In this document: piece by piece, positions 1 through 64,000 of the stretch | How positions within the stretch are numbered: position 1 is the first letter of the stretch | Layout: every line of letters starts with the position of its first letter | Assembly (NCBI GenBank): GCA_002784145.1 | Contig: PFKE01000065.1 | Coordinates: 2,935 to 66,934 of the forward strand | Reading direction: 5' to 3' | Length of the DNA stretch: 64,000 nucleotides | DNA from: Flavobacteriaceae bacterium CG_4_10_14_3_um_filter_33_47 | GTDB lineage: Bacteria; Bacteroidota; Bacteroidia; Flavobacteriales; Flavobacteriaceae | Translations under genes and position numbers: made by a program | The notes under the pieces: generated by a model | Databases searched by the model: none | Told to the model about the DNA's origin: nothing | Seen by the model: only the letters and a program-made list of their open reading frames with translations

Positions 1-285
1 ATATAGGAACACTTTACCAGTAATGTTTTTTGGATCAAAATTTTCAGGAAACTTAAAAACTAATCCTTCACTTGTTTTTTCATATGTAATATCTTCTTCA
101 AGGGTTTTAGCATTGTTTTGTTTATTAATATCATCTTGATATCCAAGTTCTTGTTTGTAATAATCTTCAGTTACTAAATCATGATTGTATTTATCATTAA
201 AATTCATAGAAATAACAAAATACATAATGAAGCTTATGAAGCCAATAAAAGCTAATACAATTCCTGTTCCCCAATTTATTTTCAT
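1..285 (-). CDS. ccoH: FixH/CcoH family cbb3 oxidase assembly protein (3' end runs off the window)
   Basis: Not in the ORF track; translated by hand from ATG at 285: MKINWGTGIVLAFIGFISFIMYFV...DLVTEDYYKQELGYQDDI. The YY..EL.YQ motif and the position right after ccoG fit FixH. Confidence 0.85.
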   Translation of the reverse strand, partial: MKINWGTGIVLAFIGFISFIMYFVISMNFNDKYNHDLVTEDYYKQELGYQDDINKQNNAKTLEEDITYEKTSEGLVFKFPENFDPKNITGKVFLY

Positions 286-292
286 AATATTT

Positions 293-1717
293 TTAGTTAT
301 AACTTCTAGGTCCTAAAAAATTAACGGTTGTTGTTTCAATCAGTTTGTCATGACTGTAAACTTCAATCATTAGTTTGTTTTTATCACCTTTTAATTCTGA
401 TTTATTGATTTCTATAAATAAAGTCCCTTCAGCAATACCTTGCGCAGGCACTGTAAAATTATCTTTTGTTGAAACAAGTTTAATAGTTCCTTTATACTGT
501 CTTAATTTAAAAGCAACATCATCAATTTCTTGAGAAGTTTTATTGACTAATTTATAAGTAAATACATTACTAATTATGTTATTTTCTTTGTGTTCAAATA
601 ATTGTCCTGGTAATCTTAAAACTCTGGCTTCAACATCGTTTCTTAAAAATAACATGCCAGTTAAAACGCCTATTAATATGATTAAAACTGCAATATAACC
701 CTTCATTCTGGCAGTAAGTTTAAAAGGTTCTTTATTTTCTATTTCAGCTTCACTGGCATATCTAATAAGGCCTTTTTCAAGTCCTACTTTTTCCATAATT
801 GAATCACATTCGTCAATGCAAGCAGTACAGTTTACACATTCTAATTGAGTACCATTTCTAATATCAATACCAGTTGGGCAAACATGAACACATTGAGCAC
901 AATCGATACAGTCACCATAACCTAAAGCCTCGCGATCTTCTCCATTACGCCATTTTTTTCTTCCATTTTCAGCTTCGCCACGTTTGTGGTCATAAGCAAC
1001 AACTATGGATTTTTTATCTAGCAGAACTCCTTGTAATCTGCCATAAGGGCAAGCAATAATACAGACTTGTTCTCTAAACCAAGCAAAGACAAAATAAAAT
1101 ACAGCGGTAAATATTCCTAATGGAAATAGTGTTGATAAGTGTTCTGAAGGGCCTTCTGCAACATATTGAATAACGCTGTCACTTCCAATTAAATAGGCTA
1201 GAAAAATATTAGCTATCAAAAATGAAATGACTAAAAAAATCAACCATTTTAAAAGGCGTTTTCTAATTTTTTCAGCATTCCAAGGTTGTTTGTCAAGTTT
1301 TATTTGTTTCCCTCTGTCTCCCTCAATCCAGAATTCAATACGCCTAAATACCATTTCTAAAAAGATGGTTTGAGGACAAATCCAACCACAGAAAATACGA
1401 CCAAAGGCCACGGTAAAAAAGGTTATAAAAATAACCCCAATAATCATTGAGATTACAAACAAATGAAAATCTTGAGGCCAAAAAGGAAAACCAAAGATAT
1501 TAAATCGACGTTCTAATATGTTGAAGAGTAAAAACTGATTTCCATTAATTTTTATAAAAGGGGCAGCAAATAAAAAAGCCAGTAAACCATAGCTTACTAC
1601 TTTTCTGTACTCATATAATTTACCATTTGGTTTTTTTGGATAAATCCAAGAACGTTTACCTTCTTTGTTTATGGTGGCAATTGAATCTCTAAATTTTTCG
1701 TTATCTGGGGTTTCCAT
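293..1717 (-). CDS. ccoG: cytochrome c oxidase accessory protein CcoG (4Fe-4S membrane protein)
   Basis: GRIFCGWICPQ, CIIACPYGRLQ, CIDCAQCVHVCP and CVNCTACIDEC motifs. The ORF track starts at TTG 1738; ATG 1717 (METPDNEKFRD) is more likely. Confidence 0.95.
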   Translation of the reverse strand: METPDNEKFRDSIATINKEGKRSWIYPKKPNGKLYEYRKVVSYGLLAFLFAAPFIKINGNQFLLFNILERRFNIFGFPFWPQDFHLFVISMIIGVIFITFFTVAFGRIFCGWICPQTIFLEMVFRRIEFWIEGDRGKQIKLDKQPWNAEKIRKRLLKWLIFLVISFLIANIFLAYLIGSDSVIQYVAEGPSEHLSTLFPLGIFTAVFYFVFAWFREQVCIIACPYGRLQGVLLDKKSIVVAYDHKRGEAENGRKKWRNGEDREALGYGDCIDCAQCVHVCPTGIDIRNGTQLECVNCTACIDECDSIMEKVGLEKGLIRYASEAEIENKEPFKLTARMKGYIAVLIILIGVLTGMLFLRNDVEARVLRLPGQLFEHKENNIISNVFTYKLVNKTSQEIDDVAFKLRQYKGTIKLVSTKDNFTVPAQGIAEGTLFIEINKSELKGDKNKLMIEVYSHDKLIETTTVNFLGPRSYN

Positions 1718-1791
1718 TTTTTTTAGATAAAGAACCAAGAATATAGAACAATGAAATTTCGTTTATATTCCTGGTTCGTAATTTAATAGTA

Positions 1792-2730
1792 TTAATTAGT
1801 TGCAGTAGATAATGAATCTACTTCTGTAGTAGTTGTTTCTAAAGGTGTTTCAACGGTTTCATCAACCCAAACATCTCCTTCTGGAGCTTTAGGGTTAGCA
1901 GGAGTTGTGCCCTGTAATGATAATACGTAACTTGCTACTTGAGCAATCTCTGAAGGTTTAAAATTTTGTTTCCAAGAAATCATTCCTTTTCCATCACGAC
2001 CACCTTCTGTAATAGTATTAAATACATTTTTAATACCACCACCTAAAATCCAATGATTATCTGTTAAGTTTGGACCAATACCACCACCACCATCGGTCAT
2101 ATGGCAAGGTACACAGTTCTGCATAAAGATGGCTTTACCACTATTTAAATCTGCAACATCGGTGAGTAAGGTTACCGTATTAATATCTACCAGGTCTTTA
2201 GCATTCTTTTTATATTCTGCAATGCTAATCTCTGCTTGTTTATATTCTTCAGCATATTCATCAAACTGACTATTGTTACCTAAAATATGGAAATTTACTA
2301 AGTAAACTGCTGCAAAGATAATGGATGCATAAAAAGAGTATATCCACCAAGGAGGAAGCGAATTGTCTAATTCTTTAATACCATCATAATTATGGTCCAA
2401 AATAAGCTCATGCTCTTCTTCAATGGGTTTAGTACCGGCAAGTTTTTTATAGATATTTTGAATCCATGAAAATTGAGGAACTTTACTTTTTGAAGCTAAA
2501 AAGCGTTCTTTTCCTTCTTCTGTTAAACTTTGAAACATAACGTTTTCTAACGCGCCAACAATAGCCTCAATGGCAATAAGTATTAATAATACTAAAACTA
2601 AAAAAAGCATAATTATTGGGTATTTCATAAATGCTGGTTGATCACCAGAATCTACAAAATATTCTACAAGTCCGAAAATTATAAAGAATACTATAGGTAC
2701 TCTGATGTAAGATGGAATAAGGTTTCTCAT
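1792..2730 (-). CDS. ccoP: cbb3-type cytochrome c oxidase subunit III
   Basis: DHNYDGIKELDNSLPPWW N-terminal motif; a single CVPCH heme site; GPNLTD. Confidence 0.95.
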   Translation of the reverse strand: MRNLIPSYIRVPIVFFIIFGLVEYFVDSGDQPAFMKYPIIMLFLVLVLLILIAIEAIVGALENVMFQSLTEEGKERFLASKSKVPQFSWIQNIYKKLAGTKPIEEEHELILDHNYDGIKELDNSLPPWWIYSFYASIIFAAVYLVNFHILGNNSQFDEYAEEYKQAEISIAEYKKNAKDLVDINTVTLLTDVADLNSGKAIFMQNCVPCHMTDGGGGIGPNLTDNHWILGGGIKNVFNTITEGGRDGKGMISWKQNFKPSEIAQVASYVLSLQGTTPANPKAPEGDVWVDETVETPLETTTTEVDSLSTATN

Positions 2731-2921
2731 AACAAAATATCGTTTTGGTTGTTATTGTTTTCTAAAGGAATATTACTTACCTGGTTTATATATTCTTTTT
2801 TAGCGGTAAAAACCCACCAAAAAAGAATAACAAAAAAGGTGAAAAAAATGAGTAAAGATATGATTGGATAAATTTCAACTCCTGAAATGGTTTCCATGTA
2901 ATTTTTAACAAATTTCAACAT
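2727..2921 (-). CDS. ccoQ: cbb3-type oxidase subunit CcoQ/FixQ
   Basis: 64 aa with one TM helix; lies between ccoO and ccoP and overlaps the ccoP start by 4 nt. Confidence 0.85.
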   Translation of the reverse strand: MLKFVKNYMETISGVEIYPIISLLIFFTFFVILFWWVFTAKKEYINQVSNIPLENNNNQNDILL

Positions 2922-2942
2922 GTTTTCTTTGTATTGAATTAA

Positions 2943-5126
2943 TTATTCTTGACTATCTTTTACTTTAATATCTGTGCCTAATCGCTGTAAATAGGCAATT
3001 ATTGCTACTATTTCACGATTTTTCATTTCAATAAAAAGTGTTCCGCTTTCTGCGGCATTATTTTTATCGGCCTCATAGCTGGCAACAAAGTCAGGATCGC
3101 TATACAAATTCTGTTCAATTTGTGTTCCCTGCTCAAGCATTAGCTGCTGCGCATTGGCAATTTCTTCATCAGTATAAGGAACACCAAGAGTGACCATAAC
3201 TTTCATTTTGGCTTCTGTTTGAGATTTGTCTAACTCATTTTTAACAAGCCATTTGTAGTTAGGCATAATGGAACCACTAGAGGTACTTCTTGGGTCATAC
3301 ATATGGTTAAGATGCCAATTGTCAGAGTATTTTCCACCAACTCTATGTAAATCTGGCCCTGTGCGTTTACTTCCCCAAAGGAATGGATGGTCATACACAT
3401 ATTCTCCAGCTTTTGAGTATTCTCCGTAACGTTCAACTTCACTTCTAAAAGGTCTAATCATTTGTGAGTGACAACCTACACAACCTTCACGTATGTATAA
3501 ATCTCGTCCTTCAAGTTCAAGAGGTGTATATGGTTTTACACTTGCTATAGTTGGGATATTAGATTTTACTAATATGGTTGGAATAATTTGAACCATACCA
3601 CCAATAAGAATTGCTATCGTTGCAAAAATTGTTAATTTAACAGGTTTGCGTTCTAACCAGGAATGCCATCCTTCTCCTGCTAATCTATGTTTAGAAACAC
3701 GCTCTAAAGCCGGTGCTTCTGCTAATTCATCAGTTACCGTGCTTCCTGATTTAATGGTTGCAATAATATTGTAAACTAAAATTAGCATACCTGTTATGTA
3801 TAAGGTACCTCCTATAGCACGCATCCAATACATAGGAATAATCTCTGATACCGTTTCAAGGAAATTACCATAAACTAACGTGCCATCAGGATTAAATTGT
3901 TTCCACATACTGGCTTGAGTAAATCCAGCAACGTACATAGGTAATGCATACATAACGATCCCTAAGGTGCCAATCCAGAAATGTAAATTAGCTAAACCTG
4001 TAGAGAATAATTTTGTTTTAAATAATCTTGGTACTAACCAATAAATCATACCAAAGGTTAAGAATCCATTCCATGCTAATGCACCAACGTGCACGTGAGC
4101 TATAATCCAATCAGTAAAATGAGCTATGGCATTTACATTTTTTAAAGATAATGTTGGTCCTTCAAAGGTTGCCATACCATAACCGGTAACTGCCACCACT
4201 AAAAATTTTAAAACAGGGTCTACTCTTACTTTATCCCAAGCACCACGAAGCGTTAATAAACCGTTTATCATTCCTCCCCAAGAAGGCATTAATAACATAA
4301 TTGAAAATGTTACACCTAAGTTTTGTGCCCACTCTGGTAAGGCCGTATACAATAAGTGATGAGGTCCTGCCCATATATAGATAAATATTAATGACCAGAA
4401 GTGAACAATTGATAATCTATAAGAATAAATAGGTCTGTTGGAAGCTTTAGGAACAAAATAATACATTAATCCTAAGAAAGGTGTTGTTAAAAAGAAAGCT
4501 ACCGCATTATGACCATACCACCATTGCACTAAAGCATCTTGTACACCTGCATAAACAGAATAACTTTTTAATGCACTAACTGGTAATTCTAAACTATTAA
4601 AAATATGTAGTACTGCAACAGTGACGAAAGTTGCTATATAAAACCAAATAGCAACGTATAAGTGTCGTTGTCTTCTTTTTAAAATGGTACCAATAAGGTT
4701 CCAGCCAAAGACTACCCAAATTACAGCAATGGCAATATCAAAAGGCCACTCTAATTCAGCATATTCTTTTGATGTGGTGAACCCAAAGGGTAGGGTTAAT
4801 GCAGCACCAACAATAATTAGCTGCCAACCCCAAAAGTTGATTTTACTTAAAACATCACTAAACATTCTTGCTTTGAGTAAACGTTGTGATGAGTAGTAAA
4901 CACCAGCAAAAATGGCATTACCTACAAAAGCAAAAATAACAGCATTGGTATGTAAAGGTCTTAAACGACCAAAACTTAACCATGATATGCCATCAGTTAA
5001 ATTTGGGAATAAAAACAAAAAGGCCAATAGCAGACCCACAGTCATACCTACAACGCCCCAAAGCATGGTGGCATAAATAAAATTTTTAACGATTTTATTA
5101 TCGTAATGAAATTGTTGTACTTCCAT
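2943..5126 (-). CDS. ccoN: fused cbb3-type cytochrome c oxidase subunits I/II (CcoN-CcoO)
   Basis: [20 protein letters not shown] and AHVHVG heme-copper ligand motifs, then a CcoO domain with CVGCHSQ and [10 protein letters not shown]. Confidence 0.97.
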
Positions 5127-5137
5127 AGTTTTAATAG

Positions 5138-5323
5138 TTAATCTTTTTTGGTTAGAATTGATTTATTAGATTTTTCTTTGACAAGTTCGTCTTCAAAAAG
5201 CATACGAACAGAAGGCGTATAACTGTCATCATATTGCCCACTTCTTACAGCAATAATAAAGGCTATAAAGAAAATAACGGCAACAACAATACTTGCAGTA
5301 AGCATAATATAAATGACACTCAT
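5138..5323 (-). CDS. ccoS: cbb3 oxidase assembly protein CcoS
   Basis: N-terminal TM helix followed by the SGQYDD motif; 61 aa. Confidence 0.92.
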
Positions 5324-5373
5324 ACAGAAATTAAATAAAGGGTTAAAAATACTTTCATGGTTTATTAAATAAA

Positions 5374-5387
5374 ATGATATATATCAT
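5374..5387. promoter_or_regulatory. Fnr/Crp-type box upstream of ccoS-ccoNOQP
   Basis: Perfect palindrome ATGATATATATCAT; 22 nt from a minus-strand -7-like element TATTTTTA (5344-5351). Confidence 0.75.
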
Positions 5388-5391
5388 ATTT

Positions 5392-7767
5392 TTATTTCAA
5401 TTTTCTCGCAGCAAAATTGGTTGCTAATGTAGTAAATCCTACGACACTAATAGAGCTTAAAGGCATTAATATTGCTGCAAAAACAGGAGATAATTGGCCG
5501 GTTATTGCAAAATAAAGACCAATAATGTTGTATGTAAATGAGAGTAAAAAACTCCATTTAATAATTTTTATAGCTGTTTTAGAAATTTTTATATAATGGT
5601 AAAGTTGGTTAAATTTTGAGGCATCCAGAATGGCATCGCAAGCAGGCGAAAACACGTTGACATTTTCTGAAATGGCAATACCTACATTGCTTTGTGCCAG
5701 AGCGCCAGCATCGTTTAATCCATCACCTATCATTAATACATTAGCGCCTTCACTTTGATGGTATTTAATATATTCTAATTTGTCTTCCGGTTTTTGGTTG
5801 AATAACAATTTTGTTTTTGCTGGTAGTAATTTGGTTAAGTTTTCTTTTTCACCTGCATTATCTCCAGATAGAATTACTAAATCATAATGTTTTTTTAACT
5901 TATTAAAAAGCTGGGATAAGCCTTTTCTATAAGCATTATAAAAAGTAAATTTCCCTTTATATTTATTATTTGTACTGATATGAACAGCTGTATTTAAGGT
6001 AGTAGTATCCGTTGGAAAACCTACAAAAGGAGCTGAACCAATTTTTATTTGAGTTTCTTTATATTGGCCTTCAATACCTTCTCCCAAATATTCATTATAA
6101 GTGTCTAAAGAAACAATATCGTGTGTGTTTAAAAGATTGTATAACGCTCTACTTAAAGGATGATTTGAACCTCTTAAAGTACTTTTTAGAAGTGATTCTT
6201 CATGGAGTGAAAGTTCAGTGCCTTCATAGTTTATACTCATATTTTTGTTGGCAGTAATTGTGCCAGTTTTATCAAAAATAATGGTATCTATTTTAGATAG
6301 TTGCTCAATGACGCTGGCGTTTTTTAAGTAAAATTTTTTATTGCCCAAAATTCGTAAAATGTTTCCGAAAGTAAATGGGGCAGATAAGGCCAGAGCACAT
6401 GGGCAAGCAATAATTAATACGGCAGTAAAAACATTTAACGCTTTGCTAGAATCAACAAAAATCCAATAAGCAGAAGCCATAAAGGCTATAAGCAAAATAA
6501 TAAGCGTAAAGTATTTACTTATTTTATTTGTAATGGATTTATAAGCGTCTTCTTTATCTGTTTTAAAGACATCGTTGCTCCAAAGTTGGGTTAAATAGCT
6601 TTGCTCAACTGATTTTAAAACATCAACTTCAATACTTCCTTGTAATTGTTTTCCACCAGCAAAGAGTTTATCGCCAGAGTTTTTAGTAACCGTTTTAGAT
6701 TCTCCGGTTACAAAACTATAATCTATTCGGGCACTCCCTTTTATTAAAATACTGTCAACCGGAATTAATTCTTCGTTTCGTATTAATAATCGGTCTCCTT
6801 TTTCAATGTCATAAACTTGAATGGATTCTTCTTTTCCATCGGGTAAAATCTTGGTGATTCCAATAGGGAAATACGATTTGTAATCCCGTTCAAAAGATAA
6901 AAAGGAATAAGTTTTTTGTTGAAAAAATTTTCCGAGTAGCAAAAAGAAAATAAGACCTGTTAAACTATCGAAAAAACCAGCACCTACATCGTAAATAATT
7001 TCAAAAGTACTTCGTGAAAAAAGCACCAAAACACCAAGTGCTATGGGTACATCTATATTTAATATTTTGGATCTTAATCCTTTATATGCCGAAATAAAAT
7101 ATTCTTGTGCAGAGTAAAAAACTACAGGAACAGAATAAGAAAACATAAGCCACCTAAAGAGAGGTTTATATTGTTCTAACCAAAACTCATTGACTTCAAA
7201 ATATTCTGGAAATGATAAAAACATAACGTTTCCAAAAGCAAAACCTGCAAAACCTAGTTTATATATGATAGAACGGTCTATGGCTCTTTTAGAAGCACTG
7301 TAGTCGTCTAAACTTATAAAAGGCTCATAACCAATGCTGTTTAGTAAAACCACTAAATCTTTTAACGAGAGAATTTCAGAGTTAAAGGTTATTCTAACAT
7401 TCTTTTTTCCAAAGTTTACAATAGAAGAACTTACCGCAGCATGAATTTTATTTAAATTTTCTAAAACCCAAATGCACGAACTGCAATGGATGTGAGGAAT
7501 GTATAAAGTGATTATGTTTGTTTTTCCATCATTAAACTCCAACAATTTTTCAATAATTTTTTCATTCTCTAAAAAATTATATTTGCCTTCTATTTCCTTT
7601 GGAGTAGAACCTGGAGCTTGTTGTAAATCGTAATAACAGGTTAAATCATTTGCAGAAAAAATCTCGTAAACGGTCTTACAACCATTGCAACAAAATAATT
7701 TGTTATCAAAAATTATTTCAGAATCTTTGGTGTCTAATCCACAGTGGAAACATGTATGATGCTCCAT
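5392..7767 (-). CDS. ccoI: CcoI-type Cu-transporting P1B ATPase
   Basis: N-terminal CFHCG...CCNGC, HMA-like HCSSC, TM ACPC motif, DKTGT phosphorylation site, GDGLND; located in the cco cluster. Confidence 0.92.
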   Translation of the reverse strand: MEHHTCFHCGLDTKDSEIIFDNKLFCCNGCKTVYEIFSANDLTCYYDLQQAPGSTPKEIEGKYNFLENEKIIEKLLEFNDGKTNIITLYIPHIHCSSCIWVLENLNKIHAAVSSSIVNFGKKNVRITFNSEILSLKDLVVLLNSIGYEPFISLDDYSASKRAIDRSIIYKLGFAGFAFGNVMFLSFPEYFEVNEFWLEQYKPLFRWLMFSYSVPVVFYSAQEYFISAYKGLRSKILNIDVPIALGVLVLFSRSTFEIIYDVGAGFFDSLTGLIFFLLLGKFFQQKTYSFLSFERDYKSYFPIGITKILPDGKEESIQVYDIEKGDRLLIRNEELIPVDSILIKGSARIDYSFVTGESKTVTKNSGDKLFAGGKQLQGSIEVDVLKSVEQSYLTQLWSNDVFKTDKEDAYKSITNKISKYFTLIILLIAFMASAYWIFVDSSKALNVFTAVLIIACPCALALSAPFTFGNILRILGNKKFYLKNASVIEQLSKIDTIIFDKTGTITANKNMSINYEGTELSLHEESLLKSTLRGSNHPLSRALYNLLNTHDIVSLDTYNEYLGEGIEGQYKETQIKIGSAPFVGFPTDTTTLNTAVHISTNNKYKGKFTFYNAYRKGLSQLFNKLKKHYDLVILSGDNAGEKENLTKLLPAKTKLLFNQKPEDKLEYIKYHQSEGANVLMIGDGLNDAGALAQSNVGIAISENVNVFSPACDAILDASKFNQLYHYIKISKTAIKIIKWSFLLSFTYNIIGLYFAITGQLSPVFAAILMPLSSISVVGFTTLATNFAARKLK

Positions 7768-7825
7768 AAAGTTATTTGCTCATTTTATATACCTAACTGC
7801 AAAGATTTTAAATATACAAAAAATG

Positions 7826-7847
7826 AAATATGATATATGTCATATTT
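7826..7847. promoter_or_regulatory. Fnr/Crp-type box between divergent ccoI and fnr-like gene
   Basis: aaatATGATATATGTCATattt near-palindrome (core 7830-7843); 22 nt from minus-strand AATCTTTG (7800-7807). Confidence 0.75.
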
Positions 7848-7913
7848 TTAAAATATGATATTTGACAGCTTTTATGTAATTTTACATTTCTTTTAAATTT
7901 ACTAACAATTACT

Positions 7914-8591
7914 ATGGGTAGGTGTGAACAATGCATCATAAAAGAATTTAATTCACTTAAAACTTTAACCAATGATGAATTGGTTAGAATTTCTAATTGT
8001 AAGACCTCAAGGTTGGTAAAAAAGGGGGAAATGATTTTTGAAGAAGGTGATATGTTGAAGGGTATTTATTGTGTAAGAGAAGGTATTTGCAAGCTTACCA
8101 AGCTAAGTTCCAATGGTAAAGATCAAATTATAAAATTAGTTGTAAAAGGAGAGTTGTTAGGACAGCGTTCTTTAATAAGTGATGAATGTGTGAATTTGAG
8201 TGCAGTTGCATTAAATGATATGGAATTGTGTTTTATTCCCAAACACGAAATTCTTAACGATCTTCAAAAAAATACAAATTTCACGATTGATATATTGAAA
8301 GAAATGGCTCATGGTTTAAAAGAAGCCGATGATGTTATTGTAAATATGGCTCAAAAATCAGTGAGACAACGTTTAGCAGAAACCTTAATTTATATTAATG
8401 ACAATTTTGGAGCCAAATCAGATGGAACCTTAAGTGTTTTATTATCCAGAGAAGATTTTGCAAATATTATTGGTACGGCTACAGAATCAACCATTAGAGT
8501 ATTATCTCAATTTAAAAAAGAAGACCTTATCACCACCATAGGAAAACAAATTAAAATTATTGATATAGAAGGTTTAAAACGTGTTGAATAA
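7914..8591 (+). CDS. Crp/Fnr family transcriptional regulator with N-terminal Cys cluster
   Basis: N-terminal CEQC, cNMP-binding fold, HTH SREDFANIIGTATESTIR; divergent from the cco cluster. Confidence 0.92.
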   Translation: MGRCEQCIIKEFNSLKTLTNDELVRISNCKTSRLVKKGEMIFEEGDMLKGIYCVREGICKLTKLSSNGKDQIIKLVVKGELLGQRSLISDECVNLSAVALNDMELCFIPKHEILNDLQKNTNFTIDILKEMAHGLKEADDVIVNMAQKSVRQRLAETLIYINDNFGAKSDGTLSVLLSREDFANIIGTATESTIRVLSQFKKEDLITTIGKQIKIIDIEGLKRVE

Positions 8592-8680
8592 TTCATGATT
8601 CAATTTACTTTTCATGGTATAAGCAAATCTAATCACTCCTCATCAGTTTTTTGTTTAAAAAGTATTATTTTTATAGTGCT

Positions 8681-9811
8681 ATGACAAAAAATACATTTAG
8701 AAAAAAGGGCTTCGTTTTTAAACCTTATGAAGCACCATATCAATCACCCTTTGACAAACTCTTTGATATTTTTAAAGAATTAATTACACATACTTCGGGC
8801 GATTTTGATGAAGCTATAGATTGGTTAAAAGAATTAGACAAAGAATATAAATTAACCACTTCAGAGTACACCATAGGCGATTTTATTGAAGACCTAAAAA
8901 AGAAGGGCTACATACGTGAAGAGATCGATCCAGATGGAAATTCTGGTGGCATATCTATAACATCAAAAACAGAGCGAGCCATTAGGCAACAAGCCTTAGA
9001 TCAAATTTTTGGAAACATCAAACGCAGTGGCCAGGGAAATCATAAAAGTAAAAGCCCAGGAATTGGTGATGAGCATACTGGAGATTTTAGAGATTACCAA
9101 TTTGGTGATGCTTTAGATAAGGTGTCAATGACCGAAAGCCTAAAGAATGCTCAAATCAATCATGGAATAGGTAATTTCTCCATTTCAGAAGATGATTTAG
9201 TGGTTGAAGAAACGCTTCATAAATCACAAATGAGCACTGTTTTAATGATTGATATCAGCCATAGCATGATTCTTTATGGAGAAGACCGCATAACACCAGC
9301 AAAGAAAGTGGCTATGGCATTGGCAGAATTAATAACCACTCGCTATCCTAAAGATACCTTGGATATTTTAGTCTTTGGAAATGATGCATGGCAAATAGAA
9401 ATAAAAGACTTACCCTATTTAAAAGTTGGACCCTACCATACCAATACGGTTGATGGTTTGCAGTTGGCTATGGATTTACTCAGAAGAAAAAGAAATACTA
9501 ACAAACAAATCTTTATGATTACAGATGGAAAACCTAGTTGTTTGCGGTTGCCAGACGGGCAATACTACAAAAACAGTAATGGCTTAGACAGGCATATCGT
9601 CAATAAATGTTATGCCATGGCTCAACAAGCTAGGCGATTGCATATACCAATTACAACGTTTATGATTGCACAAGACCCATATTTAATGCAATTTGTTAGA
9701 GAGTTTACAGAGGCTAACCAAGGCAAAGCATTTTATACTGGTTTAAAAGGCTTAGGTGAAATGATTTTTGAAGATTATGAAACCAACCGGAAAAAAAGAA
9801 TTAAAGGATAA
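8681..9811 (+). CDS. von Willebrand factor A domain protein
   Basis: MIDAS-like DISHSM motif, T..NT, ITDG. ATG 8681 is preferred over the track start at 8651. Confidence 0.85.
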   Translation: MTKNTFRKKGFVFKPYEAPYQSPFDKLFDIFKELITHTSGDFDEAIDWLKELDKEYKLTTSEYTIGDFIEDLKKKGYIREEIDPDGNSGGISITSKTERAIRQQALDQIFGNIKRSGQGNHKSKSPGIGDEHTGDFRDYQFGDALDKVSMTESLKNAQINHGIGNFSISEDDLVVEETLHKSQMSTVLMIDISHSMILYGEDRITPAKKVAMALAELITTRYPKDTLDILVFGNDAWQIEIKDLPYLKVGPYHTNTVDGLQLAMDLLRRKRNTNKQIFMITDGKPSCLRLPDGQYYKNSNGLDRHIVNKCYAMAQQARRLHIPITTFMIAQDPYLMQFVREFTEANQGKAFYTGLKGLGEMIFEDYETNRKKRIKG

Positions 9812-9815
9812 TTAA

Positions 9816-9886
9816 TTAGCTGTTAGCTAAGTCTTTAGCATGAATATAATTCAGCTAAAAGCCAAAATCAAACAGCCAAAAGCTAT
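9816..9886. repeat. intergenic degenerate heptamer repeat element (GCYAAAA type), two inverted arms
   Basis: Left arm ttagctg-ttagcta-agtcttt-agc; right arm agctaaa-agccaaa-atcaaac-agccaaa-agctatg. Confidence 0.7.
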
Positions 9887-9889
9887 GAA

Positions 9890-11350
9890 ATGAAAAACAT
9901 AAAAACATTAGGGGATCTTAAAAAATCAGGTTATAAAAGTAAATCGATTAAAGATGAATTAAGAGATAATCTCATTCATAAAATAAAGAATAAAGAAACT
10001 ACTTTTCAAGGGGTTCATGGTTATGAAAATACGGTTATTCCAGAATTAGAGCGAGCTATTTTATCCCGTCATAACATCAATCTTCTAGGATTACGCGGAC
10101 AAGCAAAAACAAGATTGGCTCGTTTAATGGTGAATTTATTGGATGAATACATTCCCTTTGTTGAAGGTTCTGAAGTTAATGACGACCCATTTAAACCCAT
10201 TTCTCGATTTGCTATTGAACTCATTAAAGAAAAAGGGGACGTTACACCCATTGCTTGGTTGCATAGAAGTGAGCGTTTTGCAGAAAAATTAGCAACACCA
10301 GATGTAACCGTGGCAGATATTATTGGTGATGTGGATCCTATAAAAGCAGCCAATTTAAAACTGAGCTATGCTGATGATAGAGTGATTCATTATGGTATGA
10401 TTCCACGAGCCAATCGGTCCATTTTTGTAATTAACGAGTTGCCCGATTTACAAGCAAGAATTCAAGTGGCGTTGTTTAATATTTTACAGGAAGGCGATAT
10501 TCAAATACGAGGTTTTAAAGTAAGATTACCATTGGATATTCAGTTTTTATTTACCGCTAATCCTGAAGATTATACCAACAGAGGAAGTATTGTAACACCT
10601 TTAAAAGATAGAATTGGGTCGCAGATTTTAACACATTATCCAGTTGATATTGAAACGGCCAGATTGATTACAGAACAAGAGGCCAGAGTCGTAGAAAGTC
10701 AAAAAAACAGGGTTGCTGTCCCAGATTTGGCTAGAGATTTATTAGAACAAATTGTATTTGAAGCAAGAGAAAGTGAACTCATAGATGCCAAAAGTGGTGT
10801 CAGTGCCCGTTTAAGCATTACCGCTTTAGAAAACTTGTTAAGTACGGCAGAACGTAGAGCCTTAAAAGCTGGTGATGAAAAAACCATGATAAGATTGAGT
10901 GACTTTGTGGGTATTATTCCCTCTATTACAGGAAAAGTTGAACTTGTTTATGAAGGTGAACAAGAAGGCGCTGCTGTTGTTGCTTACAATTTGATTGGTG
11001 AAGCTGTAAAAAGTTTGTTTGAAGAATTTTTTCCTAAAATAGAAAAATTGAAAGCTCAAGCACAAGAATCTCCTTATGATGATGTTGTTTCATGGTTTTT
11101 CAATCAAAAAGAAGGTTTTGAATTATTGGATGATCTTAGAGATAAAGAATACAAAAGTTTGTTAGATGCCATTTCACCATTAGATGATTTATTAGGAAAA
11201 CACCAACCAAAATTAGCTAAAGAAGATTCTTATTTTGTTAAAGAATTTGTGCTTTGGGCTTTGGTTGAATTTAAACAATTAAGCAAATTTAGATTTACTG
11301 AAGGAACACAGTTTAAAGATCCTTATGGAAGTTTTATTAGTGGGATTTAA
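9890..11350 (+). CDS. AAA+ ATPase, Mg-chelatase/MoxR-like
   Basis: Walker A variant GLRGQAKT, Walker B FVINEL, FTANP, sensor LKDRIGSQ. Confidence 0.85.
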   Translation: MKNIKTLGDLKKSGYKSKSIKDELRDNLIHKIKNKETTFQGVHGYENTVIPELERAILSRHNINLLGLRGQAKTRLARLMVNLLDEYIPFVEGSEVNDDPFKPISRFAIELIKEKGDVTPIAWLHRSERFAEKLATPDVTVADIIGDVDPIKAANLKLSYADDRVIHYGMIPRANRSIFVINELPDLQARIQVALFNILQEGDIQIRGFKVRLPLDIQFLFTANPEDYTNRGSIVTPLKDRIGSQILTHYPVDIETARLITEQEARVVESQKNRVAVPDLARDLLEQIVFEARESELIDAKSGVSARLSITALENLLSTAERRALKAGDEKTMIRLSDFVGIIPSITGKVELVYEGEQEGAAVVAYNLIGEAVKSLFEEFFPKIEKLKAQAQESPYDDVVSWFFNQKEGFELLDDLRDKEYKSLLDAISPLDDLLGKHQPKLAKEDSYFVKEFVLWALVEFKQLSKFRFTEGTQFKDPYGSFISGI

Positions 11351-11929
11351 TTACCAATCCCCTCTGCTTTTAATATTTTTAGCGCATAATTGAATGATTT
11401 CGATTGTGCGTTTTTTTCTGGTGTCTTCTCGCTTTGCTTGGTTTAGCCAATATAAATAGCTTTTTCTGTAAGATGGCGCAAAGTTTTGATAGTTATTAAA
11501 AGCTATTGGGTTTTCATCAAATTCTTTCTGTAAATCTTCTGGAATATTTCCATTTTCAACATCATCCAATTCATTCCAACTTCCATTTAACTTGGCTATT
11601 TTAATTTTATTTAAACCGGCATCATGCATTAAACCCAAAGATAATAATTCTTCGATATATCTTTTATTTAAAGCACTCCAAACACTTTTATGATTTCGCG
11701 GTGTAAAATATTGTCTGCGTTTTCCATTACCCAAACTTTTTACGGTTGAATCAATCCAGCCATAACACAAAGCCACTTTTACAGCTTCTTCCCATCGCAT
11801 GCTGTCGTTTTCATGGGCCACCTTATAAAAAATTAAATACACTCCTTTTATGGAATCATGGTGATTATGTAACCAGTTTCTCCATGCTTTATCTGTTTTA
11901 AAATATAGTTCAGGAGTTTCTTCAGGCAT
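11351..11929 (-). CDS. YdeI/OmpD-associated family protein
   Basis: EEAVKVALCYGWIDS, FTPR..KSVWSALNK, and a C-terminal SYRKSYLYWLNQAKR..TR domain. Confidence 0.85.
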   Translation of the reverse strand: MPEETPELYFKTDKAWRNWLHNHHDSIKGVYLIFYKVAHENDSMRWEEAVKVALCYGWIDSTVKSLGNGKRRQYFTPRNHKSVWSALNKRYIEELLSLGLMHDAGLNKIKIAKLNGSWNELDDVENGNIPEDLQKEFDENPIAFNNYQNFAPSYRKSYLYWLNQAKREDTRKKRTIEIIQLCAKNIKSRGDW

Positions 11930-13576
11930 TTATAATTTGGTTACATTCACATAGAAATCGCGATCTACTTTTAAAACGGTTTTGTTAGATTTTAAAGGCA
12001 TGGTTTTCCATTCGGATGAAGGAAATAGCCATTGCTCTTTATCATTAATAGTAATTTGAACAGGCATATCAAAATTATCGACTATATGAGTCCAACGATA
12101 TTTTAATTCTTTATTTTCAATGTTATATTCTAAATTAGGAATAGCTGTAGTTCTTAAATATTGATTGAAAAATGCTGTTAAATCTATACCAGATTCTGTA
12201 CTTATATAATTTTCAATTTGTTTAGTTGTAACGGTTTGATGATAAAAAGTTAGGTTAAGGCCTCGTAATATTTGACGCCACTTTTCATCATCTTCTATAA
12301 GTTGCCTAAGAGTATGCAACATATTGGACCCTTTGTAATACATGTCGCCAGAGCCTTCTTGGTTTACATTATATTGCCCAATAATGGGTTTGTCATTTTG
12401 AATATTTTGTCTGGTACCAATGACATAATCGGCTGATGCCTGTTTACCGTAATAGTAGTCTAAAAACAGGTTTTCTGAATAGGCCGTAAATCCTTCATGA
12501 ATCCACATATCAGCTATATCTTTGTAGGTTATATTATTTGCAAACCATTCATGGCCAGATTCATGTATGATGATAAAATCAAATTTTAAGCCCCAACCAG
12601 TGCCTGATAAATCATTTCCCAAATACCCTTTTTTATACTGATTTCCGTAGGTTACAGAGCTTTGGTGTTCCATGCCTAAATAAGGTACTTCAACAAGTTT
12701 AAACCCATCTTTGTAAAATGGATAGGGACCAAACCAATGCTCAAAAGCTTCCATCATTTTTGTGGCATCTTTAAAATGTTCTTTTGCCTTTTCAAGATTA
12801 TCTTTTAGTACGTAATAATCCATTGTTAAATTGCCACTTATACCATCATATACTTCTGAAAAATGTGCGTAATCACCAATATTTACATTGACGCCATAAT
12901 TGTTAATAGGATTTTTTACAACCCAATGATAGGTTTTAGTATCGCCATAATGTTTTATACTTCTAAGTCTGCCATTTGAAACATCCATTAAGTTTTTAGG
13001 AACGTTTACACTAATTAGCATACTATCTACCTCGTCGTACATGTGATCTTTACAAGGCCACCAAACACTGGCTCCAAGCCCTTGACATGATGTTGCAACA
13101 AAATCATTACCATGGCTGTCTTTACTCCAAGAAAAACCACCATCCCATGGAGCTCTTATGGCTTCTTTTGGCTGTCCTTCATAAAAAACTTGAAGTGATT
13201 TAACGGTACCTATGTTTTGAACACTATTCAATTTTATAAAATGTGCTTTACCTTCATGAGTCACGTTTAATTCTTCTCCATCTTGTATGACTTTAGTTAT
13301 TTTTAAAGGCGGTTGTAAATCTATTTGTAAATCTTTTTGTTCAGCAATGACCTTGTATTCAATGGTATTACTGCCTGAAATAAATTTTGAATCTGGTTTT
13401 ACTACAATATCTAAATGGTAATAGGTTAAATTCCACCATGAGCGTTCAGGAGTTATAGAGCCCCTTAAAGTATCTTGTTTGGTGAAGTTATTTTTTTCTG
13501 ATAAAAGATCTTGAGCTTGAATGTATCTCGTTTCAGAAATCAGCAAGATTATGAATGCTAATGTAAATTTTAACAT
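11930..13576 (-). CDS. secreted M1 family metallo-aminopeptidase
   Basis: Signal peptide, GMEHQ, HESGHEW...HEGF zinc motif. Confidence 0.9.
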   Translation of the reverse strand: MLKFTLAFIILLISETRYIQAQDLLSEKNNFTKQDTLRGSITPERSWWNLTYYHLDIVVKPDSKFISGSNTIEYKVIAEQKDLQIDLQPPLKITKVIQDGEELNVTHEGKAHFIKLNSVQNIGTVKSLQVFYEGQPKEAIRAPWDGGFSWSKDSHGNDFVATSCQGLGASVWWPCKDHMYDEVDSMLISVNVPKNLMDVSNGRLRSIKHYGDTKTYHWVVKNPINNYGVNVNIGDYAHFSEVYDGISGNLTMDYYVLKDNLEKAKEHFKDATKMMEAFEHWFGPYPFYKDGFKLVEVPYLGMEHQSSVTYGNQYKKGYLGNDLSGTGWGLKFDFIIIHESGHEWFANNITYKDIADMWIHEGFTAYSENLFLDYYYGKQASADYVIGTRQNIQNDKPIIGQYNVNQEGSGDMYYKGSNMLHTLRQLIEDDEKWRQILRGLNLTFYHQTVTTKQIENYISTESGIDLTAFFNQYLRTTAIPNLEYNIENKELKYRWTHIVDNFDMPVQITINDKEQWLFPSSEWKTMPLKSNKTVLKVDRDFYVNVTKL

Positions 13577-13578
13577 AA

Positions 13579-14913
13579 TTAGTTTCTTATTAATGAATTG
13601 GGAAAAACAACGGGGCTTTCAAAACCATTTTTACCAACAGATGCAATTCCAAAGAAAAAATTATCAATAACAATTCCATTTAGAGTAAACTCTAAAACAT
13701 CACCAACAAACCGACTATAATCCCAAGTTGGCGAGGTGGTGTCTCGCCAATAAATTTTATATCCAATGGCTCCATCTACTTGATTCCATTTAAATTTAGC
13801 TGAAGCTTCTACAATACCTCCAATAGCTACATTTTTTGGTGATGGTGGTGCCCATGCTAAACTAGCTAAATTTAAGGCATTCACAGCGGTTAGTTTTTTT
13901 GCATAATCAAAATTAACGTGTTCTATAACATCGCCATACTTGATACCATTTTCTTCTCTAATATCTTGATGTTGTTGCGTGTAGTTTTCGTGAGCTTCCA
14001 TAATACGAATGCCCGCAAAACCTAAATCGTTAAAAGGGCGATGGTGGCCACCACGGCCAAATCTATCTAATCTATAAACCATCATTGGGTTCATTTCTGG
14101 CATATAAGTTTTTACAGTTTTGTGAACATAACGAGCTAACTGACGAGAAATTCCATCGACTTCACCGCCATAAAAACGTCTCATTAGTCGTTCGTGTTCT
14201 GTTTCTGTAGGAGGAACAGGTTCAGAAAAAATCCTAAAGGTTCTGTTATCTATAATACCATCTACACCTTTAATGTTTCCTATCATATCATTGTTAAGAA
14301 TACCAATAATTTCCCAGTTCTTATCTTGTGCGTATTTAGCCAAACCAGCACCTCCAAATAAACCTTGTTCTTCTCCTGAGAGACCAACATAGATTATACT
14401 GTTTTCAAAACTGTATTTTGATAAGACTCTTGCTGCTTCCATAGTTCCAGCCATACCAGATGCATTGTCGTTAGCGCCCGGTGCTGCGGTTATAAAATCC
14501 ATGGTATCGCTAGCACGAGAATCTATATCGCCACTCATAATAATGTAACGATTGGGGTATTTTGTACCTTTTTGAACAGCTACCACGTTAACTATCCAAG
14601 CATCATGCGGTACACGACGATTTCTTTCTTTGGTGACAAAATCTTTTTGATAAAAAACATTTAAACAGTTATTACAATTTTTAGAGATAGTTTCAAACTC
14701 AGATTTTATCCAACGTCTTGCAGCTCCAATACCATTTGTGTTTGAAATGGTGTCACTAAACGTATTTCTGGTTCCAAAATCTGCAAGCGTTTGAATGTCT
14801 TTTGCAATTCTTTCTGATGAAACGCTATCAATGATTTGATAGAGATTAAGGTTTGTTTGTGAGATTATAAACTGAGTTGAGAGACCTAGGGTAAAAGCTA
14901 TTATTTTTTTCAT
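13579..14913 (-). CDS. secreted M28 family metallopeptidase
   Basis: GDIDSR, PGANDNASG, GEEQGL, LNNDMIG. Start set at ATG 14913 (MKKIIAF) because the upstream extension overlaps a terminator. Confidence 0.88.
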   Translation of the reverse strand: MKKIIAFTLGLSTQFIISQTNLNLYQIIDSVSSERIAKDIQTLADFGTRNTFSDTISNTNGIGAARRWIKSEFETISKNCNNCLNVFYQKDFVTKERNRRVPHDAWIVNVVAVQKGTKYPNRYIIMSGDIDSRASDTMDFITAAPGANDNASGMAGTMEAARVLSKYSFENSIIYVGLSGEEQGLFGGAGLAKYAQDKNWEIIGILNNDMIGNIKGVDGIIDNRTFRIFSEPVPPTETEHERLMRRFYGGEVDGISRQLARYVHKTVKTYMPEMNPMMVYRLDRFGRGGHHRPFNDLGFAGIRIMEAHENYTQQHQDIREENGIKYGDVIEHVNFDYAKKLTAVNALNLASLAWAPPSPKNVAIGGIVEASAKFKWNQVDGAIGYKIYWRDTTSPTWDYSRFVGDVLEFTLNGIVIDNFFFGIASVGKNGFESPVVFPNSLIRN

Positions 14914-14938
14914 TGATTTTTTTTCTAAAATAATAAAA

Positions 14939-14971
14939 AAAAGTGTTCTAAATTTAATTTGGAACACTTTT
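14939..14971 (-). terminator. intrinsic terminator of the beta-oxidation operon
   Basis: aaaagtgttctaaatt-t-aatttggaacactttt stem with flanking A/T tracts, just past the acyl-CoA dehydrogenase stop. Confidence 0.75.
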
Positions 14972-14994
14972 AAAGTTGAATTAGGTACTATATT

Positions 14995-16803
14995 TTAAAA
15001 ACAATATTTATTTTCTGTTTTAACTTTTTCTGCAATGGCAATTCTTAAATCTACAATGTCTGGGTAATTGGTATATTTAACAAAACGTTTAAGACCCATG
15101 AGTAACATGCGTTGTTCGTCTCCTTCTGCAAAAGAAATGATGCTTTCTTTTCCGTTTTTTTCAACGATTGAAACGGCATTGTATAAATATAATTTAGCCA
15201 TGGCTATTTGTACTTTTTGAGCCTCTTCTCCAAATCGTTTAACGTTTTTTTCAGTTCTTAAAATGGTAGATTCTGCTATGTATATTTCAATCAAAATATC
15301 TGATGCAGCAATTAATAGTTGTTGGTGGGCATCTAAATCGGGTCCAAATTTTTGAACGGCGGCACCAGCTACCATTAAAAATACTTTTTTAAGTTTTGCA
15401 ATCATGTCTTTTTCTTCTGAAAACAATTCAGAATAATCAGGCGTTTCAAAAGAAGGAATTCCCATTAATTCATTAGCTACGGCTGTTGCTGGTCCTAATA
15501 AATCCACATGACCTTTCATGGCTTTTTTAACCAACATACCTACTGAAAGCATTCTGTTTATCTCATTGGTGCCTTCGTAAATTCTTGCAATACGTGCATC
15601 TCTCCAGGCGGCTTCCATAGGGGTTTCTTCAGAGAATCCCATACCTCCAAAAATTTGGATGCCTTCATCGGCACAGTTTTGAACATCTTCAGATACTGCT
15701 ACTTTTAATATAGAACATTCAATGGCATATTCTTCAACTCCTTTTAGTTCTGCTTCTTGATGCGTATTTCCAGCGGCAACGCGTAATGCAATACGATCTT
15801 CAATGTTTTTGGCGGCTCTATAGCAAGCAGATTCACCTGCATAAGCGCTCGCACACATTTCGGCCAGTTTATATTTAATGGCTCCAAAATCGGATATAGA
15901 TGTTTTGAATTGTTTTCTTTCGTTTGCATATTGAACAGCGGTTGTTGTAATGCGCCTTTGAGAATCTAGACATGCCGCGGCTAATTTTATACGCCCAACA
16001 TTTAGAGCATTCATGGCAATTTTAAAACCATTTCCTCTTTCAGAAAGCATATTTTCTATGGGAACAACCGTATCATTAAAAAACACTTGACGTGTTGATG
16101 AAGAACGGATTCCTAATTTGTGTTCTTCTTCACCTAAAACAATGCCATTTGGGTTTTCTTTATCGAATTCTAAAATAAACCCTGTAATATTTTTATCGTT
16201 TTCAATACGAGCAAAAACAATCATTAGTCGACAAAAACCAGCGTTTGATATCCACATTTTTTGTCCGTTGATTTTATAACTTTTTCCATCTTCAGATAGG
16301 GTAGCAGTTGTTTTACCAGAATTAGCATCACTTCCTGCCCCTGGTTCTGTTAAACAATAAGAACCAAACCATTCACCCGTTGCTAGTTTTGGAATGTATT
16401 TTTGTTTTTGTTCTTCTGTCCCATATAATATTATTGGTAAGGTGCCAATGCCAGTATGAGCGCCAAAGGCCGTGCTAAAAGAGCCTGTTCCACTTGAAAT
16501 GTAGTCACATGTTAATAAGGTTGATACAAATCCCATGCCCAAACCGCCATAAGCTTCAGGAACAGCAACACTTAAAAAACCAAGGTCACCTGCTTTTTTC
16601 ATGCACTCTTCGGTTAAAGCATAATCTTTAGATTCAAATCGTGCTTTATTGGGAATAATTTCACGATCATTAAATTCCATTACCGCTTCTTTCATCATGT
16701 TTTGTTCTTCTGAAAAATCTTCGGGAGTGAATACATCTTCACATTGGGTTTCTTTTACAAGGAATTGGCCGCCTCTTAATAATTCTTTATTTGTTGTTTC
16801 CAT
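14995..16803 (-). CDS. acyl-CoA dehydrogenase
   Basis: YCLTEPGAGSD, NGQKMWISN, QIFGGMGF, RIYEGTNEI. Confidence 0.95.
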   Translation of the reverse strand: METTNKELLRGGQFLVKETQCEDVFTPEDFSEEQNMMKEAVMEFNDREIIPNKARFESKDYALTEECMKKAGDLGFLSVAVPEAYGGLGMGFVSTLLTCDYISSGTGSFSTAFGAHTGIGTLPIILYGTEEQKQKYIPKLATGEWFGSYCLTEPGAGSDANSGKTTATLSEDGKSYKINGQKMWISNAGFCRLMIVFARIENDKNITGFILEFDKENPNGIVLGEEEHKLGIRSSSTRQVFFNDTVVPIENMLSERGNGFKIAMNALNVGRIKLAAACLDSQRRITTTAVQYANERKQFKTSISDFGAIKYKLAEMCASAYAGESACYRAAKNIEDRIALRVAAGNTHQEAELKGVEEYAIECSILKVAVSEDVQNCADEGIQIFGGMGFSEETPMEAAWRDARIARIYEGTNEINRMLSVGMLVKKAMKGHVDLLGPATAVANELMGIPSFETPDYSELFSEEKDMIAKLKKVFLMVAGAAVQKFGPDLDAHQQLLIAASDILIEIYIAESTILRTEKNVKRFGEEAQKVQIAMAKLYLYNAVSIVEKNGKESIISFAEGDEQRMLLMGLKRFVKYTNYPDIVDLRIAIAEKVKTENKYCF

Positions 16804-16820
16804 GTTATAGTAATAGTTTT

Positions 16821-18011
16821 TTAATTTAAAAATTCAAAGATTCCACAAGCCCCTTGACCAGTGCCAACACACATGGTAACAGCCCCATATTTTCCACTCA
16901 TGTTTCGTTTACGCATTTCATCAAAAAGTTGAACTGATAATTTTGCTCCTGTACATCCAAGAGGATGACCTAAGGCAATAGCACCGCCGTTAACATTAAT
17001 GATGTCAGGATTCAATCCTAATTCGCGAATGACTGCTAGTGATTGAGATGCAAAAGCTTCGTTCAATTCAATCAACTCTAAGTCCGATTGTTGTAAACCT
17101 GCTAATTTTAATGCTTTTGGAATGGCTTTGACAGGACCAATGCCCATAATGCGAGGTTCTACACCTGCAGCTGCGTAATTTACTAATCGAGCAATGGGTT
17201 CTAAGTCTAATTCTTTCATCATAGTTTCACTCATAATCATAACAAAGGCAGCTCCATCACTTATTTGTGAAGAGTTTCCAGCTGTGACACTTCCACCGGC
17301 AGCAAAAACCGAAGGTAACTTTGCTAAGGCTTCTTTACTTGTTCCAGCACGTGGTCCTTCATCTTTATTAACCGTATATTTTTTAGTGGTTTTTTTACCA
17401 TTTTCGTCTATATAGGTTTGTTCAACTTCAATAGGTACAATTTGATGTTGAAAACGATTTTCAGCTTGCGCTTTTAGGGCTTTCATGTGTGAATGATAGG
17501 CGAATTCATCTTGGTCTTCCCGGGATATTTTAAACTGGTTAGCAACCGCTTCAGCAGTATTTCCCATGCCCCAATAATAATCTTCATGACCTGCTTTTAC
17601 TGTATTGTAATTTAATTCGGGCTTAAAACCTGTCATGGGTACAGCACTCATGCTTTCAGCGCCTCCAGCAATGATACAATGAGCCATTCCTGCTTGAATT
17701 TTTGCCGATGCCATAGCTATGGTTTCCACGCCTGACGAGCAAAACCGATTAACGGTTACACCAGGAACATCTACAATGTCTAATCCCATTAAGGATATTA
17801 AACGAGCAATATTTAAACCTTGCGAGCCTTCTGGCATGGCATTGCCAACTATTACATCGTCAATGCGTTTTGGGTCTAGATTTGGCAATTCTTTCATCAT
17901 GTATTTGATGGTTTCGGCAGCCAATTCATCAGTTCTTTTAAAACGGAACACGCCTTTTGGTGCTTTACCAACGGCTGTTCTGTATGCTTTTACTATATAT
18001 GCTTGTTTCAT
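16821..18011 (-). CDS. fadA: acetyl-CoA C-acyltransferase (thiolase)
   Basis: [28 protein letters not shown]. Confidence 0.95.
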
Positions 18012-18020
18012 AATTTGTGT

Positions 18021-18104
18021 GCTTTTGGCTATTAGCTTTTGGCTTCTAGCATCCCTAATTGTTTATTAAAATGAGCCATTAGCTAATGGCTAAGGGCAAG
18101 TAGC
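18021..18104. repeat. intergenic degenerate heptamer repeat element (GCYAAAA type), two arms
   Basis: On the coding (minus) strand: gctactt-gccctta-gccatta-gctaatg-gctcatt, a spacer, then gctagaa-gccaaaa-gctaata-gccaaaa-gcacaca before the thiolase ATG. Confidence 0.75.
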
Positions 18105-18113
18105 TTATTAATT

Positions 18114-20507
18114 TTAATTACGTAATGGTTTCCCTGTTTTTAACATATGTTGAATGCGCTCTAAGGTTTTACGTTCGGTGCATAAACTTAAAAAGGCTTC
18201 GCGTTCTAGGTCCAGTAAATATTGTTCGCTTACTAAAGTGGGCTCCGATAAATCGCCACCAGCCATTACGTAAGCTAATTTATTGGCTATTTTTTGGTCA
18301 TGTTCACTAATGTAATGAGCAGCTTCCATAGAATCTGTTCCTACTAAAAACATGCCTAAAGCTTGTTTTCCTAATACTTTAATATCTTTTCGTTTAGCTG
18401 GTTGGGTATAACCTGCTTCTGCCATAAGTTTAGCATACCTTTTTGCTGTGGCAATTTGCCGATCTTTATTAACGACGACGACATCTTTTCCTTTTTGTAA
18501 AACGCCCATATCGAAAGCTTCATAAGCTGAGGTGGCCACTTTTGCCATACCAATGGTTAAAAAGTAGTCTTGTAAAGTATTTAATTCTACATCGCCTTTT
18601 CTGAAAGTATCTTGAGCTCTTAAAGCCATTTCTTTAGAACCGCCACCACCAGGAATAACGCCAACACCAAATTCTACTAAACCAATATAGGTTTCTGCTG
18701 CTGCAACTACTTTATCGGCATGCATGGATAGTTCGCAACCACCACCAAGGGTCATTCCATGAGGTGCAGAAATGGTTGGAATGGAAGAATAGCGCATACG
18801 CATCATGGTATCTTGAAAATATTTGATGGCCATGTTAAGTTCATCGTATTCTTGTTCAGCAGCCATCATGAAAATCATACCAATATTGGCACCAACCGAA
18901 AAATTAGCACCTTGGTTTCCAACAACTAATCCTGCAAAATCTTTTTCGGCCAAATCAATAGCTTTATTAAGACCTGCTAAAACGTCGCCACCAATGGTAT
19001 TCATTTTACTTTGAAATTCGCAGTTTAAAATACCATCGCCTAAATCTTCAATAACAACACCAGAATTTTTCCAAACTTCATTGGATTTTCGAATATTATT
19101 TAAAATGATAAAGGCATCTTGTCCAGGAATTTTTTCTTGTGATTTTTTCGGAATGTCGTAGGCATAGGTTGCGCCTTCTTTTACGGTATAAAAAGATTTA
19201 TTTCCTGATGTAAGCATTTCGGTAACCCAAGAATTAGGTGTAAACCCTTCAGCTTTCATTAATTCAATGCCTTTTTGTAAACCTATGGCATCCCAAATTT
19301 GGAATGGGCCATGTTCCCAACCAAAACCTGCTTTCATGGCATCATCTATTTTGTAGAGTTCGTCTGAAATTTCAGGGATTCGGTTTGATACATAGGCAAA
19401 CATTGCGGCGAAATTCTTTCGGTAGAAATCACCTGCTTTATCTTTTCCAGATACTAAAATTGGGAATCGGTCAATGACTTTATCAACGGTTTTAGTAAGT
19501 TCGAGTGTTGCAAAATTTGCTTTTTTGTTGGTTCTATATTCTAAGGTATTTAAATCTAAAGACAGGATGTCTTTGCCTACTTTTTTATAGAATCCTTGTC
19601 CTGTTTTGCTTCCTAACCATTTATTTTCCATCATGGTTTTAATGAAATAGGGAAGTTTAAACAGCTCATGCGCTTCGTCATTAGGGGAATTATCGTAAAT
19701 GCCGTTTGCAACATGCACTAAAGTGTCTAGACCAACTACATCAACGGTTCTAAAGGTTGCCGATTTAGGGCGACCAATAACAGGACCTGTTAATTTATCG
19801 ACTTCTTCAATGGTTAAATTAAGTTCTTTAACTTGATGGAATAAACTTTGAATGCCAAAAATACCTATACGATTTCCAATAAAAGCTGGGGTGTCTTTAG
19901 CAATGACCGAGGTTTTTCCTAAGAATTTTTCACCATAGTCATTTAAAAAATCTAAAACATCTTGAGAAGTTTTTGTACCTGGAATGATCTCGAATAATTT
20001 TAAGTAACGAGCAGGATTAAAAAAATGGGTTCCACAGAAATGTTTTTGGAAATCGTCGCTACGGCCTTCGCTCATAAAATGAATGGGAATTCCGGACGTA
20101 TTTGAGGTGATTAAAGTACCAGGAGTTCTGTGTTTTTCAAGGTTTTCAAAGACCTGCTTTTTAATGTCCAAACGTTCCACAACGACTTCCATGATCCAAT
20201 CCACATCCTTTACTTTGGCAACATCATCTTCTAAATTACCAGTAGTAATTCTGCTTGCAAATGATGGGTGGTAAATAGGCGAAGGTTTCGATTTTAATGA
20301 TGCCGTAAGCGAATCATTGACTATGCGATTTCGAACGGCTCTGTCGTTTAAAGTTAGGCCTTTTGCTTTTTCTGCATCGTTTAGGTCTCTTGGAATAATG
20401 TCTAATAATAACACATCAACACCAATATTAGCAAAATGACATGCAATACCGCTACCCATTATGCCGGAACCAATAACCGCTATTTTTTTAATTCTACGTT
20501 TATTCAT
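18114..20507 (-). CDS. 3-hydroxyacyl-CoA dehydrogenase / enoyl-CoA hydratase (FadN type)
   Basis: GSGIMGSG Rossmann motif, SNTSGI, HFFNP, and a C-terminal crotonase domain (FSVGAN, GGGCE, GVIPGGGG). Confidence 0.95.
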   Translation of the reverse strand: MNKRRIKKIAVIGSGIMGSGIACHFANIGVDVLLLDIIPRDLNDAEKAKGLTLNDRAVRNRIVNDSLTASLKSKPSPIYHPSFASRITTGNLEDDVAKVKDVDWIMEVVVERLDIKKQVFENLEKHRTPGTLITSNTSGIPIHFMSEGRSDDFQKHFCGTHFFNPARYLKLFEIIPGTKTSQDVLDFLNDYGEKFLGKTSVIAKDTPAFIGNRIGIFGIQSLFHQVKELNLTIEEVDKLTGPVIGRPKSATFRTVDVVGLDTLVHVANGIYDNSPNDEAHELFKLPYFIKTMMENKWLGSKTGQGFYKKVGKDILSLDLNTLEYRTNKKANFATLELTKTVDKVIDRFPILVSGKDKAGDFYRKNFAAMFAYVSNRIPEISDELYKIDDAMKAGFGWEHGPFQIWDAIGLQKGIELMKAEGFTPNSWVTEMLTSGNKSFYTVKEGATYAYDIPKKSQEKIPGQDAFIILNNIRKSNEVWKNSGVVIEDLGDGILNCEFQSKMNTIGGDVLAGLNKAIDLAEKDFAGLVVGNQGANFSVGANIGMIFMMAAEQEYDELNMAIKYFQDTMMRMRYSSIPTISAPHGMTLGGGCELSMHADKVVAAAETYIGLVEFGVGVIPGGGGSKEMALRAQDTFRKGDVELNTLQDYFLTIGMAKVATSAYEAFDMGVLQKGKDVVVVNKDRQIATAKRYAKLMAEAGYTQPAKRKDIKVLGKQALGMFLVGTDSMEAAHYISEHDQKIANKLAYVMAGGDLSEPTLVSEQYLLDLEREAFLSLCTERKTLERIQHMLKTGKPLRN

Positions 20508-20524
20508 TATTATAAGCTAATTAT

Positions 20525-20965
20525 TTATTTTAGATTGTAAATTTTTTTATTTAAAACCATCTCATTGATTAATTCTGCTACTTCATAAAAGTGATTTAAT
20601 TTTTCCTCAGAAATGTTATTTCTTATGGTTTCATTAAATGTGAGTACTTTTTCTCTGGAATAAGCTCTTTTTTTTTTCCCAAAGTCTGTCAGATATATAA
20701 GGACACTTCGTCCATCATCTGGATTGGCGCGTCTTTCGATTAAGCCTCTTTTTTCCATGGTTTTCAATATTCTTGAAAGACTTGTTGCTTCCATGCCCAT
20801 TTTGGGGCCTAAAGATGTTGAAGGAGTTCCTTTTTCTTGATCAATACTTAACAACGTTAAACCAGTAGCCATGGTACTGTCAAATTTAAGAGCTTCTTCA
20901 TTATACATTTTTGAAACGGCCAACCATGTGGTTCTTAGTACATAATCGATGGTTTTGTCTTTCAT
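20525..20965 (-). CDS. MarR family regulator heading the beta-oxidation operon
   Basis: Winged HTH with D.RSVLIYLTDFG motif. Confidence 0.92.
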   Translation of the reverse strand: MKDKTIDYVLRTTWLAVSKMYNEEALKFDSTMATGLTLLSIDQEKGTPSTSLGPKMGMEATSLSRILKTMEKRGLIERRANPDDGRSVLIYLTDFGKKKRAYSREKVLTFNETIRNNISEEKLNHFYEVAELINEMVLNKKIYNLK

Positions 20966-20984
20966 TGGTTGGTTTTAATAAAAT

Positions 20985-20992
20985 CAAATATA
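20985..20992 (-). promoter_or_regulatory. Bacteroidetes sigma70 -7 element for marR
   Basis: TATATTTG on the minus strand, matching TAnnTTTG. Confidence 0.7.
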
Positions 20993-20995
20993 CAA

Positions 20996-21023
20996 AAATA
21001 TATTATGCATGCATAATATATTT
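20996..21023. promoter_or_regulatory. 28-bp perfect palindrome, probable MarR operator
   Basis: AAATATATTATGCATGCATAATATATTT, directly upstream of the marR -7 element. Confidence 0.7.
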
Positions 21024-21073
21024 ATATTAAATAAAAAAAACAGCATGTTTGTGGCATTTTCTATTATTTATAG

Positions 21074-22849
21074 CTATTTAAGACGATAAATTTTTTCAAT
21101 AAGGTCTTTGTATTTTTCTTTAATAATTTTGCGTTTCATTTTCATGGTGGGAGTAAGGAGTCCATCATTTATAGACCAAACATTATCTGTTAATTCAAAC
21201 TTTTTAACCTGTTCCCATTTGCCAAATTTTGTGTTTACGAAATCTATTTCTTTTTGAATTCTTTCTTTTATAATTTGCGAATTAGCTATGGATTGGTTAT
21301 CTGGTTTTATGTCTTTGTTTTTTTTGAGTATCCAATGTTTTATAAACTCAAAATTAGGTTGAATGAGAGCCGCAGGCATTTTTTCGCCTTCACCTATAAC
21401 CATGACTTGTTCAATAAAATGGGATTGTTTTAATTCGTTTTCTATGAGAGAAGGTGCTATATATTTACCACCAGAAGTTTTAAACATTTCTTTCTTTCGG
21501 TCGGTAATTTTTAAAAAGCCATCTTCACTGATTTCTCCAATATCACCGGTGTGGAAATAATCTCCTGTCATGGCTTCTGCAGTTTTTTCAGGATCTTTGT
21601 AATATCCTAGCATGATGTTAGGCCCTTTTACTAAGATTTCTCCGTCATCGGCAATTTTTACTTCAACATTATCAATAATTTTACCAACAGTTCCAATTCT
21701 GAAACCACCATTGCGCATATCGTTGACAGAGATTACTGGTGAGGTTTCTGTTAATCCATAACCCTCCATTATTGGCATGCCAGCAGCAGCAAAGGTTCTG
21801 GTTAATCTGGGTTGCAGTGCCGCACTACCAGATACCATTAAATCTAAATTACCGCCAAGACCTTCTTTCCATTTACTAAAAATTAATTTCCTGGCCAGTT
21901 TTAATTGAAGTTCATAAAAAAACCCATTATTTCCGTAAGGTTCATATTTTAATCCTAAATCTATTGCCCAAAAAAACAAGGCCTTTTTAATGCCAGATAA
22001 CTCACTTCCTTTATCCACGATTTTATCGTAAACTTTTTCATAGAGTCTTGGAACCGCTGTCATAACATTTGGCTTTATCTCTTTAAGATTGTCACTCATT
22101 TTTTCAATAGATTCAGCAAAATATATTTCAACGCCACAGTATTGGTATAGGTATAAAATCATGCGTTCAAAAACATGGCAAACAGGCAAAAAACTTAAAG
22201 CTTTAGATTTACCATATTCAAAAGGTACGCGTTTCTCACTATCTATAACATTAGATATTAAATTGTTATGAGATAGCATAACGCCTTTGGGCTTACCGGT
22301 TGTTCCAGACGTATAAATGATGGTAGCTAAATCATCTGGTTTCACTTTATTTTTTCTATCATCAACTTCTTTTTGATTGCTTACATCTTCGCCTAACTTT
22401 AAAACATCGGTCCAATGGTTTTCTTCAGCAATCTCATCAAAAGTATAAACCCCTTTTATGGCTGTTTTTTCTTTTATGGAATTTAATTTTTCTAACACTT
22501 CCGTATCAGAAACAAAACAGTAAATAGATTCTGAATGATTTATGATATATTCATAATCTTCTTTTACAATGGTAGGATAAATAGGAACGTTTTGGGCACC
22601 AATTTGCAAAATTCCCATATCTAAAACACTCCATTCTGTTCTGTTAGTTCTAGAGATTACGGCAATTTTATCATTGGGCTTAACCCCTAATCTTAGCAAA
22701 CCTCTACTAATAGCATTCGATTGATTTATATAATCTTGAGATGAAATTGATAACCATTCCCCATTATATTTAGTGGTCAACGCTTTATTCAAATTATATT
22801 TTTCTAGTTGATATTGAGGAATATCGAAAAGTCTTGTTACCTGAATCAT
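21074..22849 (-). CDS. fadD: long-chain fatty acid--CoA ligase (AMP-dependent synthetase)
   Basis: IYTSGTTGKPKG, EGYGLTE, TGDIG, DRKK. Confidence 0.93.
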   Translation of the reverse strand: MIQVTRLFDIPQYQLEKYNLNKALTTKYNGEWLSISSQDYINQSNAISRGLLRLGVKPNDKIAVISRTNRTEWSVLDMGILQIGAQNVPIYPTIVKEDYEYIINHSESIYCFVSDTEVLEKLNSIKEKTAIKGVYTFDEIAEENHWTDVLKLGEDVSNQKEVDDRKNKVKPDDLATIIYTSGTTGKPKGVMLSHNNLISNVIDSEKRVPFEYGKSKALSFLPVCHVFERMILYLYQYCGVEIYFAESIEKMSDNLKEIKPNVMTAVPRLYEKVYDKIVDKGSELSGIKKALFFWAIDLGLKYEPYGNNGFFYELQLKLARKLIFSKWKEGLGGNLDLMVSGSAALQPRLTRTFAAAGMPIMEGYGLTETSPVISVNDMRNGGFRIGTVGKIIDNVEVKIADDGEILVKGPNIMLGYYKDPEKTAEAMTGDYFHTGDIGEISEDGFLKITDRKKEMFKTSGGKYIAPSLIENELKQSHFIEQVMVIGEGEKMPAALIQPNFEFIKHWILKKNKDIKPDNQSIANSQIIKERIQKEIDFVNTKFGKWEQVKKFELTDNVWSINDGLLTPTMKMKRKIIKEKYKDLIEKIYRLK

Positions 22850-22999
22850 TTATATTAATATAGTTTAGTGTCTCACAAAATATGAAATTAAAAAGGATTT
22901 ACAAATGCAAGTTAAAAAAAACTAGAAGCGTAAAGTTTTAAATTATTGATTTAGACGGATAATGATATTGAACCTGTCAATCCATAAAAAGTATGAAAC

Positions 23000-23013
23000 A
23001 TGATTTATGTCAT
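23000..23013. promoter_or_regulatory. Fnr/Crp-type box upstream of ppdK
   Basis: ATGATTTATGTCAT, 22 nt upstream of a perfect TAATTTTG (23036-23043). Confidence 0.75.
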
Positions 23014-23079
23014 TGAATACGTTTTTTATAGTATATAATTTTGTCTCTATTAATTTAAAAAAAGTAAAAATATAATCAT

Positions 23080-25809
23080 ATGGAAATTTTAGAATCGGTA
23101 AAAACCAGAGTCTATAAATTCGGAAATAAAACAGCCGATGGAAATAGCAAAATGAAAAACCTTTTAGGTGGTAAAGGAGCAAATTTAGCAGAAATGAGTT
23201 TAATTGGAATACCAGTTCCTCCTGGTTTTACCATTACTACAGAAGTTTGTACAGAGTACAATCTTTTAGGTCAAGATGCGGTTGTAAAAATGATTTTACC
23301 AGAAGTAGAAGAATCTATTGCAAATGTAGAAACTATTATGAACGCCAAATTTGGCGATTCTGAAAATCCATTGTTGGTATCTGTTCGTTCAGGAGCAAGA
23401 GTTTCAATGCCTGGAATGATGGATACCGTTCTTAATTTAGGTTTAAATGATGAAGTTGTTGTTGGTTTGGCAAAAAAAACCAATAACGAACGTTTTGCAT
23501 GGGATTCTTACAGACGTTTCATTCAAATGTATGGTGATGTTGTTTTAGGGATGAAACCAGAGTCAAAAGAAGATATCGATCCTTTCGAGGAAATCATGGA
23601 AGCTCTTAAATATAAAAGAAACATCCAGTTAGATACAGAGTTTACTATTCAAGATTTAAAAGATCTTGTTTATGATTTTAAAGAAGCCGTTAAAAAACGT
23701 ACAGGGCATGATTTTCCAAAAAATCCTTGGGATCAACTTTGGGGAGCAGTTGTTGCAGTATTTAACAGTTGGAACGGTGATAGAGCAGTTTACTATAGAA
23801 ACATGAACGGTTATCCATCAGATTGGGGAACGGCTGTTAACGTACAAGCCATGGTATATGGAAACATGGGAGATAATTCTGGAACAGGTGTTTGCTTTAC
23901 AAGAGATGCAGGAACAGGAGAAAACGTGTTTAATGGTGAATATTTAATCAATGCACAAGGTGAAGATGTGGTTGCTGGAACAAGAACACCACAACAAATC
24001 ACAAAATTAGGATCTTTACGTTGGGCAGAATTAGCTAAAGTAGAGGAAGAAGAAAGAACAAAAAATTATCCTTCTCTTGAAGAGTTAATGCCAAATATTT
24101 TTAAAGAATTAAACGAATATCAAAACAAGCTAGAAAACCATTACAGAGACATGCAAGATATGGAGTTTACTATGCAAGATGGTAAACTTTGGATTTTACA
24201 AACCAGAAATGGTAAACGTACTGGTGCAGCCATGGTTAAAATAGCTATGGATATGCTTAAAGAAGGCTTGATTGATGAAAAAGAAGCTTTATTGAGAATT
24301 GAACCTAACAAATTAGATGAATTATTACACCCTGTTTTTGATACAAAAGCATTGAAACGCGCTCATGTAATTGCTCAAGGTTTACCAGCATCTCCAGGCG
24401 CAGCAACAGGTCAAATAGTATTCTTTGCAGATGAAGCCAATAAATATAAATACACCATTTTAACCCGAATTGAAACGTCTCCAGAAGATTTAGAAGGCAT
24501 GAATATTGCTCGCGGTATTTTAACAGCTCGTGGTGGTATGACGTCCCATGCAGCAGTTGTTGCCAGAGGTATGGGTAAATGTTGTATATCTGGTGCAGGG
24601 GCATTAAAAATTAATTATAAAACAAGAACTCTAATAGTTGATGGTAAAGAATATCATGAAGGTGATTGGATTTCTTTAAACGGTTCTACGGGTAATATTA
24701 TTGAAGGCAAAGTAGCCACAAGAGAGCCTGAATTAAGTGGTGAATTTGGTGATTTAATGACCTTGTCAGACAAATATGCAACCATGCAAGTTAGAACCAA
24801 TGCAGATACACCAAAAGATGCAAGAGTTGCTCGTTCATTCGGAGCTCAAGGGATAGGATTGACAAGAACAGAGCATATGTTTTTTGAAGTTGACCGTATA
24901 AAAGCTATGAGAGAAATGATTTTAGCAGATACGGTTAAAGGTAGAAAACACGCTTTAGAGCAATTGTTACCTATGCAACGCGAAGATTTTGAAGGTATTT
25001 TTGAAGCCATGCAAGGTTTACCTGTAACAGTGAGATTGTTAGATCCACCTTTGCATGAATTTGTGCCTCACCAATTAATTCAACAAAAAGAGTTGGCTGA
25101 AGAGATGCATATTTCATTGGAAGCTGTGAAAAGTAAAATTTCAGAATTGGAAGAATTCAACCCCATGCTTGGTCATAGAGGTTGCAGATTAGGAAACACC
25201 TATCCTGAAATTACTGAGATGCAAGCCAGAGCTATCATTGAAGCTGCCTTAAATCTAAAAGCAAAAGGTATTGTTGCCAAACCAGAAATTATGGTTCCCT
25301 TGATAGGAACGGTTGCAGAATTTGAAATGCAAGAAGAAATTATCAGAAGAACGGCTCAAAAAGTATTTGAAGAATATAATGATACGATTGAATTTTTAGT
25401 TGGTACTATGATTGAAATTCCAAGAGCAGCATTAACGGCAGATTTAATTGCTAAAAAAGCTGAATTCTTCTCTTTTGGCACGAATGATTTAACCCAAATG
25501 ACTTTTGGTTATTCAAGAGACGATGCCGGTAAATTTTTACCGATCTATATAGAAAAAGGCATTTTAAAAGTAGATCCATTTGAAGTACTTGATCAAGAAG
25601 GCGTTGGTCAATTAGTAAAAATGGGTACAGAAAAAGGTAGAAGTACAAAACCTAATTTAAAAGTTGGTATTTGTGGCGAACATGGTGGTGAACCAAGTTC
25701 TGTTGAATTCTGCTATAATTCTGGAATGAACTATGTAAGTTGTTCACCTTTTAGAGTTCCTATTGCTCGACTTGCCTCTGCGCAAGCGGCCATTAAAAAG
25801 TCCATGTAA
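23080..25809 (+). CDS. ppdK: pyruvate, phosphate dikinase
   Basis: GGKGANLAEM, LVSVRSGA, phospho-His motif GGMTSHAAVVAR, GTNDLTQ, GICGEHGG. Confidence 0.97.
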   Translation: MEILESVKTRVYKFGNKTADGNSKMKNLLGGKGANLAEMSLIGIPVPPGFTITTEVCTEYNLLGQDAVVKMILPEVEESIANVETIMNAKFGDSENPLLVSVRSGARVSMPGMMDTVLNLGLNDEVVVGLAKKTNNERFAWDSYRRFIQMYGDVVLGMKPESKEDIDPFEEIMEALKYKRNIQLDTEFTIQDLKDLVYDFKEAVKKRTGHDFPKNPWDQLWGAVVAVFNSWNGDRAVYYRNMNGYPSDWGTAVNVQAMVYGNMGDNSGTGVCFTRDAGTGENVFNGEYLINAQGEDVVAGTRTPQQITKLGSLRWAELAKVEEEERTKNYPSLEELMPNIFKELNEYQNKLENHYRDMQDMEFTMQDGKLWILQTRNGKRTGAAMVKIAMDMLKEGLIDEKEALLRIEPNKLDELLHPVFDTKALKRAHVIAQGLPASPGAATGQIVFFADEANKYKYTILTRIETSPEDLEGMNIARGILTARGGMTSHAAVVARGMGKCCISGAGALKINYKTRTLIVDGKEYHEGDWISLNGSTGNIIEGKVATREPELSGEFGDLMTLSDKYATMQVRTNADTPKDARVARSFGAQGIGLTRTEHMFFEVDRIKAMREMILADTVKGRKHALEQLLPMQREDFEGIFEAMQGLPVTVRLLDPPLHEFVPHQLIQQKELAEEMHISLEAVKSKISELEEFNPMLGHRGCRLGNTYPEITEMQARAIIEAALNLKAKGIVAKPEIMVPLIGTVAEFEMQEEIIRRTAQKVFEEYNDTIEFLVGTMIEIPRAALTADLIAKKAEFFSFGTNDLTQMTFGYSRDDAGKFLPIYIEKGILKVDPFEVLDQEGVGQLVKMGTEKGRSTKPNLKVGICGEHGGEPSSVEFCYNSGMNYVSCSPFRVPIARLASAQAAIKKSM

Positions 25810-25827
25810 TTATTTGTTTTAAGTTTG

Positions 25828-25866
25828 AAAAACCGAGGTGAGATGTATGTTTTACTTCGGTTTTTT
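25828..25866. terminator. bidirectional intrinsic terminator between convergent ppdK and purL
   Basis: aaaaaccgaggtga ... ttacttcggtttttt stem with A and T tracts on both sides. Confidence 0.8.
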
Positions 25867-25887
25867 ATACTTTTCAATCAAGATGAT

Positions 25888-28800
25888 TTATTTGCTTTCT
25901 AACCATTTTTTAGCATTTACAAAAGCTTCTAACCAAGGCGATACTTCATCTTTTCTTCCTTCAGGATAATAAGCCCAATTCCATTGAAATGTGGAACGTT
26001 CAATATGTGGCATGGTTACTAAATGCCTACCCGTTTTATCACACATCATGGCTGTGTTAAAATCGGAACCGTTTGGATTGTGTGGATATTCAGCATAACC
26101 ATATTTTGCTACAATATTATATTGGTCTTCTGTATAAGGTAAGTTAAATTTACCTTCACCATGGCTAATCCAAACACCTAAAGTACTACCTTCTAGGGTT
26201 GAAAGCATGACTGAATTGTTTTTTTGAATTTTCACAGAAGTAAACGCACTCTCGTGTTTGTGCGAGTTATTATGAACCATTTTTCCATGAACTTCATGCT
26301 CAGGATTAATAAGGTCCAATTCCATCCACAATTGACATCCATTACAAATTCCAACCGATAAGGTGTCCTCTCTTTTAAAGAAATCTTGTATGGCTTTATT
26401 CGCTCTTTTATTGTATTTAATTGCACCAGCCCAACCTTTTGCAGAGCCTAAAACATCTGAGTTGGAGAAGCCTCCAACAGCGCCTAAAAACTGAATATCT
26501 TCCAAGGTTTCACGACCCGAAATTAAATCGGTCATGTGCACATCTTTTACATCAAAACCCGCTAAGTACATCGCGTTAGCCATTTCGCGCTCGGAGTTGC
26601 TTCCTTTTTCACGGAGAATGGCAGCTTTAGGTTTTATATTTCCAATGACCGGTAATTTTCCTGTGAAATGTTTAGGAAATGTGTATTGAAGCGGTTGATT
26701 TTTATAATAATCAAATCTTGCTTGAGCTAAATTATTGGCCGTTTGTTTTTGGTCTAATAAAAATGAGGTTTTGTACCAATCATCACGTAAGCGAGATATG
26801 GTTAATGTGAAAACGTCGTTGGTGTTAATTATGCTTAAAACATCACTATTGGTAACTTTTCCAATGTTGAAAAATTTAATATTTGCAGAATTTAAAACAG
26901 TTTCAATTAAGGCATCTTTGGATTGAATTACAATACCAGCATTTTCGGAAAACAGGAGTTTTATTGAATCTTTTTCCAATATAGCCGAAAGGTCTAATTC
27001 GGCACCCAAATTATTATCGGCAAAACACAGTTCCAATAAAGTAGTGATTAAACCGCCCGAAGCCACGTCATGTCCAGCAACAATTTGGCTATCTTTAATT
27101 AATTTCTGAATGGTATTGAAAACGGTTTTTACATAACTAGCATCTTTTACTGAAGGTGTTTCATTTCCTATTTTATTTAATATTTGAGCAAATGAACTTC
27201 CGCCTAGTTTAAAATCATCTTGGGATATATTGATATAATAAATACTGCCTGCGTTTCTTTTTAAAACAGGCTCAACCACATTAGTAATATCATTACAGTT
27301 TCCAGCTGCCGAAATTATAACGGTTCCAGGAGCAATCACATCTTCATTCGGGTACTTTTGCTTCATGGATAAGGAATCTTTTCCTGTTGGAACATTAATT
27401 CCTAAATCAATGGCAAATTCAGAAACGGCTTTAACTGCTTCGTATAATCGTGCATCTTCACCTTCATTTTTACATGGCCACATCCAGTTGGCCGATAAGG
27501 ATACACTTTTTAAACCATCTTTTAAAGGTGCCCAGACAATATTGGTTAAAGCTTCTGTAATGGCGTTTCTACTGCCCGCTATTGGATTTATCAACCCAGA
27601 AATAGGTGAGTGCCCAATAGAAGTTGCAATACCTTCTTTTCCTTTATAATCGAGTGCCATAACCCCTACATTGTTCAAAGGTAATTGTAATAGGCCAACA
27701 CATTGTTGTTTAGCCACTTTGCCACCCACACAACGGTCTACTTTATTAGTTAACCAATCTTTACACGCTACAGCCTCCAATTGTAAAACCTGCTCTAAAT
27801 AGTCATGAAAATTATTAGAATTATAGGTTAATTCATTATAATATCTTTGGATGGTTTTATCTGTCATGATGGTTTTTGGAGAGCTTCCAAACATATCTTC
27901 CATGGCTAAATCCATGGGCTTATGACCGTTGGATTTAGACTGAAAAGTAAATCGGTTATCACCGGTTACATTACCAACGGTGTACATAGGTGAACGTTCT
28001 CTGTCTGCTATTCTTTGTAAAATATCAATATGGTCTTTATCAATCACCAATCCCATACGTTCTTGCGATTCGTTCCCTATAATTTCTTTATCAGAAAGGG
28101 TTGGGTCACCAACAGGAAGTTTATCTAAATCTATTTTTCCACCTGTATCTTCAACCAATTCAGATAAACAGTTTAAATGCCCACCAGCACCATGATCGTG
28201 AATGGAAACAATGAAATTTTTATCACTTTCTACCATTCCGCGTATAGCATTGGCAGCACGTTTTTGCATTTCTGGATTTGAACGTTGTACCGCATTTAAT
28301 TCAATGCCTGAAGCAAATGCGCCTGTATCGGCACTAGAAACCGCAGCGCCACCCATACCAATTCGGTAATTTTCACCACCAAGAATCACTATTTTATCGC
28401 CCGTTTGCGGTTTGTCTTTTAAAGCTTGGTCTTTTTTACCATAGCCAATACCACCGGCTTGCATAATGACTTTATCGAAACCAAGTTTACGACGAGGCCC
28501 TTGGTCTGCACTCAGGGTAACATCATTATGTTCATCATGTTCAAAGGTTAACACGGAACCACAAATTAATGGTTGACCGAATTTATTTCCAAAATCGGAT
28601 GCGCCATTGGAGGCTTTAATTAAAATGTCCATGGGGGTTTGATACAACCATGGGCGTTCTGGAAATGCTTTTTCCCATGGGCGGTTTTCTTCTAAACGAG
28701 AATATGAGGTCATGTAAACAGCCGTTCCTGCTAATGGCAAAGACCCCTTTCCTCCAGCCAATCTATCGCGAATTTCACCTCCAGAACCTGTTGCAGCACC

Positions 28801-29577
28801 GTTAAAAGGCTCTACAGTAGTTGGGAAGTTATGAGTTTCGGCTTTTAATGAAATAACCGATTCAAAATCTTTGGTTGTGTAAAAATCGGGTTTATCTGCA
28901 GATTTTGGGGCAAATTGCTCTACTTTTGGACCTTCAATAAAAGCTACATTGTCTTTATAGGCAGACACGATTGAATTGGGATGTGTTTCTGAGGTTTTTC
29001 TAATGAGTTTAAAAAGAGAGGTTGGTTTTTCAACGCCATCAATCACAAAAGTTCCATTAAAAATTTTGTGTCTGCAATGTTCAGAGTTTACTTGTGAGAA
29101 ACCAAACACTTCAGAATCTGTAAGGGGTCTTCCAATTTTTTTGGCAACACCTTCTAGGTAGGTAACTTCTTCTGTGCTTAACGATAAACCTTCTTGCTGA
29201 TTATATGCAGATATATCTTCAATATTAAGTATAGGTTTAGGCGTTATGTTTATGGTAAAAATATGTTGATGTAATCCATTAAATTTTTCGGAAATCATGG
29301 GGTCGAAATCTTTAAAGCCTTCAGAAATTGCTTTAAATTCTTCAATGCGAATAATGTCTGAAATGCCCATGTTTTGGGTAATTTCAACCGCATTGGTACT
29401 CCAAGGTGTTATCATAGCAGCTCTTGGGCCAACAAAAAAAGCATCGATGGATGCTTGTACTATTTTGGGTTGGTTGCCAAATAACCACGTTAATTTAGCG
29501 ATGGTTTCGGTTGATAATTCTTTTGTTGTTTGTACAGCAAATACTTGGCTGGATACGTTTCCAAAGAAATGAATCAT
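25888..29577 (-). CDS. purL: phosphoribosylformylglycinamidine synthase (large single-chain PurL)
   Basis: NSEHCRHKIFN, ETHNFPT, GGEIRD, C-terminal glutaminase GICNGCQ and HIER. The start at ATG 29577 (MIHFF) follows a -7 element at 29610-29617. Confidence 0.97.
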   Translation of the reverse strand: MIHFFGNVSSQVFAVQTTKELSTETIAKLTWLFGNQPKIVQASIDAFFVGPRAAMITPWSTNAVEITQNMGISDIIRIEEFKAISEGFKDFDPMISEKFNGLHQHIFTINITPKPILNIEDISAYNQQEGLSLSTEEVTYLEGVAKKIGRPLTDSEVFGFSQVNSEHCRHKIFNGTFVIDGVEKPTSLFKLIRKTSETHPNSIVSAYKDNVAFIEGPKVEQFAPKSADKPDFYTTKDFESVISLKAETHNFPTTVEPFNGAATGSGGEIRDRLAGGKGSLPLAGTAVYMTSYSRLEENRPWEKAFPERPWLYQTPMDILIKASNGASDFGNKFGQPLICGSVLTFEHDEHNDVTLSADQGPRRKLGFDKVIMQAGGIGYGKKDQALKDKPQTGDKIVILGGENYRIGMGGAAVSSADTGAFASGIELNAVQRSNPEMQKRAANAIRGMVESDKNFIVSIHDHGAGGHLNCLSELVEDTGGKIDLDKLPVGDPTLSDKEIIGNESQERMGLVIDKDHIDILQRIADRERSPMYTVGNVTGDNRFTFQSKSNGHKPMDLAMEDMFGSSPKTIMTDKTIQRYYNELTYNSNNFHDYLEQVLQLEAVACKDWLTNKVDRCVGGKVAKQQCVGLLQLPLNNVGVMALDYKGKEGIATSIGHSPISGLINPIAGSRNAITEALTNIVWAPLKDGLKSVSLSANWMWPCKNEGEDARLYEAVKAVSEFAIDLGINVPTGKDSLSMKQKYPNEDVIAPGTVIISAAGNCNDITNVVEPVLKRNAGSIYYINISQDDFKLGGSSFAQILNKIGNETPSVKDASYVKTVFNTIQKLIKDSQIVAGHDVASGGLITTLLELCFADNNLGAELDLSAILEKDSIKLLFSENAGIVIQSKDALIETVLNSANIKFFNIGKVTNSDVLSIINTNDVFTLTISRLRDDWYKTSFLLDQKQTANNLAQARFDYYKNQPLQYTFPKHFTGKLPVIGNIKPKAAILREKGSNSEREMANAMYLAGFDVKDVHMTDLISGRETLEDIQFLGAVGGFSNSDVLGSAKGWAGAIKYNKRANKAIQDFFKREDTLSVGICNGCQLWMELDLINPEHEVHGKMVHNNSHKHESAFTSVKIQKNNSVMLSTLEGSTLGVWISHGEGKFNLPYTEDQYNIVAKYGYAEYPHNPNGSDFNTAMMCDKTGRHLVTMPHIERSTFQWNWAYYPEGRKDEVSPWLEAFVNAKKWLESK

Positions 29578-29609
29578 TATGTATTGGTTTGTATGTTTTG
29601 AATTAAATG

Positions 29610-29617
29610 CAAATTTA
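29610..29617 (-). promoter_or_regulatory. -7 promoter element of purL
   Basis: TAAATTTG(CA) on the minus strand. Confidence 0.65.
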
Positions 29618-29997
29618 ATTTTTTTAGCGGTAAGAAGTGAGCAAAACTTTAAGTTAATTAAAGAGTTATTCACGATGTTTTAAACATAAAAAAGCATTAA
29701 AAAAATGTCTTTAGGTGTTGTTTGATGGTTTGTTTAAGGATAGCTAGGTATTTATGAATTTGGATTTTTCACATAAAATCAAAGATTGCAATGAACGATA
29801 ACCATGTTTTATCCAGTTTTTTTTTGTATAACTTACTCAAATACTCTGTCCAAAATAAAATTGTCTTCTCTAACTCGTTATCAAAAACTAGAACGTTATT
29901 ATCGTTTTATTGCTTATATCTAGTGTTAAACAAAGTTCGTCATTTTTTCTTGTAAAATCTGTTTTTAAAAATTTTAGTTCTTTTTTTATTACTTTCA

Positions 29998-30699
29998 TCA
30001 AGAAATCAAATTTCCTTCATTATCCCATTGAGCCATATCGCCAATAGTGTCTGGATCTAAACATTTGGCCAGCCATTCGGCATCATAACTCATGCCATGT
30101 GCTTCTAAAACATCTTGTGGAACGCCATCCCAAACATTGGGCATATTGCCTTTGTAATCAAGTTCTTTAATGCCAACTTCCGAAGTAAAATAGCCAGTAA
30201 GGACTAAATTTCTCATGAGTGAAAAAAATTGAACTTCTTGAACTTGTTCTTCGGCTTCCATGTCAGGAAAGGCCATTTTATCCAGCAATTCTTTTTGTTG
30301 CACTTCTGTGCAATTAACAAATGTTGCTTGGTAATGCGTGTTGCAATACCCATTCATCCACATCAACCCACCACGTATTTTTACCTGAAACTCTGGGACA
30401 TCTTTTGCCATAAATTCTATGAATTCTACAACACCAGCTTGTTCAATAGTGCCTTGTTCATTGGGCGGTAAAATTAAATTTGCCAATGTTTTTATGATTT
30501 GAAGCTCTTGGTCTTCAAAAAACTGATCTAATAAAAGATCTTCATCAAAAGCAGCTTCTTTAGGTGTTCTGCCATAGGTATATTTCCAGATTTTATCTTC
30601 AATAACTTCTGGTGCTGTTTCGGTAACACAGCTTTCTAGGGTAAGTCCAACAGCCATGGACCCTAAGATCATCGATTTTAAACTTTCTCTTCTATCCAT
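29998..30699 (-). CDS. gluconate 2-dehydrogenase subunit 3 family protein (Tat-exported partner of the GMC flavoprotein)
   Basis: Twin-Arg MDRRESLK; FF..MRNLVLTGYFTSEVG...Y.GN.PN.WDG motif. Confidence 0.88.
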   Translation of the reverse strand: MDRRESLKSMILGSMAVGLTLESCVTETAPEVIEDKIWKYTYGRTPKEAAFDEDLLLDQFFEDQELQIIKTLANLILPPNEQGTIEQAGVVEFIEFMAKDVPEFQVKIRGGLMWMNGYCNTHYQATFVNCTEVQQKELLDKMAFPDMEAEEQVQEVQFFSLMRNLVLTGYFTSEVGIKELDYKGNMPNVWDGVPQDVLEAHGMSYDAEWLAKCLDPDTIGDMAQWDNEGNLIS

Positions 30700-30702
30700 G
30701 AC

Positions 30703-32427
30703 TTATAAATTTTGTTTTTTTAATTCTTCAATAATAAAATCTGAGGTTCTCCATGCTAAGGCTAAAATAGTCCAAGTGGGGTTTTTATCGGCTTGCGAAA
30801 CAAAGGGTCCGGCATCTACCACAAACACATTGTCAACATCGTGCAAGCGTTCAAATTCATTCACCACCGATGTTTTTGGGTCGCTTCCCATTCGGGTTGT
30901 TCCTACTTCGTGGATAATTCTTCCAGGATTTAATAAACCGTAATCTTTATCTTTTCCAGGAGCATCTCCTAACACAATACCGCCCATATTATGACCAATT
31001 TCTTCAAAAGTCTGATGCATGTGTTTGGCTTGTTTGCGTTCAAAATCTGACCATGAATAATTAAAGCGTAGTACAGGAATTCCAAATTCATCCACCGTAG
31101 TTGGGTCAATTTCACAATAGTTCTCTTTTCTGGCAATCGATTCGCCTCTGCCAGACATTCCTAACACAGAGCCATAGAATTTTTTAACATCTTCTCTAAG
31201 TCCGTTACCATAACCACCAACGGTTAATCCTAAATGTTTATTTAAATCGTTGGGGTTAAATCCTGTGCCATAACCGGGCATTCCCAAACCGCCCCAAACT
31301 TCAATGTGATAACCTCTCGGAAAATCTAACTTTTTATTATCGAGCCACCAAGGCGAATAGACGTGCAAACCACCAACACCATCTTCATTATAGCGTTTTC
31401 TATTCATAAGTTCTGGAACAAAAATGGCACGGTCTGTTCCTGTGGAATCGTGTAAATATTTACCAATTAATCCACTGCTATTACCCAATCCGTTTGGGTG
31501 TTTTTCGCTTTTAGAGTTAAGCAATATTCTGGCAGAGCTACAAGCTGATGCCGCTAATACCACAATTTTACTTTTGAGAGTATATTGTTGACGGTCTTCT
31601 TTGTTAATATATTTAACCCCATTGGCTTTTCCATGCTCATCAATGGTAACTTCGCTTACCATGCTATTCACAAATAAATCAACTTGGCCGCCATTTTTTT
31701 GAGCAGGAAAAATTAAACAGGAACCAGAAGAAAAATCGGCATATACGGAACAGCTTCTATTGCATTGCCCACAGAAAAAACAGACACCACGGTCATTATT
31801 GATCCGTTTTGTTAGAATGGATAATCTTGATGGAATAACATCTACATTAGATTTTTTGGCGCCTTTGATATAATACAATTCATGAAGGCGTGGTTTTGGT
31901 GCTGGTAAAAAGAAGCCATCTGGGTCATTGTAACGTTTTTCATTGCTTCCAAAAACGCCAATGAGTTTATCAACCTTGTCATAGTAAGGTTTCACGTCTT
32001 CATAGCCGATAGGCCAATTATCTCCCAATCCATCGCGGTCTTTTGCTTTAAAATCATTCGGTCCAAAACGCAGTGAAATACGTCCCCAATGATTGGTTCT
32101 GCCACCTAACATTCTGGAGCGAAACCAGTCAAATTTGGTGTCGCCAATATTGTTATAAGGTTCTCCTTCTATATTCCAACCACCATATGCTGCATCAAAT
32201 TCACCAAAGTCTCGTTGTGTTCCAGCGCCTCGTCTAGGTGATTCATAGGGCCATTTCAATTGTGTTCGCTGTTCAGGATTTGCAGGATCAAAAAAAGGGC
32301 CTGCTTCCATAACGGCTACTTTTAGGCCTGCATCGGCTAAAACCTTTGTGGCCATTCCGCCACCAGCTCCAGAGCCAACAATGATAACATCATAAATTTT
32401 TTGTGATTCAATGATTTGCATGGTCAA
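30703..32427 (-). CDS. GMC family FAD oxidoreductase (glucoside 3-dehydrogenase-like)
   Basis: GSGAGGG, RSRMLGGRTNHWG, Cys cluster CFFCGQCNRSC, HEVGTTRMG, KNPTWT. Confidence 0.9.
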   Translation of the reverse strand: MTMQIIESQKIYDVIIVGSGAGGGMATKVLADAGLKVAVMEAGPFFDPANPEQRTQLKWPYESPRRGAGTQRDFGEFDAAYGGWNIEGEPYNNIGDTKFDWFRSRMLGGRTNHWGRISLRFGPNDFKAKDRDGLGDNWPIGYEDVKPYYDKVDKLIGVFGSNEKRYNDPDGFFLPAPKPRLHELYYIKGAKKSNVDVIPSRLSILTKRINNDRGVCFFCGQCNRSCSVYADFSSGSCLIFPAQKNGGQVDLFVNSMVSEVTIDEHGKANGVKYINKEDRQQYTLKSKIVVLAASACSSARILLNSKSEKHPNGLGNSSGLIGKYLHDSTGTDRAIFVPELMNRKRYNEDGVGGLHVYSPWWLDNKKLDFPRGYHIEVWGGLGMPGYGTGFNPNDLNKHLGLTVGGYGNGLREDVKKFYGSVLGMSGRGESIARKENYCEIDPTTVDEFGIPVLRFNYSWSDFERKQAKHMHQTFEEIGHNMGGIVLGDAPGKDKDYGLLNPGRIIHEVGTTRMGSDPKTSVVNEFERLHDVDNVFVVDAGPFVSQADKNPTWTILALAWRTSDFIIEELKKQNL

Positions 32428-32485
32428 TGTTTTTATTGGTAAAATTTAATAAATATAATTTTAATAGAATAGAAAGCATAAAATT

Positions 32486-33658
32486 TTATTGGTTTGAAAC
32501 CGCTACAGCTATTTTGGAATCTGCGGTTCCATAATACAGAAACCACTGATTATTGAAGTGAACTAAGCCTTCAACAAAACAGACTTCATTAACTTCGCCA
32601 ACCTTTTCATAGTCTTTGTCTGGATGGATAAAGAAACTTTCGGTTCTATCAATCAACTTAAAAGGGTTTTTATTATCAAACAAGGCTTGCCCAGCGGCAT
32701 AAGTAAATTTGGGTAAACTAGAATCATTGTAATTGGCCGCATTACTACCATTATAAATTAGTAAAATCCCTTCATCTTTATATAAGGCATAAGGTCCAGG
32801 TTCTACCAAACGACTGTCGTAATAACCCATTCTAGGATGTAAAACAGATATTGGTTTTCCAGATTCTTCATTTTCTGCAATGTTCCAATGGATTAAATCG
32901 TTTGACGTTGCCATATATAAATTGGTATCTCCAAAATACATCCAATATTGGCCATTAATTTGTTTAGCAATAACTTTATTTCCTTTTAATTCACTAACTA
33001 TAGCGCCAGATTTAGACCACATATCAATATATTTTTCATCGTTAAAAACCAAGCCATGTTTGGTCCAAGTTTTTAAATCTTTTGAGGATGCTACGCTTAA
33101 TCGGGCTGTTTTACCATCATAAGCGGTGTAAGTCATAATATAGTCGCCAGTGTCACTTTCAACAATTCTTGGGTCTTCAACACCATCAAAATAGCAGAAA
33201 TAACAAGATTCTGAATTTTTCTGTTCTTTGCCATCTTTTTTATAATTCCATTCATAAGGTTTCATGGCATCATTGTCTGGAAATAAAACGGGCGATACCA
33301 TTTTTGTAAAATGCAAGCCATCATCACTAATGGCCATTCCTATGCGAGACGTGCCATTTAAATCTTGTGCTCTATACATCAAATAAACTTTGTTATCTTT
33401 AACAACAGCAGTTGGATTTAAGACATTGCGTTCTTCCCATTTAACAGATGTTTGAGTAATAGGATCAGTAAATTCTAAATTGGTTGAAGGATTTAATATA
33501 GGATTAATACTATCTACTTTTACAAATTCTGTAAACATCCAATCCGATTGGTTATCAATAGAATCTGATGTTTTAGTTGTATTTTGCTTACAGGAAAAAA
33601 GCAATGCAAGGGTTATTAAAACAAGAAGCTTTGAAGAATTTGTTGATTTTTTATACAT
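32486..33658 (-). CDS. glycoside hydrolase family 130-like lipoprotein
   Basis: Lipobox LFSC; NPTAV, GVEDPRI, YTAYDG, KSGAI, EPGP, CFVEGL, YYGTADS beta-propeller motifs. Confidence 0.85.
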   Translation of the reverse strand: MYKKSTNSSKLLVLITLALLFSCKQNTTKTSDSIDNQSDWMFTEFVKVDSINPILNPSTNLEFTDPITQTSVKWEERNVLNPTAVVKDNKVYLMYRAQDLNGTSRIGMAISDDGLHFTKMVSPVLFPDNDAMKPYEWNYKKDGKEQKNSESCYFCYFDGVEDPRIVESDTGDYIMTYTAYDGKTARLSVASSKDLKTWTKHGLVFNDEKYIDMWSKSGAIVSELKGNKVIAKQINGQYWMYFGDTNLYMATSNDLIHWNIAENEESGKPISVLHPRMGYYDSRLVEPGPYALYKDEGILLIYNGSNAANYNDSSLPKFTYAAGQALFDNKNPFKLIDRTESFFIHPDKDYEKVGEVNEVCFVEGLVHFNNQWFLYYGTADSKIAVAVSNQ

Positions 33659-33856
33659 AGTTTTTAGTTTGTTGTTTAGTATGTAAGTTCGTTTATTTTT
33701 TTTGATATTGCAAGAGCTCAGAAATTTGGCTTATAAAGGTTTTTTGTAATCAAGTTATAGCTGTAATATTAAATGGAATTTATAAATTTTGAATAGATTG
33801 TGTTACATTTACATCTTAGATTTTAATGATCATTATATTTTAAATATTTTCTTAAG

Positions 33857-35827
33857 TTGATATCACCTGCAAGCATAGATTTAGTCTTTGAAACCGCTCG
33901 AGTTGAAGAGGTTATTGGTGATTTTGTTCAATTAAAAAAGGCAGGTTCAAATTATAAAGGGTTGAGTCCGTTTAGTGATGAGCGCTCGCCAAGTTTTATG
34001 GTATCGCCCGTTAAGCAAATTTGGAAAGATTTTAGTAGCGGAAAAGGAGGAAATGCAGTAGCATTTTTAATGGAACATGAGCATTTTACCTATCCTGAAG
34101 CCATCAAATATTTGGCTAAAAAGTACAATATAGAAATTGAGGAAACTGAACAATCAAATGAGCAGAAAGAACAACAAGATGAGCGTGAAAGTTTGTATTT
34201 GGTCAGTGAATTTGCTAGTAAGTATTTTCAAAATATACTGCACAAAACAGACCAAGGAAAATCTATAGGACTTGGGTATTTTAAAGAACGTGGTTTTACA
34301 GAGGAAACCATTAAAAATTTTGATTTAGGATATTCTCTTGAAGAGTGGCAAGCCTTTACAGATGAAGCCTTAAAACAAGGATACAAGATAGAATTTTTAG
34401 AAAAAACGGGGTTGACCATTGTAAAAGGCGATAAGCGATTTGATAGGTTTAAAGGGCGTGTTATGTTCCCTATAAAAAGCATGAGTGGTCGTGTATTAGG
34501 TTTTGGTGGACGTATTTTAGTAACCGATAAAAAGGCAGCTAAATATGTAAACTCACCAGAAAGCATCATCTATCATAAAAGTAATGTGCTTTATGGTATT
34601 TATCATGCCAAACAAAGTATAGCCAAAGAGGATAATTGTTTTTTAGTTGAGGGGTATACGGATGTGATTCAATTTCATCAAACAGGTATAAAAAATGTAG
34701 TGTCATCTTCTGGAACGGCATTGACCTCAGAGCAAATAAGATTAATTAATCGTCTTACAAAAAACATTACCGTATTGTTTGATGGCGATGCTGCTGGATT
34801 GCGCGCCTCGTTAAGAGGTATCGACCTGATTTTGGAGCAAGGTATGAACGTAAAAGTATGTACATTTCCAGAAGGCGAAGACCCAGATAGCTTTGCAAAA
34901 CAAAATACGCTTGAAGAATTATCGGTTTATTTAGTTGAAAATGCTAAAGATTTTATTGAATTTAAGACTTCTTTATTATTAGATGAAACAAAAAATGACC
35001 CAATTAAAAAAGCAGAAGCTATATCTGATATGATTGCAACTATAGCTATTATTCCTGATGAATTAAAGCAACAGGTTTATGCTAGAAGAATCGCCCAAAT
35101 GATGGACATCGAGGAGAATAGAATGTATGATTCTATACAACGATTTAGAAATCGACGTTTAAATGATTTAAATAAAAGAGTAGAGAAAGATGAGTTTAAG
35201 GATACAAAATTATTTGAAGTAATAAGGAATGATTTTGATGATAGAAAAGTTGATGTTCAATATGTGTTAGAAAGAAAAATCATTGAAGTGTTATTGCTAT
35301 ATGGAAATAAAACGGAAGATTTTGAAGATTTGGTGTTAAAAGAAAATGAACAAGGACAATTGGTTTTAGAACCCGTAATTAATACAGCAAAGGTTTTTGA
35401 AAAGGTTTTTTTAGACTTGCAGGATGATGAAATGGAATTTTCAAATCCGCATTTTAAAACTTTGTATTACACTATTATTGATACTCTTAATCAAAATCCA
35501 GATTTTCAACTCAAGAATTTTATTAATACTGTGGATACAGATATCGCTAATGAAATCACGACTATTTTAATGGAAGATGAGCGTTACTCACTGGATGATT
35601 GGGAACGGATGCATATTTTTCCAAAAGGGAAATCTAGCAGTATAGCTCAATTGGTAAGCGAAACTATTTTGAGTTTAAGGTGTTTTTTAATAGATCAAAA
35701 AGTTAAAGAATTTCAACAAAAAACAATACAAAATAAAGCCGAAGTAAATAAAAACATTCTTGAAGAAGTAAAAGATTACTCCGGCTTAAAGATGTTGTTG
35801 TCAAGAAAACTTAACAGAGCATTATAA
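33857..35827 (+). CDS. dnaG: DNA primase
   Basis: CHC2-like zinc domain (GLSPFSDERSPSF), FGGR, KYVNSPE, TOPRIM EGYTD and DGDAAG, DPD. TTG start. Confidence 0.97.
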   Translation: MISPASIDLVFETARVEEVIGDFVQLKKAGSNYKGLSPFSDERSPSFMVSPVKQIWKDFSSGKGGNAVAFLMEHEHFTYPEAIKYLAKKYNIEIEETEQSNEQKEQQDERESLYLVSEFASKYFQNILHKTDQGKSIGLGYFKERGFTEETIKNFDLGYSLEEWQAFTDEALKQGYKIEFLEKTGLTIVKGDKRFDRFKGRVMFPIKSMSGRVLGFGGRILVTDKKAAKYVNSPESIIYHKSNVLYGIYHAKQSIAKEDNCFLVEGYTDVIQFHQTGIKNVVSSSGTALTSEQIRLINRLTKNITVLFDGDAAGLRASLRGIDLILEQGMNVKVCTFPEGEDPDSFAKQNTLEELSVYLVENAKDFIEFKTSLLLDETKNDPIKKAEAISDMIATIAIIPDELKQQVYARRIAQMMDIEENRMYDSIQRFRNRRLNDLNKRVEKDEFKDTKLFEVIRNDFDDRKVDVQYVLERKIIEVLLLYGNKTEDFEDLVLKENEQGQLVLEPVINTAKVFEKVFLDLQDDEMEFSNPHFKTLYYTIIDTLNQNPDFQLKNFINTVDTDIANEITTILMEDERYSLDDWERMHIFPKGKSSSIAQLVSETILSLRCFLIDQKVKEFQQKTIQNKAEVNKNILEEVKDYSGLKMLLSRKLNRAL

Positions 35828-36448
35828 TTCGGCCAGTTTAGCTTGGTTAACTAAATCAACAATATTATTTACTTTTAATTTTCTCATTAATCTAGCCTTA
35901 TAAGTGCTTATGGTTTTTTCATTGACATTTAACTCTTGAGCCACTTCTTTGTTTTTTTTACCTACACATAAAAGTTTAAGAACTTCAGTTTCTCTGGTTG
36001 AAAGTTTTTTGTAATAGGTACCTGTTTTGTTAACACGTTTACCAAGTTTTAATTGTTGGTTTATGTCATCACTTAAGTAAATTCCACCATCGTGTACTTT
36101 TAAAATGGCTTCGTTGATGGTTATGATGTTTACTGACTTAGAAATATAACCAGATGCGCCTGCTTTTATGGAGTTAATGGCATAAACTTCTTCTGGTTGA
36201 CCACTAAAAATAATGGTTTTTGTGTCTGGAAAATCATTTTTTAAAGTTCTCAAAACAGTTAAACCATTTACTTTAGGTAAATCAATTTCAGTTAAAATAA
36301 TATCAACTGGAACTTTTTTTATAAAGTCAATAATGGCTTCGCCGTTATCAACACTACCCACAATTTGGATGTTTGATGAAGCAGAAAAAAGGAGTTCTAA
36401 TCCTTTTCGAATAATTGGATGATGATCCGCTATTAATAATTTAATCAT
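35822..36448 (-). CDS. NarL/LuxR-type response regulator with atypical receiver
   Basis: REC fold plus LSTRETEVL...TISTYKARLMRKL HTH; Glu at the phospho-Asp position (IILTEIDLP). Confidence 0.9.
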   Translation of the reverse strand: MIKLLIADHHPIIRKGLELLFSASSNIQIVGSVDNGEAIIDFIKKVPVDIILTEIDLPKVNGLTVLRTLKNDFPDTKTIIFSGQPEEVYAINSIKAGASGYISKSVNIITINEAILKVHDGGIYLSDDINQQLKLGKRVNKTGTYYKKLSTRETEVLKLLCVGKKNKEVAQELNVNEKTISTYKARLMRKLKVNNIVDLVNQAKLAEL

Positions 36449-36552
36449 ATCTGGTTGATTTTAAGAGTTATGAGAGCACACTTAGGGTATACTGCATGTT
36501 TAAACTGGGTTATTGTAGTAAATATAATAATAATTTGATGATATAACAATTT

Positions 36553-37341
36553 TTATAATAAATCATTAGGAATGTTACAAATAGGTATAGGGTTCATTTT
36601 GTGTTTATTAGCACGGTTGTATCGCCTAAAAATTTTAAAAACGTCTTGTTCTCTACCTGTAAAATCTTCTGGATTTTTGTTTTCGCCATCCATTTGCATC
36701 GCCCATTCCAGTTCAGGATAAGAGGCACCTATTTGATCCTCATCTGTTCTGTCATCTCCCCAAAGTCCATCTGTTGGAGCTGCTTCAATAATCTCTTGAT
36801 GGATGCCTAAATATTCTGCAATGTTATAAACTTGTGTTTTTAATAAATCGGCTATTGGGCTTAAATCAACACCACCATCACCATATTTTGTGTAAAAGCC
36901 AACACCAAAATCTTCAACTTTATTCCCAGTTCCTGCAACCAGATATTTTTCTAAAGCAGCAAAGTAATAAAGGGTAGTCATACGTAATCTGGCTCGTGTG
37001 TTTGCTAACGACATAAAACGTTCTTCTTCATTTTCTACAGCAGGCAGTGCGTCTATCAAACTATCAAAAACAGGAGTTAGATTAACTTGAGTCATATTAA
37101 CTTGATTGAAATGGTTTTTTAACCAATCAATATGATTTAAAGCTCTGCTAACTTGCGAAGGTGCCTGATGAATAGGCATTTCCAAGCATAGAAGCGGTAA
37201 CCCTGTTTTGGCACATAGGGTTGAGGTAACTGCTGAATCAATTCCACCAGAAATACCAATAACAAACCCTTTCATGCCAGCATTTGTAGCATAGTCTTTT
37301 AACCAATTTACTATATAGTCAACTACTTTTTCTGTTTGCAT
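36553..37341 (-). CDS. nadE: NH3-dependent NAD+ synthetase
   Basis: GISGGIDS, NTRARLRM, TKYGDGG, PTDGLW. Confidence 0.96.
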   Translation of the reverse strand: MQTEKVVDYIVNWLKDYATNAGMKGFVIGISGGIDSAVTSTLCAKTGLPLLCLEMPIHQAPSQVSRALNHIDWLKNHFNQVNMTQVNLTPVFDSLIDALPAVENEEERFMSLANTRARLRMTTLYYFAALEKYLVAGTGNKVEDFGVGFYTKYGDGGVDLSPIADLLKTQVYNIAEYLGIHQEIIEAAPTDGLWGDDRTDEDQIGASYPELEWAMQMDGENKNPEDFTGREQDVFKIFRRYNRANKHKMNPIPICNIPNDLL

Positions 37342-37367
37342 ATTAAATGATTTAATTCAAAGAATAG

Positions 37368-37375
37368 TACATTTG
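37368..37375 (+). promoter_or_regulatory. -7 promoter element of gldBC
   Basis: TACATTTG about 55 nt upstream of gldB. Confidence 0.65.
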
Positions 37376-37431
37376 TAAACAAAAATAAGGGAATCACTCA
37401 ATTAATAAAAATTTAGAGCGTTTAAGTTTAA

Positions 37432-38394
37432 ATGAAAAAAAATATATTATTAATAGTTCTGTTGGTGGTTATAGTTTCATGTAAAAATGATGATCAACTA
37501 GAGTCAGACATTGAAAAAATTCCGATAGACGTTAAGATTGAACGGTTTGATGAATTGTTTGGTAAGGCTAATGAGCAAAATTTGCCAACACTTAAACAAA
37601 ACTTTCCGTTTATGTTTTCAAAAAAATATACAGATTCTTTTTGGATTGCCAGAACTAAAGATACGCTTCAAATTAAATTACTTCAAGAGGTATCTAAAGT
37701 TTACCCAGAAATTAATGAGCAGGAAACTGAAATTAAAGCGCTTTTTCAGCATATAAAATATTATTTTCCCGAATTTAAAGAGCCTAGAATCATTACTACA
37801 ACCTCATTTGTTGACTATAGAAATAGAGTTATTGTTACCGATACCATTTCTTTAATTTCATTAGATTGTTATTTGGGTTCTGATCATGAGTTTTACCAAG
37901 GTATTCAAAAATATATTAGAGAAGATTTTAACAAAAAGCATATGGTTGTTGATTTAGCCTTGGAATATGCCAAAAATTATATATTTCAAGAACCCAATAA
38001 AACCCTTCTGGATGAAATGATTTACTTTGGAAAACAATTGTATTTTTTAGATAAGGTAATTCCTTTTAAAACAGAAGCTGAACGAATTGGCTACACACAA
38101 GAACAATTAGATTGGGCTTTGGCTAACGAAAGTTATGTGTGGCGGTATTTTGTAGAAAGAGAACTTTTGTTTAGCACAGATTCAAAATTACCCGGCAGAT
38201 TTATTAATCCGGCACCATTTACTAAATTTTATTTAGAAGAAATAGACAGCGAGTCACCAGGCAGATTAGGTCAATACATAGGTTGGCAAATAGTAAAGGC
38301 TTACATGCAAAATAATGAGGTCTCATTAAAAAAAATGCTAATGACTTCGCCCGAAGAAATTTTTAATCAATCAAAGTTTAAACCAAGAAAATAA
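37432..38394 (+). CDS. gldB: gliding motility lipoprotein GldB
   Basis: Lipobox VSC; PGRLGQYIGWQIV motif; coupled to gldC. Confidence 0.93.
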   Translation: MKKNILLIVLLVVIVSCKNDDQLESDIEKIPIDVKIERFDELFGKANEQNLPTLKQNFPFMFSKKYTDSFWIARTKDTLQIKLLQEVSKVYPEINEQETEIKALFQHIKYYFPEFKEPRIITTTSFVDYRNRVIVTDTISLISLDCYLGSDHEFYQGIQKYIREDFNKKHMVVDLALEYAKNYIFQEPNKTLLDEMIYFGKQLYFLDKVIPFKTEAERIGYTQEQLDWALANESYVWRYFVERELLFSTDSKLPGRFINPAPFTKFYLEEIDSESPGRLGQYIGWQIVKAYMQNNEVSLKKMLMTSPEEIFNQSKFKPRK

Positions 38395-38729
38395 TGGCAT
38401 CAAAAATTACATCTAAAATTGAGTTGAGTGTTGAGCTTGATGAGAATCGAATTCCAGAAAAATTGTATTGGACAGCCAACGATGGTGGCATAAGCAATGA
38501 AGAGGCTAAAGCTATGATGTTATCGGTTTGGGATTCTAAAACTTTAGAAACCTTACGTATAGATTTATGGACGAAAGATATGCCCGTAGATGAAATGAAA
38601 GTATTTTTTCATCAAACCTTGGTAGCCATGAGTGACACCTTTAATAAAGCTACTCAAGATGAAAAAATGACAGCTACCATGAAAGATTTTTGTGATTATT
38701 TTGCTGAAAAATTAGAGTTGAAAAAATAA
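38394..38729 (+). CDS. gldC: gliding motility protein GldC
   Basis: VELDENRIPEKL.W.A.DGG, LRIDLWTKDMPVDEMK.FFHQ. Confidence 0.95.
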   Translation: MASKITSKIELSVELDENRIPEKLYWTANDGGISNEEAKAMMLSVWDSKTLETLRIDLWTKDMPVDEMKVFFHQTLVAMSDTFNKATQDEKMTATMKDFCDYFAEKLELKK

Positions 38730-38730
38730 A

Positions 38731-39375
38731 TTAATCACTTTTATTGGCATCATTTATTTCTTTATTAAGATGGTCTAAGTATAAAATGCCATTCAAATGG
38801 TCAATTTCATGCTGGAAAATAACCGATGTAAATCCTTCAACAGTTTCAGTATTATCTTCACCATTTACAGTGTCATAAACAATAACAATAGAATAAGACC
38901 TATTATTTAATGTTTCGCTTCTGTTAGGGATTGATAAACAACCTTCTTTATAGGTCTGTTTTTTTTCTGAATAACCAATAATCATTGGATTTAAATAAAC
39001 TTCAAACGGGAAATTTTCTTTGTCAAAGCGTTGAACCCAGACAATATTTTTTAAAACGCCTACCTGTGGCGCTGCAATACCTGCCCCAAGAGACATACTG
39101 TCAGTAACGGTTCTATACAGACGTTTAATAAGACGTATAAGAACTTTATTATTCGGGTCTGGTTTTATATAGCTGCTTTTTGATCGAAGTAAAAGTGAAT
39201 CCCTTTGGTTGGTTATTTTATAAACCCGCATGGGTGATAAGGTGTCTGATGATAAAATCATTTTAACTTCAGACTCGGAAAATGACCCTATATTATTTTT
39301 TAATGGAGTTTTAGTCCCAGAACAGCTAAAAAAGAGAGCCATTACAATAAGAAAACCTAAAATAGTTGTTTTCAT
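38731..39375 (-). CDS. def: peptide deformylase with N-terminal lipoprotein signal
   Basis: GAGIAAPQVG, EGCLSIP and QHEIDHLNG are all intact; MKTTILGFLIVMALFFSC from ATG 39375. Confidence 0.9.
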   Translation of the reverse strand: MKTTILGFLIVMALFFSCSGTKTPLKNNIGSFSESEVKMILSSDTLSPMRVYKITNQRDSLLLRSKSSYIKPDPNNKVLIRLIKRLYRTVTDSMSLGAGIAAPQVGVLKNIVWVQRFDKENFPFEVYLNPMIIGYSEKKQTYKEGCLSIPNRSETLNNRSYSIVIVYDTVNGEDNTETVEGFTSVIFQHEIDHLNGILYLDHLNKEINDANKSD

Positions 39376-39391
39376 AGTTATAACATTAAGG

Positions 39392-40669
39392 TTACCATTC
39401 ATTAATTCTGTTAGAATCTAATTTAATAAAAATAAACAGCAAAATAGTAAAACTCCACAAGCCAGAACCACCATAACTAAATAGAGGCAACGGAATACCA
39501 ATGGTAGGAATTAACCCCATGACCATGCCTATATTAATCATAAAATGCATGAAAATAATACTTGCAACGCCATATCCATACATTCGGCTAAACTGAGATT
39601 TTTGCAATTCGGCTAAGTGCAAAATACGTATTAATAACAATACAAAAAGGATGACAACCATGGCACTGCCAACAAAACCCCATTCTTCTCCAACGGTACT
39701 AAAAATATAATCGGTGTGTTGTTCTGGTACAAATTTGCCTGTAGTACGAGTACCTTCTAAAAACCCTTTTCCTGTGAGTCCGCCAGAACTTATGGCCTTT
39801 TCTGACTCGTTAAGGTTATAGGCAAATGTTTTCTTCATGTTTTCAAGCTTCAACGGATCTTTTTCTAATCGTAACCATAGGCTTATGCGGTCTTGTTGGT
39901 GGGGTTGTAAAATATTTTGATAGAAAAATTTAACACCTGAAGACAGCATTACACAACCAACTAAAATAAGAATGGGTTTAATAAACGATGGCTTTTTTTT
40001 AGTAAAAAAATAGTTTGTAACTATTAAAATACCAGCGGCAATTGAAGTAAAAATAGCTCCAAACTTTAATGAAAATACAGCGAGCAACGTCATGGCAATA
40101 CCAATCATTAAATATATTTTAGGCAACCCTTCTCGGTATAAAACAAAAAAGAAAGCTGCGTAAACAATGGTGCTTCCGGTGTCGTTTTGAAGGAGCACTA
40201 AAATGGCAGGAATGGCTATAAGAATAAAGCATTGTATTTGATCTTTAATCTTATGGATGTCTGTATTTAAATCACTTACATATTTGGCAACAGCTAGTAC
40301 GGTAGCTATTTTAGCAAATTCGCTTGGCTGAATGGTCATGCCTCCAAAGGCATACCATGATGTGGCACCATTGACGTTTTTACCAAATATAAATAAACCA
40401 ACCAGTGATAGCATGGAAATTAAGTATATAATACTTGAAAAGCGTTCGTAAAATTTTGCTTCTATAGATAAAATAATAACAATTAAACCAAGGGTTAGGA
40501 AAATAAATATTAATTGTTTTCCATAAGGCTCGGCAGCATTGAAATAATCGATGGTTTCTCCTGTATGTGAAGCCGATAAAATGTTTAACCAACCAAAAAC
40601 TACTAACAAAAGAAAAATAATGATGGTTATCCAATCAAATTTAAAATATCTATGAGTCTCTCTGTGCAT
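39392..40669 (-). CDS. rodA: rod shape-determining SEDS protein RodA
   Basis: IQPSEFAK, PEQHTDYIF, LPLFSYGGS. Confidence 0.95.
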   Translation of the reverse strand: MHRETHRYFKFDWITIIIFLLLVVFGWLNILSASHTGETIDYFNAAEPYGKQLIFIFLTLGLIVIILSIEAKFYERFSSIIYLISMLSLVGLFIFGKNVNGATSWYAFGGMTIQPSEFAKIATVLAVAKYVSDLNTDIHKIKDQIQCFILIAIPAILVLLQNDTGSTIVYAAFFFVLYREGLPKIYLMIGIAMTLLAVFSLKFGAIFTSIAAGILIVTNYFFTKKKPSFIKPILILVGCVMLSSGVKFFYQNILQPHQQDRISLWLRLEKDPLKLENMKKTFAYNLNESEKAISSGGLTGKGFLEGTRTTGKFVPEQHTDYIFSTVGEEWGFVGSAMVVILFVLLLIRILHLAELQKSQFSRMYGYGVASIIFMHFMINIGMVMGLIPTIGIPLPLFSYGGSGLWSFTILLFIFIKLDSNRINEW

Positions 40670-42594
40670 TAGTTTGACAAGTTAGAAATTTTTGATTTAA
40701 GCGATTTATCTAAAGGAATAACCTGTAAAGTTGTTTCACCATTAATTTTGAAAGTTTCACCAGAATAGGGTTTATGGTATTCATCCTCCAGGCTATGCGT
40801 TAATATCCAATCTTCCAAATCCGTTCTGGTAATATGGTCTTTAATATATTTTTCAATCATTAAACTTGCTATTTTTCCTGCAAAGCGGCTTCCCCAATAA
40901 CCATTTTCAACAAAAACAGCAATGGCAATTTTTGGGTTGTCTTTGGGTGCAAATGCTACAAAAATAGAATGGTCTGTTAACTGGGTTTTTACACCATTAA
41001 TTTTTATAAAATTTTCAGCCGTTCCTGTTTTACCACAAATATCTATACCTGAAACCCTTAAGGCAGCGGCCGTTCCTTTATTATAAACATCAAACATGCC
41101 TTGAACTACGGGTTCAAAATGTTCTTTGTCAATGGTGGTGTGTTTTGGAGTTGTATAATTGGTATCAATGGTTTCGCTTTCAATATTTTTAATGATATGA
41201 GGCGTGAAATAAAAACCTCTGTTGCCAATGGCTGCTATCATATTAGCTAACTGAATGGGCGTTGCTTCAACTTCACCTTGACCAATAGCATTAGAAATAT
41301 TATAGGTTGAAACCCAACGATTTTCGCCATACCATTTATTATAAAAATCACCATCGGGAATTCTCCCTTTACTTCCAATTTTTAAATCATACCCTAAATA
41401 ATTTCCCAGACCAAAACTTTTAACATGATCGCTCCAAACATTCATGCCTTGGGCTGGATCATCGTACTTATCAATAATTCGTCTGTACACATTGGCAAAA
41501 TAGGAGTTGCAAGATTGAGCAATACCATCAATCATACTCAAAGGACTGGAATGGCTGTGGCAGCCAGTTAAACGTCGGCTACCCAGGTAGTAACCCATTC
41601 TGCAACCAAACCTGTCATGAATGGTCACAACCTTTTCTTGTAAACCAATAAGTGCGTTTAAAACTTTAAAGGGTGAACCTGGCGGATATTGTGCTAACAA
41701 ACTTCTATCATATAAAGGTTTTGAAATTGTGTCATAATGCATTTTTGAATAATTTTTAGACCTATCTCTGCCTACTAATAAATTAGGATTAAAACTTGGT
41801 GCTGATACCATGGCTAATATTTCGCCAGAGCTTGGTTCAATAGCAATAATGCCACCACGTTTATTTTTCATTAATAATTCGCCGTATTCCTGTAATTTTG
41901 CATCAATGGTTATGGTTATGTCTTTTCCAGGCTCAGGTAAAGTGTCATAAATACCATCTTTATAAGGGCCAATGTCTCTGTTAAAACGGTCTTTTTGAAT
42001 GAATTTGATTCCTTTAACGCCACGCAAATCTTCTTCATACGATGCTTCTACTCCTTGTTTTCCAATTAAATCACCCATTTTATAGTAGGGGTCACTTTGA
42101 ATAATGGCATTGTTTACTTCACCAATATCACCTAAAACATTGGCCCCAATAGTTGTTTGGTAAAGGCGTAGCGATCTTTTTTGAATATAAAAGCCTTCAA
42201 ATTTTCTCATTTTTTCTTGCAAAACGGCATAATCTTCTTTTGAAAGATGCGGAATAAAAACAGAAGGAAGCCACGGAGAATAATGGTAAGCTTTATTGTA
42301 AATTTGTTTAAATTGGTCTTTGGTAATTTTTAAAAGTGAACAAAACTCTAAGGTGTCTAAAGGTTTTACTTCGCGTGGAATAAACATAACATCGTACGAT
42401 GGTTGGTTTGCCACCAAAAGGGCACCATTTCTGTCATAAACAAAGCCTCTTTTTGGATAGTCATATACTTTTCTAATGGCATTATCTTCAAACAAATCAT
42501 GCTTGTTGGCACTATATATTTGAAGGTAAAAAAGCCTTACCAGAAATAAAAAGCCAACAAGAATAACAGATAAAAAAAGTAAAAATTTTCTCAT
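40669..42594 (-). CDS. mrdA: penicillin-binding protein 2
   Basis: PGSPFK (SxxK), SCN (SxN), KTGT motifs; located in the mre operon. Confidence 0.95.
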   Translation of the reverse strand: MRKFLLFLSVILVGFLFLVRLFYLQIYSANKHDLFEDNAIRKVYDYPKRGFVYDRNGALLVANQPSYDVMFIPREVKPLDTLEFCSLLKITKDQFKQIYNKAYHYSPWLPSVFIPHLSKEDYAVLQEKMRKFEGFYIQKRSLRLYQTTIGANVLGDIGEVNNAIIQSDPYYKMGDLIGKQGVEASYEEDLRGVKGIKFIQKDRFNRDIGPYKDGIYDTLPEPGKDITITIDAKLQEYGELLMKNKRGGIIAIEPSSGEILAMVSAPSFNPNLLVGRDRSKNYSKMHYDTISKPLYDRSLLAQYPPGSPFKVLNALIGLQEKVVTIHDRFGCRMGYYLGSRRLTGCHSHSSPLSMIDGIAQSCNSYFANVYRRIIDKYDDPAQGMNVWSDHVKSFGLGNYLGYDLKIGSKGRIPDGDFYNKWYGENRWVSTYNISNAIGQGEVEATPIQLANMIAAIGNRGFYFTPHIIKNIESETIDTNYTTPKHTTIDKEHFEPVVQGMFDVYNKGTAAALRVSGIDICGKTGTAENFIKINGVKTQLTDHSIFVAFAPKDNPKIAIAVFVENGYWGSRFAGKIASLMIEKYIKDHITRTDLEDWILTHSLEDEYHKPYSGETFKINGETTLQVIPLDKSLKSKISNLSN

Positions 42595-43097
42595 TTAGTT
42601 TTTCTACTAAATATAATGGTTATTAATATGCACAGGATGATAGTGAATATACTTGAGAATAACGTTTTTTGAAGTGTTAAAATTATTTTTGAAATGTTAA
42701 AGATTTCTAGTGAAAAAAGTATAAGATGATGAATGACCGTTAAAATTGTGATGTAGAGCAGTTTTGAGCCAAACTCAACCGTATCAAATTTTATGGTTTG
42801 ATATTCGTAGATGGTTCCAAAGCAAAATTTTAGAATAAGTGGTCTTGCATAGGCAATACTCACGCAAGATGCGGCATGAATACCGCCAGAATCAGAAAAT
42901 AAATCAATGGTTAATCCCATTAAAAAACTTAGAAAAACAAATAATGTTCTACTATTTTTTATGGGAAATAATATAACAAATAAAATATAAGTGTAAGGAT
43001 TGATGTATCCAAGAAAATTAATATGGTTTAAAACCACGACTTGTAAACCTACAAGTAAAATGAAGCGAACCATGTTGGCATATGTTACACTATTCAT
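42591..43097 (-). CDS. mreD: rod shape-determining protein MreD
   Basis: Hydrophobic, GLTIDLFSDSGGIHA; lies between mreC and mrdA. Confidence 0.9.
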   Translation of the reverse strand: MNSVTYANMVRFILLVGLQVVVLNHINFLGYINPYTYILFVILFPIKNSRTLFVFLSFLMGLTIDLFSDSGGIHAASCVSIAYARPLILKFCFGTIYEYQTIKFDTVEFGSKLLYITILTVIHHLILFSLEIFNISKIILTLQKTLFSSIFTIILCILITIIFSRKTK

Positions 43098-43914
43098 TTT
43101 GACTAGTATTTAGCAGATTGGTTATTTCTTGAATATCGGTATTTTCAATAACATAAACATGTTCTAAATTGGTCATGTCATTAAAAAGCTTGATGTTTAT
43201 TTCGTAATAATTTTCTGCAGCATCTAGTTTGAAATCATGTATAATTCCAATAGAAATACCTTTTGGGAATATGGATGAACGTCCAGAAGTTACAATGGTA
43301 TCACCCACGTTTACCGGAGCTATTTTTGGAATATCAATTAATTGGGTAAAATAAGGAGACTGCCCATTCCATGTTAAGGTTCCAAAATGATTTGTTTTTT
43401 TAAGCTGAGCACTTATTTTGCTAGAAGTATTTAATATAGAAAGTACTGTGGCATATTTTTTACTTGTATGGTCTATAATGCCCACAATACCTTTTGATGA
43501 AATAACACCAAAGTCTTGTTGAATACTATCTGAAAATCCTTTGTTTAGTAACAAGACATTTTTGGATGAGGCAAAACTATTTTTTAAAATATTTGCAGGT
43601 GTAAATCTATAATTTTTATTAAAGGTTGTGCGATCTGTAAAACTAGAATCGTTAACACTTTTAGAATTGTGTAAAATAGCATTTAATCTGCTGTTTTCTT
43701 CCAGTAAAATCTCGTTCTGGGTTTTAAGACCAAAATAGTTGTTAATATTACTTAAAGAGTTATAAACGCCACCCGTTAAAAAATTGGCAGAATTAATAAA
43801 CTTACTTTTGTGATAAGAATGTGTTTGGATGGTAAAAGTTAGCGATAAGGTAAACAGCAACAAGAACAACAAAAACGTTTTGTTTCTTATTATAAAATTT
43901 ATAATTTGTTGCAT
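43090..43914 (-). CDS. mreC: rod shape-determining protein MreC
   Basis: N-terminal TM and coiled coil, GDTIVTSG.SSIFPKGI. Confidence 0.93.
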   Translation of the reverse strand: MQQIINFIIRNKTFLLFLLLFTLSLTFTIQTHSYHKSKFINSANFLTGGVYNSLSNINNYFGLKTQNEILLEENSRLNAILHNSKSVNDSSFTDRTTFNKNYRFTPANILKNSFASSKNVLLLNKGFSDSIQQDFGVISSKGIVGIIDHTSKKYATVLSILNTSSKISAQLKKTNHFGTLTWNGQSPYFTQLIDIPKIAPVNVGDTIVTSGRSSIFPKGISIGIIHDFKLDAAENYYEINIKLFNDMTNLEHVYVIENTDIQEITNLLNTSQNE

Positions 43915-43929
43915 GTTAAATTAATAGAG

Positions 43930-44958
43930 CTATTTAATCAATACACTTTTGTATTTTATTAAATTTTTAAGGGTTATGCCCGTGCCTCTTACTACGGCAC
44001 GTAAAGGATCTTCAGCTATGTAAACTGGCAAATCTGTTTTTTGAGATAAACGTTTATCTAAGCCACGTAACATAGAGCCGCCACCAGCTAAATAAATACC
44101 TGTATTATAAATATCGGCAGCTAGTTCTGGAGGTGTTTGAGATAAGGTTTCCATCACAGCATCTTCAATACGTAAAATGGATTTATCTAGAGCTTTAGCT
44201 ATTTCTCTGTATGAGATTTGAACTTGTTTTGGTTTACCTGTTAGTAAATCACGACCTTGAACACTCATATCGTCTGGAGGAAGTTCCAAATCTTCGGTAG
44301 CTGCACCAATCTGAATTTTTATTTTTTCAGCAGTACGTTCACCTACATATAAATTGTGCTGCGTTCTCATGTAATAAACAATATCATTGGTGAAAACATC
44401 ACCTGCAATCTTTACAGATTTATCGCAAACAATACCACCCAAAGCAATCACCGCAATTTCTGTAGTACCGCCACCTATATCAACAATCATATTACCTTTA
44501 GGTTGCATGATATCTATTCCAATTCCAATGGCAGCAGCCATGGGTTCATGAATTAAATAAACTTCTTTACCATTTACACGTTCTGCACTTTCTTTAACAG
44601 CACGCATTTCAACTTCTGTAATTCCTGAAGGGATACAAATAACCATTCTTAAAGCAGGTGTAAAAAATCTCTTTTTTAGTGCAGGTATGTTTTTAATAAA
44701 CATACTAATCATTTGTTCAGAAGCATCAAAATCTGCAATAACACCATCTTTTAAAGGTCTTATGGTTTTGATGTTTTCATGAGTTTTTCCTTGCATTAAA
44801 CTAGCTTCTTGACCAACATGCGTTATTTTACCGGTTATTCTGTCTCGCGCTACAATGGAAGGCGCATCAACCACTACTTTGTCATTATGTATAATAAGGG
44901 TATTTGCAGTACCTAAATCTATTGCAATTTCTTCAGTTAGGAAGTCAAAAAAGCCCAT
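43930..44958 (-). CDS. mreB: actin-like MreB
   Basis: DLGTANT, PLKDGVIADF, DIGGGTTE, GGGSML. Confidence 0.97.
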   Translation of the reverse strand: MGFFDFLTEEIAIDLGTANTLIIHNDKVVVDAPSIVARDRITGKITHVGQEASLMQGKTHENIKTIRPLKDGVIADFDASEQMISMFIKNIPALKKRFFTPALRMVICIPSGITEVEMRAVKESAERVNGKEVYLIHEPMAAAIGIGIDIMQPKGNMIVDIGGGTTEIAVIALGGIVCDKSVKIAGDVFTNDIVYYMRTQHNLYVGERTAEKIKIQIGAATEDLELPPDDMSVQGRDLLTGKPKQVQISYREIAKALDKSILRIEDAVMETLSQTPPELAADIYNTGIYLAGGGSMLRGLDKRLSQKTDLPVYIAEDPLRAVVRGTGITLKNLIKYKSVLIK

Positions 44959-45046
44959 GTGCTGTATGTGTTGTTAAAGGTTTGTAAACTTATCTTGTAA
45001 ATGTAATAAAAGTTAAGGTAAATAAAATAATTAGATATTTATTTAA

Positions 45047-46579
45047 TTAATGTTTGAAATGTCTTGTTCCTGTTAATACCATAGAAACATTGTTTTCATT
45101 GCAAAAATCAATACTCAATTGGTCTTTAATGGATCCTCCTGGTTGAATTACGCTGGAAATACCAGCATTTTTAGCAATTTCCACACAATCTGGAAAAGGA
45201 AAAAAGGCATCACTTGCCATAACAGAACCTTTTAAATCAAAATGAAAACTTTGTGCTTTATGAATGGCTTGGTTTAAGGCGTCAACCCGACTTGTCTGAC
45301 CTGTTCCGCTTGCTAATAGTTGTTTGTTTTTTGCTAATACGATGGTGTTAGATTTGGTGTGCTTACAAATTTTTGAAGCAAAGATTAAATCTTCTAACTC
45401 GTTTTTGTTTGGTTTATTGTTAGTTGCATAGGTTAAATGTTCAATGGCATCGGTTATGTTATCCCGGCCTTGAACCAATACACCATTTAAACAACTTCTT
45501 ACGCTTGTTTTTGGCATGTCAATATCGTGAATAACTAAAATAATTCTGTTTTTTTTGCCTTGTAAAATAGTTAAGGCGTCTGCGGAATAAGAAGGAGCAA
45601 TAATGACTTCGCAAAATAAATTGTGTATGTCTTCGGCTGAAGTTTTATCTATTTCTGTATTGCTAATTAAAACACCACCAAAAGCAGAAACTGGATCACC
45701 TGCTAAGGCATCTAAATACGCTTGTTTTATACTGGCTCTTTGTGCTAAACCGCAGGCGTTGTTGTGTTTTAAAATAGCAAAGGTAGGTGCATCATTTTTA
45801 AACTCATTCATTAAGTTTACGGCAGAGTCTACATCTAGTAAATTATTATAGCTAAGTTCTTTACCATGAAGTTTTGTAAAAAGCGCATCAAAATTACCAA
45901 AGAAAAACCCTTTTTGATGTGGGTTTTCACCATATCGTAAAACCTGACCATTGGTTTCGCTAATTTTTAATACGGCTTCTTCATGATTTTTGTTGAAATA
46001 ATTAAAAATGGCCGAATCATAATGCGACGAAACATTAAAGGCTTTGGTAGCAAAACGTTTTCTATCACTTTCTGAAAGGTTCCCGTTTTTCTCTGTAATT
46101 AAATCAAGAAATTCAGCATAGTCATCTACCGAAGCAACACAAACCACATCCGCATAATTTTTTGCGGCTGCCCGAATTAACGAAATACCTCCAATATCAA
46201 TTTTCTCAATAATATCTTGTTCACTGGCTCCCGAAGCGACCGTTTTTTCAAACGGGTATAAATCAACAATAACCACATCTATTTGAGGGATATCAAATTC
46301 AGCTAATTCAGCAATGTCACTCATATTATTTTGACGGTTTAAAATACCACCAAACACTTTTGGATGTAATGTTTTAACACGTCCGCCAAGAATAGAAGGG
46401 TATGAGGTTATTTCTTCAACAGGAATTACATGAATGCCTAAGTTGTTAATAAATTGTTGTGTACCACCGGTTGAATAAATGGTTACTCCTTGCTCGTTTA
46501 ATTTCTTTACAATGGGTTCTAATCCATCCTTACTAAAGACTGATATTAATGCGGACTTAATTGTTTTTTGGTTACTCAT
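45047..46579 (-). CDS. purH: bifunctional AICAR transformylase / IMP cyclohydrolase
   Basis: GGRVKTLHP, IDIGG, LRYGENPHQ, SDAFFPF, IQPGGS, RHFKH. Confidence 0.97.
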   Translation of the reverse strand: MSNQKTIKSALISVFSKDGLEPIVKKLNEQGVTIYSTGGTQQFINNLGIHVIPVEEITSYPSILGGRVKTLHPKVFGGILNRQNNMSDIAELAEFDIPQIDVVIVDLYPFEKTVASGASEQDIIEKIDIGGISLIRAAAKNYADVVCVASVDDYAEFLDLITEKNGNLSESDRKRFATKAFNVSSHYDSAIFNYFNKNHEEAVLKISETNGQVLRYGENPHQKGFFFGNFDALFTKLHGKELSYNNLLDVDSAVNLMNEFKNDAPTFAILKHNNACGLAQRASIKQAYLDALAGDPVSAFGGVLISNTEIDKTSAEDIHNLFCEVIIAPSYSADALTILQGKKNRIILVIHDIDMPKTSVRSCLNGVLVQGRDNITDAIEHLTYATNNKPNKNELEDLIFASKICKHTKSNTIVLAKNKQLLASGTGQTSRVDALNQAIHKAQSFHFDLKGSVMASDAFFPFPDCVEIAKNAGISSVIQPGGSIKDQLSIDFCNENNVSMVLTGTRHFKH

Positions 46580-46667
46580 TTTGTTGGTTTGTTTCTTTTT
46601 TTATAATTGAAAAGCAATTTTTAGATGAATTTTTTCTTAAATCTTGTTATGTAGCATCTTAAAAGTG

Positions 46668-46675
46668 CAAAAGTA
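46668..46675 (-). promoter_or_regulatory. -7 promoter element of purH
   Basis: TACTTTTG(CA) on the minus strand. Confidence 0.65.
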
Positions 46676-46791
46676 ATTATTTCAAGTAAAATTACAGACT
46701 AGAAAAGGGTTTAGTTTTTATTTTTTGTAACGAATATTTTAATTAAACGTCATATCTTTATCTCTTAATGATCATTTAGAATTTTAAGCGT

Positions 46792-48042
46792 ATGATGCTT
46801 TATTTACGTCTTTTTAAAGAAAGTTTTTTCTTTGCAATTAATGCCTTGAGAAACAACAAACTGCGTACGTTTTTATCATTAATAGGAGTTACAGTTGGTA
46901 TTTTTTCAATCATTGCAGTATTAGCGGCCGTAGATTCTTTAGATCAAAGTATTAAAAGTCAACTTTCTGGTATCGACAAAAACACCATGTATGTTACTCG
47001 TTTTTCCTTTGGTCCCACAGAGATTCCCCGATGGCAACGCGAGAATTTCCCACAAACAGGCTACGATGATTTTGAATTTATAAAACGAAATGTTTCAGGA
47101 GTAGAAGCCTGTGCTTTTGCGCTTTTTGGAAGTGCCCAAAGTATTCGATATCAGGATAGAACGCTTGAAAACATCAATACCACACCTGTTTCAAACGAAA
47201 TTTATGAAATAGATAATTTAAAACTTTTTAAAGGCCGATTTTATAACGAAACCGAATCAAATATTGGTGCTTCTGTGATTGTTTTAGGATATAATTTGGC
47301 TGAAAATCTTTTTGAAAATGAAGAACCAATTGGAAAAATAGTTCGAGTTTATGGGAGAAAATTAACCGTTATTGGTGTGCTTGGTAAATATGGTGGTCTT
47401 AATATGGATTCTCCTGATGATAAAGCTTTTGTACCGGCCAATTTTGTTCGTCAGTTTATGAATACTGGAAATAATGGAATTATGACCATGATTATTATTA
47501 AACCTGAAAAAGGCATTGATATCGGCGCTTTTGAAGAAGTTTTAAGACAAAAATATAGAAGGTACAGAGGCTTAAAACCTGATGAAATCGATAATTTTTT
47601 TATCAATAAACTCTCCGGATTTACAGATTTAATAGACGGTATTATTTCAACTATGAATATGATTGGTTGGGTTATTAGTGGATTTTCTTTATTGGTTGGT
47701 GGTTTTGGAGTTGCCAATATTATGTTTGTGAGTGTAAAAGAACGAACCAATTTAATTGGAATTCAAAAAGCTATGGGAGCCAAGAATCGCTTTATATTAT
47801 TTCAGTTTTTATTTGAAGCTGTTATTTTAGCCGTTATTGGTGGGCTTATTGGGTTGTTTTTGGTATGGATTGGCACCTTAATAGGGTCTTCATTAGCTGG
47901 AGATTTTGAGTTTGTACTGTCATTTAAAAATATGGTACTAGGCTTTACAGTATCAAGCATTATAGGGTTAATAGCGGGTATTTTACCTGCGAATTCTGCG
48001 GCAAAGTTAGACCCTGTTGAGGCCATCAGAACCGGTATGTAG
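46792..48042 (+). CDS. MacB/FtsX-family ABC transporter permease
   Basis: N-terminal TM, periplasmic domain, GVANIMFVSVKERT..IGI.KAMGA, LDPVEAIR. Confidence 0.92.
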   Translation: MMLYLRLFKESFFFAINALRNNKLRTFLSLIGVTVGIFSIIAVLAAVDSLDQSIKSQLSGIDKNTMYVTRFSFGPTEIPRWQRENFPQTGYDDFEFIKRNVSGVEACAFALFGSAQSIRYQDRTLENINTTPVSNEIYEIDNLKLFKGRFYNETESNIGASVIVLGYNLAENLFENEEPIGKIVRVYGRKLTVIGVLGKYGGLNMDSPDDKAFVPANFVRQFMNTGNNGIMTMIIIKPEKGIDIGAFEEVLRQKYRRYRGLKPDEIDNFFINKLSGFTDLIDGIISTMNMIGWVISGFSLLVGGFGVANIMFVSVKERTNLIGIQKAMGAKNRFILFQFLFEAVILAVIGGLIGLFLVWIGTLIGSSLAGDFEFVLSFKNMVLGFTVSSIIGLIAGILPANSAAKLDPVEAIRTGM

Positions 48043-48043
48043 G

Positions 48044-48499
48044 TTAAAGAATCGTTGCTACCTTTGCACAAACAAACTCTAAAAAACGTTCATCAGCTTC
48101 CGTAAAAGGGTCTGGTGTATTTGAATCTATATCTATCTGCCCTATATTCTTACCATTTACAAAAATGGGTATCACAATTTCAGCTTTCACAGTTATGCTG
48201 CAAGCTATGTAATTGTCTTGTGCTGCAACATCAGGAACCACAAAGTTTTTATTGCTTACAGCTACTTGTCCACAAATACCTTTTCCAAATGGAATAACGG
48301 TATGATTTGTTGGAGCACCAACATATGGTCCTAAAATTAATTCTTCTTTAAGGCCATTTCTAAAATAAAAACCAACCCAATTATAGTACGATATGTTTTT
48401 TTCAAGCACTTCACAGATGTTTAACAATCGTTGCTCTATAGGTTTTTCTTGTTTAGAAACAATCGCTTCTATTTGTGGTTTTAAAGTTTCAAAAATCAT
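48044..48499 (-). CDS. GAF domain protein, free Met-R-sulfoxide reductase (MsrC/YebR)-like
   Basis: YNWVGFY, GICGQ, NYIACS, EIVIP, DIDS. Confidence 0.85.
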   Translation of the reverse strand: MIFETLKPQIEAIVSKQEKPIEQRLLNICEVLEKNISYYNWVGFYFRNGLKEELILGPYVGAPTNHTVIPFGKGICGQVAVSNKNFVVPDVAAQDNYIACSITVKAEIVIPIFVNGKNIGQIDIDSNTPDPFTEADERFLEFVCAKVATIL

Positions 48500-48584
48500 C
48501 TATTAAAAGTTTTGGTAAAAGTATTTAAAAAGACGTAACTTCGATATTCAAATTTATTTAAATTTAAAATCGTTTTAGGTTTTT

Positions 48585-49136
48585 TTGAAGGCACTCGTTA
48601 TTAAATACAAATCGGTTATCAAATTTATATTAACATTTATGGTGGTATATATGTTAATGTCTTTATGCTATAAATGGTATTTAGATATTTCAAAAAATGG
48701 CGATTATTTTCCTGATTATATTACCAATTTAGTAGCTAGACAAAGCAAAGATTTAATTGATGTTACCGGCTATAATGCTCAAGTTTTACCGCATTCAGAA
48801 GAACCTTCCATGAAATTAATTATAAATGATAAATACTTGGCCAGAGTGATTGAAGGTTGCAATTCTGTAAGTGTTATTATTTTATTTGTTTCGTTTATTG
48901 TGGCTTTTTCTGGTAGTTTAAAAACAACGTTGATGTATATACTCTCTGGAAGCGTTTTAATTTATACGGTTAATTTATTACGAATCGTTATTTTATCTAT
49001 TGGCTTGTATCATTATCCTTGGCGAAGAGATATATTACATACGGTGATTTTTCCAGGAATTATTTATGGAATGGTCTTTTTATTATGGATTTTTTGGGTA
49101 AACAGATTTTCTAACATGATAAAAAAAAATGAATAA
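48585..49136 (+). CDS. xrtF: exosortase family protein XrtF
   Basis: IIEGCNSVS catalytic Cys, NLLRI Arg, conserved His; followed by its partner gene. TTG start. Confidence 0.88.
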   Translation: MKALVIKYKSVIKFILTFMVVYMLMSLCYKWYLDISKNGDYFPDYITNLVARQSKDLIDVTGYNAQVLPHSEEPSMKLIINDKYLARVIEGCNSVSVIILFVSFIVAFSGSLKTTLMYILSGSVLIYTVNLLRIVILSIGLYHYPWRRDILHTVIFPGIIYGMVFLLWIFWVNRFSNMIKKNE

Positions 49137-49557
49137 TAGTCTTAAATATACCTTATTAATACTGTTGTTTGGAATGTTAGTGTTAATCCGTGTTTTTGAG
49201 AACCAACTATTTTACGACCCATATTTATTGTTTTTTCAAAATGACTATCTATATATTGACAATCCCAGGCGAGAAGTTTTTAAATTAATGACCTTTACAA
49301 GTTTAAGATATGGGTTAAATGCCATCATCTCATTAGCCATCTTGTATGTGGTTTTTAAAGATGTAAGTATGATTAAGTTTTCAACACTTATATACCTGTT
49401 TTCATTTATATTGCTTAGTTTAATGTATCTATATTTTGTTGTAAACCCTAAGCAAGAGCAGTATTATTTGTTTTTTAACATCAGACGGTTTTTAATTCAA
49501 CCCATCCTTTTATTAGTCTTGTTACCAGCTTTTTATTATTACAAACTGAAGCATTAA
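49129..49557 (+). CDS. exosortase F system-associated membrane protein
   Basis: IRVFENQLFYDP and RRFLIQP motifs; overlaps xrtF. Confidence 0.85.
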   Translation: MNNSLKYTLLILLFGMLVLIRVFENQLFYDPYLLFFQNDYLYIDNPRREVFKLMTFTSLRYGLNAIISLAILYVVFKDVSMIKFSTLIYLFSFILLSLMYLYFVVNPKQEQYYLFFNIRRFLIQPILLLVLLPAFYYYKLKH

Positions 49558-49568
49558 ATGTTAAGGTC

Positions 49569-49582
49569 ATGATAAACATCAG
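49569..49582. promoter_or_regulatory. Fnr/Crp-type box upstream of the metal efflux cluster
   Basis: ATGATAAACATCAG, 22 nt upstream of a perfect TATTTTTG (49605-49612). Confidence 0.65.
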
Positions 49583-49618
49583 CTTGTATTGGTTATATTT
49601 TTCGTATTTTTGGTTTCT

Positions 49619-50035
49619 ATGAAAGTTTTATCACAAAAAATAATGTCTTTTTTTATGGCTTTGGTAGTCTTGTTTTCTACCACGTCATTTACCATTGATA
49701 AGCATTATTGTGGGAAAATATTAGTTGATACCGCTGTTTTTAATAAGGCCAAAGGTTGTGGCATGGAGATGCAAGTCTCAACAATCAATTCAGAATGTTC
49801 AACCGTTAAAAAAAGCTGTTGTACAGAAGAACAGATTACTGTACAAGGACAAGACGAGTTGCAACTGAACTTAGATAAACTTACTTTAGAAAAGCAACTT
49901 TTTGTTGCTTCATTTTTATATTCTTATGCATCACTTTTTGAAAGTGCTGAAAAACCAACCCATTCATTTTTAGAATATCCACCACCACTTATTGTCAAGA
50001 GTATCTACAAACTTGACGAGACTTATTTAATTTGA
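49619..50035 (+). CDS. HYC_CC_PP family small protein (candidate regulatory leader)
   Basis: Hydrophobic N-terminus, HYC, CGME, SCC, C-terminal YPPPL. ATG 49619 is preferred over the track start at 49589. Confidence 0.85.
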   Translation: MKVLSQKIMSFFMALVVLFSTTSFTIDKHYCGKILVDTAVFNKAKGCGMEMQVSTINSECSTVKKSCCTEEQITVQGQDELQLNLDKLTLEKQLFVASFLYSYASLFESAEKPTHSFLEYPPPLIVKSIYKLDETYLI

Positions 50036-50053
50036 TTTTTAAAGCATTAGGCT

Positions 50054-50135
50054 AAGTTATCCAACAACAATTTATTGTTATTAGGATAATTTGTTGTATT
50101 CGGTGTTATCCTTAAACCAATGTCTAACGGTTTAA
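50054..50135 (+). promoter_or_regulatory. structured leader between HYC_CC_PP and cusA
   Basis: Hairpin 50054-50092 (aagttatccaacaacaa / ttgttattaggataattt); second ttatcc at 50106-50111; ttaaacc / ggtttaa inverted repeat at 50112-50135. Confidence 0.55.
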
Positions 50136-50147
50136 TAATCATTTTAT

Positions 50148-53100
50148 ATGTTAAATAAAATCATAAAATATTTTTTAGAGAATAAGTTAATTACAACGCT
50201 TGTTTTAATCACATTTATTGCTTGGGGTATGTCTACATCACCATTCAATTGGAATACTGGTTTTTTGCCAAAAGATCCTGTGCCTGTTGATGCCATTCCA
50301 GATTTAGGTGAAAACCAACAAATCGTATTTACAGAGTGGTCTGGAAGATCTCCTCAGGATATTGAAGATCAGATCACCTATCCGCTCACAACATCACTTT
50401 TAGGAATACCAAATGTAAAGTCAATTAGAAGCTCCTCCATGTTTGGCTTTTCTAGTATTTACATCATTTTTGAAGAAAAAGTTGATTTCTACTGGTCTCG
50501 ATCTAGGGTTTTAGAAAAGTTAAATTCCTTGCCTAATAATTTATTGCCAGATGAAGTGAAACCTAGATTAGGACCAGATGCAACCGCTTTAGGTCAAGTA
50601 TATTGGTATACTATTGAAGGTCGAGATGAAAAAGGGAATGTTACTGGAGGCTGGGACTTGGATGAATTACGTTCTGTACAGGATTACTATGTAAAATACG
50701 CTTTAAATGGTGTTTCAGGTGTTTCAGAAGTGGCGTCTGTTGGTGGTTATGTGAAAGAGTATCAAATTGATGTGAATCCAGATGCCCTAAAAGCCTATAA
50801 TATTGGCATTGATGTGGTCATGATGGCGGTTAAAAACTCTAATCGAGATATAGGTGCTAAAACCATCGAAATCAATAAAGCGGAATATTTTATTCGCGGA
50901 CTTGGGTATATAAAAACGACCCAAGATTTAGAAAATACGGTAGTAAGTGTTACCAATAACAAACCGATTCTCATTAAGGATGTTGCCCATGTAAGTTTGG
51001 GACCAGCAACCCGAAGAGGGGTTTTGGATAAAGGTGGCGCAGAGGTTGTTGGAGGTGTAGTTGTGGCTCGGTATGGTTCAAATCCTTTAGAAGTTATCAA
51101 TAATGTGAAGGCTAAAATAAAAGAGTTTTCATCGGGATTACCTAAAAAAACCTTGGTTGATGGAACAACAAGTCAACTCACCATTGTTCCTTTTTATGAC
51201 CGTACCAAGCTCATTGAGGAAACCATTAGCACTTTGGAAACGGCTTTGTCACATGAGATACTCATCAGTATTATTGTAGTCCTTGTTCTGATGATGAATT
51301 TAAGAGCTTCATTTATAATTTCCAGTTTATTGCCTGTTGGAGTACTCATGACGTTCATTATTATGCGCTATGCGGGCGTTGATGCCAATGTCGTGGCATT
51401 GTCTGGTATTGCCATTGCCATTGGCGTTATGGTGGATATTGGGATTGTATTTGTCGAAAATATCATTCGGCATTTAGAAATGCCCGAAAACCATGGTGTA
51501 AAGGGTAAAGAATTAATGCATGTTATTTATGTGGCGACCAAGGAAGTCGCATCGGCCATTACAACGGCTTTGGCAACAACAGTCGTAAGTTTTATTCCTG
51601 TTTTCGCCATGGTAGGAGCCGAGGGAAAATTATTCAGACCACTTGCGTTTACAAAAACATTTGCCTTATTGGGAGCTTTCGTTTTAGGCATTGTTGTATT
51701 GCCAGCTTTAGCACATTTTGTTTTCGGTATCAATTACGATAAAAGGAAGGTTAAAAGAACTTGGGGTATTATATTAATTGTTGGTGGATTACTATTGGCA
51801 ATTTATATGCACATTTGGCTACCATTGGTATTATGTGTTTTAGGTTTCAATTCACTGTTTGAACATAAACTGCCACTTAAATTCAACAAGTATTCCAAGT
51901 ACATTAATATAGGGTTGACCTTATTTATTGCTACATTTTTCTTGACTGAAGAATGGATGCCATTAGGATCACAAAATTACCTCATTGTAAATTATGTATT
52001 TGTACTGGTATTAATTGGGGTCATTTTAGGAATGCTGTTAACCATTGTCCATTTTTATGAACCCGTTTTAAAATGGTGTTTGAATAATAAAGGCAAGTTC
52101 ACGTTGATTCCGCTTTTCACCTTGTTGTTTGGCGTTTTCATTTGGCTGGGGTTTGATAGTATTTTCGGATTTGCTTCCAAAGGGTTTGAAAAAATGGGAT
52201 GGAATATTAAGGAAACAAAGGTCTGGTCCTCAATTTCCAAAACATTTCCAGGTATTGGATCCGAGTTTATGCCAACCCTAAATGAAGGATCATTTCTGTT
52301 AATGCCTTCCGCCATGCCTCATGCGGGATTGGAAGAAAGCAAAAACACGGTCCAGAAATTGGATATGCTGTTGGCGAATTTTCCAGAGGTTGACATTGCT
52401 GTTGGTAAGTTGGGAAGGGTGGAAAGTGCCATTGATCCTGCGCCTATTTCCATGTTTGAAAACATTATCAATTACAAACCGGAATTTATAGAAACCTATA
52501 ATGGAAAACCTATTCGTTTTAAAGTAAATAAAGAGGATAAGTTCATTCTTAAAAACGGAAAAGAGTTAACAAACGATGAAGCATTACTTCAAAGTATCAC
52601 TGAAAAAGATCTAGTTCCTGATGATAATGGTGAATTTTTTAGAAACTGGCGTCCCCACATAAAAAGCTCTGATGATATTTGGAAAGAAATAGTCAAGGTT
52701 TCAAAACTACCTGGAGTAACTTCAGCACCAAAACTGCAACCTATTGAAACACGATTGGTCATGCTGCAAACTGGTATGCGCGCGCCCATGGGAATTAAGG
52801 TGTATGGTCCCGATTTAAAAACCATTCAAGATTTTGGTTTGGAGTTGGAAGGGATATTAAAACAAGTTCCTTCCGTTAAAGCCGAAGCTGTTTTTGCCGA
52901 TAGAATTGTAGGGAAACCCTATTTACAAATAAATATTAACCGTTCTGCCACTGCCCGTTACGGTTTAAGTGTAGAAAAGGTTCAGCAAGTTATAGAAACT
53001 GCTGTAGGCGGCATGAAAACCACAACTACGGTTGAAGGCAGGGAGCGTTATCCTGTTAGGGTAAGATATCCTAGAGAATTACGTGACGATCCAGAGAAAA

Positions 53101-53960
53101 TCAAAAAAATATTGGTGCCAACTCCAACAGGTGTTCAGGTGCCTTTGGGCGAACTGGTTGATCTTGAATTTGTTCGTGGCCCTCAAATGATAAAGAGCGA
53201 AGAAACCTTTTTGGTGGGTTATGTTCTGTTCGATAAAAAAGAAAACTTCGCTGAAGTTGATGTGGTCAACGATGCCCAAAAGTTGATTGAAGATAAGATT
53301 GATGCAGGAGAATTGTTAGTTCCAAAAGGCGTGAGCTATAAATTTTCTGGTAGTTATGAAAATCAAATTCGTGCCGTTAAAAAATTATCAATTGTTATCC
53401 CAATAAGTTTATTGGTGATATTCCTGCTATTGTACTTTCAGTTTAAAACGGTCATTGCGTCATCCATCCATTTTTCAGGTGTATTTGTGGCTTTTGCTGG
53501 TGGATTTATTATGTTATGGCTGTATGGTCAGGATTGGTTTTTGAATTTCTCCATAGCCGATGTGAATATGCGGCATTTATTTCAGATTCATCCCATCAAT
53601 TTAAGCGTTGCCGTTTGGGTCGGGTTTATCGCCTTGTTCGGAATAGCAACGGATGATGGCGTTATTATGGGGACTTACATCCATCAAGTTTTTGAAGAGC
53701 GACAACCTGAAACAATAGTAGGCGTGAGAGAAGCCGTTTTAGTTGCTGGTAAAAAACGGGTGAGACCCGCAATGATGACCGCAGCAGTGGCCATCATCGC
53801 TTTACTTCCCGTGCTGACCTCAACAGGTAAAGGCGCAGATATTATGATACCCATGGCCATACCTGTATTTGGAGGGATGATTATTCAGCTTATGACCATG
53901 TTTGTCGTGCCCGTTTTACAGGCTTTTTGGAGAGAATCAGTAATTAAACGCAATCCATAA
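50148..53960 (+). CDS. cusA: CusA/CzcA-family heavy-metal RND efflux permease
   Basis: VPVDAIPDLGENQQIV, GPDATALGQ, GIAIAIGVMVD, RVRPAMMT. Confidence 0.93.
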   Translation: MLNKIIKYFLENKLITTLVLITFIAWGMSTSPFNWNTGFLPKDPVPVDAIPDLGENQQIVFTEWSGRSPQDIEDQITYPLTTSLLGIPNVKSIRSSSMFGFSSIYIIFEEKVDFYWSRSRVLEKLNSLPNNLLPDEVKPRLGPDATALGQVYWYTIEGRDEKGNVTGGWDLDELRSVQDYYVKYALNGVSGVSEVASVGGYVKEYQIDVNPDALKAYNIGIDVVMMAVKNSNRDIGAKTIEINKAEYFIRGLGYIKTTQDLENTVVSVTNNKPILIKDVAHVSLGPATRRGVLDKGGAEVVGGVVVARYGSNPLEVINNVKAKIKEFSSGLPKKTLVDGTTSQLTIVPFYDRTKLIEETISTLETALSHEILISIIVVLVLMMNLRASFIISSLLPVGVLMTFIIMRYAGVDANVVALSGIAIAIGVMVDIGIVFVENIIRHLEMPENHGVKGKELMHVIYVATKEVASAITTALATTVVSFIPVFAMVGAEGKLFRPLAFTKTFALLGAFVLGIVVLPALAHFVFGINYDKRKVKRTWGIILIVGGLLLAIYMHIWLPLVLCVLGFNSLFEHKLPLKFNKYSKYINIGLTLFIATFFLTEEWMPLGSQNYLIVNYVFVLVLIGVILGMLLTIVHFYEPVLKWCLNNKGKFTLIPLFTLLFGVFIWLGFDSIFGFASKGFEKMGWNIKETKVWSSISKTFPGIGSEFMPTLNEGSFLLMPSAMPHAGLEESKNTVQKLDMLLANFPEVDIAVGKLGRVESAIDPAPISMFENIINYKPEFIETYNGKPIRFKVNKEDKFILKNGKELTNDEALLQSITEKDLVPDDNGEFFRNWRPHIKSSDDIWKEIVKVSKLPGVTSAPKLQPIETRLVMLQTGMRAPMGIKVYGPDLKTIQDFGLELEGILKQVPSVKAEAVFADRIVGKPYLQININRSATARYGLSVEKVQQVIETAVGGMKTTTTVEGRERYPVRVRYPRELRDDPEKIKKILVPTPTGVQVPLGELVDLEFVRGPQMIKSEETFLVGYVLFDKKENFAEVDVVNDAQKLIEDKIDAGELLVPKGVSYKFSGSYENQIRAVKKLSIVIPISLLVIFLLLYFQFKTVIASSIHFSGVFVAFAGGFIMLWLYGQDWFLNFSIADVNMRHLFQIHPINLSVAVWVGFIALFGIATDDGVIMGTYIHQVFEERQPETIVGVREAVLVAGKKRVRPAMMTAAVAIIALLPVLTSTGKGADIMIPMAIPVFGGMIIQLMTMFVVPVLQAFWRESVIKRNP

Positions 53961-55216
53961 TGAAGACTATAAAAAAACATAAGATATTGAACATAAGTTA
54001 TTTAATTCTTGTAGTAATGTTATATTCCACAAGCATGAATAGTCAAGTATTACCTGAATATTTAACGATGGCATCTCAAAATAACCCTGAGATACAAGCC
54101 GCTTACAAAGAATTTGAAGCTGCTTTACAAAAAGCACCACAAGTAAGTTCGTTACCAGACCCAAGTTTGACCATGAGTGCTTTTGGACGAATGATTGAAA
54201 CTAGGGTAGGAGCCCAAGAAGCCCGATTTAGTCTGATGCAAATGTTTCCTTGGTTTGGAACTCTTGAAGCAAAAGAGCAAGCTGCTAATTTGATGGCTGA
54301 AGCTACTTTTCAAAAGTATTTGGATTCTAGAAATGAAGTTTTTTTAAAAATTAAAAAAACGTATGCTGAACTCTATGAAATCAATACAATAATTCAGCTT
54401 GAAGAGGAAAATCTTAAAATCTTGAATAACTATAGAGAACTGGCCTTGAGTAAATTCAAAAGTGGTAAAGGAGCCATGGTTGACGTGGTGAGGATCGATA
54501 TAAAAAGAAACGAAAGCGAAACCAAAATTCAATTATTGAAAGATCAAAACCAACCACTACAAATTGAATTTAATAGTTTGTTGAATAGGGATTTGAATGA
54601 AATGGTTACTATTCCGGATTCCTTAGCACTGGTTGAAAATGATGTGCCCTTAGAAAGAGATAGTTTATTTGTTTTCAACCCTAAATTAAAGGGATTGGAA
54701 AAAAAGATAGCATCTTTTGAAGCACAAAAAAAAGTGGTCAAAAAAGAAGGGTATCCCATGATAGGACTTGGTTTGGATTATTCCATCATTTCAAAACGTG
54801 ATGTCCCTGATTTGGAAATGAACGGACAAGATGCCATTATGCCCATGCTTTCGGTGACACTGCCCATTTTCAGAAAAAAATACCATGCAAAACAAAAAGA
54901 AGTCGACTTCATGTTACAGGCAACTCATTATGAAAAACAAGCGGTAAAAAACAATTTGCAAACGTCGTATAGTATGGCCAATTATAATATTTCGAAAGCT
55001 AAAACTTTAAAAGAATTGTATAAAAAGCAAACTGAAAGTACAAAACAAGCTATTTCGTTATTAATAGCGGCTTATAGCAATTCAGGAACTGATTTTGAGG
55101 AAATTTTAAGGATGAACCAAGATTTGTTAGTGCTTCAAACCGTAATGGTTTCAGCAAATAAAAATCAATTTATTGCACAATCAACACGAGATTATTTAAT
55201 TTCTAAACAGGAATAA
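53960..55216 (+). CDS. TolC-family outer membrane efflux protein
   Basis: Signal peptide, NPEIQA, SLPDP, QMFPWFG, LPIFRKKY; translationally coupled to cusA. Confidence 0.92.
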   Translation: MKTIKKHKILNISYLILVVMLYSTSMNSQVLPEYLTMASQNNPEIQAAYKEFEAALQKAPQVSSLPDPSLTMSAFGRMIETRVGAQEARFSLMQMFPWFGTLEAKEQAANLMAEATFQKYLDSRNEVFLKIKKTYAELYEINTIIQLEEENLKILNNYRELALSKFKSGKGAMVDVVRIDIKRNESETKIQLLKDQNQPLQIEFNSLLNRDLNEMVTIPDSLALVENDVPLERDSLFVFNPKLKGLEKKIASFEAQKKVVKKEGYPMIGLGLDYSIISKRDVPDLEMNGQDAIMPMLSVTLPIFRKKYHAKQKEVDFMLQATHYEKQAVKNNLQTSYSMANYNISKAKTLKELYKKQTESTKQAISLLIAAYSNSGTDFEEILRMNQDLLVLQTVMVSANKNQFIAQSTRDYLISKQE

Positions 55217-55217
55217 G

Positions 55218-57008
55218 ATGAACACAAAAAATAAAAATATATTAAAAAAGGTAGGTATCCTATTTGTTGGGGTTCTACTAGGATGGTTGGTTTTTGGAGG
55301 AAGTGATGCTCCAAAATCAGAACATGATCATACAAGTGTCGAAGGCACGGAAACCATTTGGACCTGTTCCATGCATCCGCAAATACAGATGAAAGAATCT
55401 GGTCAATGCCCATTATGTGGTATGGATTTAATTCCTTTGGAATCGAATGATTCTGCCATAGATCCCAATGCACTTCAGATGACCGAGGATGCCATGAAAT
55501 TGGCCAATATTCAAACGATGGTCGTAGGAGGTAGTAAGGAAACCAACAAAAAGTTGGCTTTGAATGGTAAAGTGCAAATTGATGAGCGTAAACTATACAC
55601 ACAATCATCTCATATTCCGGGTAGAATTGAAAAGTTGAATATTAATTTTACTGGTGAAAAAGTAAGTCGTGGGCAAACATTGGCGATGGTCTATTCTCCT
55701 GAATTGGTGACAGCCCAAGAAGAATTGCTGCAAGCGTATCGCATCAAAGAGACGCAACCAGAATTATTTGAAGCTGCTAAACAAAAACTAAATAATTGGA
55801 AAATAGGCGCGGGCACAATAAATAAAATAATAAGTAGCAATAAGCCCATTCAGCAATTTCCAATTACTGCAGATGTTTCAGGTATTATCACTGCTAAAAA
55901 AGTTGATTTAGGTGATTATGTTGGCCAAGGCATGCCCATCTATGAGATAGCTGATTTATCATCACTATGGGTGCTTTTTGATGTGTATGAAAGCGATATG
56001 CCTTGGGTAAAAGTAGGTAACAAAATAAACTATACCATCCAATCGTTGCCAGGAGAATCCTTTGAAGGAGTTGTTACCTTTATAGATCCTCTGATAAACC
56101 CACAAACGCGGGTCGCATCGGCACGAGTTGAGGTGAAAAATCCTGAAAATAAACTAAAACCTGAAATGTTTGCTTCCGGTGTTGTAAATAATAACGTTAG
56201 TACTTCAACGTCTAAAGACATCGTGATTCCAAAATCGGCAGTGATGTGGACTGGTGAACGTTCGGTTGTTTACATCAAAAGCATCGTTTCCAATAAGGTA
56301 AACTTCAAATTAAGAGAAGTCACATTGGGTGCATCCGTTGGAGATGCTTATATCATAAAAGAAGGGCTTTCAGAAGGAGAAGACATTGTAGTTAATGGCA
56401 CTTTTACGGTCGATGCAGCTTCACAATTAGCAGGTAAACCAAGTATGATGAGTCTAGAAGGAGGGAAAATAGTAACCGGGCATAATCATGGCGACGAAAC
56501 TAAACCGACTTCAAATAAAATTGAATTTACTCAAAATATCACTGTTAAACAGGTTGTAATAAGTCAAGAAGCCAAAGAGGCTCTTAGGCTTGTATTTAAT
56601 AACTATTTGGCAATGAAAGACGCGCTTGTTAACGACAATTTTGAAATTGCAAAAAAAGCTGGAATTCATCTACTTAAATCTGTTGAAAGCATAGATATGT
56701 CCCTTTTTACTGGTAAATCGCATAACACTTGGACGCACTTAAGTGGCAATTTAAAAAAGGAACTTCAAAATATTCAGCATTTTAAAACATTAAGCGATAT
56801 TAGAAAGCCTTTTAATCAAATATCAAATGACTTGATTAAGATGGAATTATCCTTTAATTCGATGGATGAAACATTATATGTTTTCCATTGCCCTATGGCA
56901 AACCTTAATAAAGGAGCCGATTGGTTAAGTGTTTCTACTGATGTAAAAAATCCATATTACGGAAAAGCAATGCTTACTTGTGGTGAAGTTTCAAAAGAAA
57001 TAAAATAA
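55218..57008 (+). CDS. cusB: CusB-like RND periplasmic adaptor with metal-binding and DUF3347-like domains
   Basis: WTCSMHPQI...CPLCGMDL, YSPELVTAQEE, LKPEMF, C-terminal HCPMA...NPYYG..MLTCG. Confidence 0.88.
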   Translation: MNTKNKNILKKVGILFVGVLLGWLVFGGSDAPKSEHDHTSVEGTETIWTCSMHPQIQMKESGQCPLCGMDLIPLESNDSAIDPNALQMTEDAMKLANIQTMVVGGSKETNKKLALNGKVQIDERKLYTQSSHIPGRIEKLNINFTGEKVSRGQTLAMVYSPELVTAQEELLQAYRIKETQPELFEAAKQKLNNWKIGAGTINKIISSNKPIQQFPITADVSGIITAKKVDLGDYVGQGMPIYEIADLSSLWVLFDVYESDMPWVKVGNKINYTIQSLPGESFEGVVTFIDPLINPQTRVASARVEVKNPENKLKPEMFASGVVNNNVSTSTSKDIVIPKSAVMWTGERSVVYIKSIVSNKVNFKLREVTLGASVGDAYIIKEGLSEGEDIVVNGTFTVDAASQLAGKPSMMSLEGGKIVTGHNHGDETKPTSNKIEFTQNITVKQVVISQEAKEALRLVFNNYLAMKDALVNDNFEIAKKAGIHLLKSVESIDMSLFTGKSHNTWTHLSGNLKKELQNIQHFKTLSDIRKPFNQISNDLIKMELSFNSMDETLYVFHCPMANLNKGADWLSVSTDVKNPYYGKAMLTCGEVSKEIK

Positions 57009-57048
57009 CAAAAAAACAATAATTAATAACCCATAAAACAATTAAAAA

Positions 57049-57453
57049 ATGAAAAATTTAAAAGTAATAACCGTAATTTTAACAATGTTTTTCATTGGTT
57101 TATTTGCAATATCTTGCAAAGATAATGCTAAAAAAGAAAACAAATCTATAACGACTAAAACCGTTCAAAATGTAACGTCCATTAGTTTTGGAGTACGCGG
57201 TAATTGCGGTATGTGCAAAAACACTATTGAAAAAGCAACGAACACCGTTGACGGCGTCACTAAAGCAGTTTGGGATGTTGATAAAAAGAAATTGGATGTA
57301 TCCTTTGATAGCACAAAAACAAATGAAATGGCTATCCATCAGGCTATTGCTGCTTCAGGGTACGATACAGAAAAAGTAGCTGCTAATATCCAAGCTTATA
57401 GCGGTTTGCCAGATTGTTGCCAATACGACCATGAAATGGTGATGAATCTATAA
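57049..57453 (+). CDS. lipoprotein with heavy-metal-associated (HMA) domain
   Basis: Lipobox ISC; GNCGMC; GYDT; LPDCCQY. Confidence 0.87.
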   Translation: MKNLKVITVILTMFFIGLFAISCKDNAKKENKSITTKTVQNVTSISFGVRGNCGMCKNTIEKATNTVDGVTKAVWDVDKKKLDVSFDSTKTNEMAIHQAIAASGYDTEKVAANIQAYSGLPDCCQYDHEMVMNL

Positions 57454-57481
57454 GTTAATACAATAAATTAAAAATAAGGGC

Positions 57482-59878
57482 ATGAAACATACTTATCATA
57501 TTCACGGAATGAGTTGTAATGGTTGTCGCAGCCATGTTGAAAAAACCCTTTTAAAAGTAAATGGTGTTTCAAATGCTTTTGTAGATTTAGAAAAAGCTGA
57601 AGCGACTTTAGAAATGACATCGCATATTCCAATTGAAACATTTCAAGAAGCTTTTAAAAGTGATGGAGGACGCTATAGTATTTTTAACCATGGAGAACAT
57701 CACCACACAGACAAAAAAGAAGAAAAACCAAAAGGCAAAGGCACTGGAACTTTTTATTGCCCCATGCATTGCGAAGGTGAAAAAACCTATGATAAACCAG
57801 GAGATTGCCCTGTGTGCGGCATGGATTTAGTTGAAGAGGTTTCGTCTAATACAGAGATTTCATCTGAAGATAAGGGTTATAAAAAGTTACTTAGTAAGTT
57901 TTGGATAAGCCTTGCATGTACCTTGCCAATTTTTATAATAGCCATGTCTGAAATGATTCCTAATAATCCATTATATGAAATAATGCCTATAAAATATTGG
58001 AACTGGATTCAATTTGGCTTATCCATTCCAGTAGTATTTTATGCCACATGGATGTTTTTTGAACGTGCCTATCGTTCTATAAAAACATGGCGGTTAAATA
58101 TGTTTACCTTAATAGGAATTGGCGCCGGTGTTGCGTGGCTTTTTAGTGTTTTTGGCATGTTGTTTCCAGATTTTTTTCCATCGCAATTTAAAACTGAACA
58201 GCAAACGGTTCATTTATATTTTGAAGCAGCCACTGTTATTTTAACCTTGGTCTTAATGGGACAAGTCTTAGAAGCTCGTGCACACAGTAAAACCAATAGT
58301 GCTGTTAAAGAATTGTTACGATTAGCTCCAAATCAAGCTGTTAGAATAGTTGACGGAAAAGAAGAAATTACCGCTATTGAAAATATAGTAGTAGGTGATT
58401 TATTACGTGTAAAACCAGGCGATAAAATTCCGGTTGATGGTTCTGTTTATGAAGGAGAAAGTTCTGTTGATGAATCTATGATTACTGGTGAGCCTATGCC
58501 TGTACATAAATCTGTTCATGATCAAGTAAGTTCTGGAACCATCAATGGCAATCAATCGTTTGTTATGAAAGCCGAAAAAGTTGGCAATGATACCTTGCTG
58601 TCTCAAATTATTGATATGGTAAATAAAGCGAGTAGGAGTCAAGCACCTATTCAGAAATTAGCGGATAAAATCTCAGGATATTTTGTGCCTATTGTGGTGT
58701 TTATTTCAGTCATTACGTTTATTATTTGGGTAATATTTGGTCCAGAACCTAAGTATGTATTTGCATTGGTAAATGCTATTGCAGTTCTTATTATTGCCTG
58801 TCCATGTGCCTTAGGGTTGGCAACACCTATGTCAGTTATGGTAGGTGTTGGCAAGGGCGCAAAATCGGGCGTTTTAATTAAGAATGCAGAAGCATTAGAA
58901 CGCTTAAATAGTATAGACGTTTTAATAATTGATAAAACAGGTACTATTACCGAAGGAAAACCATCGGTTGATAAAATTGGCGTTCAATTGTCAAAATATA
59001 CTGAAAAAGAGGTGCTTCAATATATGGTTTCTTTGAATCAAATGAGTGAACATCCTTTGGCAGAAGCCACTATGAAATACGGCAAAGAACAGAACGTTGA
59101 ACCTTTAAAAGTAACTGGTTTTAATTCTATCACCGGTAAAGGTGTTGTCGGTACTATTAATGGTAAGAAAACAGCTTTGGGTAATGGAAAGTTAATGCAA
59201 GAAATGACTGCCATCATCCCTGATGAACTAATAAATGATGTTAAAGTACAGCAAACATTAGGAAAAACAGTCTCCTTTTTATCTGTTGATTCTATGGTAA
59301 TTGGTTATATGGTGATTCAAGATAAGATAAAAGCATCCAGTAAAAAGGCTATTGCAGAATTACAATCAAAAGGCATAGAAGTTATCATGCTTACTGGCGA
59401 TAACATTAATACAGCCAAAGCTGTTGCAGAACTATTAAATCTTACAAATTTTAAAGCAGGTCTATTACCTCAGGAAAAATTAAGTGAAGTGGAAAATCTT
59501 CAAAAACTGGGCAAAAAAGTTGCGGTTGCAGGTGATGGTATCAATGATTCACCAGCTTTGGCAAAAAGCAATGTTGGCATTGCTATGGGAACCGGAACTG
59601 ATGTGGCTATTGAAAGTGCTGGAATAACCTTGGTAAAAGGTGATTTGCAAGGTATTGTTAAGGCGCATAATTTGAGTCAGGAAGTGATGCGTAACATAAA
59701 ACAAAACTTGTTTTTTGCGCTCGTTTACAATAGTGTTGGTGTTCCTATTGCTGCGGGTGTTTTATTTCCGTTTTTTGGAATCTTATTATCACCTATGATT
59801 GCTGCTTTGGCTATGAGTTTTAGTTCTGTTTCTGTGATTGCCAATGCCTTACGGTTGCGTCATTTAAATCTTGATTAA
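57482..59878 (+). CDS. copA: Cu(I)-exporting P1B ATPase
   Basis: GMSCNGC HMA, YCPMH...[26 protein letters not shown] and MSFSS TM motifs. Confidence 0.94.
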
Positions 59879-60002
59879 TGCACAGATTTTTTATGTTAAA
59901 CAAGCCTAAAAAAAGCATCAAAATGAAAATAAAATATTAAATTGAAACGTTTTTTATAAACATGTTAATAAATTAGAATTCATTTAATAAAAACCCAATC
60001 AT

Positions 60003-62228
60003 ATGTGCCTATTAAAAACGGTTTTCAATGTAAGATTGAAACAAAAATCTGTGTTTATTTTTATTCTTTTTATCTTTTTATATTCTCAAGGTTTTGCACA
60101 ACGAGGAAATTTAAAATGGTCTAATGACGGGAAGTCATATTACCGAATAGAAAATAATAACATCCTGCAATATACCCTGCCTAACAATACTTCAAAAGTA
60201 TTAATAAGTAAGGAACAGCTAACACCAACAAACAGTAAAACACCCTTAAATGTTAGCTACTTCACGTTTTCAAAAGATGAACAAAAAGTATTGATTTTTA
60301 CTAATACTAAGCGTGTATGGCGATTGAATACTAAAGGCGATTATTGGGTTTTAGACCTATCCAAAGGCGGCTTGGTTCAGCTAGGAATAGGCTTACCAGA
60401 ATCTTCTTTAATGTTTGCTAAATTTTCGCCTGATGGAAAGAAGGTAGCTTACGTAGGTGGAAATAATATTTATGTGGAAGAATTAAGCGATTCTAGTATA
60501 AAAAAACTCACCAATGATGGTTCTACAACACTTATTAACGGAACATTTGATTGGGCTTATGAAGAAGAGTTTGCTTGCAGAGATGGTTTTCGTTGGAGTC
60601 CGGACAGCAAGTCCATTGCTTATTGGCAAATAGATGCCAGCACGATTAAAAAGTTCTACATGATAAATAATACAGATGCTATTTACTCACAATTGGTGCC
60701 TTTAGAGTATCCTAAAGTGGGAGAAACACCTTCTTCATGTAAAGTTGGCGTGGTAACTGTTGAAGATGCTAAAACTACTTGGATGGATATTCCTGGTAAT
60801 CCTCAACAGCATTATATTGTTAGAATGGAATACATTCCTGCAACTGAAAAATTACTAATTCAACAATTAAACAGAAAGCAAAACGAAAGTAAACTTTTTA
60901 TGGTTGAGCCAGAATCAGGACATTCAAAAGTCATTTATAAAGAGACCGATGAAGCTTGGGTTGATATTTATGACGAAGATTTTAAATATGATATCTATTT
61001 CACCAATGACTTTAATTGGTTAAATAATGGTGAAAGTATTCTATGGGCTACAGAAAAGGATGGCTGGCGTCATTTATATCAGGTGTCTTTACAAGGAAGA
61101 CAAGAACAGTTAATTACCAAAGGAAATTACGATTTCATTGATTTAAGTTATGTAGATACCAAAAGAGGTTATGTGTATTTTATGGCATCACCCCATAATG
61201 CCACACAAAGCTATCTTTATAAAACTAAATTAAATGGAAGTGGCACTTTACTGTTGCTTAGTCTGGAGAACTTAAAAGGAACGCATGGTTATAATGTATC
61301 ACCAACAGGAACTTATGCCATGCATACGTTTTCTAATCATTATACAAAACCCGGAAGTGAATTCATCTGGTTTTTAAATCAAAAGCCCATTAAAGCAAGT
61401 GAGAGCATTGAAGCTAAATTGGCTAGTCTTCAAGAAACACCTAAAGTAGATTTCTTTAAAATTAAAACGGTCGATGGCGTTGAAATGGATGGATGGATTG
61501 TAAAACCGACTAATTTTGACGCTACTAAAAAATATCCAGTAGTATTTTATGTGTATTCAGAACCAGCATCAACCACAGTAAATGACTCCTATGGTGTTGG
61601 TAGAAACAGAAATTACAATGGTAGTATGGCAGATGACGGGTATATTTATATCTCTTTAGACAACCGCGGAACGCCAGCACCCAAAGGCAGTAAATGGCGT
61701 AAAAGTATTTATAGAAATATAGGACGTATTAATATTCAGGATCAGGCCATGGCAGCCAAAGAAATCTTGAAATGGGATTTTGTAGACCCAGAACGCGTTG
61801 CTGTTTGGGGACACAGTGGAGGCGGTTCAGCTACTTTAAATTTAATGTTTAAGTATCCTGAAATTTATAAAACAGGTATTTCTTTAGCCGCCGTTGCAAA
61901 TCAATTAACCTATGATAATATTTATCAAGAACGTTATATGGGTTTGCCACAAGAAAATTTAGAAGATTTTGTAAATGGCTCTCCAGTAACACATGCCAAA
62001 AATTTAGAAGGAAACTTGCTGTATATTCATGGAACAGGTGATGATAATGTACATTACCAAAATGCTGAAATTTTAATTAATGAATTGGTAAAACATAACA
62101 AGCAATTTCAGTTTATGCCATATCCAAACCGTACGCATGGCATTAGAGAAGGTGAAGGAACTTCTGAGCATTTAAGAACCTTATATACTAACTTTTTAAA
62201 AACCTATTGTCCACCAGGAGGAAAATAA
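60003..62228 (+). CDS. S9B dipeptidyl-peptidase IV family protein
   Basis: DWAYEEE, WGHSGGG (Ser), GTGDDNVH (Asp), RTHGI (His). Confidence 0.93.
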   Translation: MCLLKTVFNVRLKQKSVFIFILFIFLYSQGFAQRGNLKWSNDGKSYYRIENNNILQYTLPNNTSKVLISKEQLTPTNSKTPLNVSYFTFSKDEQKVLIFTNTKRVWRLNTKGDYWVLDLSKGGLVQLGIGLPESSLMFAKFSPDGKKVAYVGGNNIYVEELSDSSIKKLTNDGSTTLINGTFDWAYEEEFACRDGFRWSPDSKSIAYWQIDASTIKKFYMINNTDAIYSQLVPLEYPKVGETPSSCKVGVVTVEDAKTTWMDIPGNPQQHYIVRMEYIPATEKLLIQQLNRKQNESKLFMVEPESGHSKVIYKETDEAWVDIYDEDFKYDIYFTNDFNWLNNGESILWATEKDGWRHLYQVSLQGRQEQLITKGNYDFIDLSYVDTKRGYVYFMASPHNATQSYLYKTKLNGSGTLLLLSLENLKGTHGYNVSPTGTYAMHTFSNHYTKPGSEFIWFLNQKPIKASESIEAKLASLQETPKVDFFKIKTVDGVEMDGWIVKPTNFDATKKYPVVFYVYSEPASTTVNDSYGVGRNRNYNGSMADDGYIYISLDNRGTPAPKGSKWRKSIYRNIGRINIQDQAMAAKEILKWDFVDPERVAVWGHSGGGSATLNLMFKYPEIYKTGISLAAVANQLTYDNIYQERYMGLPQENLEDFVNGSPVTHAKNLEGNLLYIHGTGDDNVHYQNAEILINELVKHNKQFQFMPYPNRTHGIREGEGTSEHLRTLYTNFLKTYCPPGGK

Positions 62229-62381
62229 AAATTTTTAAAAGGATAAAAAACTCAGTATTCAAAAGTAATTATCAACATTCCAACACCACATAATCAGCAT
62301 TATGAGATAATTAAAAAATAAATATTAACTTTGGAAAACTAGGCTAGTGCTTTTCATAGGATACCGTGTTGTGGTTTGTAT

Positions 62382-62789
62382 TTAATTAGTCAAGTAATTT
62401 GGTTCTAATTCTATTATTGAATCTTTTTTTACTAAAAAAACTGTTTTTTTATTAAAATACTTTGCCAATTCCCAATCGTCAAATACTTTTTTACCTTTAA
62501 TACATTTTCTGATTTCTTTTGAATTAAGCAATTTTTTTAAGTTGATATAACTTTTGGTTCGAACTTTTTTATTTAAACTCTTTTCAATCAAATAAAAAGC
62601 ATCTTCTGAATTCACATCTTCTTTAAAATAATAATAAGTGTATTTTTCAATAGGGTGTATTTTTTTTATCAAAAATGTTTTATCGTATTTTATAAATATA
62701 GTGTCCTTTATATTCGTTTGTGCTTGAATTTTTGAAAATAAGCATAGTGTTATAAGTGTTAAAAAAACAATTTTTATTTTATTGCGCAT
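62382..62789 (-). CDS. small secreted hypothetical protein
   Basis: Sec signal peptide ending AQ, Lys-rich mature part; overlaps the upstream gene's stop by 11 nt. Confidence 0.7.
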   Translation of the reverse strand: MRNKIKIVFLTLITLCLFSKIQAQTNIKDTIFIKYDKTFLIKKIHPIEKYTYYYFKEDVNSEDAFYLIEKSLNKKVRTKSYINLKKLLNSKEIRKCIKGKKVFDDWELAKYFNKKTVFLVKKDSIIELEPNYLTN

Positions 62790-64000
62790 TATTACAATCT
62801 TTAGTTAATACATCTATATCTAACTCTACAGTTTCTAGCTGTTCTATTTTATCGAGATCAATATCTTTGTAGGCTTCAACGTTATGCTCTTTTAATCCTC
62901 TCCAAGCAAGAGCCTCATAAAATAAATCTGTTGGTTCGTGTCCGTTATAATTTGTGTATTTCTCATAATCAGATTTCAGTACATTTTTATGGAAGGCCTT
63001 TAAAGCATCTCTCATAGAGTTTACATATAAGTAACCCATTGTTTGATGTGCTGTCGTCGCAAGTTCATCTTTAAACTGTTCTTTATATTTATTGTAAGTA
63101 TCTTGAAAATTTAAAATTTCTGGATTTGTTTTATCTTCTTCAGTAAGTAGTTTCCTGTAAATATCTGCGTGGATATATTCATGGAGTATTGTTTTGGCGG
63201 TCTCAATGGCAGACATTGAACTTACTGAAGAACTGCTTATCTCAATGATTATTTCATTATTGGAATTTGGACTATGGGTTTGACCCTTATCATTGCCACC
63301 TGATGGACTTATTAATTCACTCGCAGATTTTATTATAATGTCAAACTCAGAATCGTCACCATCAAAATTATTAAGTAAACTTTGAATAAAATCATTTCCA
63401 TTTTCAGTTAGCAAATTATCTATACATTTTTCTTTACCTGTAAGACCTGAAGCATCAATTTTATCATATAAGCTATCAACACAATTTCCATTAGCATCAG
63501 GAAAATACCCATCAGGGCAATTGCTAATTTCCTCGCTAATAAAAGCCAGTTCGGGATTATCTTTTGTGTCATATTTGTTGCCTATTTTTTTATAGATACC
63601 CTCTCCGTTGGGCGAATAGGAATCCATTTCGGTATCAGGGAAGCCTCCTGATGTTGTAGAACAGATAGTTTCTGAACCATACCCTGTTATTTGTCTACCT
63701 GCATATTCATAAAGAATATTATCGTAATCATCAATGTAAATGTTGTAATATTCTACATAGTATGTGGTTGTATAAACTACACAGTCTGGCTCATCCAATC
63801 TAGCAAAAGTTCCAGATGAAGATTTCTTCTTTTGTTTTATAGGCGAGTATTCGGTTACTTTACCATTGTCAAGCTTTTTTGTGTAAACGATGTTGTTGCC
63901 AATATCAATTAATTGTATGATACCTGAGAAGCTTTCTGTGTTTGTGAATGAAACATCTGAATCTATAATACTTTTGTCTGAAATGTCAATTTTTTGATAG
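62779..64000 (-). CDS. large hypothetical protein with C-terminal HExxH metallopeptidase-like domain (5' end outside the window)
   Basis: ILHEYIHA and LAWRGL motifs. The frame stays open upstream of the track's TTG at 63798 (...IVYTKKLDNGKVTEYSPIKQKKKSSSGTFARLDEPDC). Confidence 0.75.
   Translation of the reverse strand, partial: YQKIDISDKSIIDSDVSFTNTESFSGIIQLIDIGNNIVYTKKLDNGKVTEYSPIKQKKKSSSGTFARLDEPDCVVYTTTYYVEYYNIYIDDYDNILYEYAGRQITGYGSETICSTTSGGFPDTEMDSYSPNGEGIYKKIGNKYDTKDNPELAFISEEISNCPDGYFPDANGNCVDSLYDKIDASGLTGKEKCIDNLLTENGNDFIQSLLNNFDGDDSEFDIIIKSASELISPSGGNDKGQTHSPNSNNEIIIEISSSSVSSMSAIETAKTILHEYIHADIYRKLLTEEDKTNPEILNFQDTYNKYKEQFKDELATTAHQTMGYLYVNSMRDALKAFHKNVLKSDYEKYTNYNGHEPTDLFYEALAWRGLKEHNVEAYKDIDLDKIEQLETVELDIDVLTKDCNNAQ

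Follow-up and report, generated by a model that had tools for sequence, protein, structure and literature searches.

A conserved Crp/Fnr-type box at a fixed distance from the -7 element marks predicted low-oxygen promoters of Flavobacteriaceae

The window analysed here, 64,000 nucleotides of contig PFKE01000065.1 from Flavobacteriaceae bacterium CG_4_10_14_3_um_filter_33_47, an aquifer metagenome-assembled genome, carries the genes for a cbb3 oxidase and its maturation. The oxidase operon on the minus strand (293-5323; Pfam FixS, COX1+FixO, FixQ, FixP_N and FixG_C) consists of ccoS (5138-5323), ccoNO (2943-5126), ccoQ (2727-2921), ccoP (1792-2730) and ccoG (293-1717), and next to it lies ccoI on the same strand (5392-7767; E1-E2_ATPase, Hydrolase and ATPase-cat_bd), which encodes a P-type ATPase of cbb3 oxidase maturation. 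Divergent from ccoI, a gene on the plus strand (7914-8591) encodes an Fnr-like Crp/Fnr-family regulator of 225 residues with cNMP_binding and HTH_Crp_2 domains. Also on the plus strand are ppdK, encoding pyruvate phosphate dikinase (23080-25809; PPDK_N, PEP-utilizers and PEP-utilizers_C), and a copper/silver efflux cluster (49619-59878) with NCBIfam assignments as HYC_CC_PP protein, CusA/CzcA RND pump, TolC-like protein, CusB-like adaptor, CopZ-like protein and CopA-type ATPase.

The original prediction placed one box before each of four of these units, and its positions and sequences are exact. Box 1, ATGATATATATCAT (5374-5387, minus strand), lies in the promoter of the ccoS-ccoNO-ccoQ-ccoP-ccoG operon; box 2, ATGATATATGTCAT (7830-7843, minus strand; ATGACATATATCAT in the ccoI reading), in the divergent spacer between ccoI and the fnr-like gene; box 3, ATGATTTATGTCAT (23000-23013, plus strand), in the ppdK promoter; and box 4, ATGATAAACATCAG (49569-49582, plus strand), whose outermost base is off consensus, ahead of the HYC_CC_PP gene and the efflux cluster. 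In all four cases a gap of exactly 22 nt separates the box from a -7 element on the same strand, namely TATTTTTA (5344-5351) for ccoS, AATCTTTG of the form nAnnTTTG (7800-7807) for ccoI, TAATTTTG (23036-23043) for ppdK and TATTTTTG (49605-49612), 6 nt before the ATG at 49619, for the efflux cluster. Just these four boxes pass a relaxed scan of the window; a fifth, that of hemN, is found 2.3 kb beyond its left end. The ccoI/fnr-like spacer additionally holds, on the plus strand, a second copy of the box that has decayed, ATGATATTTGACAG (7855-7868), which together with the predicted fnr -7 element TAATTTTA (7877-7884) spans 7855-7884. This duplication is common to the present genome, Gaetbulibacter and Yeosuana; in most genera, it is the intact spacer box itself that precedes the predicted -7 element of fnr by 8 nt.

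The box is far more frequent than chance would allow. With genes called by our own crude ORF caller, the strict form ATGAYNNNNRTCAT occurs 58 times in the 2.94 Mb genome, and 33 of these boxes fall into the 264 kb (9.1%) of intergenic DNA, where dinucleotide shuffles yield 1.0 on average and never more than 4. A scan for pairs of box, N22 and TAnnTTTG, as had been proposed, gave 11 matches, compared with 0.00 in 100 shuffles. Intergenic DNA shows no enrichment of the classical FNR box TTGAY-N4-RTCAA (3 against 1.8 expected). A histogram of box-to--7 spacings shows a lone spike at 22 nt above a background of about 1-2 per spacing; among 52 intergenic boxes, 13 have an exact -7 element at this distance and 39 have one with at most one mismatch. 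Rather than four units, the regulon comprises about 40-50 promoters, 37 box/-7/gene units being listed genome-wide. Downstream of the boxes stand genes typical of low-oxygen life: in the window the cbb3 operon, ccoI and ppdK, and elsewhere hemN, pckA, a NiFe hydrogenase small subunit, ferredoxin oxidoreductases and two tandem Usp genes. The units also take in hemA, citrate synthase, pntA, an OorD-like ferredoxin, IOR-alpha, a 2-oxoacid:acceptor oxidoreductase, YfhL ferredoxin, HypA, a NuoEF-like protein, a PhsA-like molybdoenzyme, methylmalonyl-CoA epimerase, ApbC, a cytochrome c and a thioredoxin-like protein. The boxes before ccoS-NO-Q-P-G, ccoI and hemN correspond to the core of an FNR/FixK-type regulon.

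Conservation in relatives, likewise proposed as a check, holds across dozens of genera for the ccoS, ccoI and ppdK boxes but not for the copper-efflux box. Of 69 fnr-linked loci, 54 have the ccoS box together with its -7 element 22 nt away. The spacer box is found in 29/29 orthologous loci and, in a second set, in 57 of 69 full loci of named species, and the ccoI -7 element is kept in 27 of the 29, its non-T first base being conserved as well (for example AACCTTTG in 26 loci). In front of ppdK, box and -7 element stand 22 nt apart in 16 of 17 orthologues in other genera, mostly 58-74 nt before the ATG. Strict box/-7 pairs occur in 69 of 80 genera of Flavobacteriaceae, with a reversed-pattern control near zero, and are rare outside the family. 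Box 4, by contrast, is present in just 2 of the 30 closest orthologous clusters.

Where do these boxes lie relative to the start of transcription? In F. psychrophilum, the sigma-A element TAnnTTTG occupies -12 to -5 (PMC9723704), and the fixed gap of 22 nt therefore puts the box at -48 to -35. Consistently, the published start site T_0050 of a cytochrome c gene in this member of the same family has ATGATATTTATCAT at -48 to -35 and TACTTTTG at -12 to -5, which places the box centre at -41.5, the class II position that had been proposed. Cluster C52, to which T_0050 belongs, is induced when oxygen is limiting and includes cbb3 oxidase, hemN and a monohaem cytochrome c (Guerin et al., 2021, PMC9723704). 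Neither "Fnr" nor "Crp" appears in the main text of that study or in its stored supplements, and "palindrom-" is likewise absent from the main text; the study therefore connects this cluster with no regulator or operator. By the F. psychrophilum geometry, the regulon promoters have the layout of class II activator promoters, with a site centred at -41.5 in the place of the upstream promoter element. No conserved -33 TTTG is found in the regulon promoters, and many of their -7 elements depart from the optimum, with an A at the end or a base other than T at the start, as expected of activator-dependent promoters. In the window, the same geometry predicts the ccoS start near 5339; one low-depth metatranscriptome contig reaches 5361, upstream of this position, and could represent read-through from ccoI or DNA.

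The protein at 7914-8591 is a Crp/Fnr-family member with conserved cysteines, as originally predicted (PF00027 at 4e-20, PF13545 at 4e-16), and its PDB relatives include FNR, CRP, NtcA, DNR and FixK2. In an alignment with Aliivibrio FNR (E 8e-22), C4, C7 and C106 coincide with FNR C20, C23 and C122, and N13 with FNR C29. Equivalence to FNR thus has to be qualified, three of the four cluster cysteines being at homologous positions, and oxygen sensing by a 4Fe-4S cluster is putative because the C29 position lacks a cysteine. Cysteines 4, 7, 53 and 106 are invariant (C4, C7 and C106 were checked in two sets of 29 and 13 orthologues), and the protein's own C29 and C59 are mostly conserved; judging from the sequence, the invariant C53, but also C29 or C59, are possible fourth ligands. 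The recognition helix reads T-E-S-T-I-R. The box had been described as an Fnr box variant, ATGAY-N4-RTCAT. It is of the TGA-N6-TCA type, but box and helix differ from the site TTGAT-N4-ATCAA and the helix E-x-x-S-R of FNR sensu stricto.

A second candidate reader is encoded on contig C145, where Response_reg, cNMP_binding and HTH_Crp_2 domains are joined in one protein of 351 residues, a length at which this REC-Crp fusion is conserved in 41 of 80 genera. Its recognition helix, TETLIR, is near-identical to TESTIR, and among the seven Crp-family proteins of this genome E-x-x-I-R occurs in these two alone. The gene adjoins that of a FixL-like haem-PAS kinase (C145:2121-3362). The putative haem-binding PAS domain of the kinase (residues 11-130) has its best matches in RmFixL 1d06 (1.2e-14), DosP and BjFixL, and H64 aligns with the proximal histidine. 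Boxes cluster around the REC-Crp operon, at C145:1026, 3861 and 4572.

The original prediction named the neighbouring Cys-bearing regulator as the activator. Its Crp/Fnr type and the box beside its gene agree with this, but it is not unique, given that REC-Crp shares the helix and that the ccoS box is kept where the Fnr-like gene is missing. That the Fnr-like protein alone activates all four units, REC-Crp having a regulon or motif of its own, would account for the box between ccoI and the adjoining fnr-like gene in all loci examined and for the ccoS and ppdK boxes of genomes with the Fnr-like protein only. We nevertheless consider it unlikely: in genomes with REC-Crp only, the ccoS box is retained at the 22-nt spacing in 14 of 15, and the ppdK box in one of the two with ppdK, and both the similarity of the helices and the boxes around the REC-Crp operon speak against it as well. 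Conversely, REC-Crp and its kinase might be the sole activator, with the Fnr-like protein merely regulating itself or ccoI from the shared spacer. Retention of the regulon core in REC-Crp-only genomes and the missing canonical cluster ligand of the Fnr-like protein would suit this proposal, but we give it very little credence, because the 31 genera with the Fnr-like protein and without REC-Crp average 3.6 strict pairs, ccoS and ppdK boxes included, and genomes with neither regulator have essentially none. With presence and absence set by E-value cut-offs, mean strict pairs per genome are 0.25 with neither regulator (n=8), 3.6 with the Fnr-like protein only (n=31), 3.6 with REC-Crp only (n=17) and 8.3 with both (n=24); in the same order, 0/8, 28/31, 16/17 and 24/24 have a cbb3 oxidase.

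Might the boxes instead be operators of a repressor, or sites of an unrelated factor or sigma element? The spacer box of most genera, so close to the predicted fnr -7 element, would then repress fnr itself. This alternative appears highly improbable, since the boxes sit where a -33 element would be, in promoters devoid of a conserved -33 TTTG; since the suboptimal -7 elements fit activator dependence; since oxygen limitation induces rather than represses the box-bearing genes of F. psychrophilum; and since the TGA-N6-TCA core is a Crp/Fnr signature. For box 4 alone, a chance match outside the regulon has somewhat more in its favour, as its outermost base is off consensus and 28 of the 30 closest orthologous clusters lack a box and have a different conserved upstream element, TAAACTTCTGTTAAA. 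Coincidence is still a poor explanation: the strict pattern of box 4 (13 specified box positions, 22 nt and an exact TAnnTTTG) occurs 0 times in 100 shuffles, roughly 0.04 such matches are expected per genome even if real promoters alone are considered, and paralogous HYC_CC_PP genes in other genera have boxes (for example in G043, G041, G070, G016 and G054). Most likely, the copper-efflux promoter joined the regulon recently, as a lineage-specific addition.

Very probably, then, the four boxes serve activators, as part of a low-oxygen regulon that extends across Flavobacteriaceae and has two candidate readers of the Crp/Fnr type. The existence, geometry and conservation of the boxes, the genes behind them and their phyletic link to both regulators form the basis of this reading, from which we infer that the regulators bind the boxes and activate transcription, that oxygen is the signal and that the two proteins divide the work. 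We envision that ATGAY-N4-RTCAT is bound by a dimer of a Crp/Fnr-type protein. With 22 nt between the last base of this box and the sigma-A -7 element TAnnTTTG downstream, the box fills the place of the -33 element, and from -41.5 the bound protein would recruit RNA polymerase as at class II FNR and CRP promoters. The Fnr-like protein probably senses oxygen through an Fe-S cluster ligated by N-terminal cysteines, and REC-Crp is probably phosphorylated by the adjoining kinase. The two proteins most likely share their boxes, and the ccoS operon, ccoI and ppdK would consequently be switched on as oxygen falls. About evenly poised is the more specific proposal of one hypoxia operator served by two independent sensors, one an FNR-like protein with ligands C4, C7 and C106 plus C53 or C29, unlike every characterised FNR, the other a one-step phosphorelay from the FixL-like kinase to a receiver-Crp protein, both activating from -41.5 at TAnnTTTG promoters without a -33 element. 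If true, this phylum has kept the class II geometry of activation although the architecture of its promoters is different.

We found no published description of this box and regulon, in which the FNR/FixK theme takes a new form. With FNR of E. coli and Aliivibrio the system has in common the Crp/Fnr fold, the N-terminal C-x2-C motif and central cysteine at the C20, C23 and C122 positions, a palindromic TGA-N6-TCA core centred at -41.5 (TTGAT-N4-ATCAA at FNR class II sites) and low-oxygen respiration and fermentation targets including hemN. It differs in the outer base of the box (A in ATGAY, T in FNR), in the helix (E-S-T-I-R instead of E-T-I-S-R, with Ile for Ser), in the absence of a cysteine at FNR C29 and in the promoter partner, the Bacteroidota -7 element TAnnTTTG in place of a -10 hexamer. 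The serine of the FNR helix reads the outer T of the FNR box. The rhizobial FixL-FixJ-FixK cascade, too, has a haem-PAS kinase, which the present one resembles as it does DosP, with the proximal histidine conserved, a Crp/Fnr-type final effector and the cbb3 oxidase (fixNOQP/fixGHIS) as core target. In place of a separate FixJ that induces a separate fixK gene, the single REC-Crp protein is found; FixJ and FixK are distinct in rhizobia, whereas here the receiver is fused to the cNMP-binding and HTH_Crp domains. Box sequence and phylum also differ, and the present system is a predicted one. In Rhizobium leguminosarum, FnrN and FixK are reported to act on the same anaeroboxes (PMC7888657), and an Fe-S-type and a kinase-driven regulator converge there on one type of box, as is predicted here.

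The four promoter boxes put forward in the original prediction lie exactly where they were placed, as do their partner -7 elements, and every gap measures 22 nt. Each box is a 14-bp site of the ATGAY-N4-RTCAT type, with a deviating outermost base in box 4. Two are read on the minus strand: box 1, ATGATATATATCAT (5374-5387), precedes TATTTTTA (5351-5344) at ccoS, the first gene of the ccoNO-ccoQ-ccoP-ccoG operon, and box 2, ATGATATATGTCAT (7830-7843), precedes AATCTTTG (7807-7800) at ccoI. The other two are read on the plus strand: box 3, ATGATTTATGTCAT (23000-23013), is followed by TAATTTTG (23036-23043) at ppdK, and box 4, ATGATAAACATCAG (49569-49582), by TATTTTTG (49605-49612) at a small HYC_CC_PP-family gene, which heads a cluster encoding CusA/CzcA, TolC-like, CusB-like, CopZ-like and CopA proteins. 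Between box 1 and its -7 element (5352-5360), the words ATGAAAGTA are kept in the ccoS promoters of many genera (...TATGAAAGTACTTTTG); here, they form the possible start of a 12-codon upstream ORF, the TGA of which overlaps the ccoS ATG. A relaxed scan also returned the palindrome ATAATCAGCATTAT at 62290-62303, with TAnnTTTG-like words 22 nt off on either side. We rejected it as a box because it is devoid of a TGA/TCA core and sits between two convergent gene ends; it is probably not related to the regulon.

Might such an arrangement arise by chance? We scanned the whole assembly (2.94 Mb in 164 contigs, 33% G+C), for which a simple longest-ORF routine called 2740 genes and left an intergenic share of 9.1%. 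The pattern ATGAYNNNNRTCAT occurs 58 times, 33 of them in intergenic DNA, where 100 dinucleotide-preserving shuffles (264 kb) gave a mean of 1.0 and a maximum of 4. The strict pair, box + N22 + TAnnTTTG, was observed 11 times versus 0.00 in the shuffles, and thus the pattern passes the shuffled-DNA test proposed for it. The classical FNR box, TTGAY-N4-RTCAA, was found without enrichment (3 observed versus 1.8 in shuffled intergenic DNA). When one outer base was relaxed, 52 intergenic boxes were obtained, and their distances to the nearest -7-like word peaked at 22 nt alone (13 with an exact -7 word and 39 when one mismatch was allowed), all other spacings within 5-44 nt being represented zero to four times each.

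The genes downstream of the boxes have the make-up of a regulon of low-oxygen and anaerobic metabolism, comprising about 40-50 promoters in this genome. Among 37 box/-7/gene units extracted genome-wide and named by NCBIfam and Pfam, respiration and haem synthesis are represented by hemN, hemA, the cbb3 operon, ccoI and a monohaem cytochrome c, and central carbon metabolism by ppdK, pckA, citrate synthase, pntA and methylmalonyl-CoA epimerase. Ferredoxin-linked units encode an OorD-like ferredoxin, IOR-alpha, a 2-oxoacid:acceptor oxidoreductase alpha subunit and the YfhL ferredoxin; hydrogen and sulfur units encode a NiFe hydrogenase small subunit, HypA, a NuoE/F-like protein, a PhsA-like molybdoenzyme and a rhodanese; and the remainder includes ApbC, two tandem Usp proteins, a thioredoxin-like protein, EF-G2, an Rrf2 regulator and an ArsR regulator. 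Upstream of hemN, which encodes oxygen-independent coproporphyrinogen oxidase, a perfect box ATGACCATTATCAT is followed by TAATTTTG at 22 nt (positions 589-632 of contig PFKE01000065.1, 2.3 kb left of the window), and hemN belongs with the cco cluster. A conserved -33 TTTG is absent from the aligned regulon promoters, about half of the -7 elements carry A in place of the final G, and a non-T first base is conserved in the ccoI -7 element (for example AACCTTTG in 26 loci). Activator-dependent promoters usually have weak core elements.

How does this arrangement relate to the start of transcription? In Flavobacterium psychrophilum, 5'-end RNA-seq has placed the sigma-A element TAnnTTTG at -12 to -5 (PMC9723704). 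With a gap of 22 nt, the box therefore spans -48 to -35 and is centred at -41.5, in agreement with the class II position originally computed. Table S2 of the same study, which gives the sequence from -50 to +10 for each start site, contains a direct counterpart: T_0050 (THC0290_T_0050; TGAtgatatttatcatttttttaAGTCATAACATAGCCTACTTTTGAAgtaac) carries ATGATATTTATCAT at -48 to -35 and TACTTTTG at -12 to -5. It belongs to THC0290_0041, which encodes a protein of the cytochrome c551/c552 family and falls into expression cluster C52, which the authors describe as an oxygen limitation-induced group with the cbb3 oxidase, hemN and the monohaem cytochrome c (PMC9723704). Among the rows listed in the table, T_0388, the start site of a PAS-domain gene, has ATGATAATTATCAT at -46 to -33. 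The support from T_0050 is experimental and comes from a relative within the family, not from this organism. The mapped F. psychrophilum hemA promoter is devoid of a box although hemA is a predicted target in this genome, and hemA is therefore not a regulon member throughout the family. For the organism itself, a few low-depth aquifer metatranscriptome contigs over ccoNO and ccoS, one of them ending at 5361 upstream of the predicted ccoS start, do not allow any 5' end to be called. A few such contigs show in situ transcription of ccoNO. Of the words sampled from the window, 98-100% recur in many aquifer and groundwater metagenome runs from 2017, and the genome is therefore probably metagenome-assembled.

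Conservation of the box/-7 pair in relatives, another expectation of the original prediction, is borne out throughout the family: strict pairs are present in 69 of 80 genera of Flavobacteriaceae (one genome each), with 373 occurrences in total and five occurrences of a reversed-pattern control in the same genomes. In 160 further genomes sampled from the phylum, pairs were found in all ten extra members of the family and were rare elsewhere. The box in the spacer between ccoI and fnr, the divergent gene for the Cys-bearing Fnr-like regulator (7914-8591, plus strand), is present at all 29 orthologous fnr loci, and in 27 of these the ccoI side carries nAnnTTTG at a distance of exactly 22 nt. Among 69 full-length loci of named species (closest relatives Gaetbulibacter sp. 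M235 and Yeosuana aromativorans, at 92% and 89% regulator identity), 57 retain the ccoI-side box and 54 the ccoS box; most of the others have rearranged synteny. The ppdK gene is carried by 17 of 79 other genomes, and 16 of the 17 orthologues have a box with a -7 element at 22 nt.

Which protein reads these boxes? The Fnr-like protein contains cNMP_binding and HTH_Crp_2 domains and can be aligned from end to end with Aliivibrio FNR (E 8e-22). Its C4, C7 and C106 align to FNR C20, C23 and C122, and Asn13 aligns to FNR C29; among 29 orthologues C4, C7, C53 and C106 are invariant, and C29 and C59 are present in 26. The recognition helix reads T-E-S-T-I-R (E-S-A-I-R in most relatives) versus E-T-I-S-R in FNR, where Ser212 reads the outer T of TTGAT. 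From the sequences, the Ser-to-Ile change in the helix and the T-to-A change in the box look like co-variation. Of seven Crp-family proteins in the genome, one other shares this helix (T-E-T-L-I-R): a 351-aa fusion of Response_reg, cNMP_binding and HTH_Crp_2 domains, hereafter REC-Crp, encoded outside the window on contig C145 (1062-2117). Its gene is directly downstream of that for a 413-aa histidine kinase (2121-3362), the PAS domain of which best matches the haem domains of FixL and DosP (RmFixL 1d06 at 1.2e-14), with H64 aligned to the proximal histidine. Both genes lie in a minus-strand operon (C145:135-3362) that also includes a box at 1026 and a tandem Usp gene; further boxes at C145:3861 and C145:4572 precede a pyridoxamine-oxidase-like gene and a porin. 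A third group of Crp/Fnr paralogues occurs in about a dozen genera (ORFs of about 250-260 aa, 32-36% identity to the Fnr-like protein), and C48:4416-5126 (helix P-E-S-L-G-R) may represent it in this genome.

We sorted the 80 genera by the presence of an Fnr-like orthologue, REC-Crp and CcoNO. Eight genomes with neither regulator have a mean of 0.25 strict pairs and no cbb3 oxidase (0/8). The mean is 3.6 both in the 31 genomes with only the Fnr-like protein (cbb3 in 28) and in the 17 with only REC-Crp (cbb3 in 16), and it rises to 8.3 in the 24 genomes with both, all of which have cbb3. Upstream of ccoNO in 15 REC-only genomes, a box (at most one mismatch) with a -7 element at exactly 22 nt was found in 14, and the ppdK box is kept in one of the two REC-only genomes carrying ppdK and in three Fnr-only genomes. 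The box is therefore not exclusive to the Cys-bearing regulator; presence of either protein suffices to maintain it. The original observation is confirmed and its interpretation partly supported: the reading as low-oxygen class II boxes holds up, whereas the Cys-bearing regulator is unlikely to be their sole reader. This genome has both proteins, and both most likely read the four promoters. By eye, neither half-site type (ATGAT versus ATGAC) nor the outer base or central tetranucleotide gave a clean rule separating the sites of Fnr-only from those of REC-only genomes: the promoter-distal outer base of the ccoS box is often C or T in REC-only genomes, and likewise in three Fnr-containing genomes.

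By analogy, the flavobacterial system would work in the manner of class II activation by FNR and FixK. It has a parallel in those rhizobia that use a single anaerobox both for an Fe-S protein of the FNR type and for a FixL-driven protein of the Crp type. The flavobacterial system differs in its box (ATGAY, not TTGAT), its helix (E-x-x-I-R), the ligand set of its Fnr-like protein and the fusion of a receiver domain to the Crp body, and it would also act on the -7 promoter type of Bacteroidota. In oceans, soils, aquifers and fish hosts, Flavobacteriaceae play a major part in degrading organic matter and, to our knowledge, their response to declining oxygen has so far lacked a description at the level of regulator and operator. 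Full-text literature searching (including PMC8510549, PMC3590769 and PMC9723704) returned no published description of a flavobacterial Fnr box or receiver-Crp fusion; a Flavobacteriales Crp/Fnr homologue has been classed as MalR-like (PMC8510549). The analysis defines the operator precisely (ATGAY-N4-RTCAT, lying 22 nt upstream of the -7 element) and yields some 40-50 promoters in this genome, two candidate regulators and a fitting published start site; the regulon is therefore directly testable in tractable relatives. It accounts for the hypoxia-induced cluster published for the fish pathogen F. psychrophilum, and offers a naturally occurring example of two kinds of sensor meeting at the same DNA site. 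It likewise makes it possible to test whether the -41.5 activation geometry holds at the unusual sigma-A promoter of Bacteroidota.

Box 4 has a history of its own. Among the 30 closest HYC_CC_PP orthologues, just 2 carry a box; a different upstream element, TAAACTTCTGTTAAA, is common to the others. Boxes do accompany HYC_CC_PP paralogues elsewhere in several genera. We read box 4 as a lineage-specific recruit, and consider it unlikely that it merely matches the pattern fortuitously. The HYC_CC_PP/copper-efflux promoters of other genera combine TAAACTTCTGTTAAA upstream with a proximal GTTAAAATTT directly before the -7 element, an arrangement to which a metal-responsive regulator could bind; in this genome (49530-49620) box 4 takes the place of the distal TAAACTTCTGTTAAA.

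The box between ccoI and fnr may serve both genes. Read towards fnr, it is ATGATATTTGTCAT in most genera, is found 31-43 nt upstream of the fnr start codon and, again in most genera, stands 8 nt before a conserved TAnnTTTA element; its centre would therefore fall near -27.5 of the fnr promoter. A single spacer site would thus activate ccoI and probably repress fnr, and the overlap of the single box with the fnr promoter in other genera suggests autorepression. A duplication of about 25 bp is common to this genome, Gaetbulibacter sp. M235 and Yeosuana aromativorans. Here, the intact copy (7830-7843) retains the 22-nt relation to the ccoI -7 element, and the fnr-proximal copy, ATGATATTTGACAG (7855-7868), located 11 nt after the intact box, has decayed. 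Another 8 nt further on, TAATTTTA (7877-7884) is the likely fnr -7 element. Given the decay of the fnr-proximal copy, autorepression of fnr may be relaxed in this genome, as judged from the spacer sequence.

Follow-up and report, generated by a model that had tools for sequence, protein, structure and literature searches.

A second peptide deformylase in a flavobacterial genome, very probably exported and lipid-anchored

The window, by which we mean the whole 64,000-nucleotide stretch of flavobacterial DNA analysed here, carries a complete peptide deformylase (PDF) gene on its minus strand, lying between the end of a string of elongasome genes and a convergent gldC. The genes and protein features at the locus are as follows.

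39392..40669, minus strand: rodA (FtsW/RodA/SpoVE family), final elongasome gene of an mreB-mreC-mreD-pbp2-rodA string
38731..39375, minus strand: complete coding sequence of a predicted exported PDF paralogue, 214 aa followed by the stop codon TAA at 38731-38733
39325..39375, minus strand: predicted signal peptide, residues 1-17, with n-region MK, h-region TTILGFLIVMALFF and S at -1; SPII-type
39322..39324, minus strand: Cys18, predicted lipidated +1 residue; Cys in 73/81 aligned homologues
39283..39321, minus strand: flexible linker, residues 19-31 (SGTKTPLKNNIGS), no acidic residues, pLDDT 64-78
39232..39282, minus strand: clade-specific N-terminal extension, residues 32-48, with F32, I40 and P48 conserved and a helix at 34-41
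38767..39231, minus strand: PDF catalytic core, residues 49-203; in alignment, M49 pairs with the initiator Met of E. coli Def
39064..39087, minus strand: motif 1, GAGIAAPQ, residues 97-104, with catalytic Gln104; read from the bases
38932..38946, minus strand: motif 2, EGCLS, residues 144-148, with metal ligand Cys146; read from the bases
38797..38814, minus strand: motif 3, QHEIDH, residues 188-193, with ligands His189 and His193 and catalytic Glu190; read from the bases
38734..38796, minus strand: C-terminal tail (LNGILYLDHLNKEINDANKSD), short and non-basic, in place of the long basic helix of canonical PDFs
38394..38729, plus strand: gldC, convergent with the PDF gene, the two stop codons being 1 nt apart

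The PDF reading frame opens with an ATG at 39375, 16 nt past the rodA stop, and its translation begins MKTTILGFLIVMALFFSC-SGTKTPLKNN. From this end, the protein runs from MK through a hydrophobic core, an FFSC lipobox and a flexible linker into a full PDF domain. An alternative upstream ATG at 39402 (MNGNLNVIT-) overlaps rodA and is missing in the next relatives (loci L003 and L004), and starts at either position lead to an identical mature protein. A terminator scan found none between gldC and the PDF gene, and the Bacteroidota -7 box (TAnnTTTG) was missing both from the coding strand of the final 1 kb of rodA and from the stretch immediately upstream. A sigma-70 promoter scan returned 40 sites versus 36 in shuffled sequence, which is no excess. 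Taken as sequence predictions, these scans are compatible with co-transcription of rodA and the PDF gene. In the window, a neighbouring lipoprotein-like ORF (start 33658) has an LLFSC box, as does the PDF leader.

An earlier note on this DNA had read the PDF as an exported lipoprotein, and our analysis of the leader agrees: judged from its sequence and that of its homologues, the window PDF is very probably exported and lipid-anchored. We called signal peptides by pattern rules together with conservation. The leader obeys the PROSITE-type lipobox rule, with K2, at least six uncharged residues and then L-F-F-S-C18, its Cys falling within the 15-35 N-terminal residues where a lipobox is expected to end, while the residues at -3 and -2 (F, F) are atypical compared to the classical L-[AS]-[GA]-C box. 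An in-frame signal peptide with an MK/h-region/Cys start was found in 120/120 close homologues. In 80/80 genome loci drawn from Flavobacteriaceae, Saprospiraceae, Cytophagales, Sphingobacteriales and Bacteroidales, the upstream frame was open and encoded an in-frame signal peptide. This recurrence places the signal peptide of the window PDF above chance. The strict SPII pattern occurred in 64 of the 80 loci and an SPII leader with an odd start in ~7 more (~71 of lipoprotein type), and nine loci were of SPI type, each (9/9) with a Gln directly after an A-x-A-like cleavage site. An excerpt of PMC10653852 describes such a Gln after the cleavage site of SPI-exported proteins as the Bacteroidetes Q-rule. 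Because SPII and SPI-plus-Gln leaders both occur among the homologues, export appears to persist even in members that have no lipid anchor; homologues lacking the aligned Cys18 are SPI-type or differently started. Leader differences per site were also lower at codon position 2 (0.34) than at positions 1 and 3 (0.55 and 0.56), indicating a translated hydrophobic segment. The window's own genome encodes lgt (PF01790, one match, 197 bits) and lspA (PF01252, two matches, 112 and 104 bits).

The mature N-terminus (CSGTKTPLK) contains no D or E at +2 to +6, in line with the acidic patch having been reported missing, and just 2/64 homologues have such a residue there. The Bacteroidota lipoprotein export signal (LES) follows the rule C-X-K-(D/E)2 (PMC5080379). 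We rejected a surface-exposed, LES-dependent lipoprotein, since the acidic signal is absent from the window PDF, and the same absence predicts a lipoprotein facing the periplasm. The linker that follows (residues 19-31) varies in length and sequence among homologues. We also rejected the internal start at MILSSD that had been put forward as the case against export. That Met is not conserved, being Leu in 70% of homologues, and the upstream frame and signal peptide are kept everywhere.

Reading the gene base by base confirmed the claimed deformylase domain with three intact catalytic motifs. Across the 81 aligned clade members, motif 1 is invariant at G97, G99, I100, A101, A102, P103 and Q104 (81/81), motif 2 at C146, L147 and S148 (81/81, with E144 and G145 in 79/81) and motif 3 throughout QHEIDH (81/81). 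PF01327 matched residues 62-215 of the 223-aa form (E 1.4e-34, 119.4 bits against a cut-off of 22.8), TIGR00079 passed at the borderline (106.6 bits versus 103.95) and NF001159 scored 104.7 bits, under its cut-off of 125. Positions of the S1' pocket, as aligned to E. coli, remain hydrophobic (V/A98, F182, V185 and I186). An AF2 model (pLDDT 93.5, pTM 0.84) placed helices at residues 3-16 in the leader, 34-41 in the extension and 199-213 in the C-terminal tail. The best 50 PDB matches listed by Foldseek were all PDFs, with E down to 7e-14, and the top matches were type-1b PDFs at target-normalised TM-scores of 0.8-0.92; the best PDB match by sequence was the Leptospira PDF 1SV2. From this model, we are confident in assigning the window protein a type-1B PDF fold.

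The C-terminal tail departs from that of canonical enzymes. After the HExDH motif, the tail had a median of 20 aa and a charge of -1 in the predicted exported clade; for 20 canonical defs of Bacteroidota, the values were 44.5 aa and +9. The window PDF (21 aa, net charge -2) sits with the former, and E. coli Def has 32 aa and +6. Ribosome binding by the C-terminal region of E. coli PDF is attributed to Bingel-Erlenmeyer 2008 in a passage of PMC12690207. Given the signal peptide and the lack of a basic docking helix, we rejected the identity of a housekeeping, ribosome-associated type-1B Def. A separate canonical def, whose existence the earlier note had wanted checked, does occur on another contig of the same genome, encoding 196 aa (165.8 bits, N-terminus MILPIVAYGDPVL) and adjoining a ruvX-like gene. 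A canonical def (153-185 bits) was likewise present in 18/18 other examined genomes bearing an exported-type homologue.

Second PDFs are not exported as a rule in the phylum. All intact second or third PDFs among 20 regions from 10 other genomes of a phylum sample were leaderless, so we rejected general export of second PDFs in Bacteroidota. These randomly sampled second PDFs have ordinary N-termini and fall outside the exported-type clade, which suggests that export belongs to one specific clade. In a tree, 81 exported-type PDFs were split from 20 canonical defs by a branch of 3.88 changes per column (SH-aLRT 99). R116, D118 and F187 are invariant in the former (81/81), and R85, K119, P123, F124, E125 and I191 occur in at least 90% of them; canonical defs lack both sets. 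On this sequence evidence, the putatively exported PDFs are a distinct clade under selection. The clade was found in 35/201 genera of the window's family (17%) and in 5/151 genomes of the phylum-wide sample (~3%), and this patchiness indicates that its function is dispensable. Related exported-type PDFs are fused to further exported hydrolases, among them M1 aminopeptidase, S33/S15-type alpha/beta hydrolase, AXE1-type esterase, M15 and beta-lactamase-like domains, with several of the PDF-hydrolase fusions found again in independent assemblies. The fusions hint at a catabolic role. Among the uses that had been proposed for an exported PDF (peptide scavenging, removal of immune signals, formylated-antibiotic processing and titration of actinonin-type inhibitors), peptide catabolism is the only one for which these hydrolase fusions speak, and they do so weakly. 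Free-living marine Flavobacteriaceae and Saprospiraceae are unlikely to use the PDF to clear host immune signals.

We propose, with a probability of about 0.6, that the gene encodes a second PDF that works outside the cytoplasm and removes formyl groups from free periplasmic peptides. Translation starts from the ATG at 39375, as frame conservation, leader conservation and codon statistics show. Sec would export the unfolded chain, and Lgt and LspA would lipidate Cys18 and cut before it, as the lipobox implies. With no LES, the mature protein (CSGTKT...) would stay at the periplasmic face of a membrane, where a ~14-residue disordered linker would tether a type-1B-like PDF domain whose ligands, Gln104, Glu190 and S1' pocket are intact. 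An exported PDF would be unable to act on nascent chains because it has no basic docking helix and a membrane would separate it from ribosomes; housekeeping deformylation would be the job of the canonical def. Most likely, the enzyme would hydrolyse the formyl group off free N-formyl-Met peptides within the periplasm. Such peptides could be taken up from outside, or could stem from signal peptides and membrane-protein N-termini of the cell itself that had not been deformylated. That membrane and exported proteins evade deformylation in the cytoplasm is stated in PMC12690207 and, likewise, in an excerpt of PMC5454389. Deformylation would then unblock the peptides for periplasmic aminopeptidases. 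A full extracytoplasmic pathway of N-terminal methionine excision was rejected: among the genome's three M24 genes we found no exported methionine aminopeptidase partner, the true MAP being leaderless and the sole exported M24 protein Xaa-Pro-aminopeptidase-like.

Position behind rodA raises another reading, in which the PDF is an accessory of the elongation machinery, a periplasmic lipoprotein acting on or regulating peptidoglycan synthesis together with MreBCD-PBP2-RodA. The short gap to the rodA stop, the missing TAnnTTTG box in the final 1 kb of rodA and an mreB..rodA-PDF order retained in every relative at least 63% identical all fit this reading, and co-transcription with mreBCD-pbp2-rodA is plausible in the window lineage. 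However, the linkage was seen in only 19-21 of the 80 loci, all of them those close relatives (Algibacter/Flavivirga/Mariniflexile-type), and was absent from the remaining 59, while 83% of the family's genera possess rodA and no such PDF. The synteny is thus attributable to shared ancestry in one group of genera, and its confinement to close relatives makes an elongasome role unlikely. Nor did the unlinked loci offer a recurrent neighbour: 108 flanking genes matched 142 different Pfam families, each seen at most four times, and clustering all ORFs of the 80 loci yielded no partner gene. We therefore rejected membership in an elongasome operon, because the linkage is not kept across the phylogenetic range of these loci, and a part in cell elongation seems very improbable. 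What holds of the earlier rodA claim is adjacency and the plausibility of co-transcription; the elongasome meaning does not, as the synteny belongs to a single lineage. The gene is probably transcribed with its upstream neighbours in a lineage-specific position that carries no sign of a cell-wall role.

The remaining alternatives concern where the protein starts and what it does. Translation could begin, also or instead, at Met49, giving a leaderless 166-aa cytoplasmic PDF that serves as a back-up or inhibitor-insensitive enzyme, much like Def2. Met49 is present in 77/81 homologues (95%) and matches Met1 of E. coli Def in the alignment. Accessory PDFs of the cytoplasm are common, and they can make their hosts resistant to actinonin-type inhibitors (PMC12690207). 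Yet the 48 upstream codons are open and code for a signal peptide in 80/80 loci, and their coding-type constraint and switching between SPII and SPI-plus-Gln forms disfavour an untranslated leader. The lack of a basic ribosome-docking tail also speaks against a Met49 start, as does the finding that the phylum's sampled second PDFs, which are leaderless, lie outside the exported-type clade, so we regard this start as very unlikely. A different substrate for an exported, lipid-anchored PDF is unlikely to a lesser degree. The enzyme might then cleave a different small amide or ester of the envelope, for instance an N-acyl peptide of another kind, a secondary metabolite or antibiotic bearing a formyl or acyl group, or a peptide derived from peptidoglycan. 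The very long branch to canonical defs, the residues strictly conserved in this clade alone, the conserved N-terminal extension and the fusions in related clusters to esterases, M15 D-Ala-D-Ala dipeptidase and beta-lactamase-like domains would suit such a shift. Against it, every residue known for metal or formyl binding is invariant, the S1' positions are hydrophobic, as expected for a Met side chain, and we know of no PDF-family member with a non-formyl substrate. That active site would also bind actinonin-like hydroxamates, and titration of such inhibitors was among the uses that had been proposed earlier; the protein could then be a periplasmic sink with little turnover that protects the essential cytoplasmic Def. 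However, the catalytic Gln and Glu, beyond the metal ligands, are invariant over a deep clade, which favours catalysis over a decoy, and the neighbourhoods of the examined loci showed no link to a producer or resistance island. A decoy is extremely unlikely.

Extracytoplasmic deformylation of free peptides, the reading that we prefer, would set this protein apart from the known members of its family. In textbooks, PDF is a ribosome-docked, co-translational enzyme of the cytoplasm (or of organelles) and an antibiotic target. Canonical type 1B Def (EC 3.5.1.88; E. coli Def, A. baumannii 6JF7, T. maritima 1LME, Leptospira 1SV2) shares with the window PDF its Pfam family, the three motifs, metal ligands and catalytic residues, a hydrophobic S1' pocket and the fold (target-normalised TM-score 0.8-0.92), at ~30% identity. 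By contrast, the window PDF adds a Sec/SPII signal, a linker and an extension of 17 residues specific to its clade, has no long basic C-terminal helix and belongs to a separate, long-branched clade whose members coexist with a canonical def in every genome examined. Its predicted substrates are free periplasmic peptides, whereas canonical Def acts on nascent chains.

Other PDFs resemble it in single features. An N-terminal targeting extension is, to our knowledge, well known only for the organelle-targeted PDFs of eukaryotes (plant PDF1A/PDF1B, mitochondrial HsPDF). Those enzymes, however, reach a matrix or stroma that has ribosomes and is topologically equivalent to the cytoplasm, and act on nascent chains, whereas the predicted compartment of the window PDF has none. 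Phage PDFs (Vp16 PDF; Synechococcus phage S-SSM7 3UWA) also have a minimal core without the long C-terminal helix, and 3UWA ranks with the top matches of the window PDF by both structure and sequence, but they have no signal peptide and are active in the cytoplasm of the infected cell. Accessory Def2 proteins of integrons and mobile elements (Mol Biol Evol 2025, PMC12690207) are likewise extra to the essential gene and likewise patchy in distribution, suggesting gain and loss, but they are cytoplasmic and discussed as back-up or resistance enzymes. The text of that broad survey of accessory PDFs makes no mention of lipoproteins, Bacteroid* or exported PDFs, and in the searchable full-text literature we found no description of an exported or lipoprotein PDF.

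Extending the proposal beyond the window is more tentative, and we would put it somewhat below even odds: many Bacteroidota may deformylate free fMet peptides outside the cytoplasm through a clade of PDFs dedicated to this task, either lipid-anchored or soluble in the periplasm. The peptides could come from decaying bacteria or organelles, or from the cells' own signal peptides and membrane-protein N-termini, and could then be degraded or recycled by periplasmic aminopeptidases. If true, no earlier PDF would have been shown to act away from a ribosome, and the turnover of environmental N-formyl peptides would gain a new route. A large conserved clade of catalytically intact PDFs, predicted to be exported and with the ribosome-binding tail lost, would give deformylation a second, post-translational arena. 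It would bear on the recycling of N-blocked peptides and on nutrition in marine and gut Bacteroidota, on the fate of formyl peptides as bacterial signals for animal innate immunity, and on how PDF inhibitors behave in Bacteroidota that carry exported PDFs.

As the earlier note had it, the deformylase gene runs exactly over 38731-39375 and carries all three catalytic motifs intact, each read base by base in the DNA. The gene and its surroundings are as follows.

38731..39375, minus strand: predicted exported peptide deformylase (PDF), an ORF of 214 codons plus TAA stop
39064-39087, minus strand: PDF motif 1, GAGIAAPQ
38932-38946, minus strand: PDF motif 2, EGCLS
38797-38814, minus strand: PDF motif 3, QHEIDH
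end at 39392, minus strand: rodA (PF01098), 16 nt ahead of the PDF ATG
opposite flank from rodA: gldC and gldB (PF19937, PF25594), converging on the PDF gene

The translation begins MKTTILGFLIVMALFFSC-SGTKTPLKNNIGSFSESEVKMILSSDTLSPMRVYKIT..., and the protein matches PF01327 (peptide deformylase) at 119 bits and lies barely above the cut-off of the NCBIfam equivalog TIGR00079 (106.6 vs. 103.95 bits). A longer form starting at 39402 (MNGNLNVIT-) and overlapping rodA would yield an identical mature protein; this upstream ATG is absent in the next relatives (loci L003 and L004). The stop codons of gldC (plus strand) and the PDF gene are 1 nt apart (38727-38733), and because no terminator-like hairpin is present between the two genes, convergent transcripts would need to overlap or end inside the neighbouring gene.

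Export of this protein is very probably real. The 120 nearest homologues in the database, at 65-86% identity and, where named, from Yeosuana, Gaetbulibacter, Flavivirga, Algibacter, Mariniflexile, Tamlana and others, without exception open with M-K/R followed by a hydrophobic core and then a small residue before Cys. A further set of 80 genome loci, 42-70% identical, covered Flavobacteriaceae, Cryomorphaceae, Saprospiraceae, Lewinellaceae, Cytophagales, Sphingobacteriaceae and Bacteroidales; each of them has an open frame ahead of the PDF core that codes for a signal peptide. A strict signal peptidase II (SPII) pattern was present in 64, with a lipobox after a non-ATG or otherwise odd start in ~7 more. 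Nine had a signal peptidase I (SPI) type leader without Cys, each with Gln directly after the small-x-small site (LSA-Q, LQA-Q, AFS-Q, LA-Q, MA-Q, VG-Q and GS-Q, the site at the hyphen), as predicted for SPI-exported proteins by the Bacteroidetes Q-rule described in a passage of PMC10653852. Export thus appears to be retained even without a lipid anchor. Of the 150 top-ranked cluster representatives at 50% identity, drawn from 1.8 billion proteins and scored by simple rules, at least 90 had an SPII or SPI+Gln leader, and many others were fragments or had visible leaders.

Differences per site among 19 close relatives, by codon position
Signal peptide: position 1, 0.55; position 2, 0.34; position 3, 0.56
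Residues 32-48: position 1, 0.37; position 2, 0.26; position 3, 0.55

The low position-2 value in the signal peptide reads as the mark of kept hydrophobicity, and residues 32-48 follow the normal coding pattern; judged by these statistics, the leader is evidently translated. The in-frame signal peptides and this codon constraint bear out the lipoprotein leader proposed earlier, while the downstream start considered with it, at MILSSD, falls away, since 70% of homologues have Leu in place of its Met. Initiation inside the gene at Met49, whether additional or exclusive, is improbable. The clade keeps this residue (codon 39229-39231) in 95% of its members, and E. coli Def has its initiator Met at the aligned position; Met49 could be left over from the ancestral start or act as an internal initiation site. 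Genes for Lgt and for two LspA homologues (PF01252; contigs C118:33086-33649 and C121:423-854; 112 and 104 bits) are present in the genome, and a second lipoprotein-like ORF in the window has the identical LLFSC box.

In Flavobacteriaceae, the lipoprotein export signal C-X-K-(D/E)2 is absent from periplasm-facing lipoproteins (PMC5080379). The predicted mature N-terminus, CSGTKTPLK, indeed lacks an acidic patch after the Cys, and D or E occurs at +2 to +6 in only 2 of 64 homologues. The missing acidic signal predicts that the PDF faces the periplasm, on either the inner or the outer membrane. The mature N-terminus of GldB (37432-37490), C-K-N-D-D-Q, is similar to the acidic signal, whereas the CSGTKT of the PDF differs.

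A separate canonical def is present as well. A profile search gave two PF01327 matches in the window's genome, which spans 2.94 Mb in 164 contigs and is 97.6% complete. The higher-scoring one, at 165.8 bits, is a protein of 196 aa without a leader; it starts MILPIVAYGDPVLKK, has a long basic tail and is encoded next to a ruvX-like gene, and it is the usual Bacteroidota def. A canonical def (153-185 bits) is likewise present in all 18 further genomes examined that carry a lipoprotein-type homologue. The exported protein is therefore not the sole deformylase, an outcome the earlier note had left open. Orthologues occur in 35 of 201 genera of the family (one genome per genus, E ≤ 1e-25). Across the phylum, 151 evenly sampled genomes all had a PDF; ~35 of them had at least two PDF genes, and just 5 had a match to the window PDF below 1e-30. 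We rejected the idea that second PDFs are generally exported, as the intact ones among 20 extra copies fetched from these genomes were all leaderless; exported PDFs are thus a specific clade.

We built a tree from 81 exported-type sequences together with 20 canonical Bacteroidota defs and E. coli Def, and in it a single branch (length 3.88, SH-aLRT 99) sets all exported-type PDFs apart. Families and even orders are intermixed inside the clade; combined with the patchy distribution, this suggests that the gene has been gained, lost and transferred. All 81 sequences share motifs 1-3 unchanged, apart from E144 and G145 (kept in 79). Genuine deformylase activity is likely. At the positions matching the E. 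coli S1' pocket, the residues are still hydrophobic (V/A98, F182, V185, I186). The clade also has residues of its own, with R116, D118 and F187 invariant and R85, K119, P123-F124-E125 and I191 in at least 90% of sequences, as well as a conserved N-terminal extension (F32, I40, P48-M49-R50); a changed substrate is nonetheless unlikely. The tail after HExDH is much shorter than in canonical enzymes and non-basic (median 20 aa, net charge -1, vs. 44.5 aa and +9 in canonical Bacteroidota defs and 32 aa and +6 in E. coli Def). E. coli Def docks on the ribosome via its C-terminal region (Bingel-Erlenmeyer 2008, as cited in a passage of PMC12690207). An AlphaFold2 model from a 58-sequence alignment (pLDDT 93.5, pTM 0.84) comprises a signal-peptide helix (residues 3-16), a low-confidence linker (17-33), an extra helix (34-41), the PDF core and a short C-terminal helix (199-213). 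The best 50 Foldseek matches listed were PDFs only, led by type-1b enzymes of Acinetobacter, Thermotoga and Leptospira (target-normalised TM-scores 0.8-0.92), and the top PDB sequence match was the Leptospira PDF.

The gene does lie directly behind rodA, and mreB, mreC, mreD, pbp2, rodA and PDF form one tightly packed minus-strand string; with no Bacteroidota -7 box (TAnnTTTG) on the minus strand across the last kilobase of rodA, the proposed co-transcription with elongasome genes is plausible. However, this linkage did not extend beyond close relatives. Upstream rodA and pbp2 occur at only 19-21 of the 80 loci, each of which is at least 63% identical, and the other 59 lack them. No other neighbour occurred in more than 5 of the 80 loci when all ORFs were clustered, and 108 immediate neighbours scanned against Pfam gave 142 families with at most 4 occurrences each. 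We therefore rejected elongasome association as a general trait, and a role as elongasome accessory is highly improbable. The distribution points to a free-standing accessory gene that came to lie behind rodA by chance in one genus group.

Several related clusters consist of an exported PDF fused to other exported hydrolases.

Fusion clusters, by representative
P0123: M1 aminopeptidase; single MAG
P0192: S33/S15-type alpha/beta hydrolase; on 12 contigs
P0214: AXE1-type esterase; 16 members
P0149: DUF1684; 6 members including an isolate genome
P0169: M15 dipeptidase
P0189: metallo-beta-lactamase-fold domain
P0200: class-A beta-lactamase-like domain; 3 members
P0199: DUF3089
P0209: 706-aa protein, N-terminal part without Pfam match; 7 members

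P0192, P0214, P0149, P0209 and P0200 recur in independent assemblies, and the recurring fusions include one isolate genome, Rhinopithecimicrobium faecis. These partners may hint at an envelope role in hydrolysing small molecules or peptides rather than in protein maturation. A lipoprotein signal followed by two PDF domains in tandem is seen in longer exported PDFs of ~390-415 aa (L078 and L081, from Bacteroidales MAGs, and cluster P0122), each with two PF01327 stretches. No exported methionine aminopeptidase was found in the window's genome; its sole exported M24 protein (contig C31; locus L135:1774-2874, minus strand) is Xaa-Pro-aminopeptidase-like with an SPI-type leader ending ISA-Q. The genome search placed one in-frame TAA within this match; the gene may be a pseudogene or two ORFs, or the assembly may be at fault.

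Taken together, the odds of export and of activity lead us to give a probability of roughly 0.6 to a lipid-anchored PDF that faces the periplasm and acts on free N-formyl peptides. Passages of PMC12690207 and PMC5454389 describe membrane and exported proteins as missed by cytoplasmic deformylation, so a self-derived pool of formylated peptides exists in principle. That the exported PDF serves as an inhibitor decoy is barely credible. Full-text literature searches turned up no paper on an exported or lipoprotein PDF, and the retrieved text of a 2025 survey of accessory PDFs (PMC12690207) contains neither "lipoprotein" nor any word beginning "Bacteroid". The protein belongs to a known enzyme family and is not a new kind of system; what this instance adds is mainly the negative rodA result, the interchange of SPII and SPI+Gln leaders, the statistics on tails and the fusion list.

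Follow-up and report, generated by a model that had tools for sequence, protein, structure and literature searches.

HYC_CC_PP, a leaderless leader gene of Flavobacteriaceae copper operons, is a candidate translational gate for the downstream cusA-type pump gene

Here we report a comparative analysis of a small gene of the HYC_CC_PP family in a 64,000-nt stretch of the genome of Flavobacteriaceae bacterium CG_4_10_14_3_um_filter_33_47 (contig PFKE01000065.1, positions 2,935 to 66,934; hereafter the window). The gene opens a cusA-cusC-cusB-HMA-copA operon whose mRNA is leaderless, and we propose, with a probability of roughly 0.55, that it gates the translation of cusA in cis. The start region of the pump gene base-pairs with the RNA immediately 3' of the leader stop codon, and synthesis of the pump therefore probably requires that ribosomes first finish the leader ORF. 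A copper-sensing role of the leader gene is plausible, and the coupling of cusA to leader completion through RNA structure is probably tuned by metal. The best reading of the data is a mechanism similar to those of CutF and CruR in an unrelated family of Bacteroidota. The general idea of such a cis-acting gate had been put forward in an original prediction made from this DNA alone, and the comparative evidence presented here upholds it, but not the specific hairpins and the proline pause through which the gate was said to work.

The leader ORF (138 aa; forward strand, 49619-50035, with ATG at 49619 and stop codon at 50033-50035) matched the family model NF047658 (HYC_CC_PP) with 111.6 bits against a cut-off of 28 over profile positions 1-131 of 131 in a family HMM search, in line with its previous assignment, and precomputed annotations place its homologues in Pfam PF26622. 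The family comprises 1245 clusters at 50% identity and is present in 113 of 301 Flavobacteriales genomes; a literature search for HYC_CC_PP and PF26622 found no paper, consistent with the earlier statement that no experiment on the family had been published. The protein consists of a hydrophobic helix (residues 2-21), a part rich in Cys, His and Met (H29, C31, C47, M49, C60, C67, C68), a moderately hydrophobic helix (residues 90-107) and a conserved tail that is predicted to be disordered. Both the export-like N-terminus and the metal-ligand motifs recognized previously were recovered, with HYC at H29-Y-C31, CGM at C47-G-M49 and CC at C67-C68, and a PPP motif occupies residues 121-123. Among 69 sequences, the name-giving residues H29, C31, C67, C68 and P123 are invariant and P122 is retained in at least 90%; the family alignment contains five invariant Cys plus His and Met residues.

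The PPP that had been described as C-terminal (codons at 49979-49987, forward strand) is present, but only its last two prolines are conserved in the family, and they lie 15 codons upstream of the stop codon. Counted from the end of the protein, proline occupies position -16 in 64 of 64 distinct sequences, position -17 in 59 and position -18 in 23. The C-terminal decapeptide IYKLDETYLI and the TGA stop codon (together 50003-50035, forward strand) are both invariant: the decapeptide is identical in all 64 distinct sequences despite synonymous drift (four codons for Thr, five for Leu), and all 64 end in TGA. Between the PP and the end of the protein there are 15 residues in subfamily A and 13 in subfamily B, and the C-terminal tails of the subfamilies vary in parallel with the downstream partner gene. 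Readthrough of the TGA or a fusion with cusA was considered and rejected, as the frame closes after 5 codons and cusA is in another frame.

The pump gene (50148-53960, forward strand) encodes a cusA-type Cu(I)/Ag(I) RND protein of 1270 aa with extra inserts, which scored 776 bits with TIGR00914 (cut-off 701). Its best relative in the PDB is CusA of E. coli (650 bits, versus 380 for ZneA), and a reading of the alignment indicates that it keeps the residues aligned to CusA M573, M623, M672, E567, D617, E625 and R669. It is followed on the same strand by genes for an outer-membrane factor (53960-55216), a CusB-like adaptor with HMBD and DUF3347 (55218-57008), an HMA protein (57049-57453) and a CopA-type P1B ATPase (57482-59878). 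No gene for a metal-responsive transcription regulator was found adjoining the operon. In 78 of 80 Flavobacteriaceae loci, cusA lies directly downstream of the leader gene, mostly with 105-110 nt between the two genes; in other parts of the family, the next gene encodes a TonB-dependent receptor, MbnP or HMA-MauE. These downstream genes are all of copper or heavy-metal types, importers as well as exporters, and the leader gene is always the first gene, leaderless and immediately 5' of one of these four kinds.

The leaderless start is indicated by a Bacteroidota-type -7 box, TATTTTTG (49605-49612, forward strand), in which the G precedes the A of the leader ATG by 7 nt and which places the start of the transcript at or beside the ATG, as had been proposed. 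A TAnnTTTG-like box about 5-10 nt 5' of the ATG was found at 64 of 69 distinct subfamily-A loci, with its G mostly 7-10 nt from the ATG, and at most subfamily-B loci. Upstream of the promoter there is an operator-like near-palindrome, TCATGATAAACATCAG (49567-49582, forward strand); the closest relatives have TCATGATAATTATCA at the equivalent position. The leader ORF was transcribed in four aquifer metatranscriptomes, which were available as assemblies with a depth of only 2-5x. No RNA contig covered 49046-49643, contigs started at 49644 and 49648, and the spacer was crossed into cusA.

The central element of the proposed gate is a long-range helix of about 18 bp, P0, in which the stop codon and the next ~18 nt pair with ~20 nt upstream of the cusA ATG. 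Its 5' strand (50033-50052, forward strand) is formed by the stop TGA, TTTTTAAAGC (P0a) and TAGGC (P0b); its 3' strand (50122-50141, forward strand) runs from GTCTA to GGTTTAATAATCA and stops 6 nt short of the cusA ATG. Two covarying hairpins lie inside P0 within the spacer, which measures 112 nt at this locus, as previously stated. H1 (50056-50090, forward strand) has a TTATCC...GGATAA outer stem and a covarying inner stem, with 90.9% of the helix paired and compensatory changes in 9 of 10 pairs. H2 (50102-50118, forward strand; GGTGTT...AAACC) is weakened here by one G-A mismatch, and its helix is 92.8% paired with compensatory changes in 4 of 6 pairs. Between them, 3' of H1, lies a U-rich tract, TTTGTTGTATTC (50090-50101, forward strand), that is conserved in the spacer alignment. 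A covariation check on 60 related spacers showed that H1, H2 and P0 are the conserved structure, and not the two pairings originally predicted. When the stop codon was left out, the fold of the spacer was not unusual (z = -1.66), and the sole match to Rfam 15 over 49400-50400 was a chance match to a eukaryotic lncRNA model (E = 4).

Pairing of the P0 type recurs throughout the family, before cusA, TonB-dependent receptor, MbnP and HMA genes. Among 93 loci, the first base of the helix falls between positions -3 and +2 with respect to the stop codon in 83, and in 87 its last base is 2-7 nt 5' of the downstream ATG. In subfamily A, 85.3% of P0 cells are paired, versus 35-51% when the partners are slid against each other. 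The P0 strands are largely invariant within this subfamily, so covariation is thin there, and the strongest P0 covariation comes from comparisons between subfamilies. Minimum-free-energy folds of divergent single loci give the same stop-to-start helix in other letters, and at one locus, L103, the stop codon itself covaries (UAA.../...UUA). Cognate P0 strands pair with -10.7 kcal/mol, versus -6.5 +/- 0.43 kcal/mol for permuted partners (0 of 10000 permutations). The duplex between stop and start regions averages -14.0 kcal/mol in 112 family loci, versus -5.1 kcal/mol in 447 ordinary spacers of the genome from which the window was taken; that of the present locus (-16.5 kcal/mol) ranks 2nd of 447. 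Stop/start complementarity as a general habit of this AT-rich genome was rejected, the median being -4.7 kcal/mol, with 4% of spacers at or below -10 kcal/mol. Thirteen held-out sequences, kept outside model building, showed 89% pairing and compensatory changes in 21 of 29 pairs.

Judged from these alignments and folds, a ribosome that has come to the end of the leader ORF could reach an RNA structure that would mask the downstream start. When the 27 nt under a terminating ribosome were masked, the start region was predicted to be unpaired with a probability of 0.61 instead of 0.40 over 105 loci, and a mask of equal size in the middle of the spacer had no effect. At the locus in the window almost no opening is predicted (0.43 to 0.46), because the locus-specific TTAAACC can re-capture the P0 3' strand; P0 also contains a G-G mismatch here.

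Bacteroidota ribosomes ignore Shine-Dalgarno sequences, and initiation in this phylum needs an unstructured start region, so P0 should keep cusA shut. P0 would close a junction that also holds H1 and H2 and would thereby mask the cusA start. While decoding the final codons of the leader or standing on its stop codon, a ribosome would occupy the P0 5' strand, and the cusA start region would be free for as long as the ribosome dwells there, assuming that it pauses at termination. We infer from the comparative data three steps: initiation is blocked by P0, P0 is opened by termination, and the process is modulated by metal and by the nascent chain. Two parts of the protein are candidate sensors that could make the dwell time depend on periplasmic copper, as in CutF and CruR: the exported part rich in Cys, His and Met, and the 17-residue tail (PP...IYKLDETYLI), which is invariant and would occupy the ribosomal tunnel at termination. 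Combining the two, we tentatively suggest that HYC_CC_PP may represent a new class of metal-sensing nascent-chain regulators that act at termination rather than by a terminal proline stall, a possibility that we hold with less confidence than the gate itself. The tail would then be located in the exit tunnel, the helix 90-107 at the tunnel exit or the translocon, and the Cys-rich domain already in the periplasm. Copper binding might alter the pulling force on the chain and with it the dwell time of the terminating ribosome, which would hold P0 open and so allow translation of the downstream gene to begin. Throughout the Bacteroidota, this module would recur before exporters (cusA) and importers (TonB-dependent receptors, MbnP).

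The strongest rival, which we nevertheless consider rather unlikely, is that HYC_CC_PP serves as an accessory protein, stable, copper-binding and either exported or anchored in the membrane, which acts as a chaperone or a regulator (compare CusF, CzcI and PCuAC), and that the spacer structure sets only stoichiometry or mRNA stability, without any sensing by the nascent chain. Conservation spans the whole protein, including the N-terminal helix and the helix 90-107 (mean column identity 70%), and this pattern would be equally compatible with a stable, functional protein. The five invariant Cys together with His and Met are suited to Cu(I) binding, small periplasmic proteins are common in metal RND operons, and tails that track the downstream partner are what a contact surface should show. 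However, an accessory protein would not be expected from a gene that invariably heads the operon, is leaderless and is linked through P0 to its downstream neighbour, when these neighbours encode machines as mechanistically unrelated as an RND exporter, a TonB-dependent importer, MbnP and HMA-MauE. The AlphaFold2 model built from the 69-sequence alignment is of low confidence (pLDDT 59), and a Foldseek search with this model against the PDB gave no match with E < 2. The start of the helix exactly at the stop codon would also be left unexplained.

Transcription attenuation as the main control, with P0 secondary, appears improbable. Translation of the leader would then decide on read-through into cusA, either at a leaky intrinsic terminator formed by H1 and the U-rich tract or at a Rho entry site in the untranslated spacer as described for CruR. 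RNA contigs ended at 50096, 50103 and 50104 in three of the four runs, 7-15 nt past H1, and coverage was denser over the leader region than over the cusA body. The conserved tract TTTGTTGTATTC is possibly the tail of a leaky terminator or attenuator. One RNA contig of a Flavobacterium relative, whose RNA data are sparse and diverged, ends ~57 nt past the stop codon, which by our reading of the predicted fold would be just beyond the first hairpin, and Rho-dependent termination is the mode of CruR (PMC9426467). The contig ends right after H1 raise the possibility that attenuation operates alongside the proposed gate or in its place; however, they come from low-depth (2-5x) assemblies and are therefore weak evidence, and two contigs read through. 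Consensus sigma-70 and terminator scans gave nothing useful in the spacer, the terminator scan being empty, and a conserved antiterminator was likewise not found. The footprint of a ribosome at the stop codon extends to ~50048-50050, short of H1 at 50056, and attenuation leaves the covariation of P0 unexplained.

The switch first proposed for this spacer, in which GGATAA (50084-50089) toggles between TTATCC copies at 50057-50062 and 50106-50111, a TTAAACC/GGTTTAA stem (50112-50118/50129-50135) ending 12 nt before the cusA ATG (50148) hides the start, and a pause at PPP drives the change, is hardly credible: every element is present here at exactly these coordinates and the second stem is a perfect 7-bp helix, which can replace P0 in the masked fold and whose GGTTTAA falls within the P0 3' strand, but among 60 sequences the second TTATCC occurs in only two relatives, the alternative helix shows no covariation and has its central pair unpaired in 54, the second stem has three of seven pairs unpaired in at least 49 (55% of cells paired), and PPP lies 46 nt upstream of the stop codon with the conserved PP 15 codons before it, so that a ribosome paused there cannot touch P0 and the spacer structure is beyond its reach.

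To our knowledge, experimental proof of post-transcriptional copper sensing by an exported nascent peptide exists only for two DUF2946 proteins, both of them proteobacterial. If the translational gate proposed here is real, an unrelated and very large family of Bacteroidota uses the same logic with different hardware, namely a leaderless mRNA, a long-range stop-to-start helix instead of a stem-loop that masks a Shine-Dalgarno sequence, and a conserved post-proline tail. It would explain the control of metal efflux and uptake operons in genomes without adjacent regulators of the cusRS type, and would offer a clean natural system for structure-mediated translational coupling where ribosomes ignore Shine-Dalgarno sequences. 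P0 makes the hypothesis directly testable by compensatory mutations.

Among known systems, CzcI and CusF resemble the leader protein in that they are small, exported and presumed metal binders of heavy-metal RND efflux operons, but they have no sequence similarity to it and no link to importer operons. We know of no report of a leaderless start or a stop-to-start helix for either. CzcI has been discussed among the small proteins of metal RND operons (PMC9973294). In SecM-secA, MifM-yidC2 and VemP-secDF, a secreted upstream ORF has a conserved C-terminal segment of ~17 residues (PMC9973294), and the helix over the downstream start is unfolded by a ribosome that has arrived at the end of this ORF, as we propose for the leader gene. 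These systems sense secretion or insertion and their arrest is demonstrated, whereas arrest at the leader ORF is hypothetical, its motif is unrelated and the presumed signal is metal.

HYC_CC_PP is not a DUF2946 protein as judged by sequence: PF11162 had no match in the leader protein (E <= 0.01) or in 69 relatives (E <= 10), is absent from the genome that contains the window, and matched only weakly in 5 genomes out of 201 searched in the phylum. The CruR protein (Bp2923) of Bordetella pertussis belongs to DUF2946; it carries a C-terminal RAPP arrest motif and exerts its effect through Rho-dependent termination (PMC9426467). Like HYC_CC_PP, it is an upstream ORF at the head of a copper operon, and HYC_CC_PP subfamily B precedes TonB-dependent receptors, as CruR does. 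The intergenic region is long in both cases (162 nt for CruR, ~110 nt here), and in both a 3' end within the spacer is possible. RAPP is absent from the leader protein, and the present data primarily favour occlusion of the start region.

In the DUF2946-like CutF of Rhodobacter capsulatus (cutFOG), PPP is located 2 residues from the C-terminal end (bioRxiv 10.1101/2025.02.05.636593), whereas the PP of the leader protein lies 15 residues from the end and is followed by the invariant decapeptide. 'CutF-like' proteins upstream of ACR_tran (CusA-type) genes have already been catalogued in Bacteroidota with a filter for PP within the last 15 residues (PMC9973294); subfamily B would pass this filter, and subfamily A lacks a proline motif at the extreme C-terminus. 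CutF relies on a local stem-loop over a Shine-Dalgarno sequence, whereas the leader system, as predicted from sequence comparison, has a leaderless mRNA and a helix of ~18 bp that spans a ~110-nt spacer from the stop codon to a start without Shine-Dalgarno sequence. Both proteins are shorter than 150 aa, exported, equipped with a Cys motif and encoded first in a copper operon (PMC9973294), the leader protein with 138 aa, the hydrophobic helix, invariant His and Cys, and its putative target next on the same strand. Both also have a proline motif in their C-terminal part, and in both an mRNA structure hides the next start and should open when a ribosome is at the end of the ORF.

The leader gene is real, widespread and expressed. 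Its ORF occupies 49619-50035 on the forward strand (ATG at 49619, 138 codons, TGA at 50033-50035), exactly as originally predicted when the window sequence was re-read. The encoded protein has a hydrophobic N-terminus, the ligand motifs H29-Y-C31, C47-G-M49, C60 and C67-C68, a moderately hydrophobic segment (residues 93-107) and PPP at 121-123, and matched the NCBIfam model NF047658 ('HYC_CC_PP family protein') with 111.6 bits against a cut-off of 28. A representative search (E<=0.001, clusters at 50% identity) yielded 1245 clusters, nearly all of 125-140 aa, and 113 of 301 genomes sampled from Flavobacteriales had HMM matches, often in multiple copies. Alignment columns of 69 distinct Flavobacteriaceae sequences averaged 70% identity, and M1, H29, C31, G32, C47, G48, M49, C67, C68, P123 and the last residues were invariant. 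The AlphaFold2 model was weak (pLDDT 59; helix 2-21, strands 24-40 and 68-75, helix 90-107, disordered tail 114-138), and a structure search with it found no structural relative. Our literature search turned up no paper that mentions HYC_CC_PP or PF26622 by name.

A -7 box of the Bacteroidota type, TATTTTTG (49605-49612, forward strand), places its G 7 nt before the A of the leader ATG. Of 69 distinct sequences upstream of the cusA-linked subfamily (subfamily A, Flavobacteriaceae), 64 have a similar TAnnTTTG-like box, which mostly ends 7-10 nt ahead of the ATG; for the Flavobacterium subfamily (subfamily B), this distance is mostly 5-6 nt. The leaderless start is shared across the family. Because the protein sequence is conserved over residues 1-12, M1 is the start and not M13, which some gene callers chose. 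Upstream of the box lies an operator-like near-palindrome, TCATGATAAACATCAG (49567-49582), which may bind a transcription factor; it is replaced by TCATGATAATTATCA in the closest relatives and by two TGTTAA repeats about 21 nt apart in more distant ones.

A spacer of 112 nt separates the leader stop from cusA, which starts at 50148 and encodes a CusA/CzcA-family RND pump of 1270 aa (TIGR00914, 776 bits vs 701). Of the proteins with a solved structure, E. coli CusA comes closest (650 bits; ZneA, 380 bits), and in an alignment read by eye the pump retains the residues corresponding to M573, M623 and M672 of the CusA methionine cluster and to the relay residues. The pump (50148-53960) is longer than E. 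coli CusA (1047 aa) and aligns with it in three blocks, with inserts of about 175 aa (residues 525-701, several hydrophobic segments) and about 50 aa (780-832). It is followed by genes for an outer-membrane factor, a CusB-like adaptor, an HMA protein and a CopA-type ATPase. Neither two-component, MerR nor ArsR regulator genes flank the copper operon, and no copper-responsive regulator (CusRS, CueR/MerR, CsoR, ArsR) adjoins the cus/copA cluster within 43930-62228, where the neighbours are MreB, PurH, a MacB/FtsX-type permease, a GAF protein and a DPP-IV peptidase.

Contigs identical to the leader stretch were present in four aquifer metatranscriptomes. None lay in 49046-49643, contigs started at 49644 and 49648, and two (49986-50253 and 50074-50293) extended from the ORF or spacer into cusA; the depth of only 2-5x shows transcription and co-transcription, not precise ends. 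The genes directly upstream (48585-49557), which encode the exosortase XrtF (TIGR04128, 233 bits) and its partner membrane protein (TIGR04127), had almost no RNA coverage, whereas the leader ORF was covered in 4/4 runs.

The original prediction had a GGATAA in the spacer toggle between two TTATCC copies, with a TTAAACC/GGTTTAA stem before cusA. In an alignment of 60 distinct spacers (A2), these alternative pairings were not conserved, and two hairpins and a long-range helix were conserved instead. Hairpin H1 (50056-50090, forward strand) consists of the first TTATCC/GGATAA pairing and an inner stem; hairpin H2 lies at 50102-50118 (forward strand). Both covaried strongly (91.6% of cells paired vs 29-51% with slid partners), with compensatory changes in 13 of 16 pairs, a level reached by 0/500 shuffles, and RNAalifold agreed. 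Pairing of GGATAA with the second TTATCC showed no covariation: its central pair was unpaired in 54/60 spacers, and the consensus at this copy reads TTTTC-T. The TTAAACC/GGTTTAA stem was only 55% paired; at three of its seven positions, 49 or more of the 60 spacers lack the pair. Both elements are peculiar to this window. The original observation is partly confirmed: its coordinates, ORF and motifs stood, and its switch pairings did not prove to be conserved.

The long-range helix, P0, encloses H1 and H2 and pairs the stop codon and following nucleotides (consensus TGATTTTTAAACA..TAGAC) with GTCTA..TGTTTAATAATCA just before the cusA start; by complementarity and folding, its strands in the window are 50033-50052 and 50122-50141 (forward strand). 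Its two parts were 85.3% (P0a) and 89.6% (P0b) paired, against 35-51% and 16-44% with slid partners. Folded with the stop codon, the window's spacer adopted exactly the P0, H1 and H2 architecture (-27 kcal/mol, z = -3.2); without it, the fold was unremarkable (z = -1.66). Rfam holds no family at the leader/spacer locus. In 13 held-out sequences outside A2, 89% pairing was observed, with compensatory changes in 21/29 pairs (7/13 within P0), the alignment being fitted to the model because it was made with a covariance model built on A2.

In divergent loci, minimum free energy folds recovered the stop-to-start helix with different letters: UGAUUUAUUAGAU/AUCUAAUAAUCA in locus L114, UGAUUUUAAUGUU/AACAUUAAAAUCA in Flavobacterium, and the UAA stop opposite UUA in L103; in another family of Flavobacteriales, the 3' strand covers the AUG itself. 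Using one representative from each of 32 sequence classes, cognate strands paired at -10.7 kcal/mol and permuted ones at -6.5 +/- 0.43 (0/10000 permutations). The 5' strand starts at -3 to +2 from the first stop-codon base in 83/93 loci, and in 87/93 the end of the 3' strand is 2-7 nt away from the ATG that follows. The stop/start duplex averaged -14.0 kcal/mol in 112 family loci (86% <= -10) and -5.1 in 447 same-strand spacers of this genome (4% <= -10), among which the window's own duplex (-16.5 kcal/mol) ranked second. A strict covariance model matched only 7/301 genomes; the precise sequence is thus that of a single clade, whereas the architecture extends across the family. Strong stop-region/pre-start complementarity also occurs in a few other same-strand spacers of this genome (C97, minus strand, 19577-19629; C43, minus, 8271-8443; C113, plus, 13913-13966; C31, minus, 26366-26502), and a heptamer-repeat spacer in the window (9816-9886) is within the top 25 of 512.

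A terminating ribosome was modelled with the stop codon in the A site by forbidding pairing over 27 nt (stop-12 to stop+15). In 105 loci, this made the start region downstream (-18 to +10) more accessible, its mean unpaired probability rising from 0.40 to 0.61; with an equal-size mid-spacer mask, the value stayed at 0.40. The gain in the window was small (0.43 to 0.46) because its own TTAAACC can take over the 3' strand of P0; in this sequence, then, the predicted stem does exist as a competing structure, without being characteristic of the family. Shine-Dalgarno pairing plays no part in initiation by Bacteroidota ribosomes, and in F. johnsoniae mRNA structure tunes initiation (PMC6847099), so a helix covering the start would make an effective gate. 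We consider translational coupling in cis through P0 the main reading, with a probability of roughly 0.55.

Tuning of this coupling by metal through the nascent chain is a more doubtful proposition. The tail decapeptide IYKLDETYLI is identical in 64 distinct sequences despite codon drift (all four Thr codons, five Leu codons), and the stop is TGA in 64/64. The nucleotides of the final two codons (TTA ATT) hardly vary, consistent with P0 including part of them. Deeper relatives keep PP-x(5-7)-[IV]-x-[VK]-L-x-x-x-[FY]-[LI]-I or PPLFKLYHQYIFYA. Any nascent-chain control would most likely act through how long the ribosome dwells on the last codons or stop, where the entire conserved 17-residue tail would lie in the tunnel. 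H1 may, moreover, double as a leaky terminator and second control point, since contigs in 3/4 runs ended at 50096, 50103 and 50104, 7-15 nt past H1 within the conserved U-rich tract TTTGTTGTATTC, and coverage was more even over the leader region than over the cusA body; at 2-5x depth this is only a lead, and 50090-50104 could also be a processing site between leader ORF and cusA. The proposed opening of the spacer structure by a pause at PPP fails, because conservation is limited to two of the prolines, located 15 codons upstream of the stop (13 in subfamily B), and a ribosome paused there, about 30 nt short of the stop, cannot open P0.

Downstream of HYC_CC_PP, cusA was found in 78/80 close and 16/20 distant loci; other downstream genes encode TonB-dependent receptors (Plug and barrel) in Flavobacterium, an MbnP-type copper protein and an HMA-MauE fusion. 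Paralogues with a different tail (...DANAPPLFKLYHQYIFYA/S; loci L089-L116 in Flavobacterium, L123 and L068/L073) precede TonB-dependent receptor genes, in one case MbnP with a T9SS sorting domain and in two the HMA-MauE fusion, and most keep the stop-to-start helix. A position before both exporters and importers is unexpected for a subunit of one machine and expected for a sensor/leader or a general chaperone; the genomic context argues for a regulatory module.

This neighbourhood pattern is that described for DUF2946 proteins (PMC9973294, PMC9426467), which include the copper leader ORFs CutF (Rhodobacter capsulatus) and CruR (Bordetella pertussis). Together with the SecM class of arrest-peptide operons, these are the functionally closest systems, and the locus has their architecture: a small, predicted exported product with a Cys motif, encoded first in a metal operon, and an RNA structure that covers the next start and lies close enough to the end of the ORF to be reached from there. 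The original interpretation is partly supported, in its leader architecture and in the structure over the next start; unlike CutF and CruR, however, the HYC_CC_PP locus has neither DUF2946 membership nor a terminal proline motif. No family member tested gave a PF11162 match, even with the threshold relaxed to E<=10, and the phylum as a whole has hardly any PF11162. The PPP of CutF lies two residues from the end (P109EPEGPPPRL118; bioRxiv 10.1101/2025.02.05.636593), compared with PP 15 codons before the stop in subfamily A. Bacteroidota 'CutF-like' proteins next to ACR_tran genes have already been counted with a filter requiring PP among the final 15 residues (PMC9973294), which, by their sequences, subfamily B would pass and subfamily A just miss. 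Three features are new: a stop-to-start helix that covaries, a leaderless start that is conserved and an invariant tail after the prolines.
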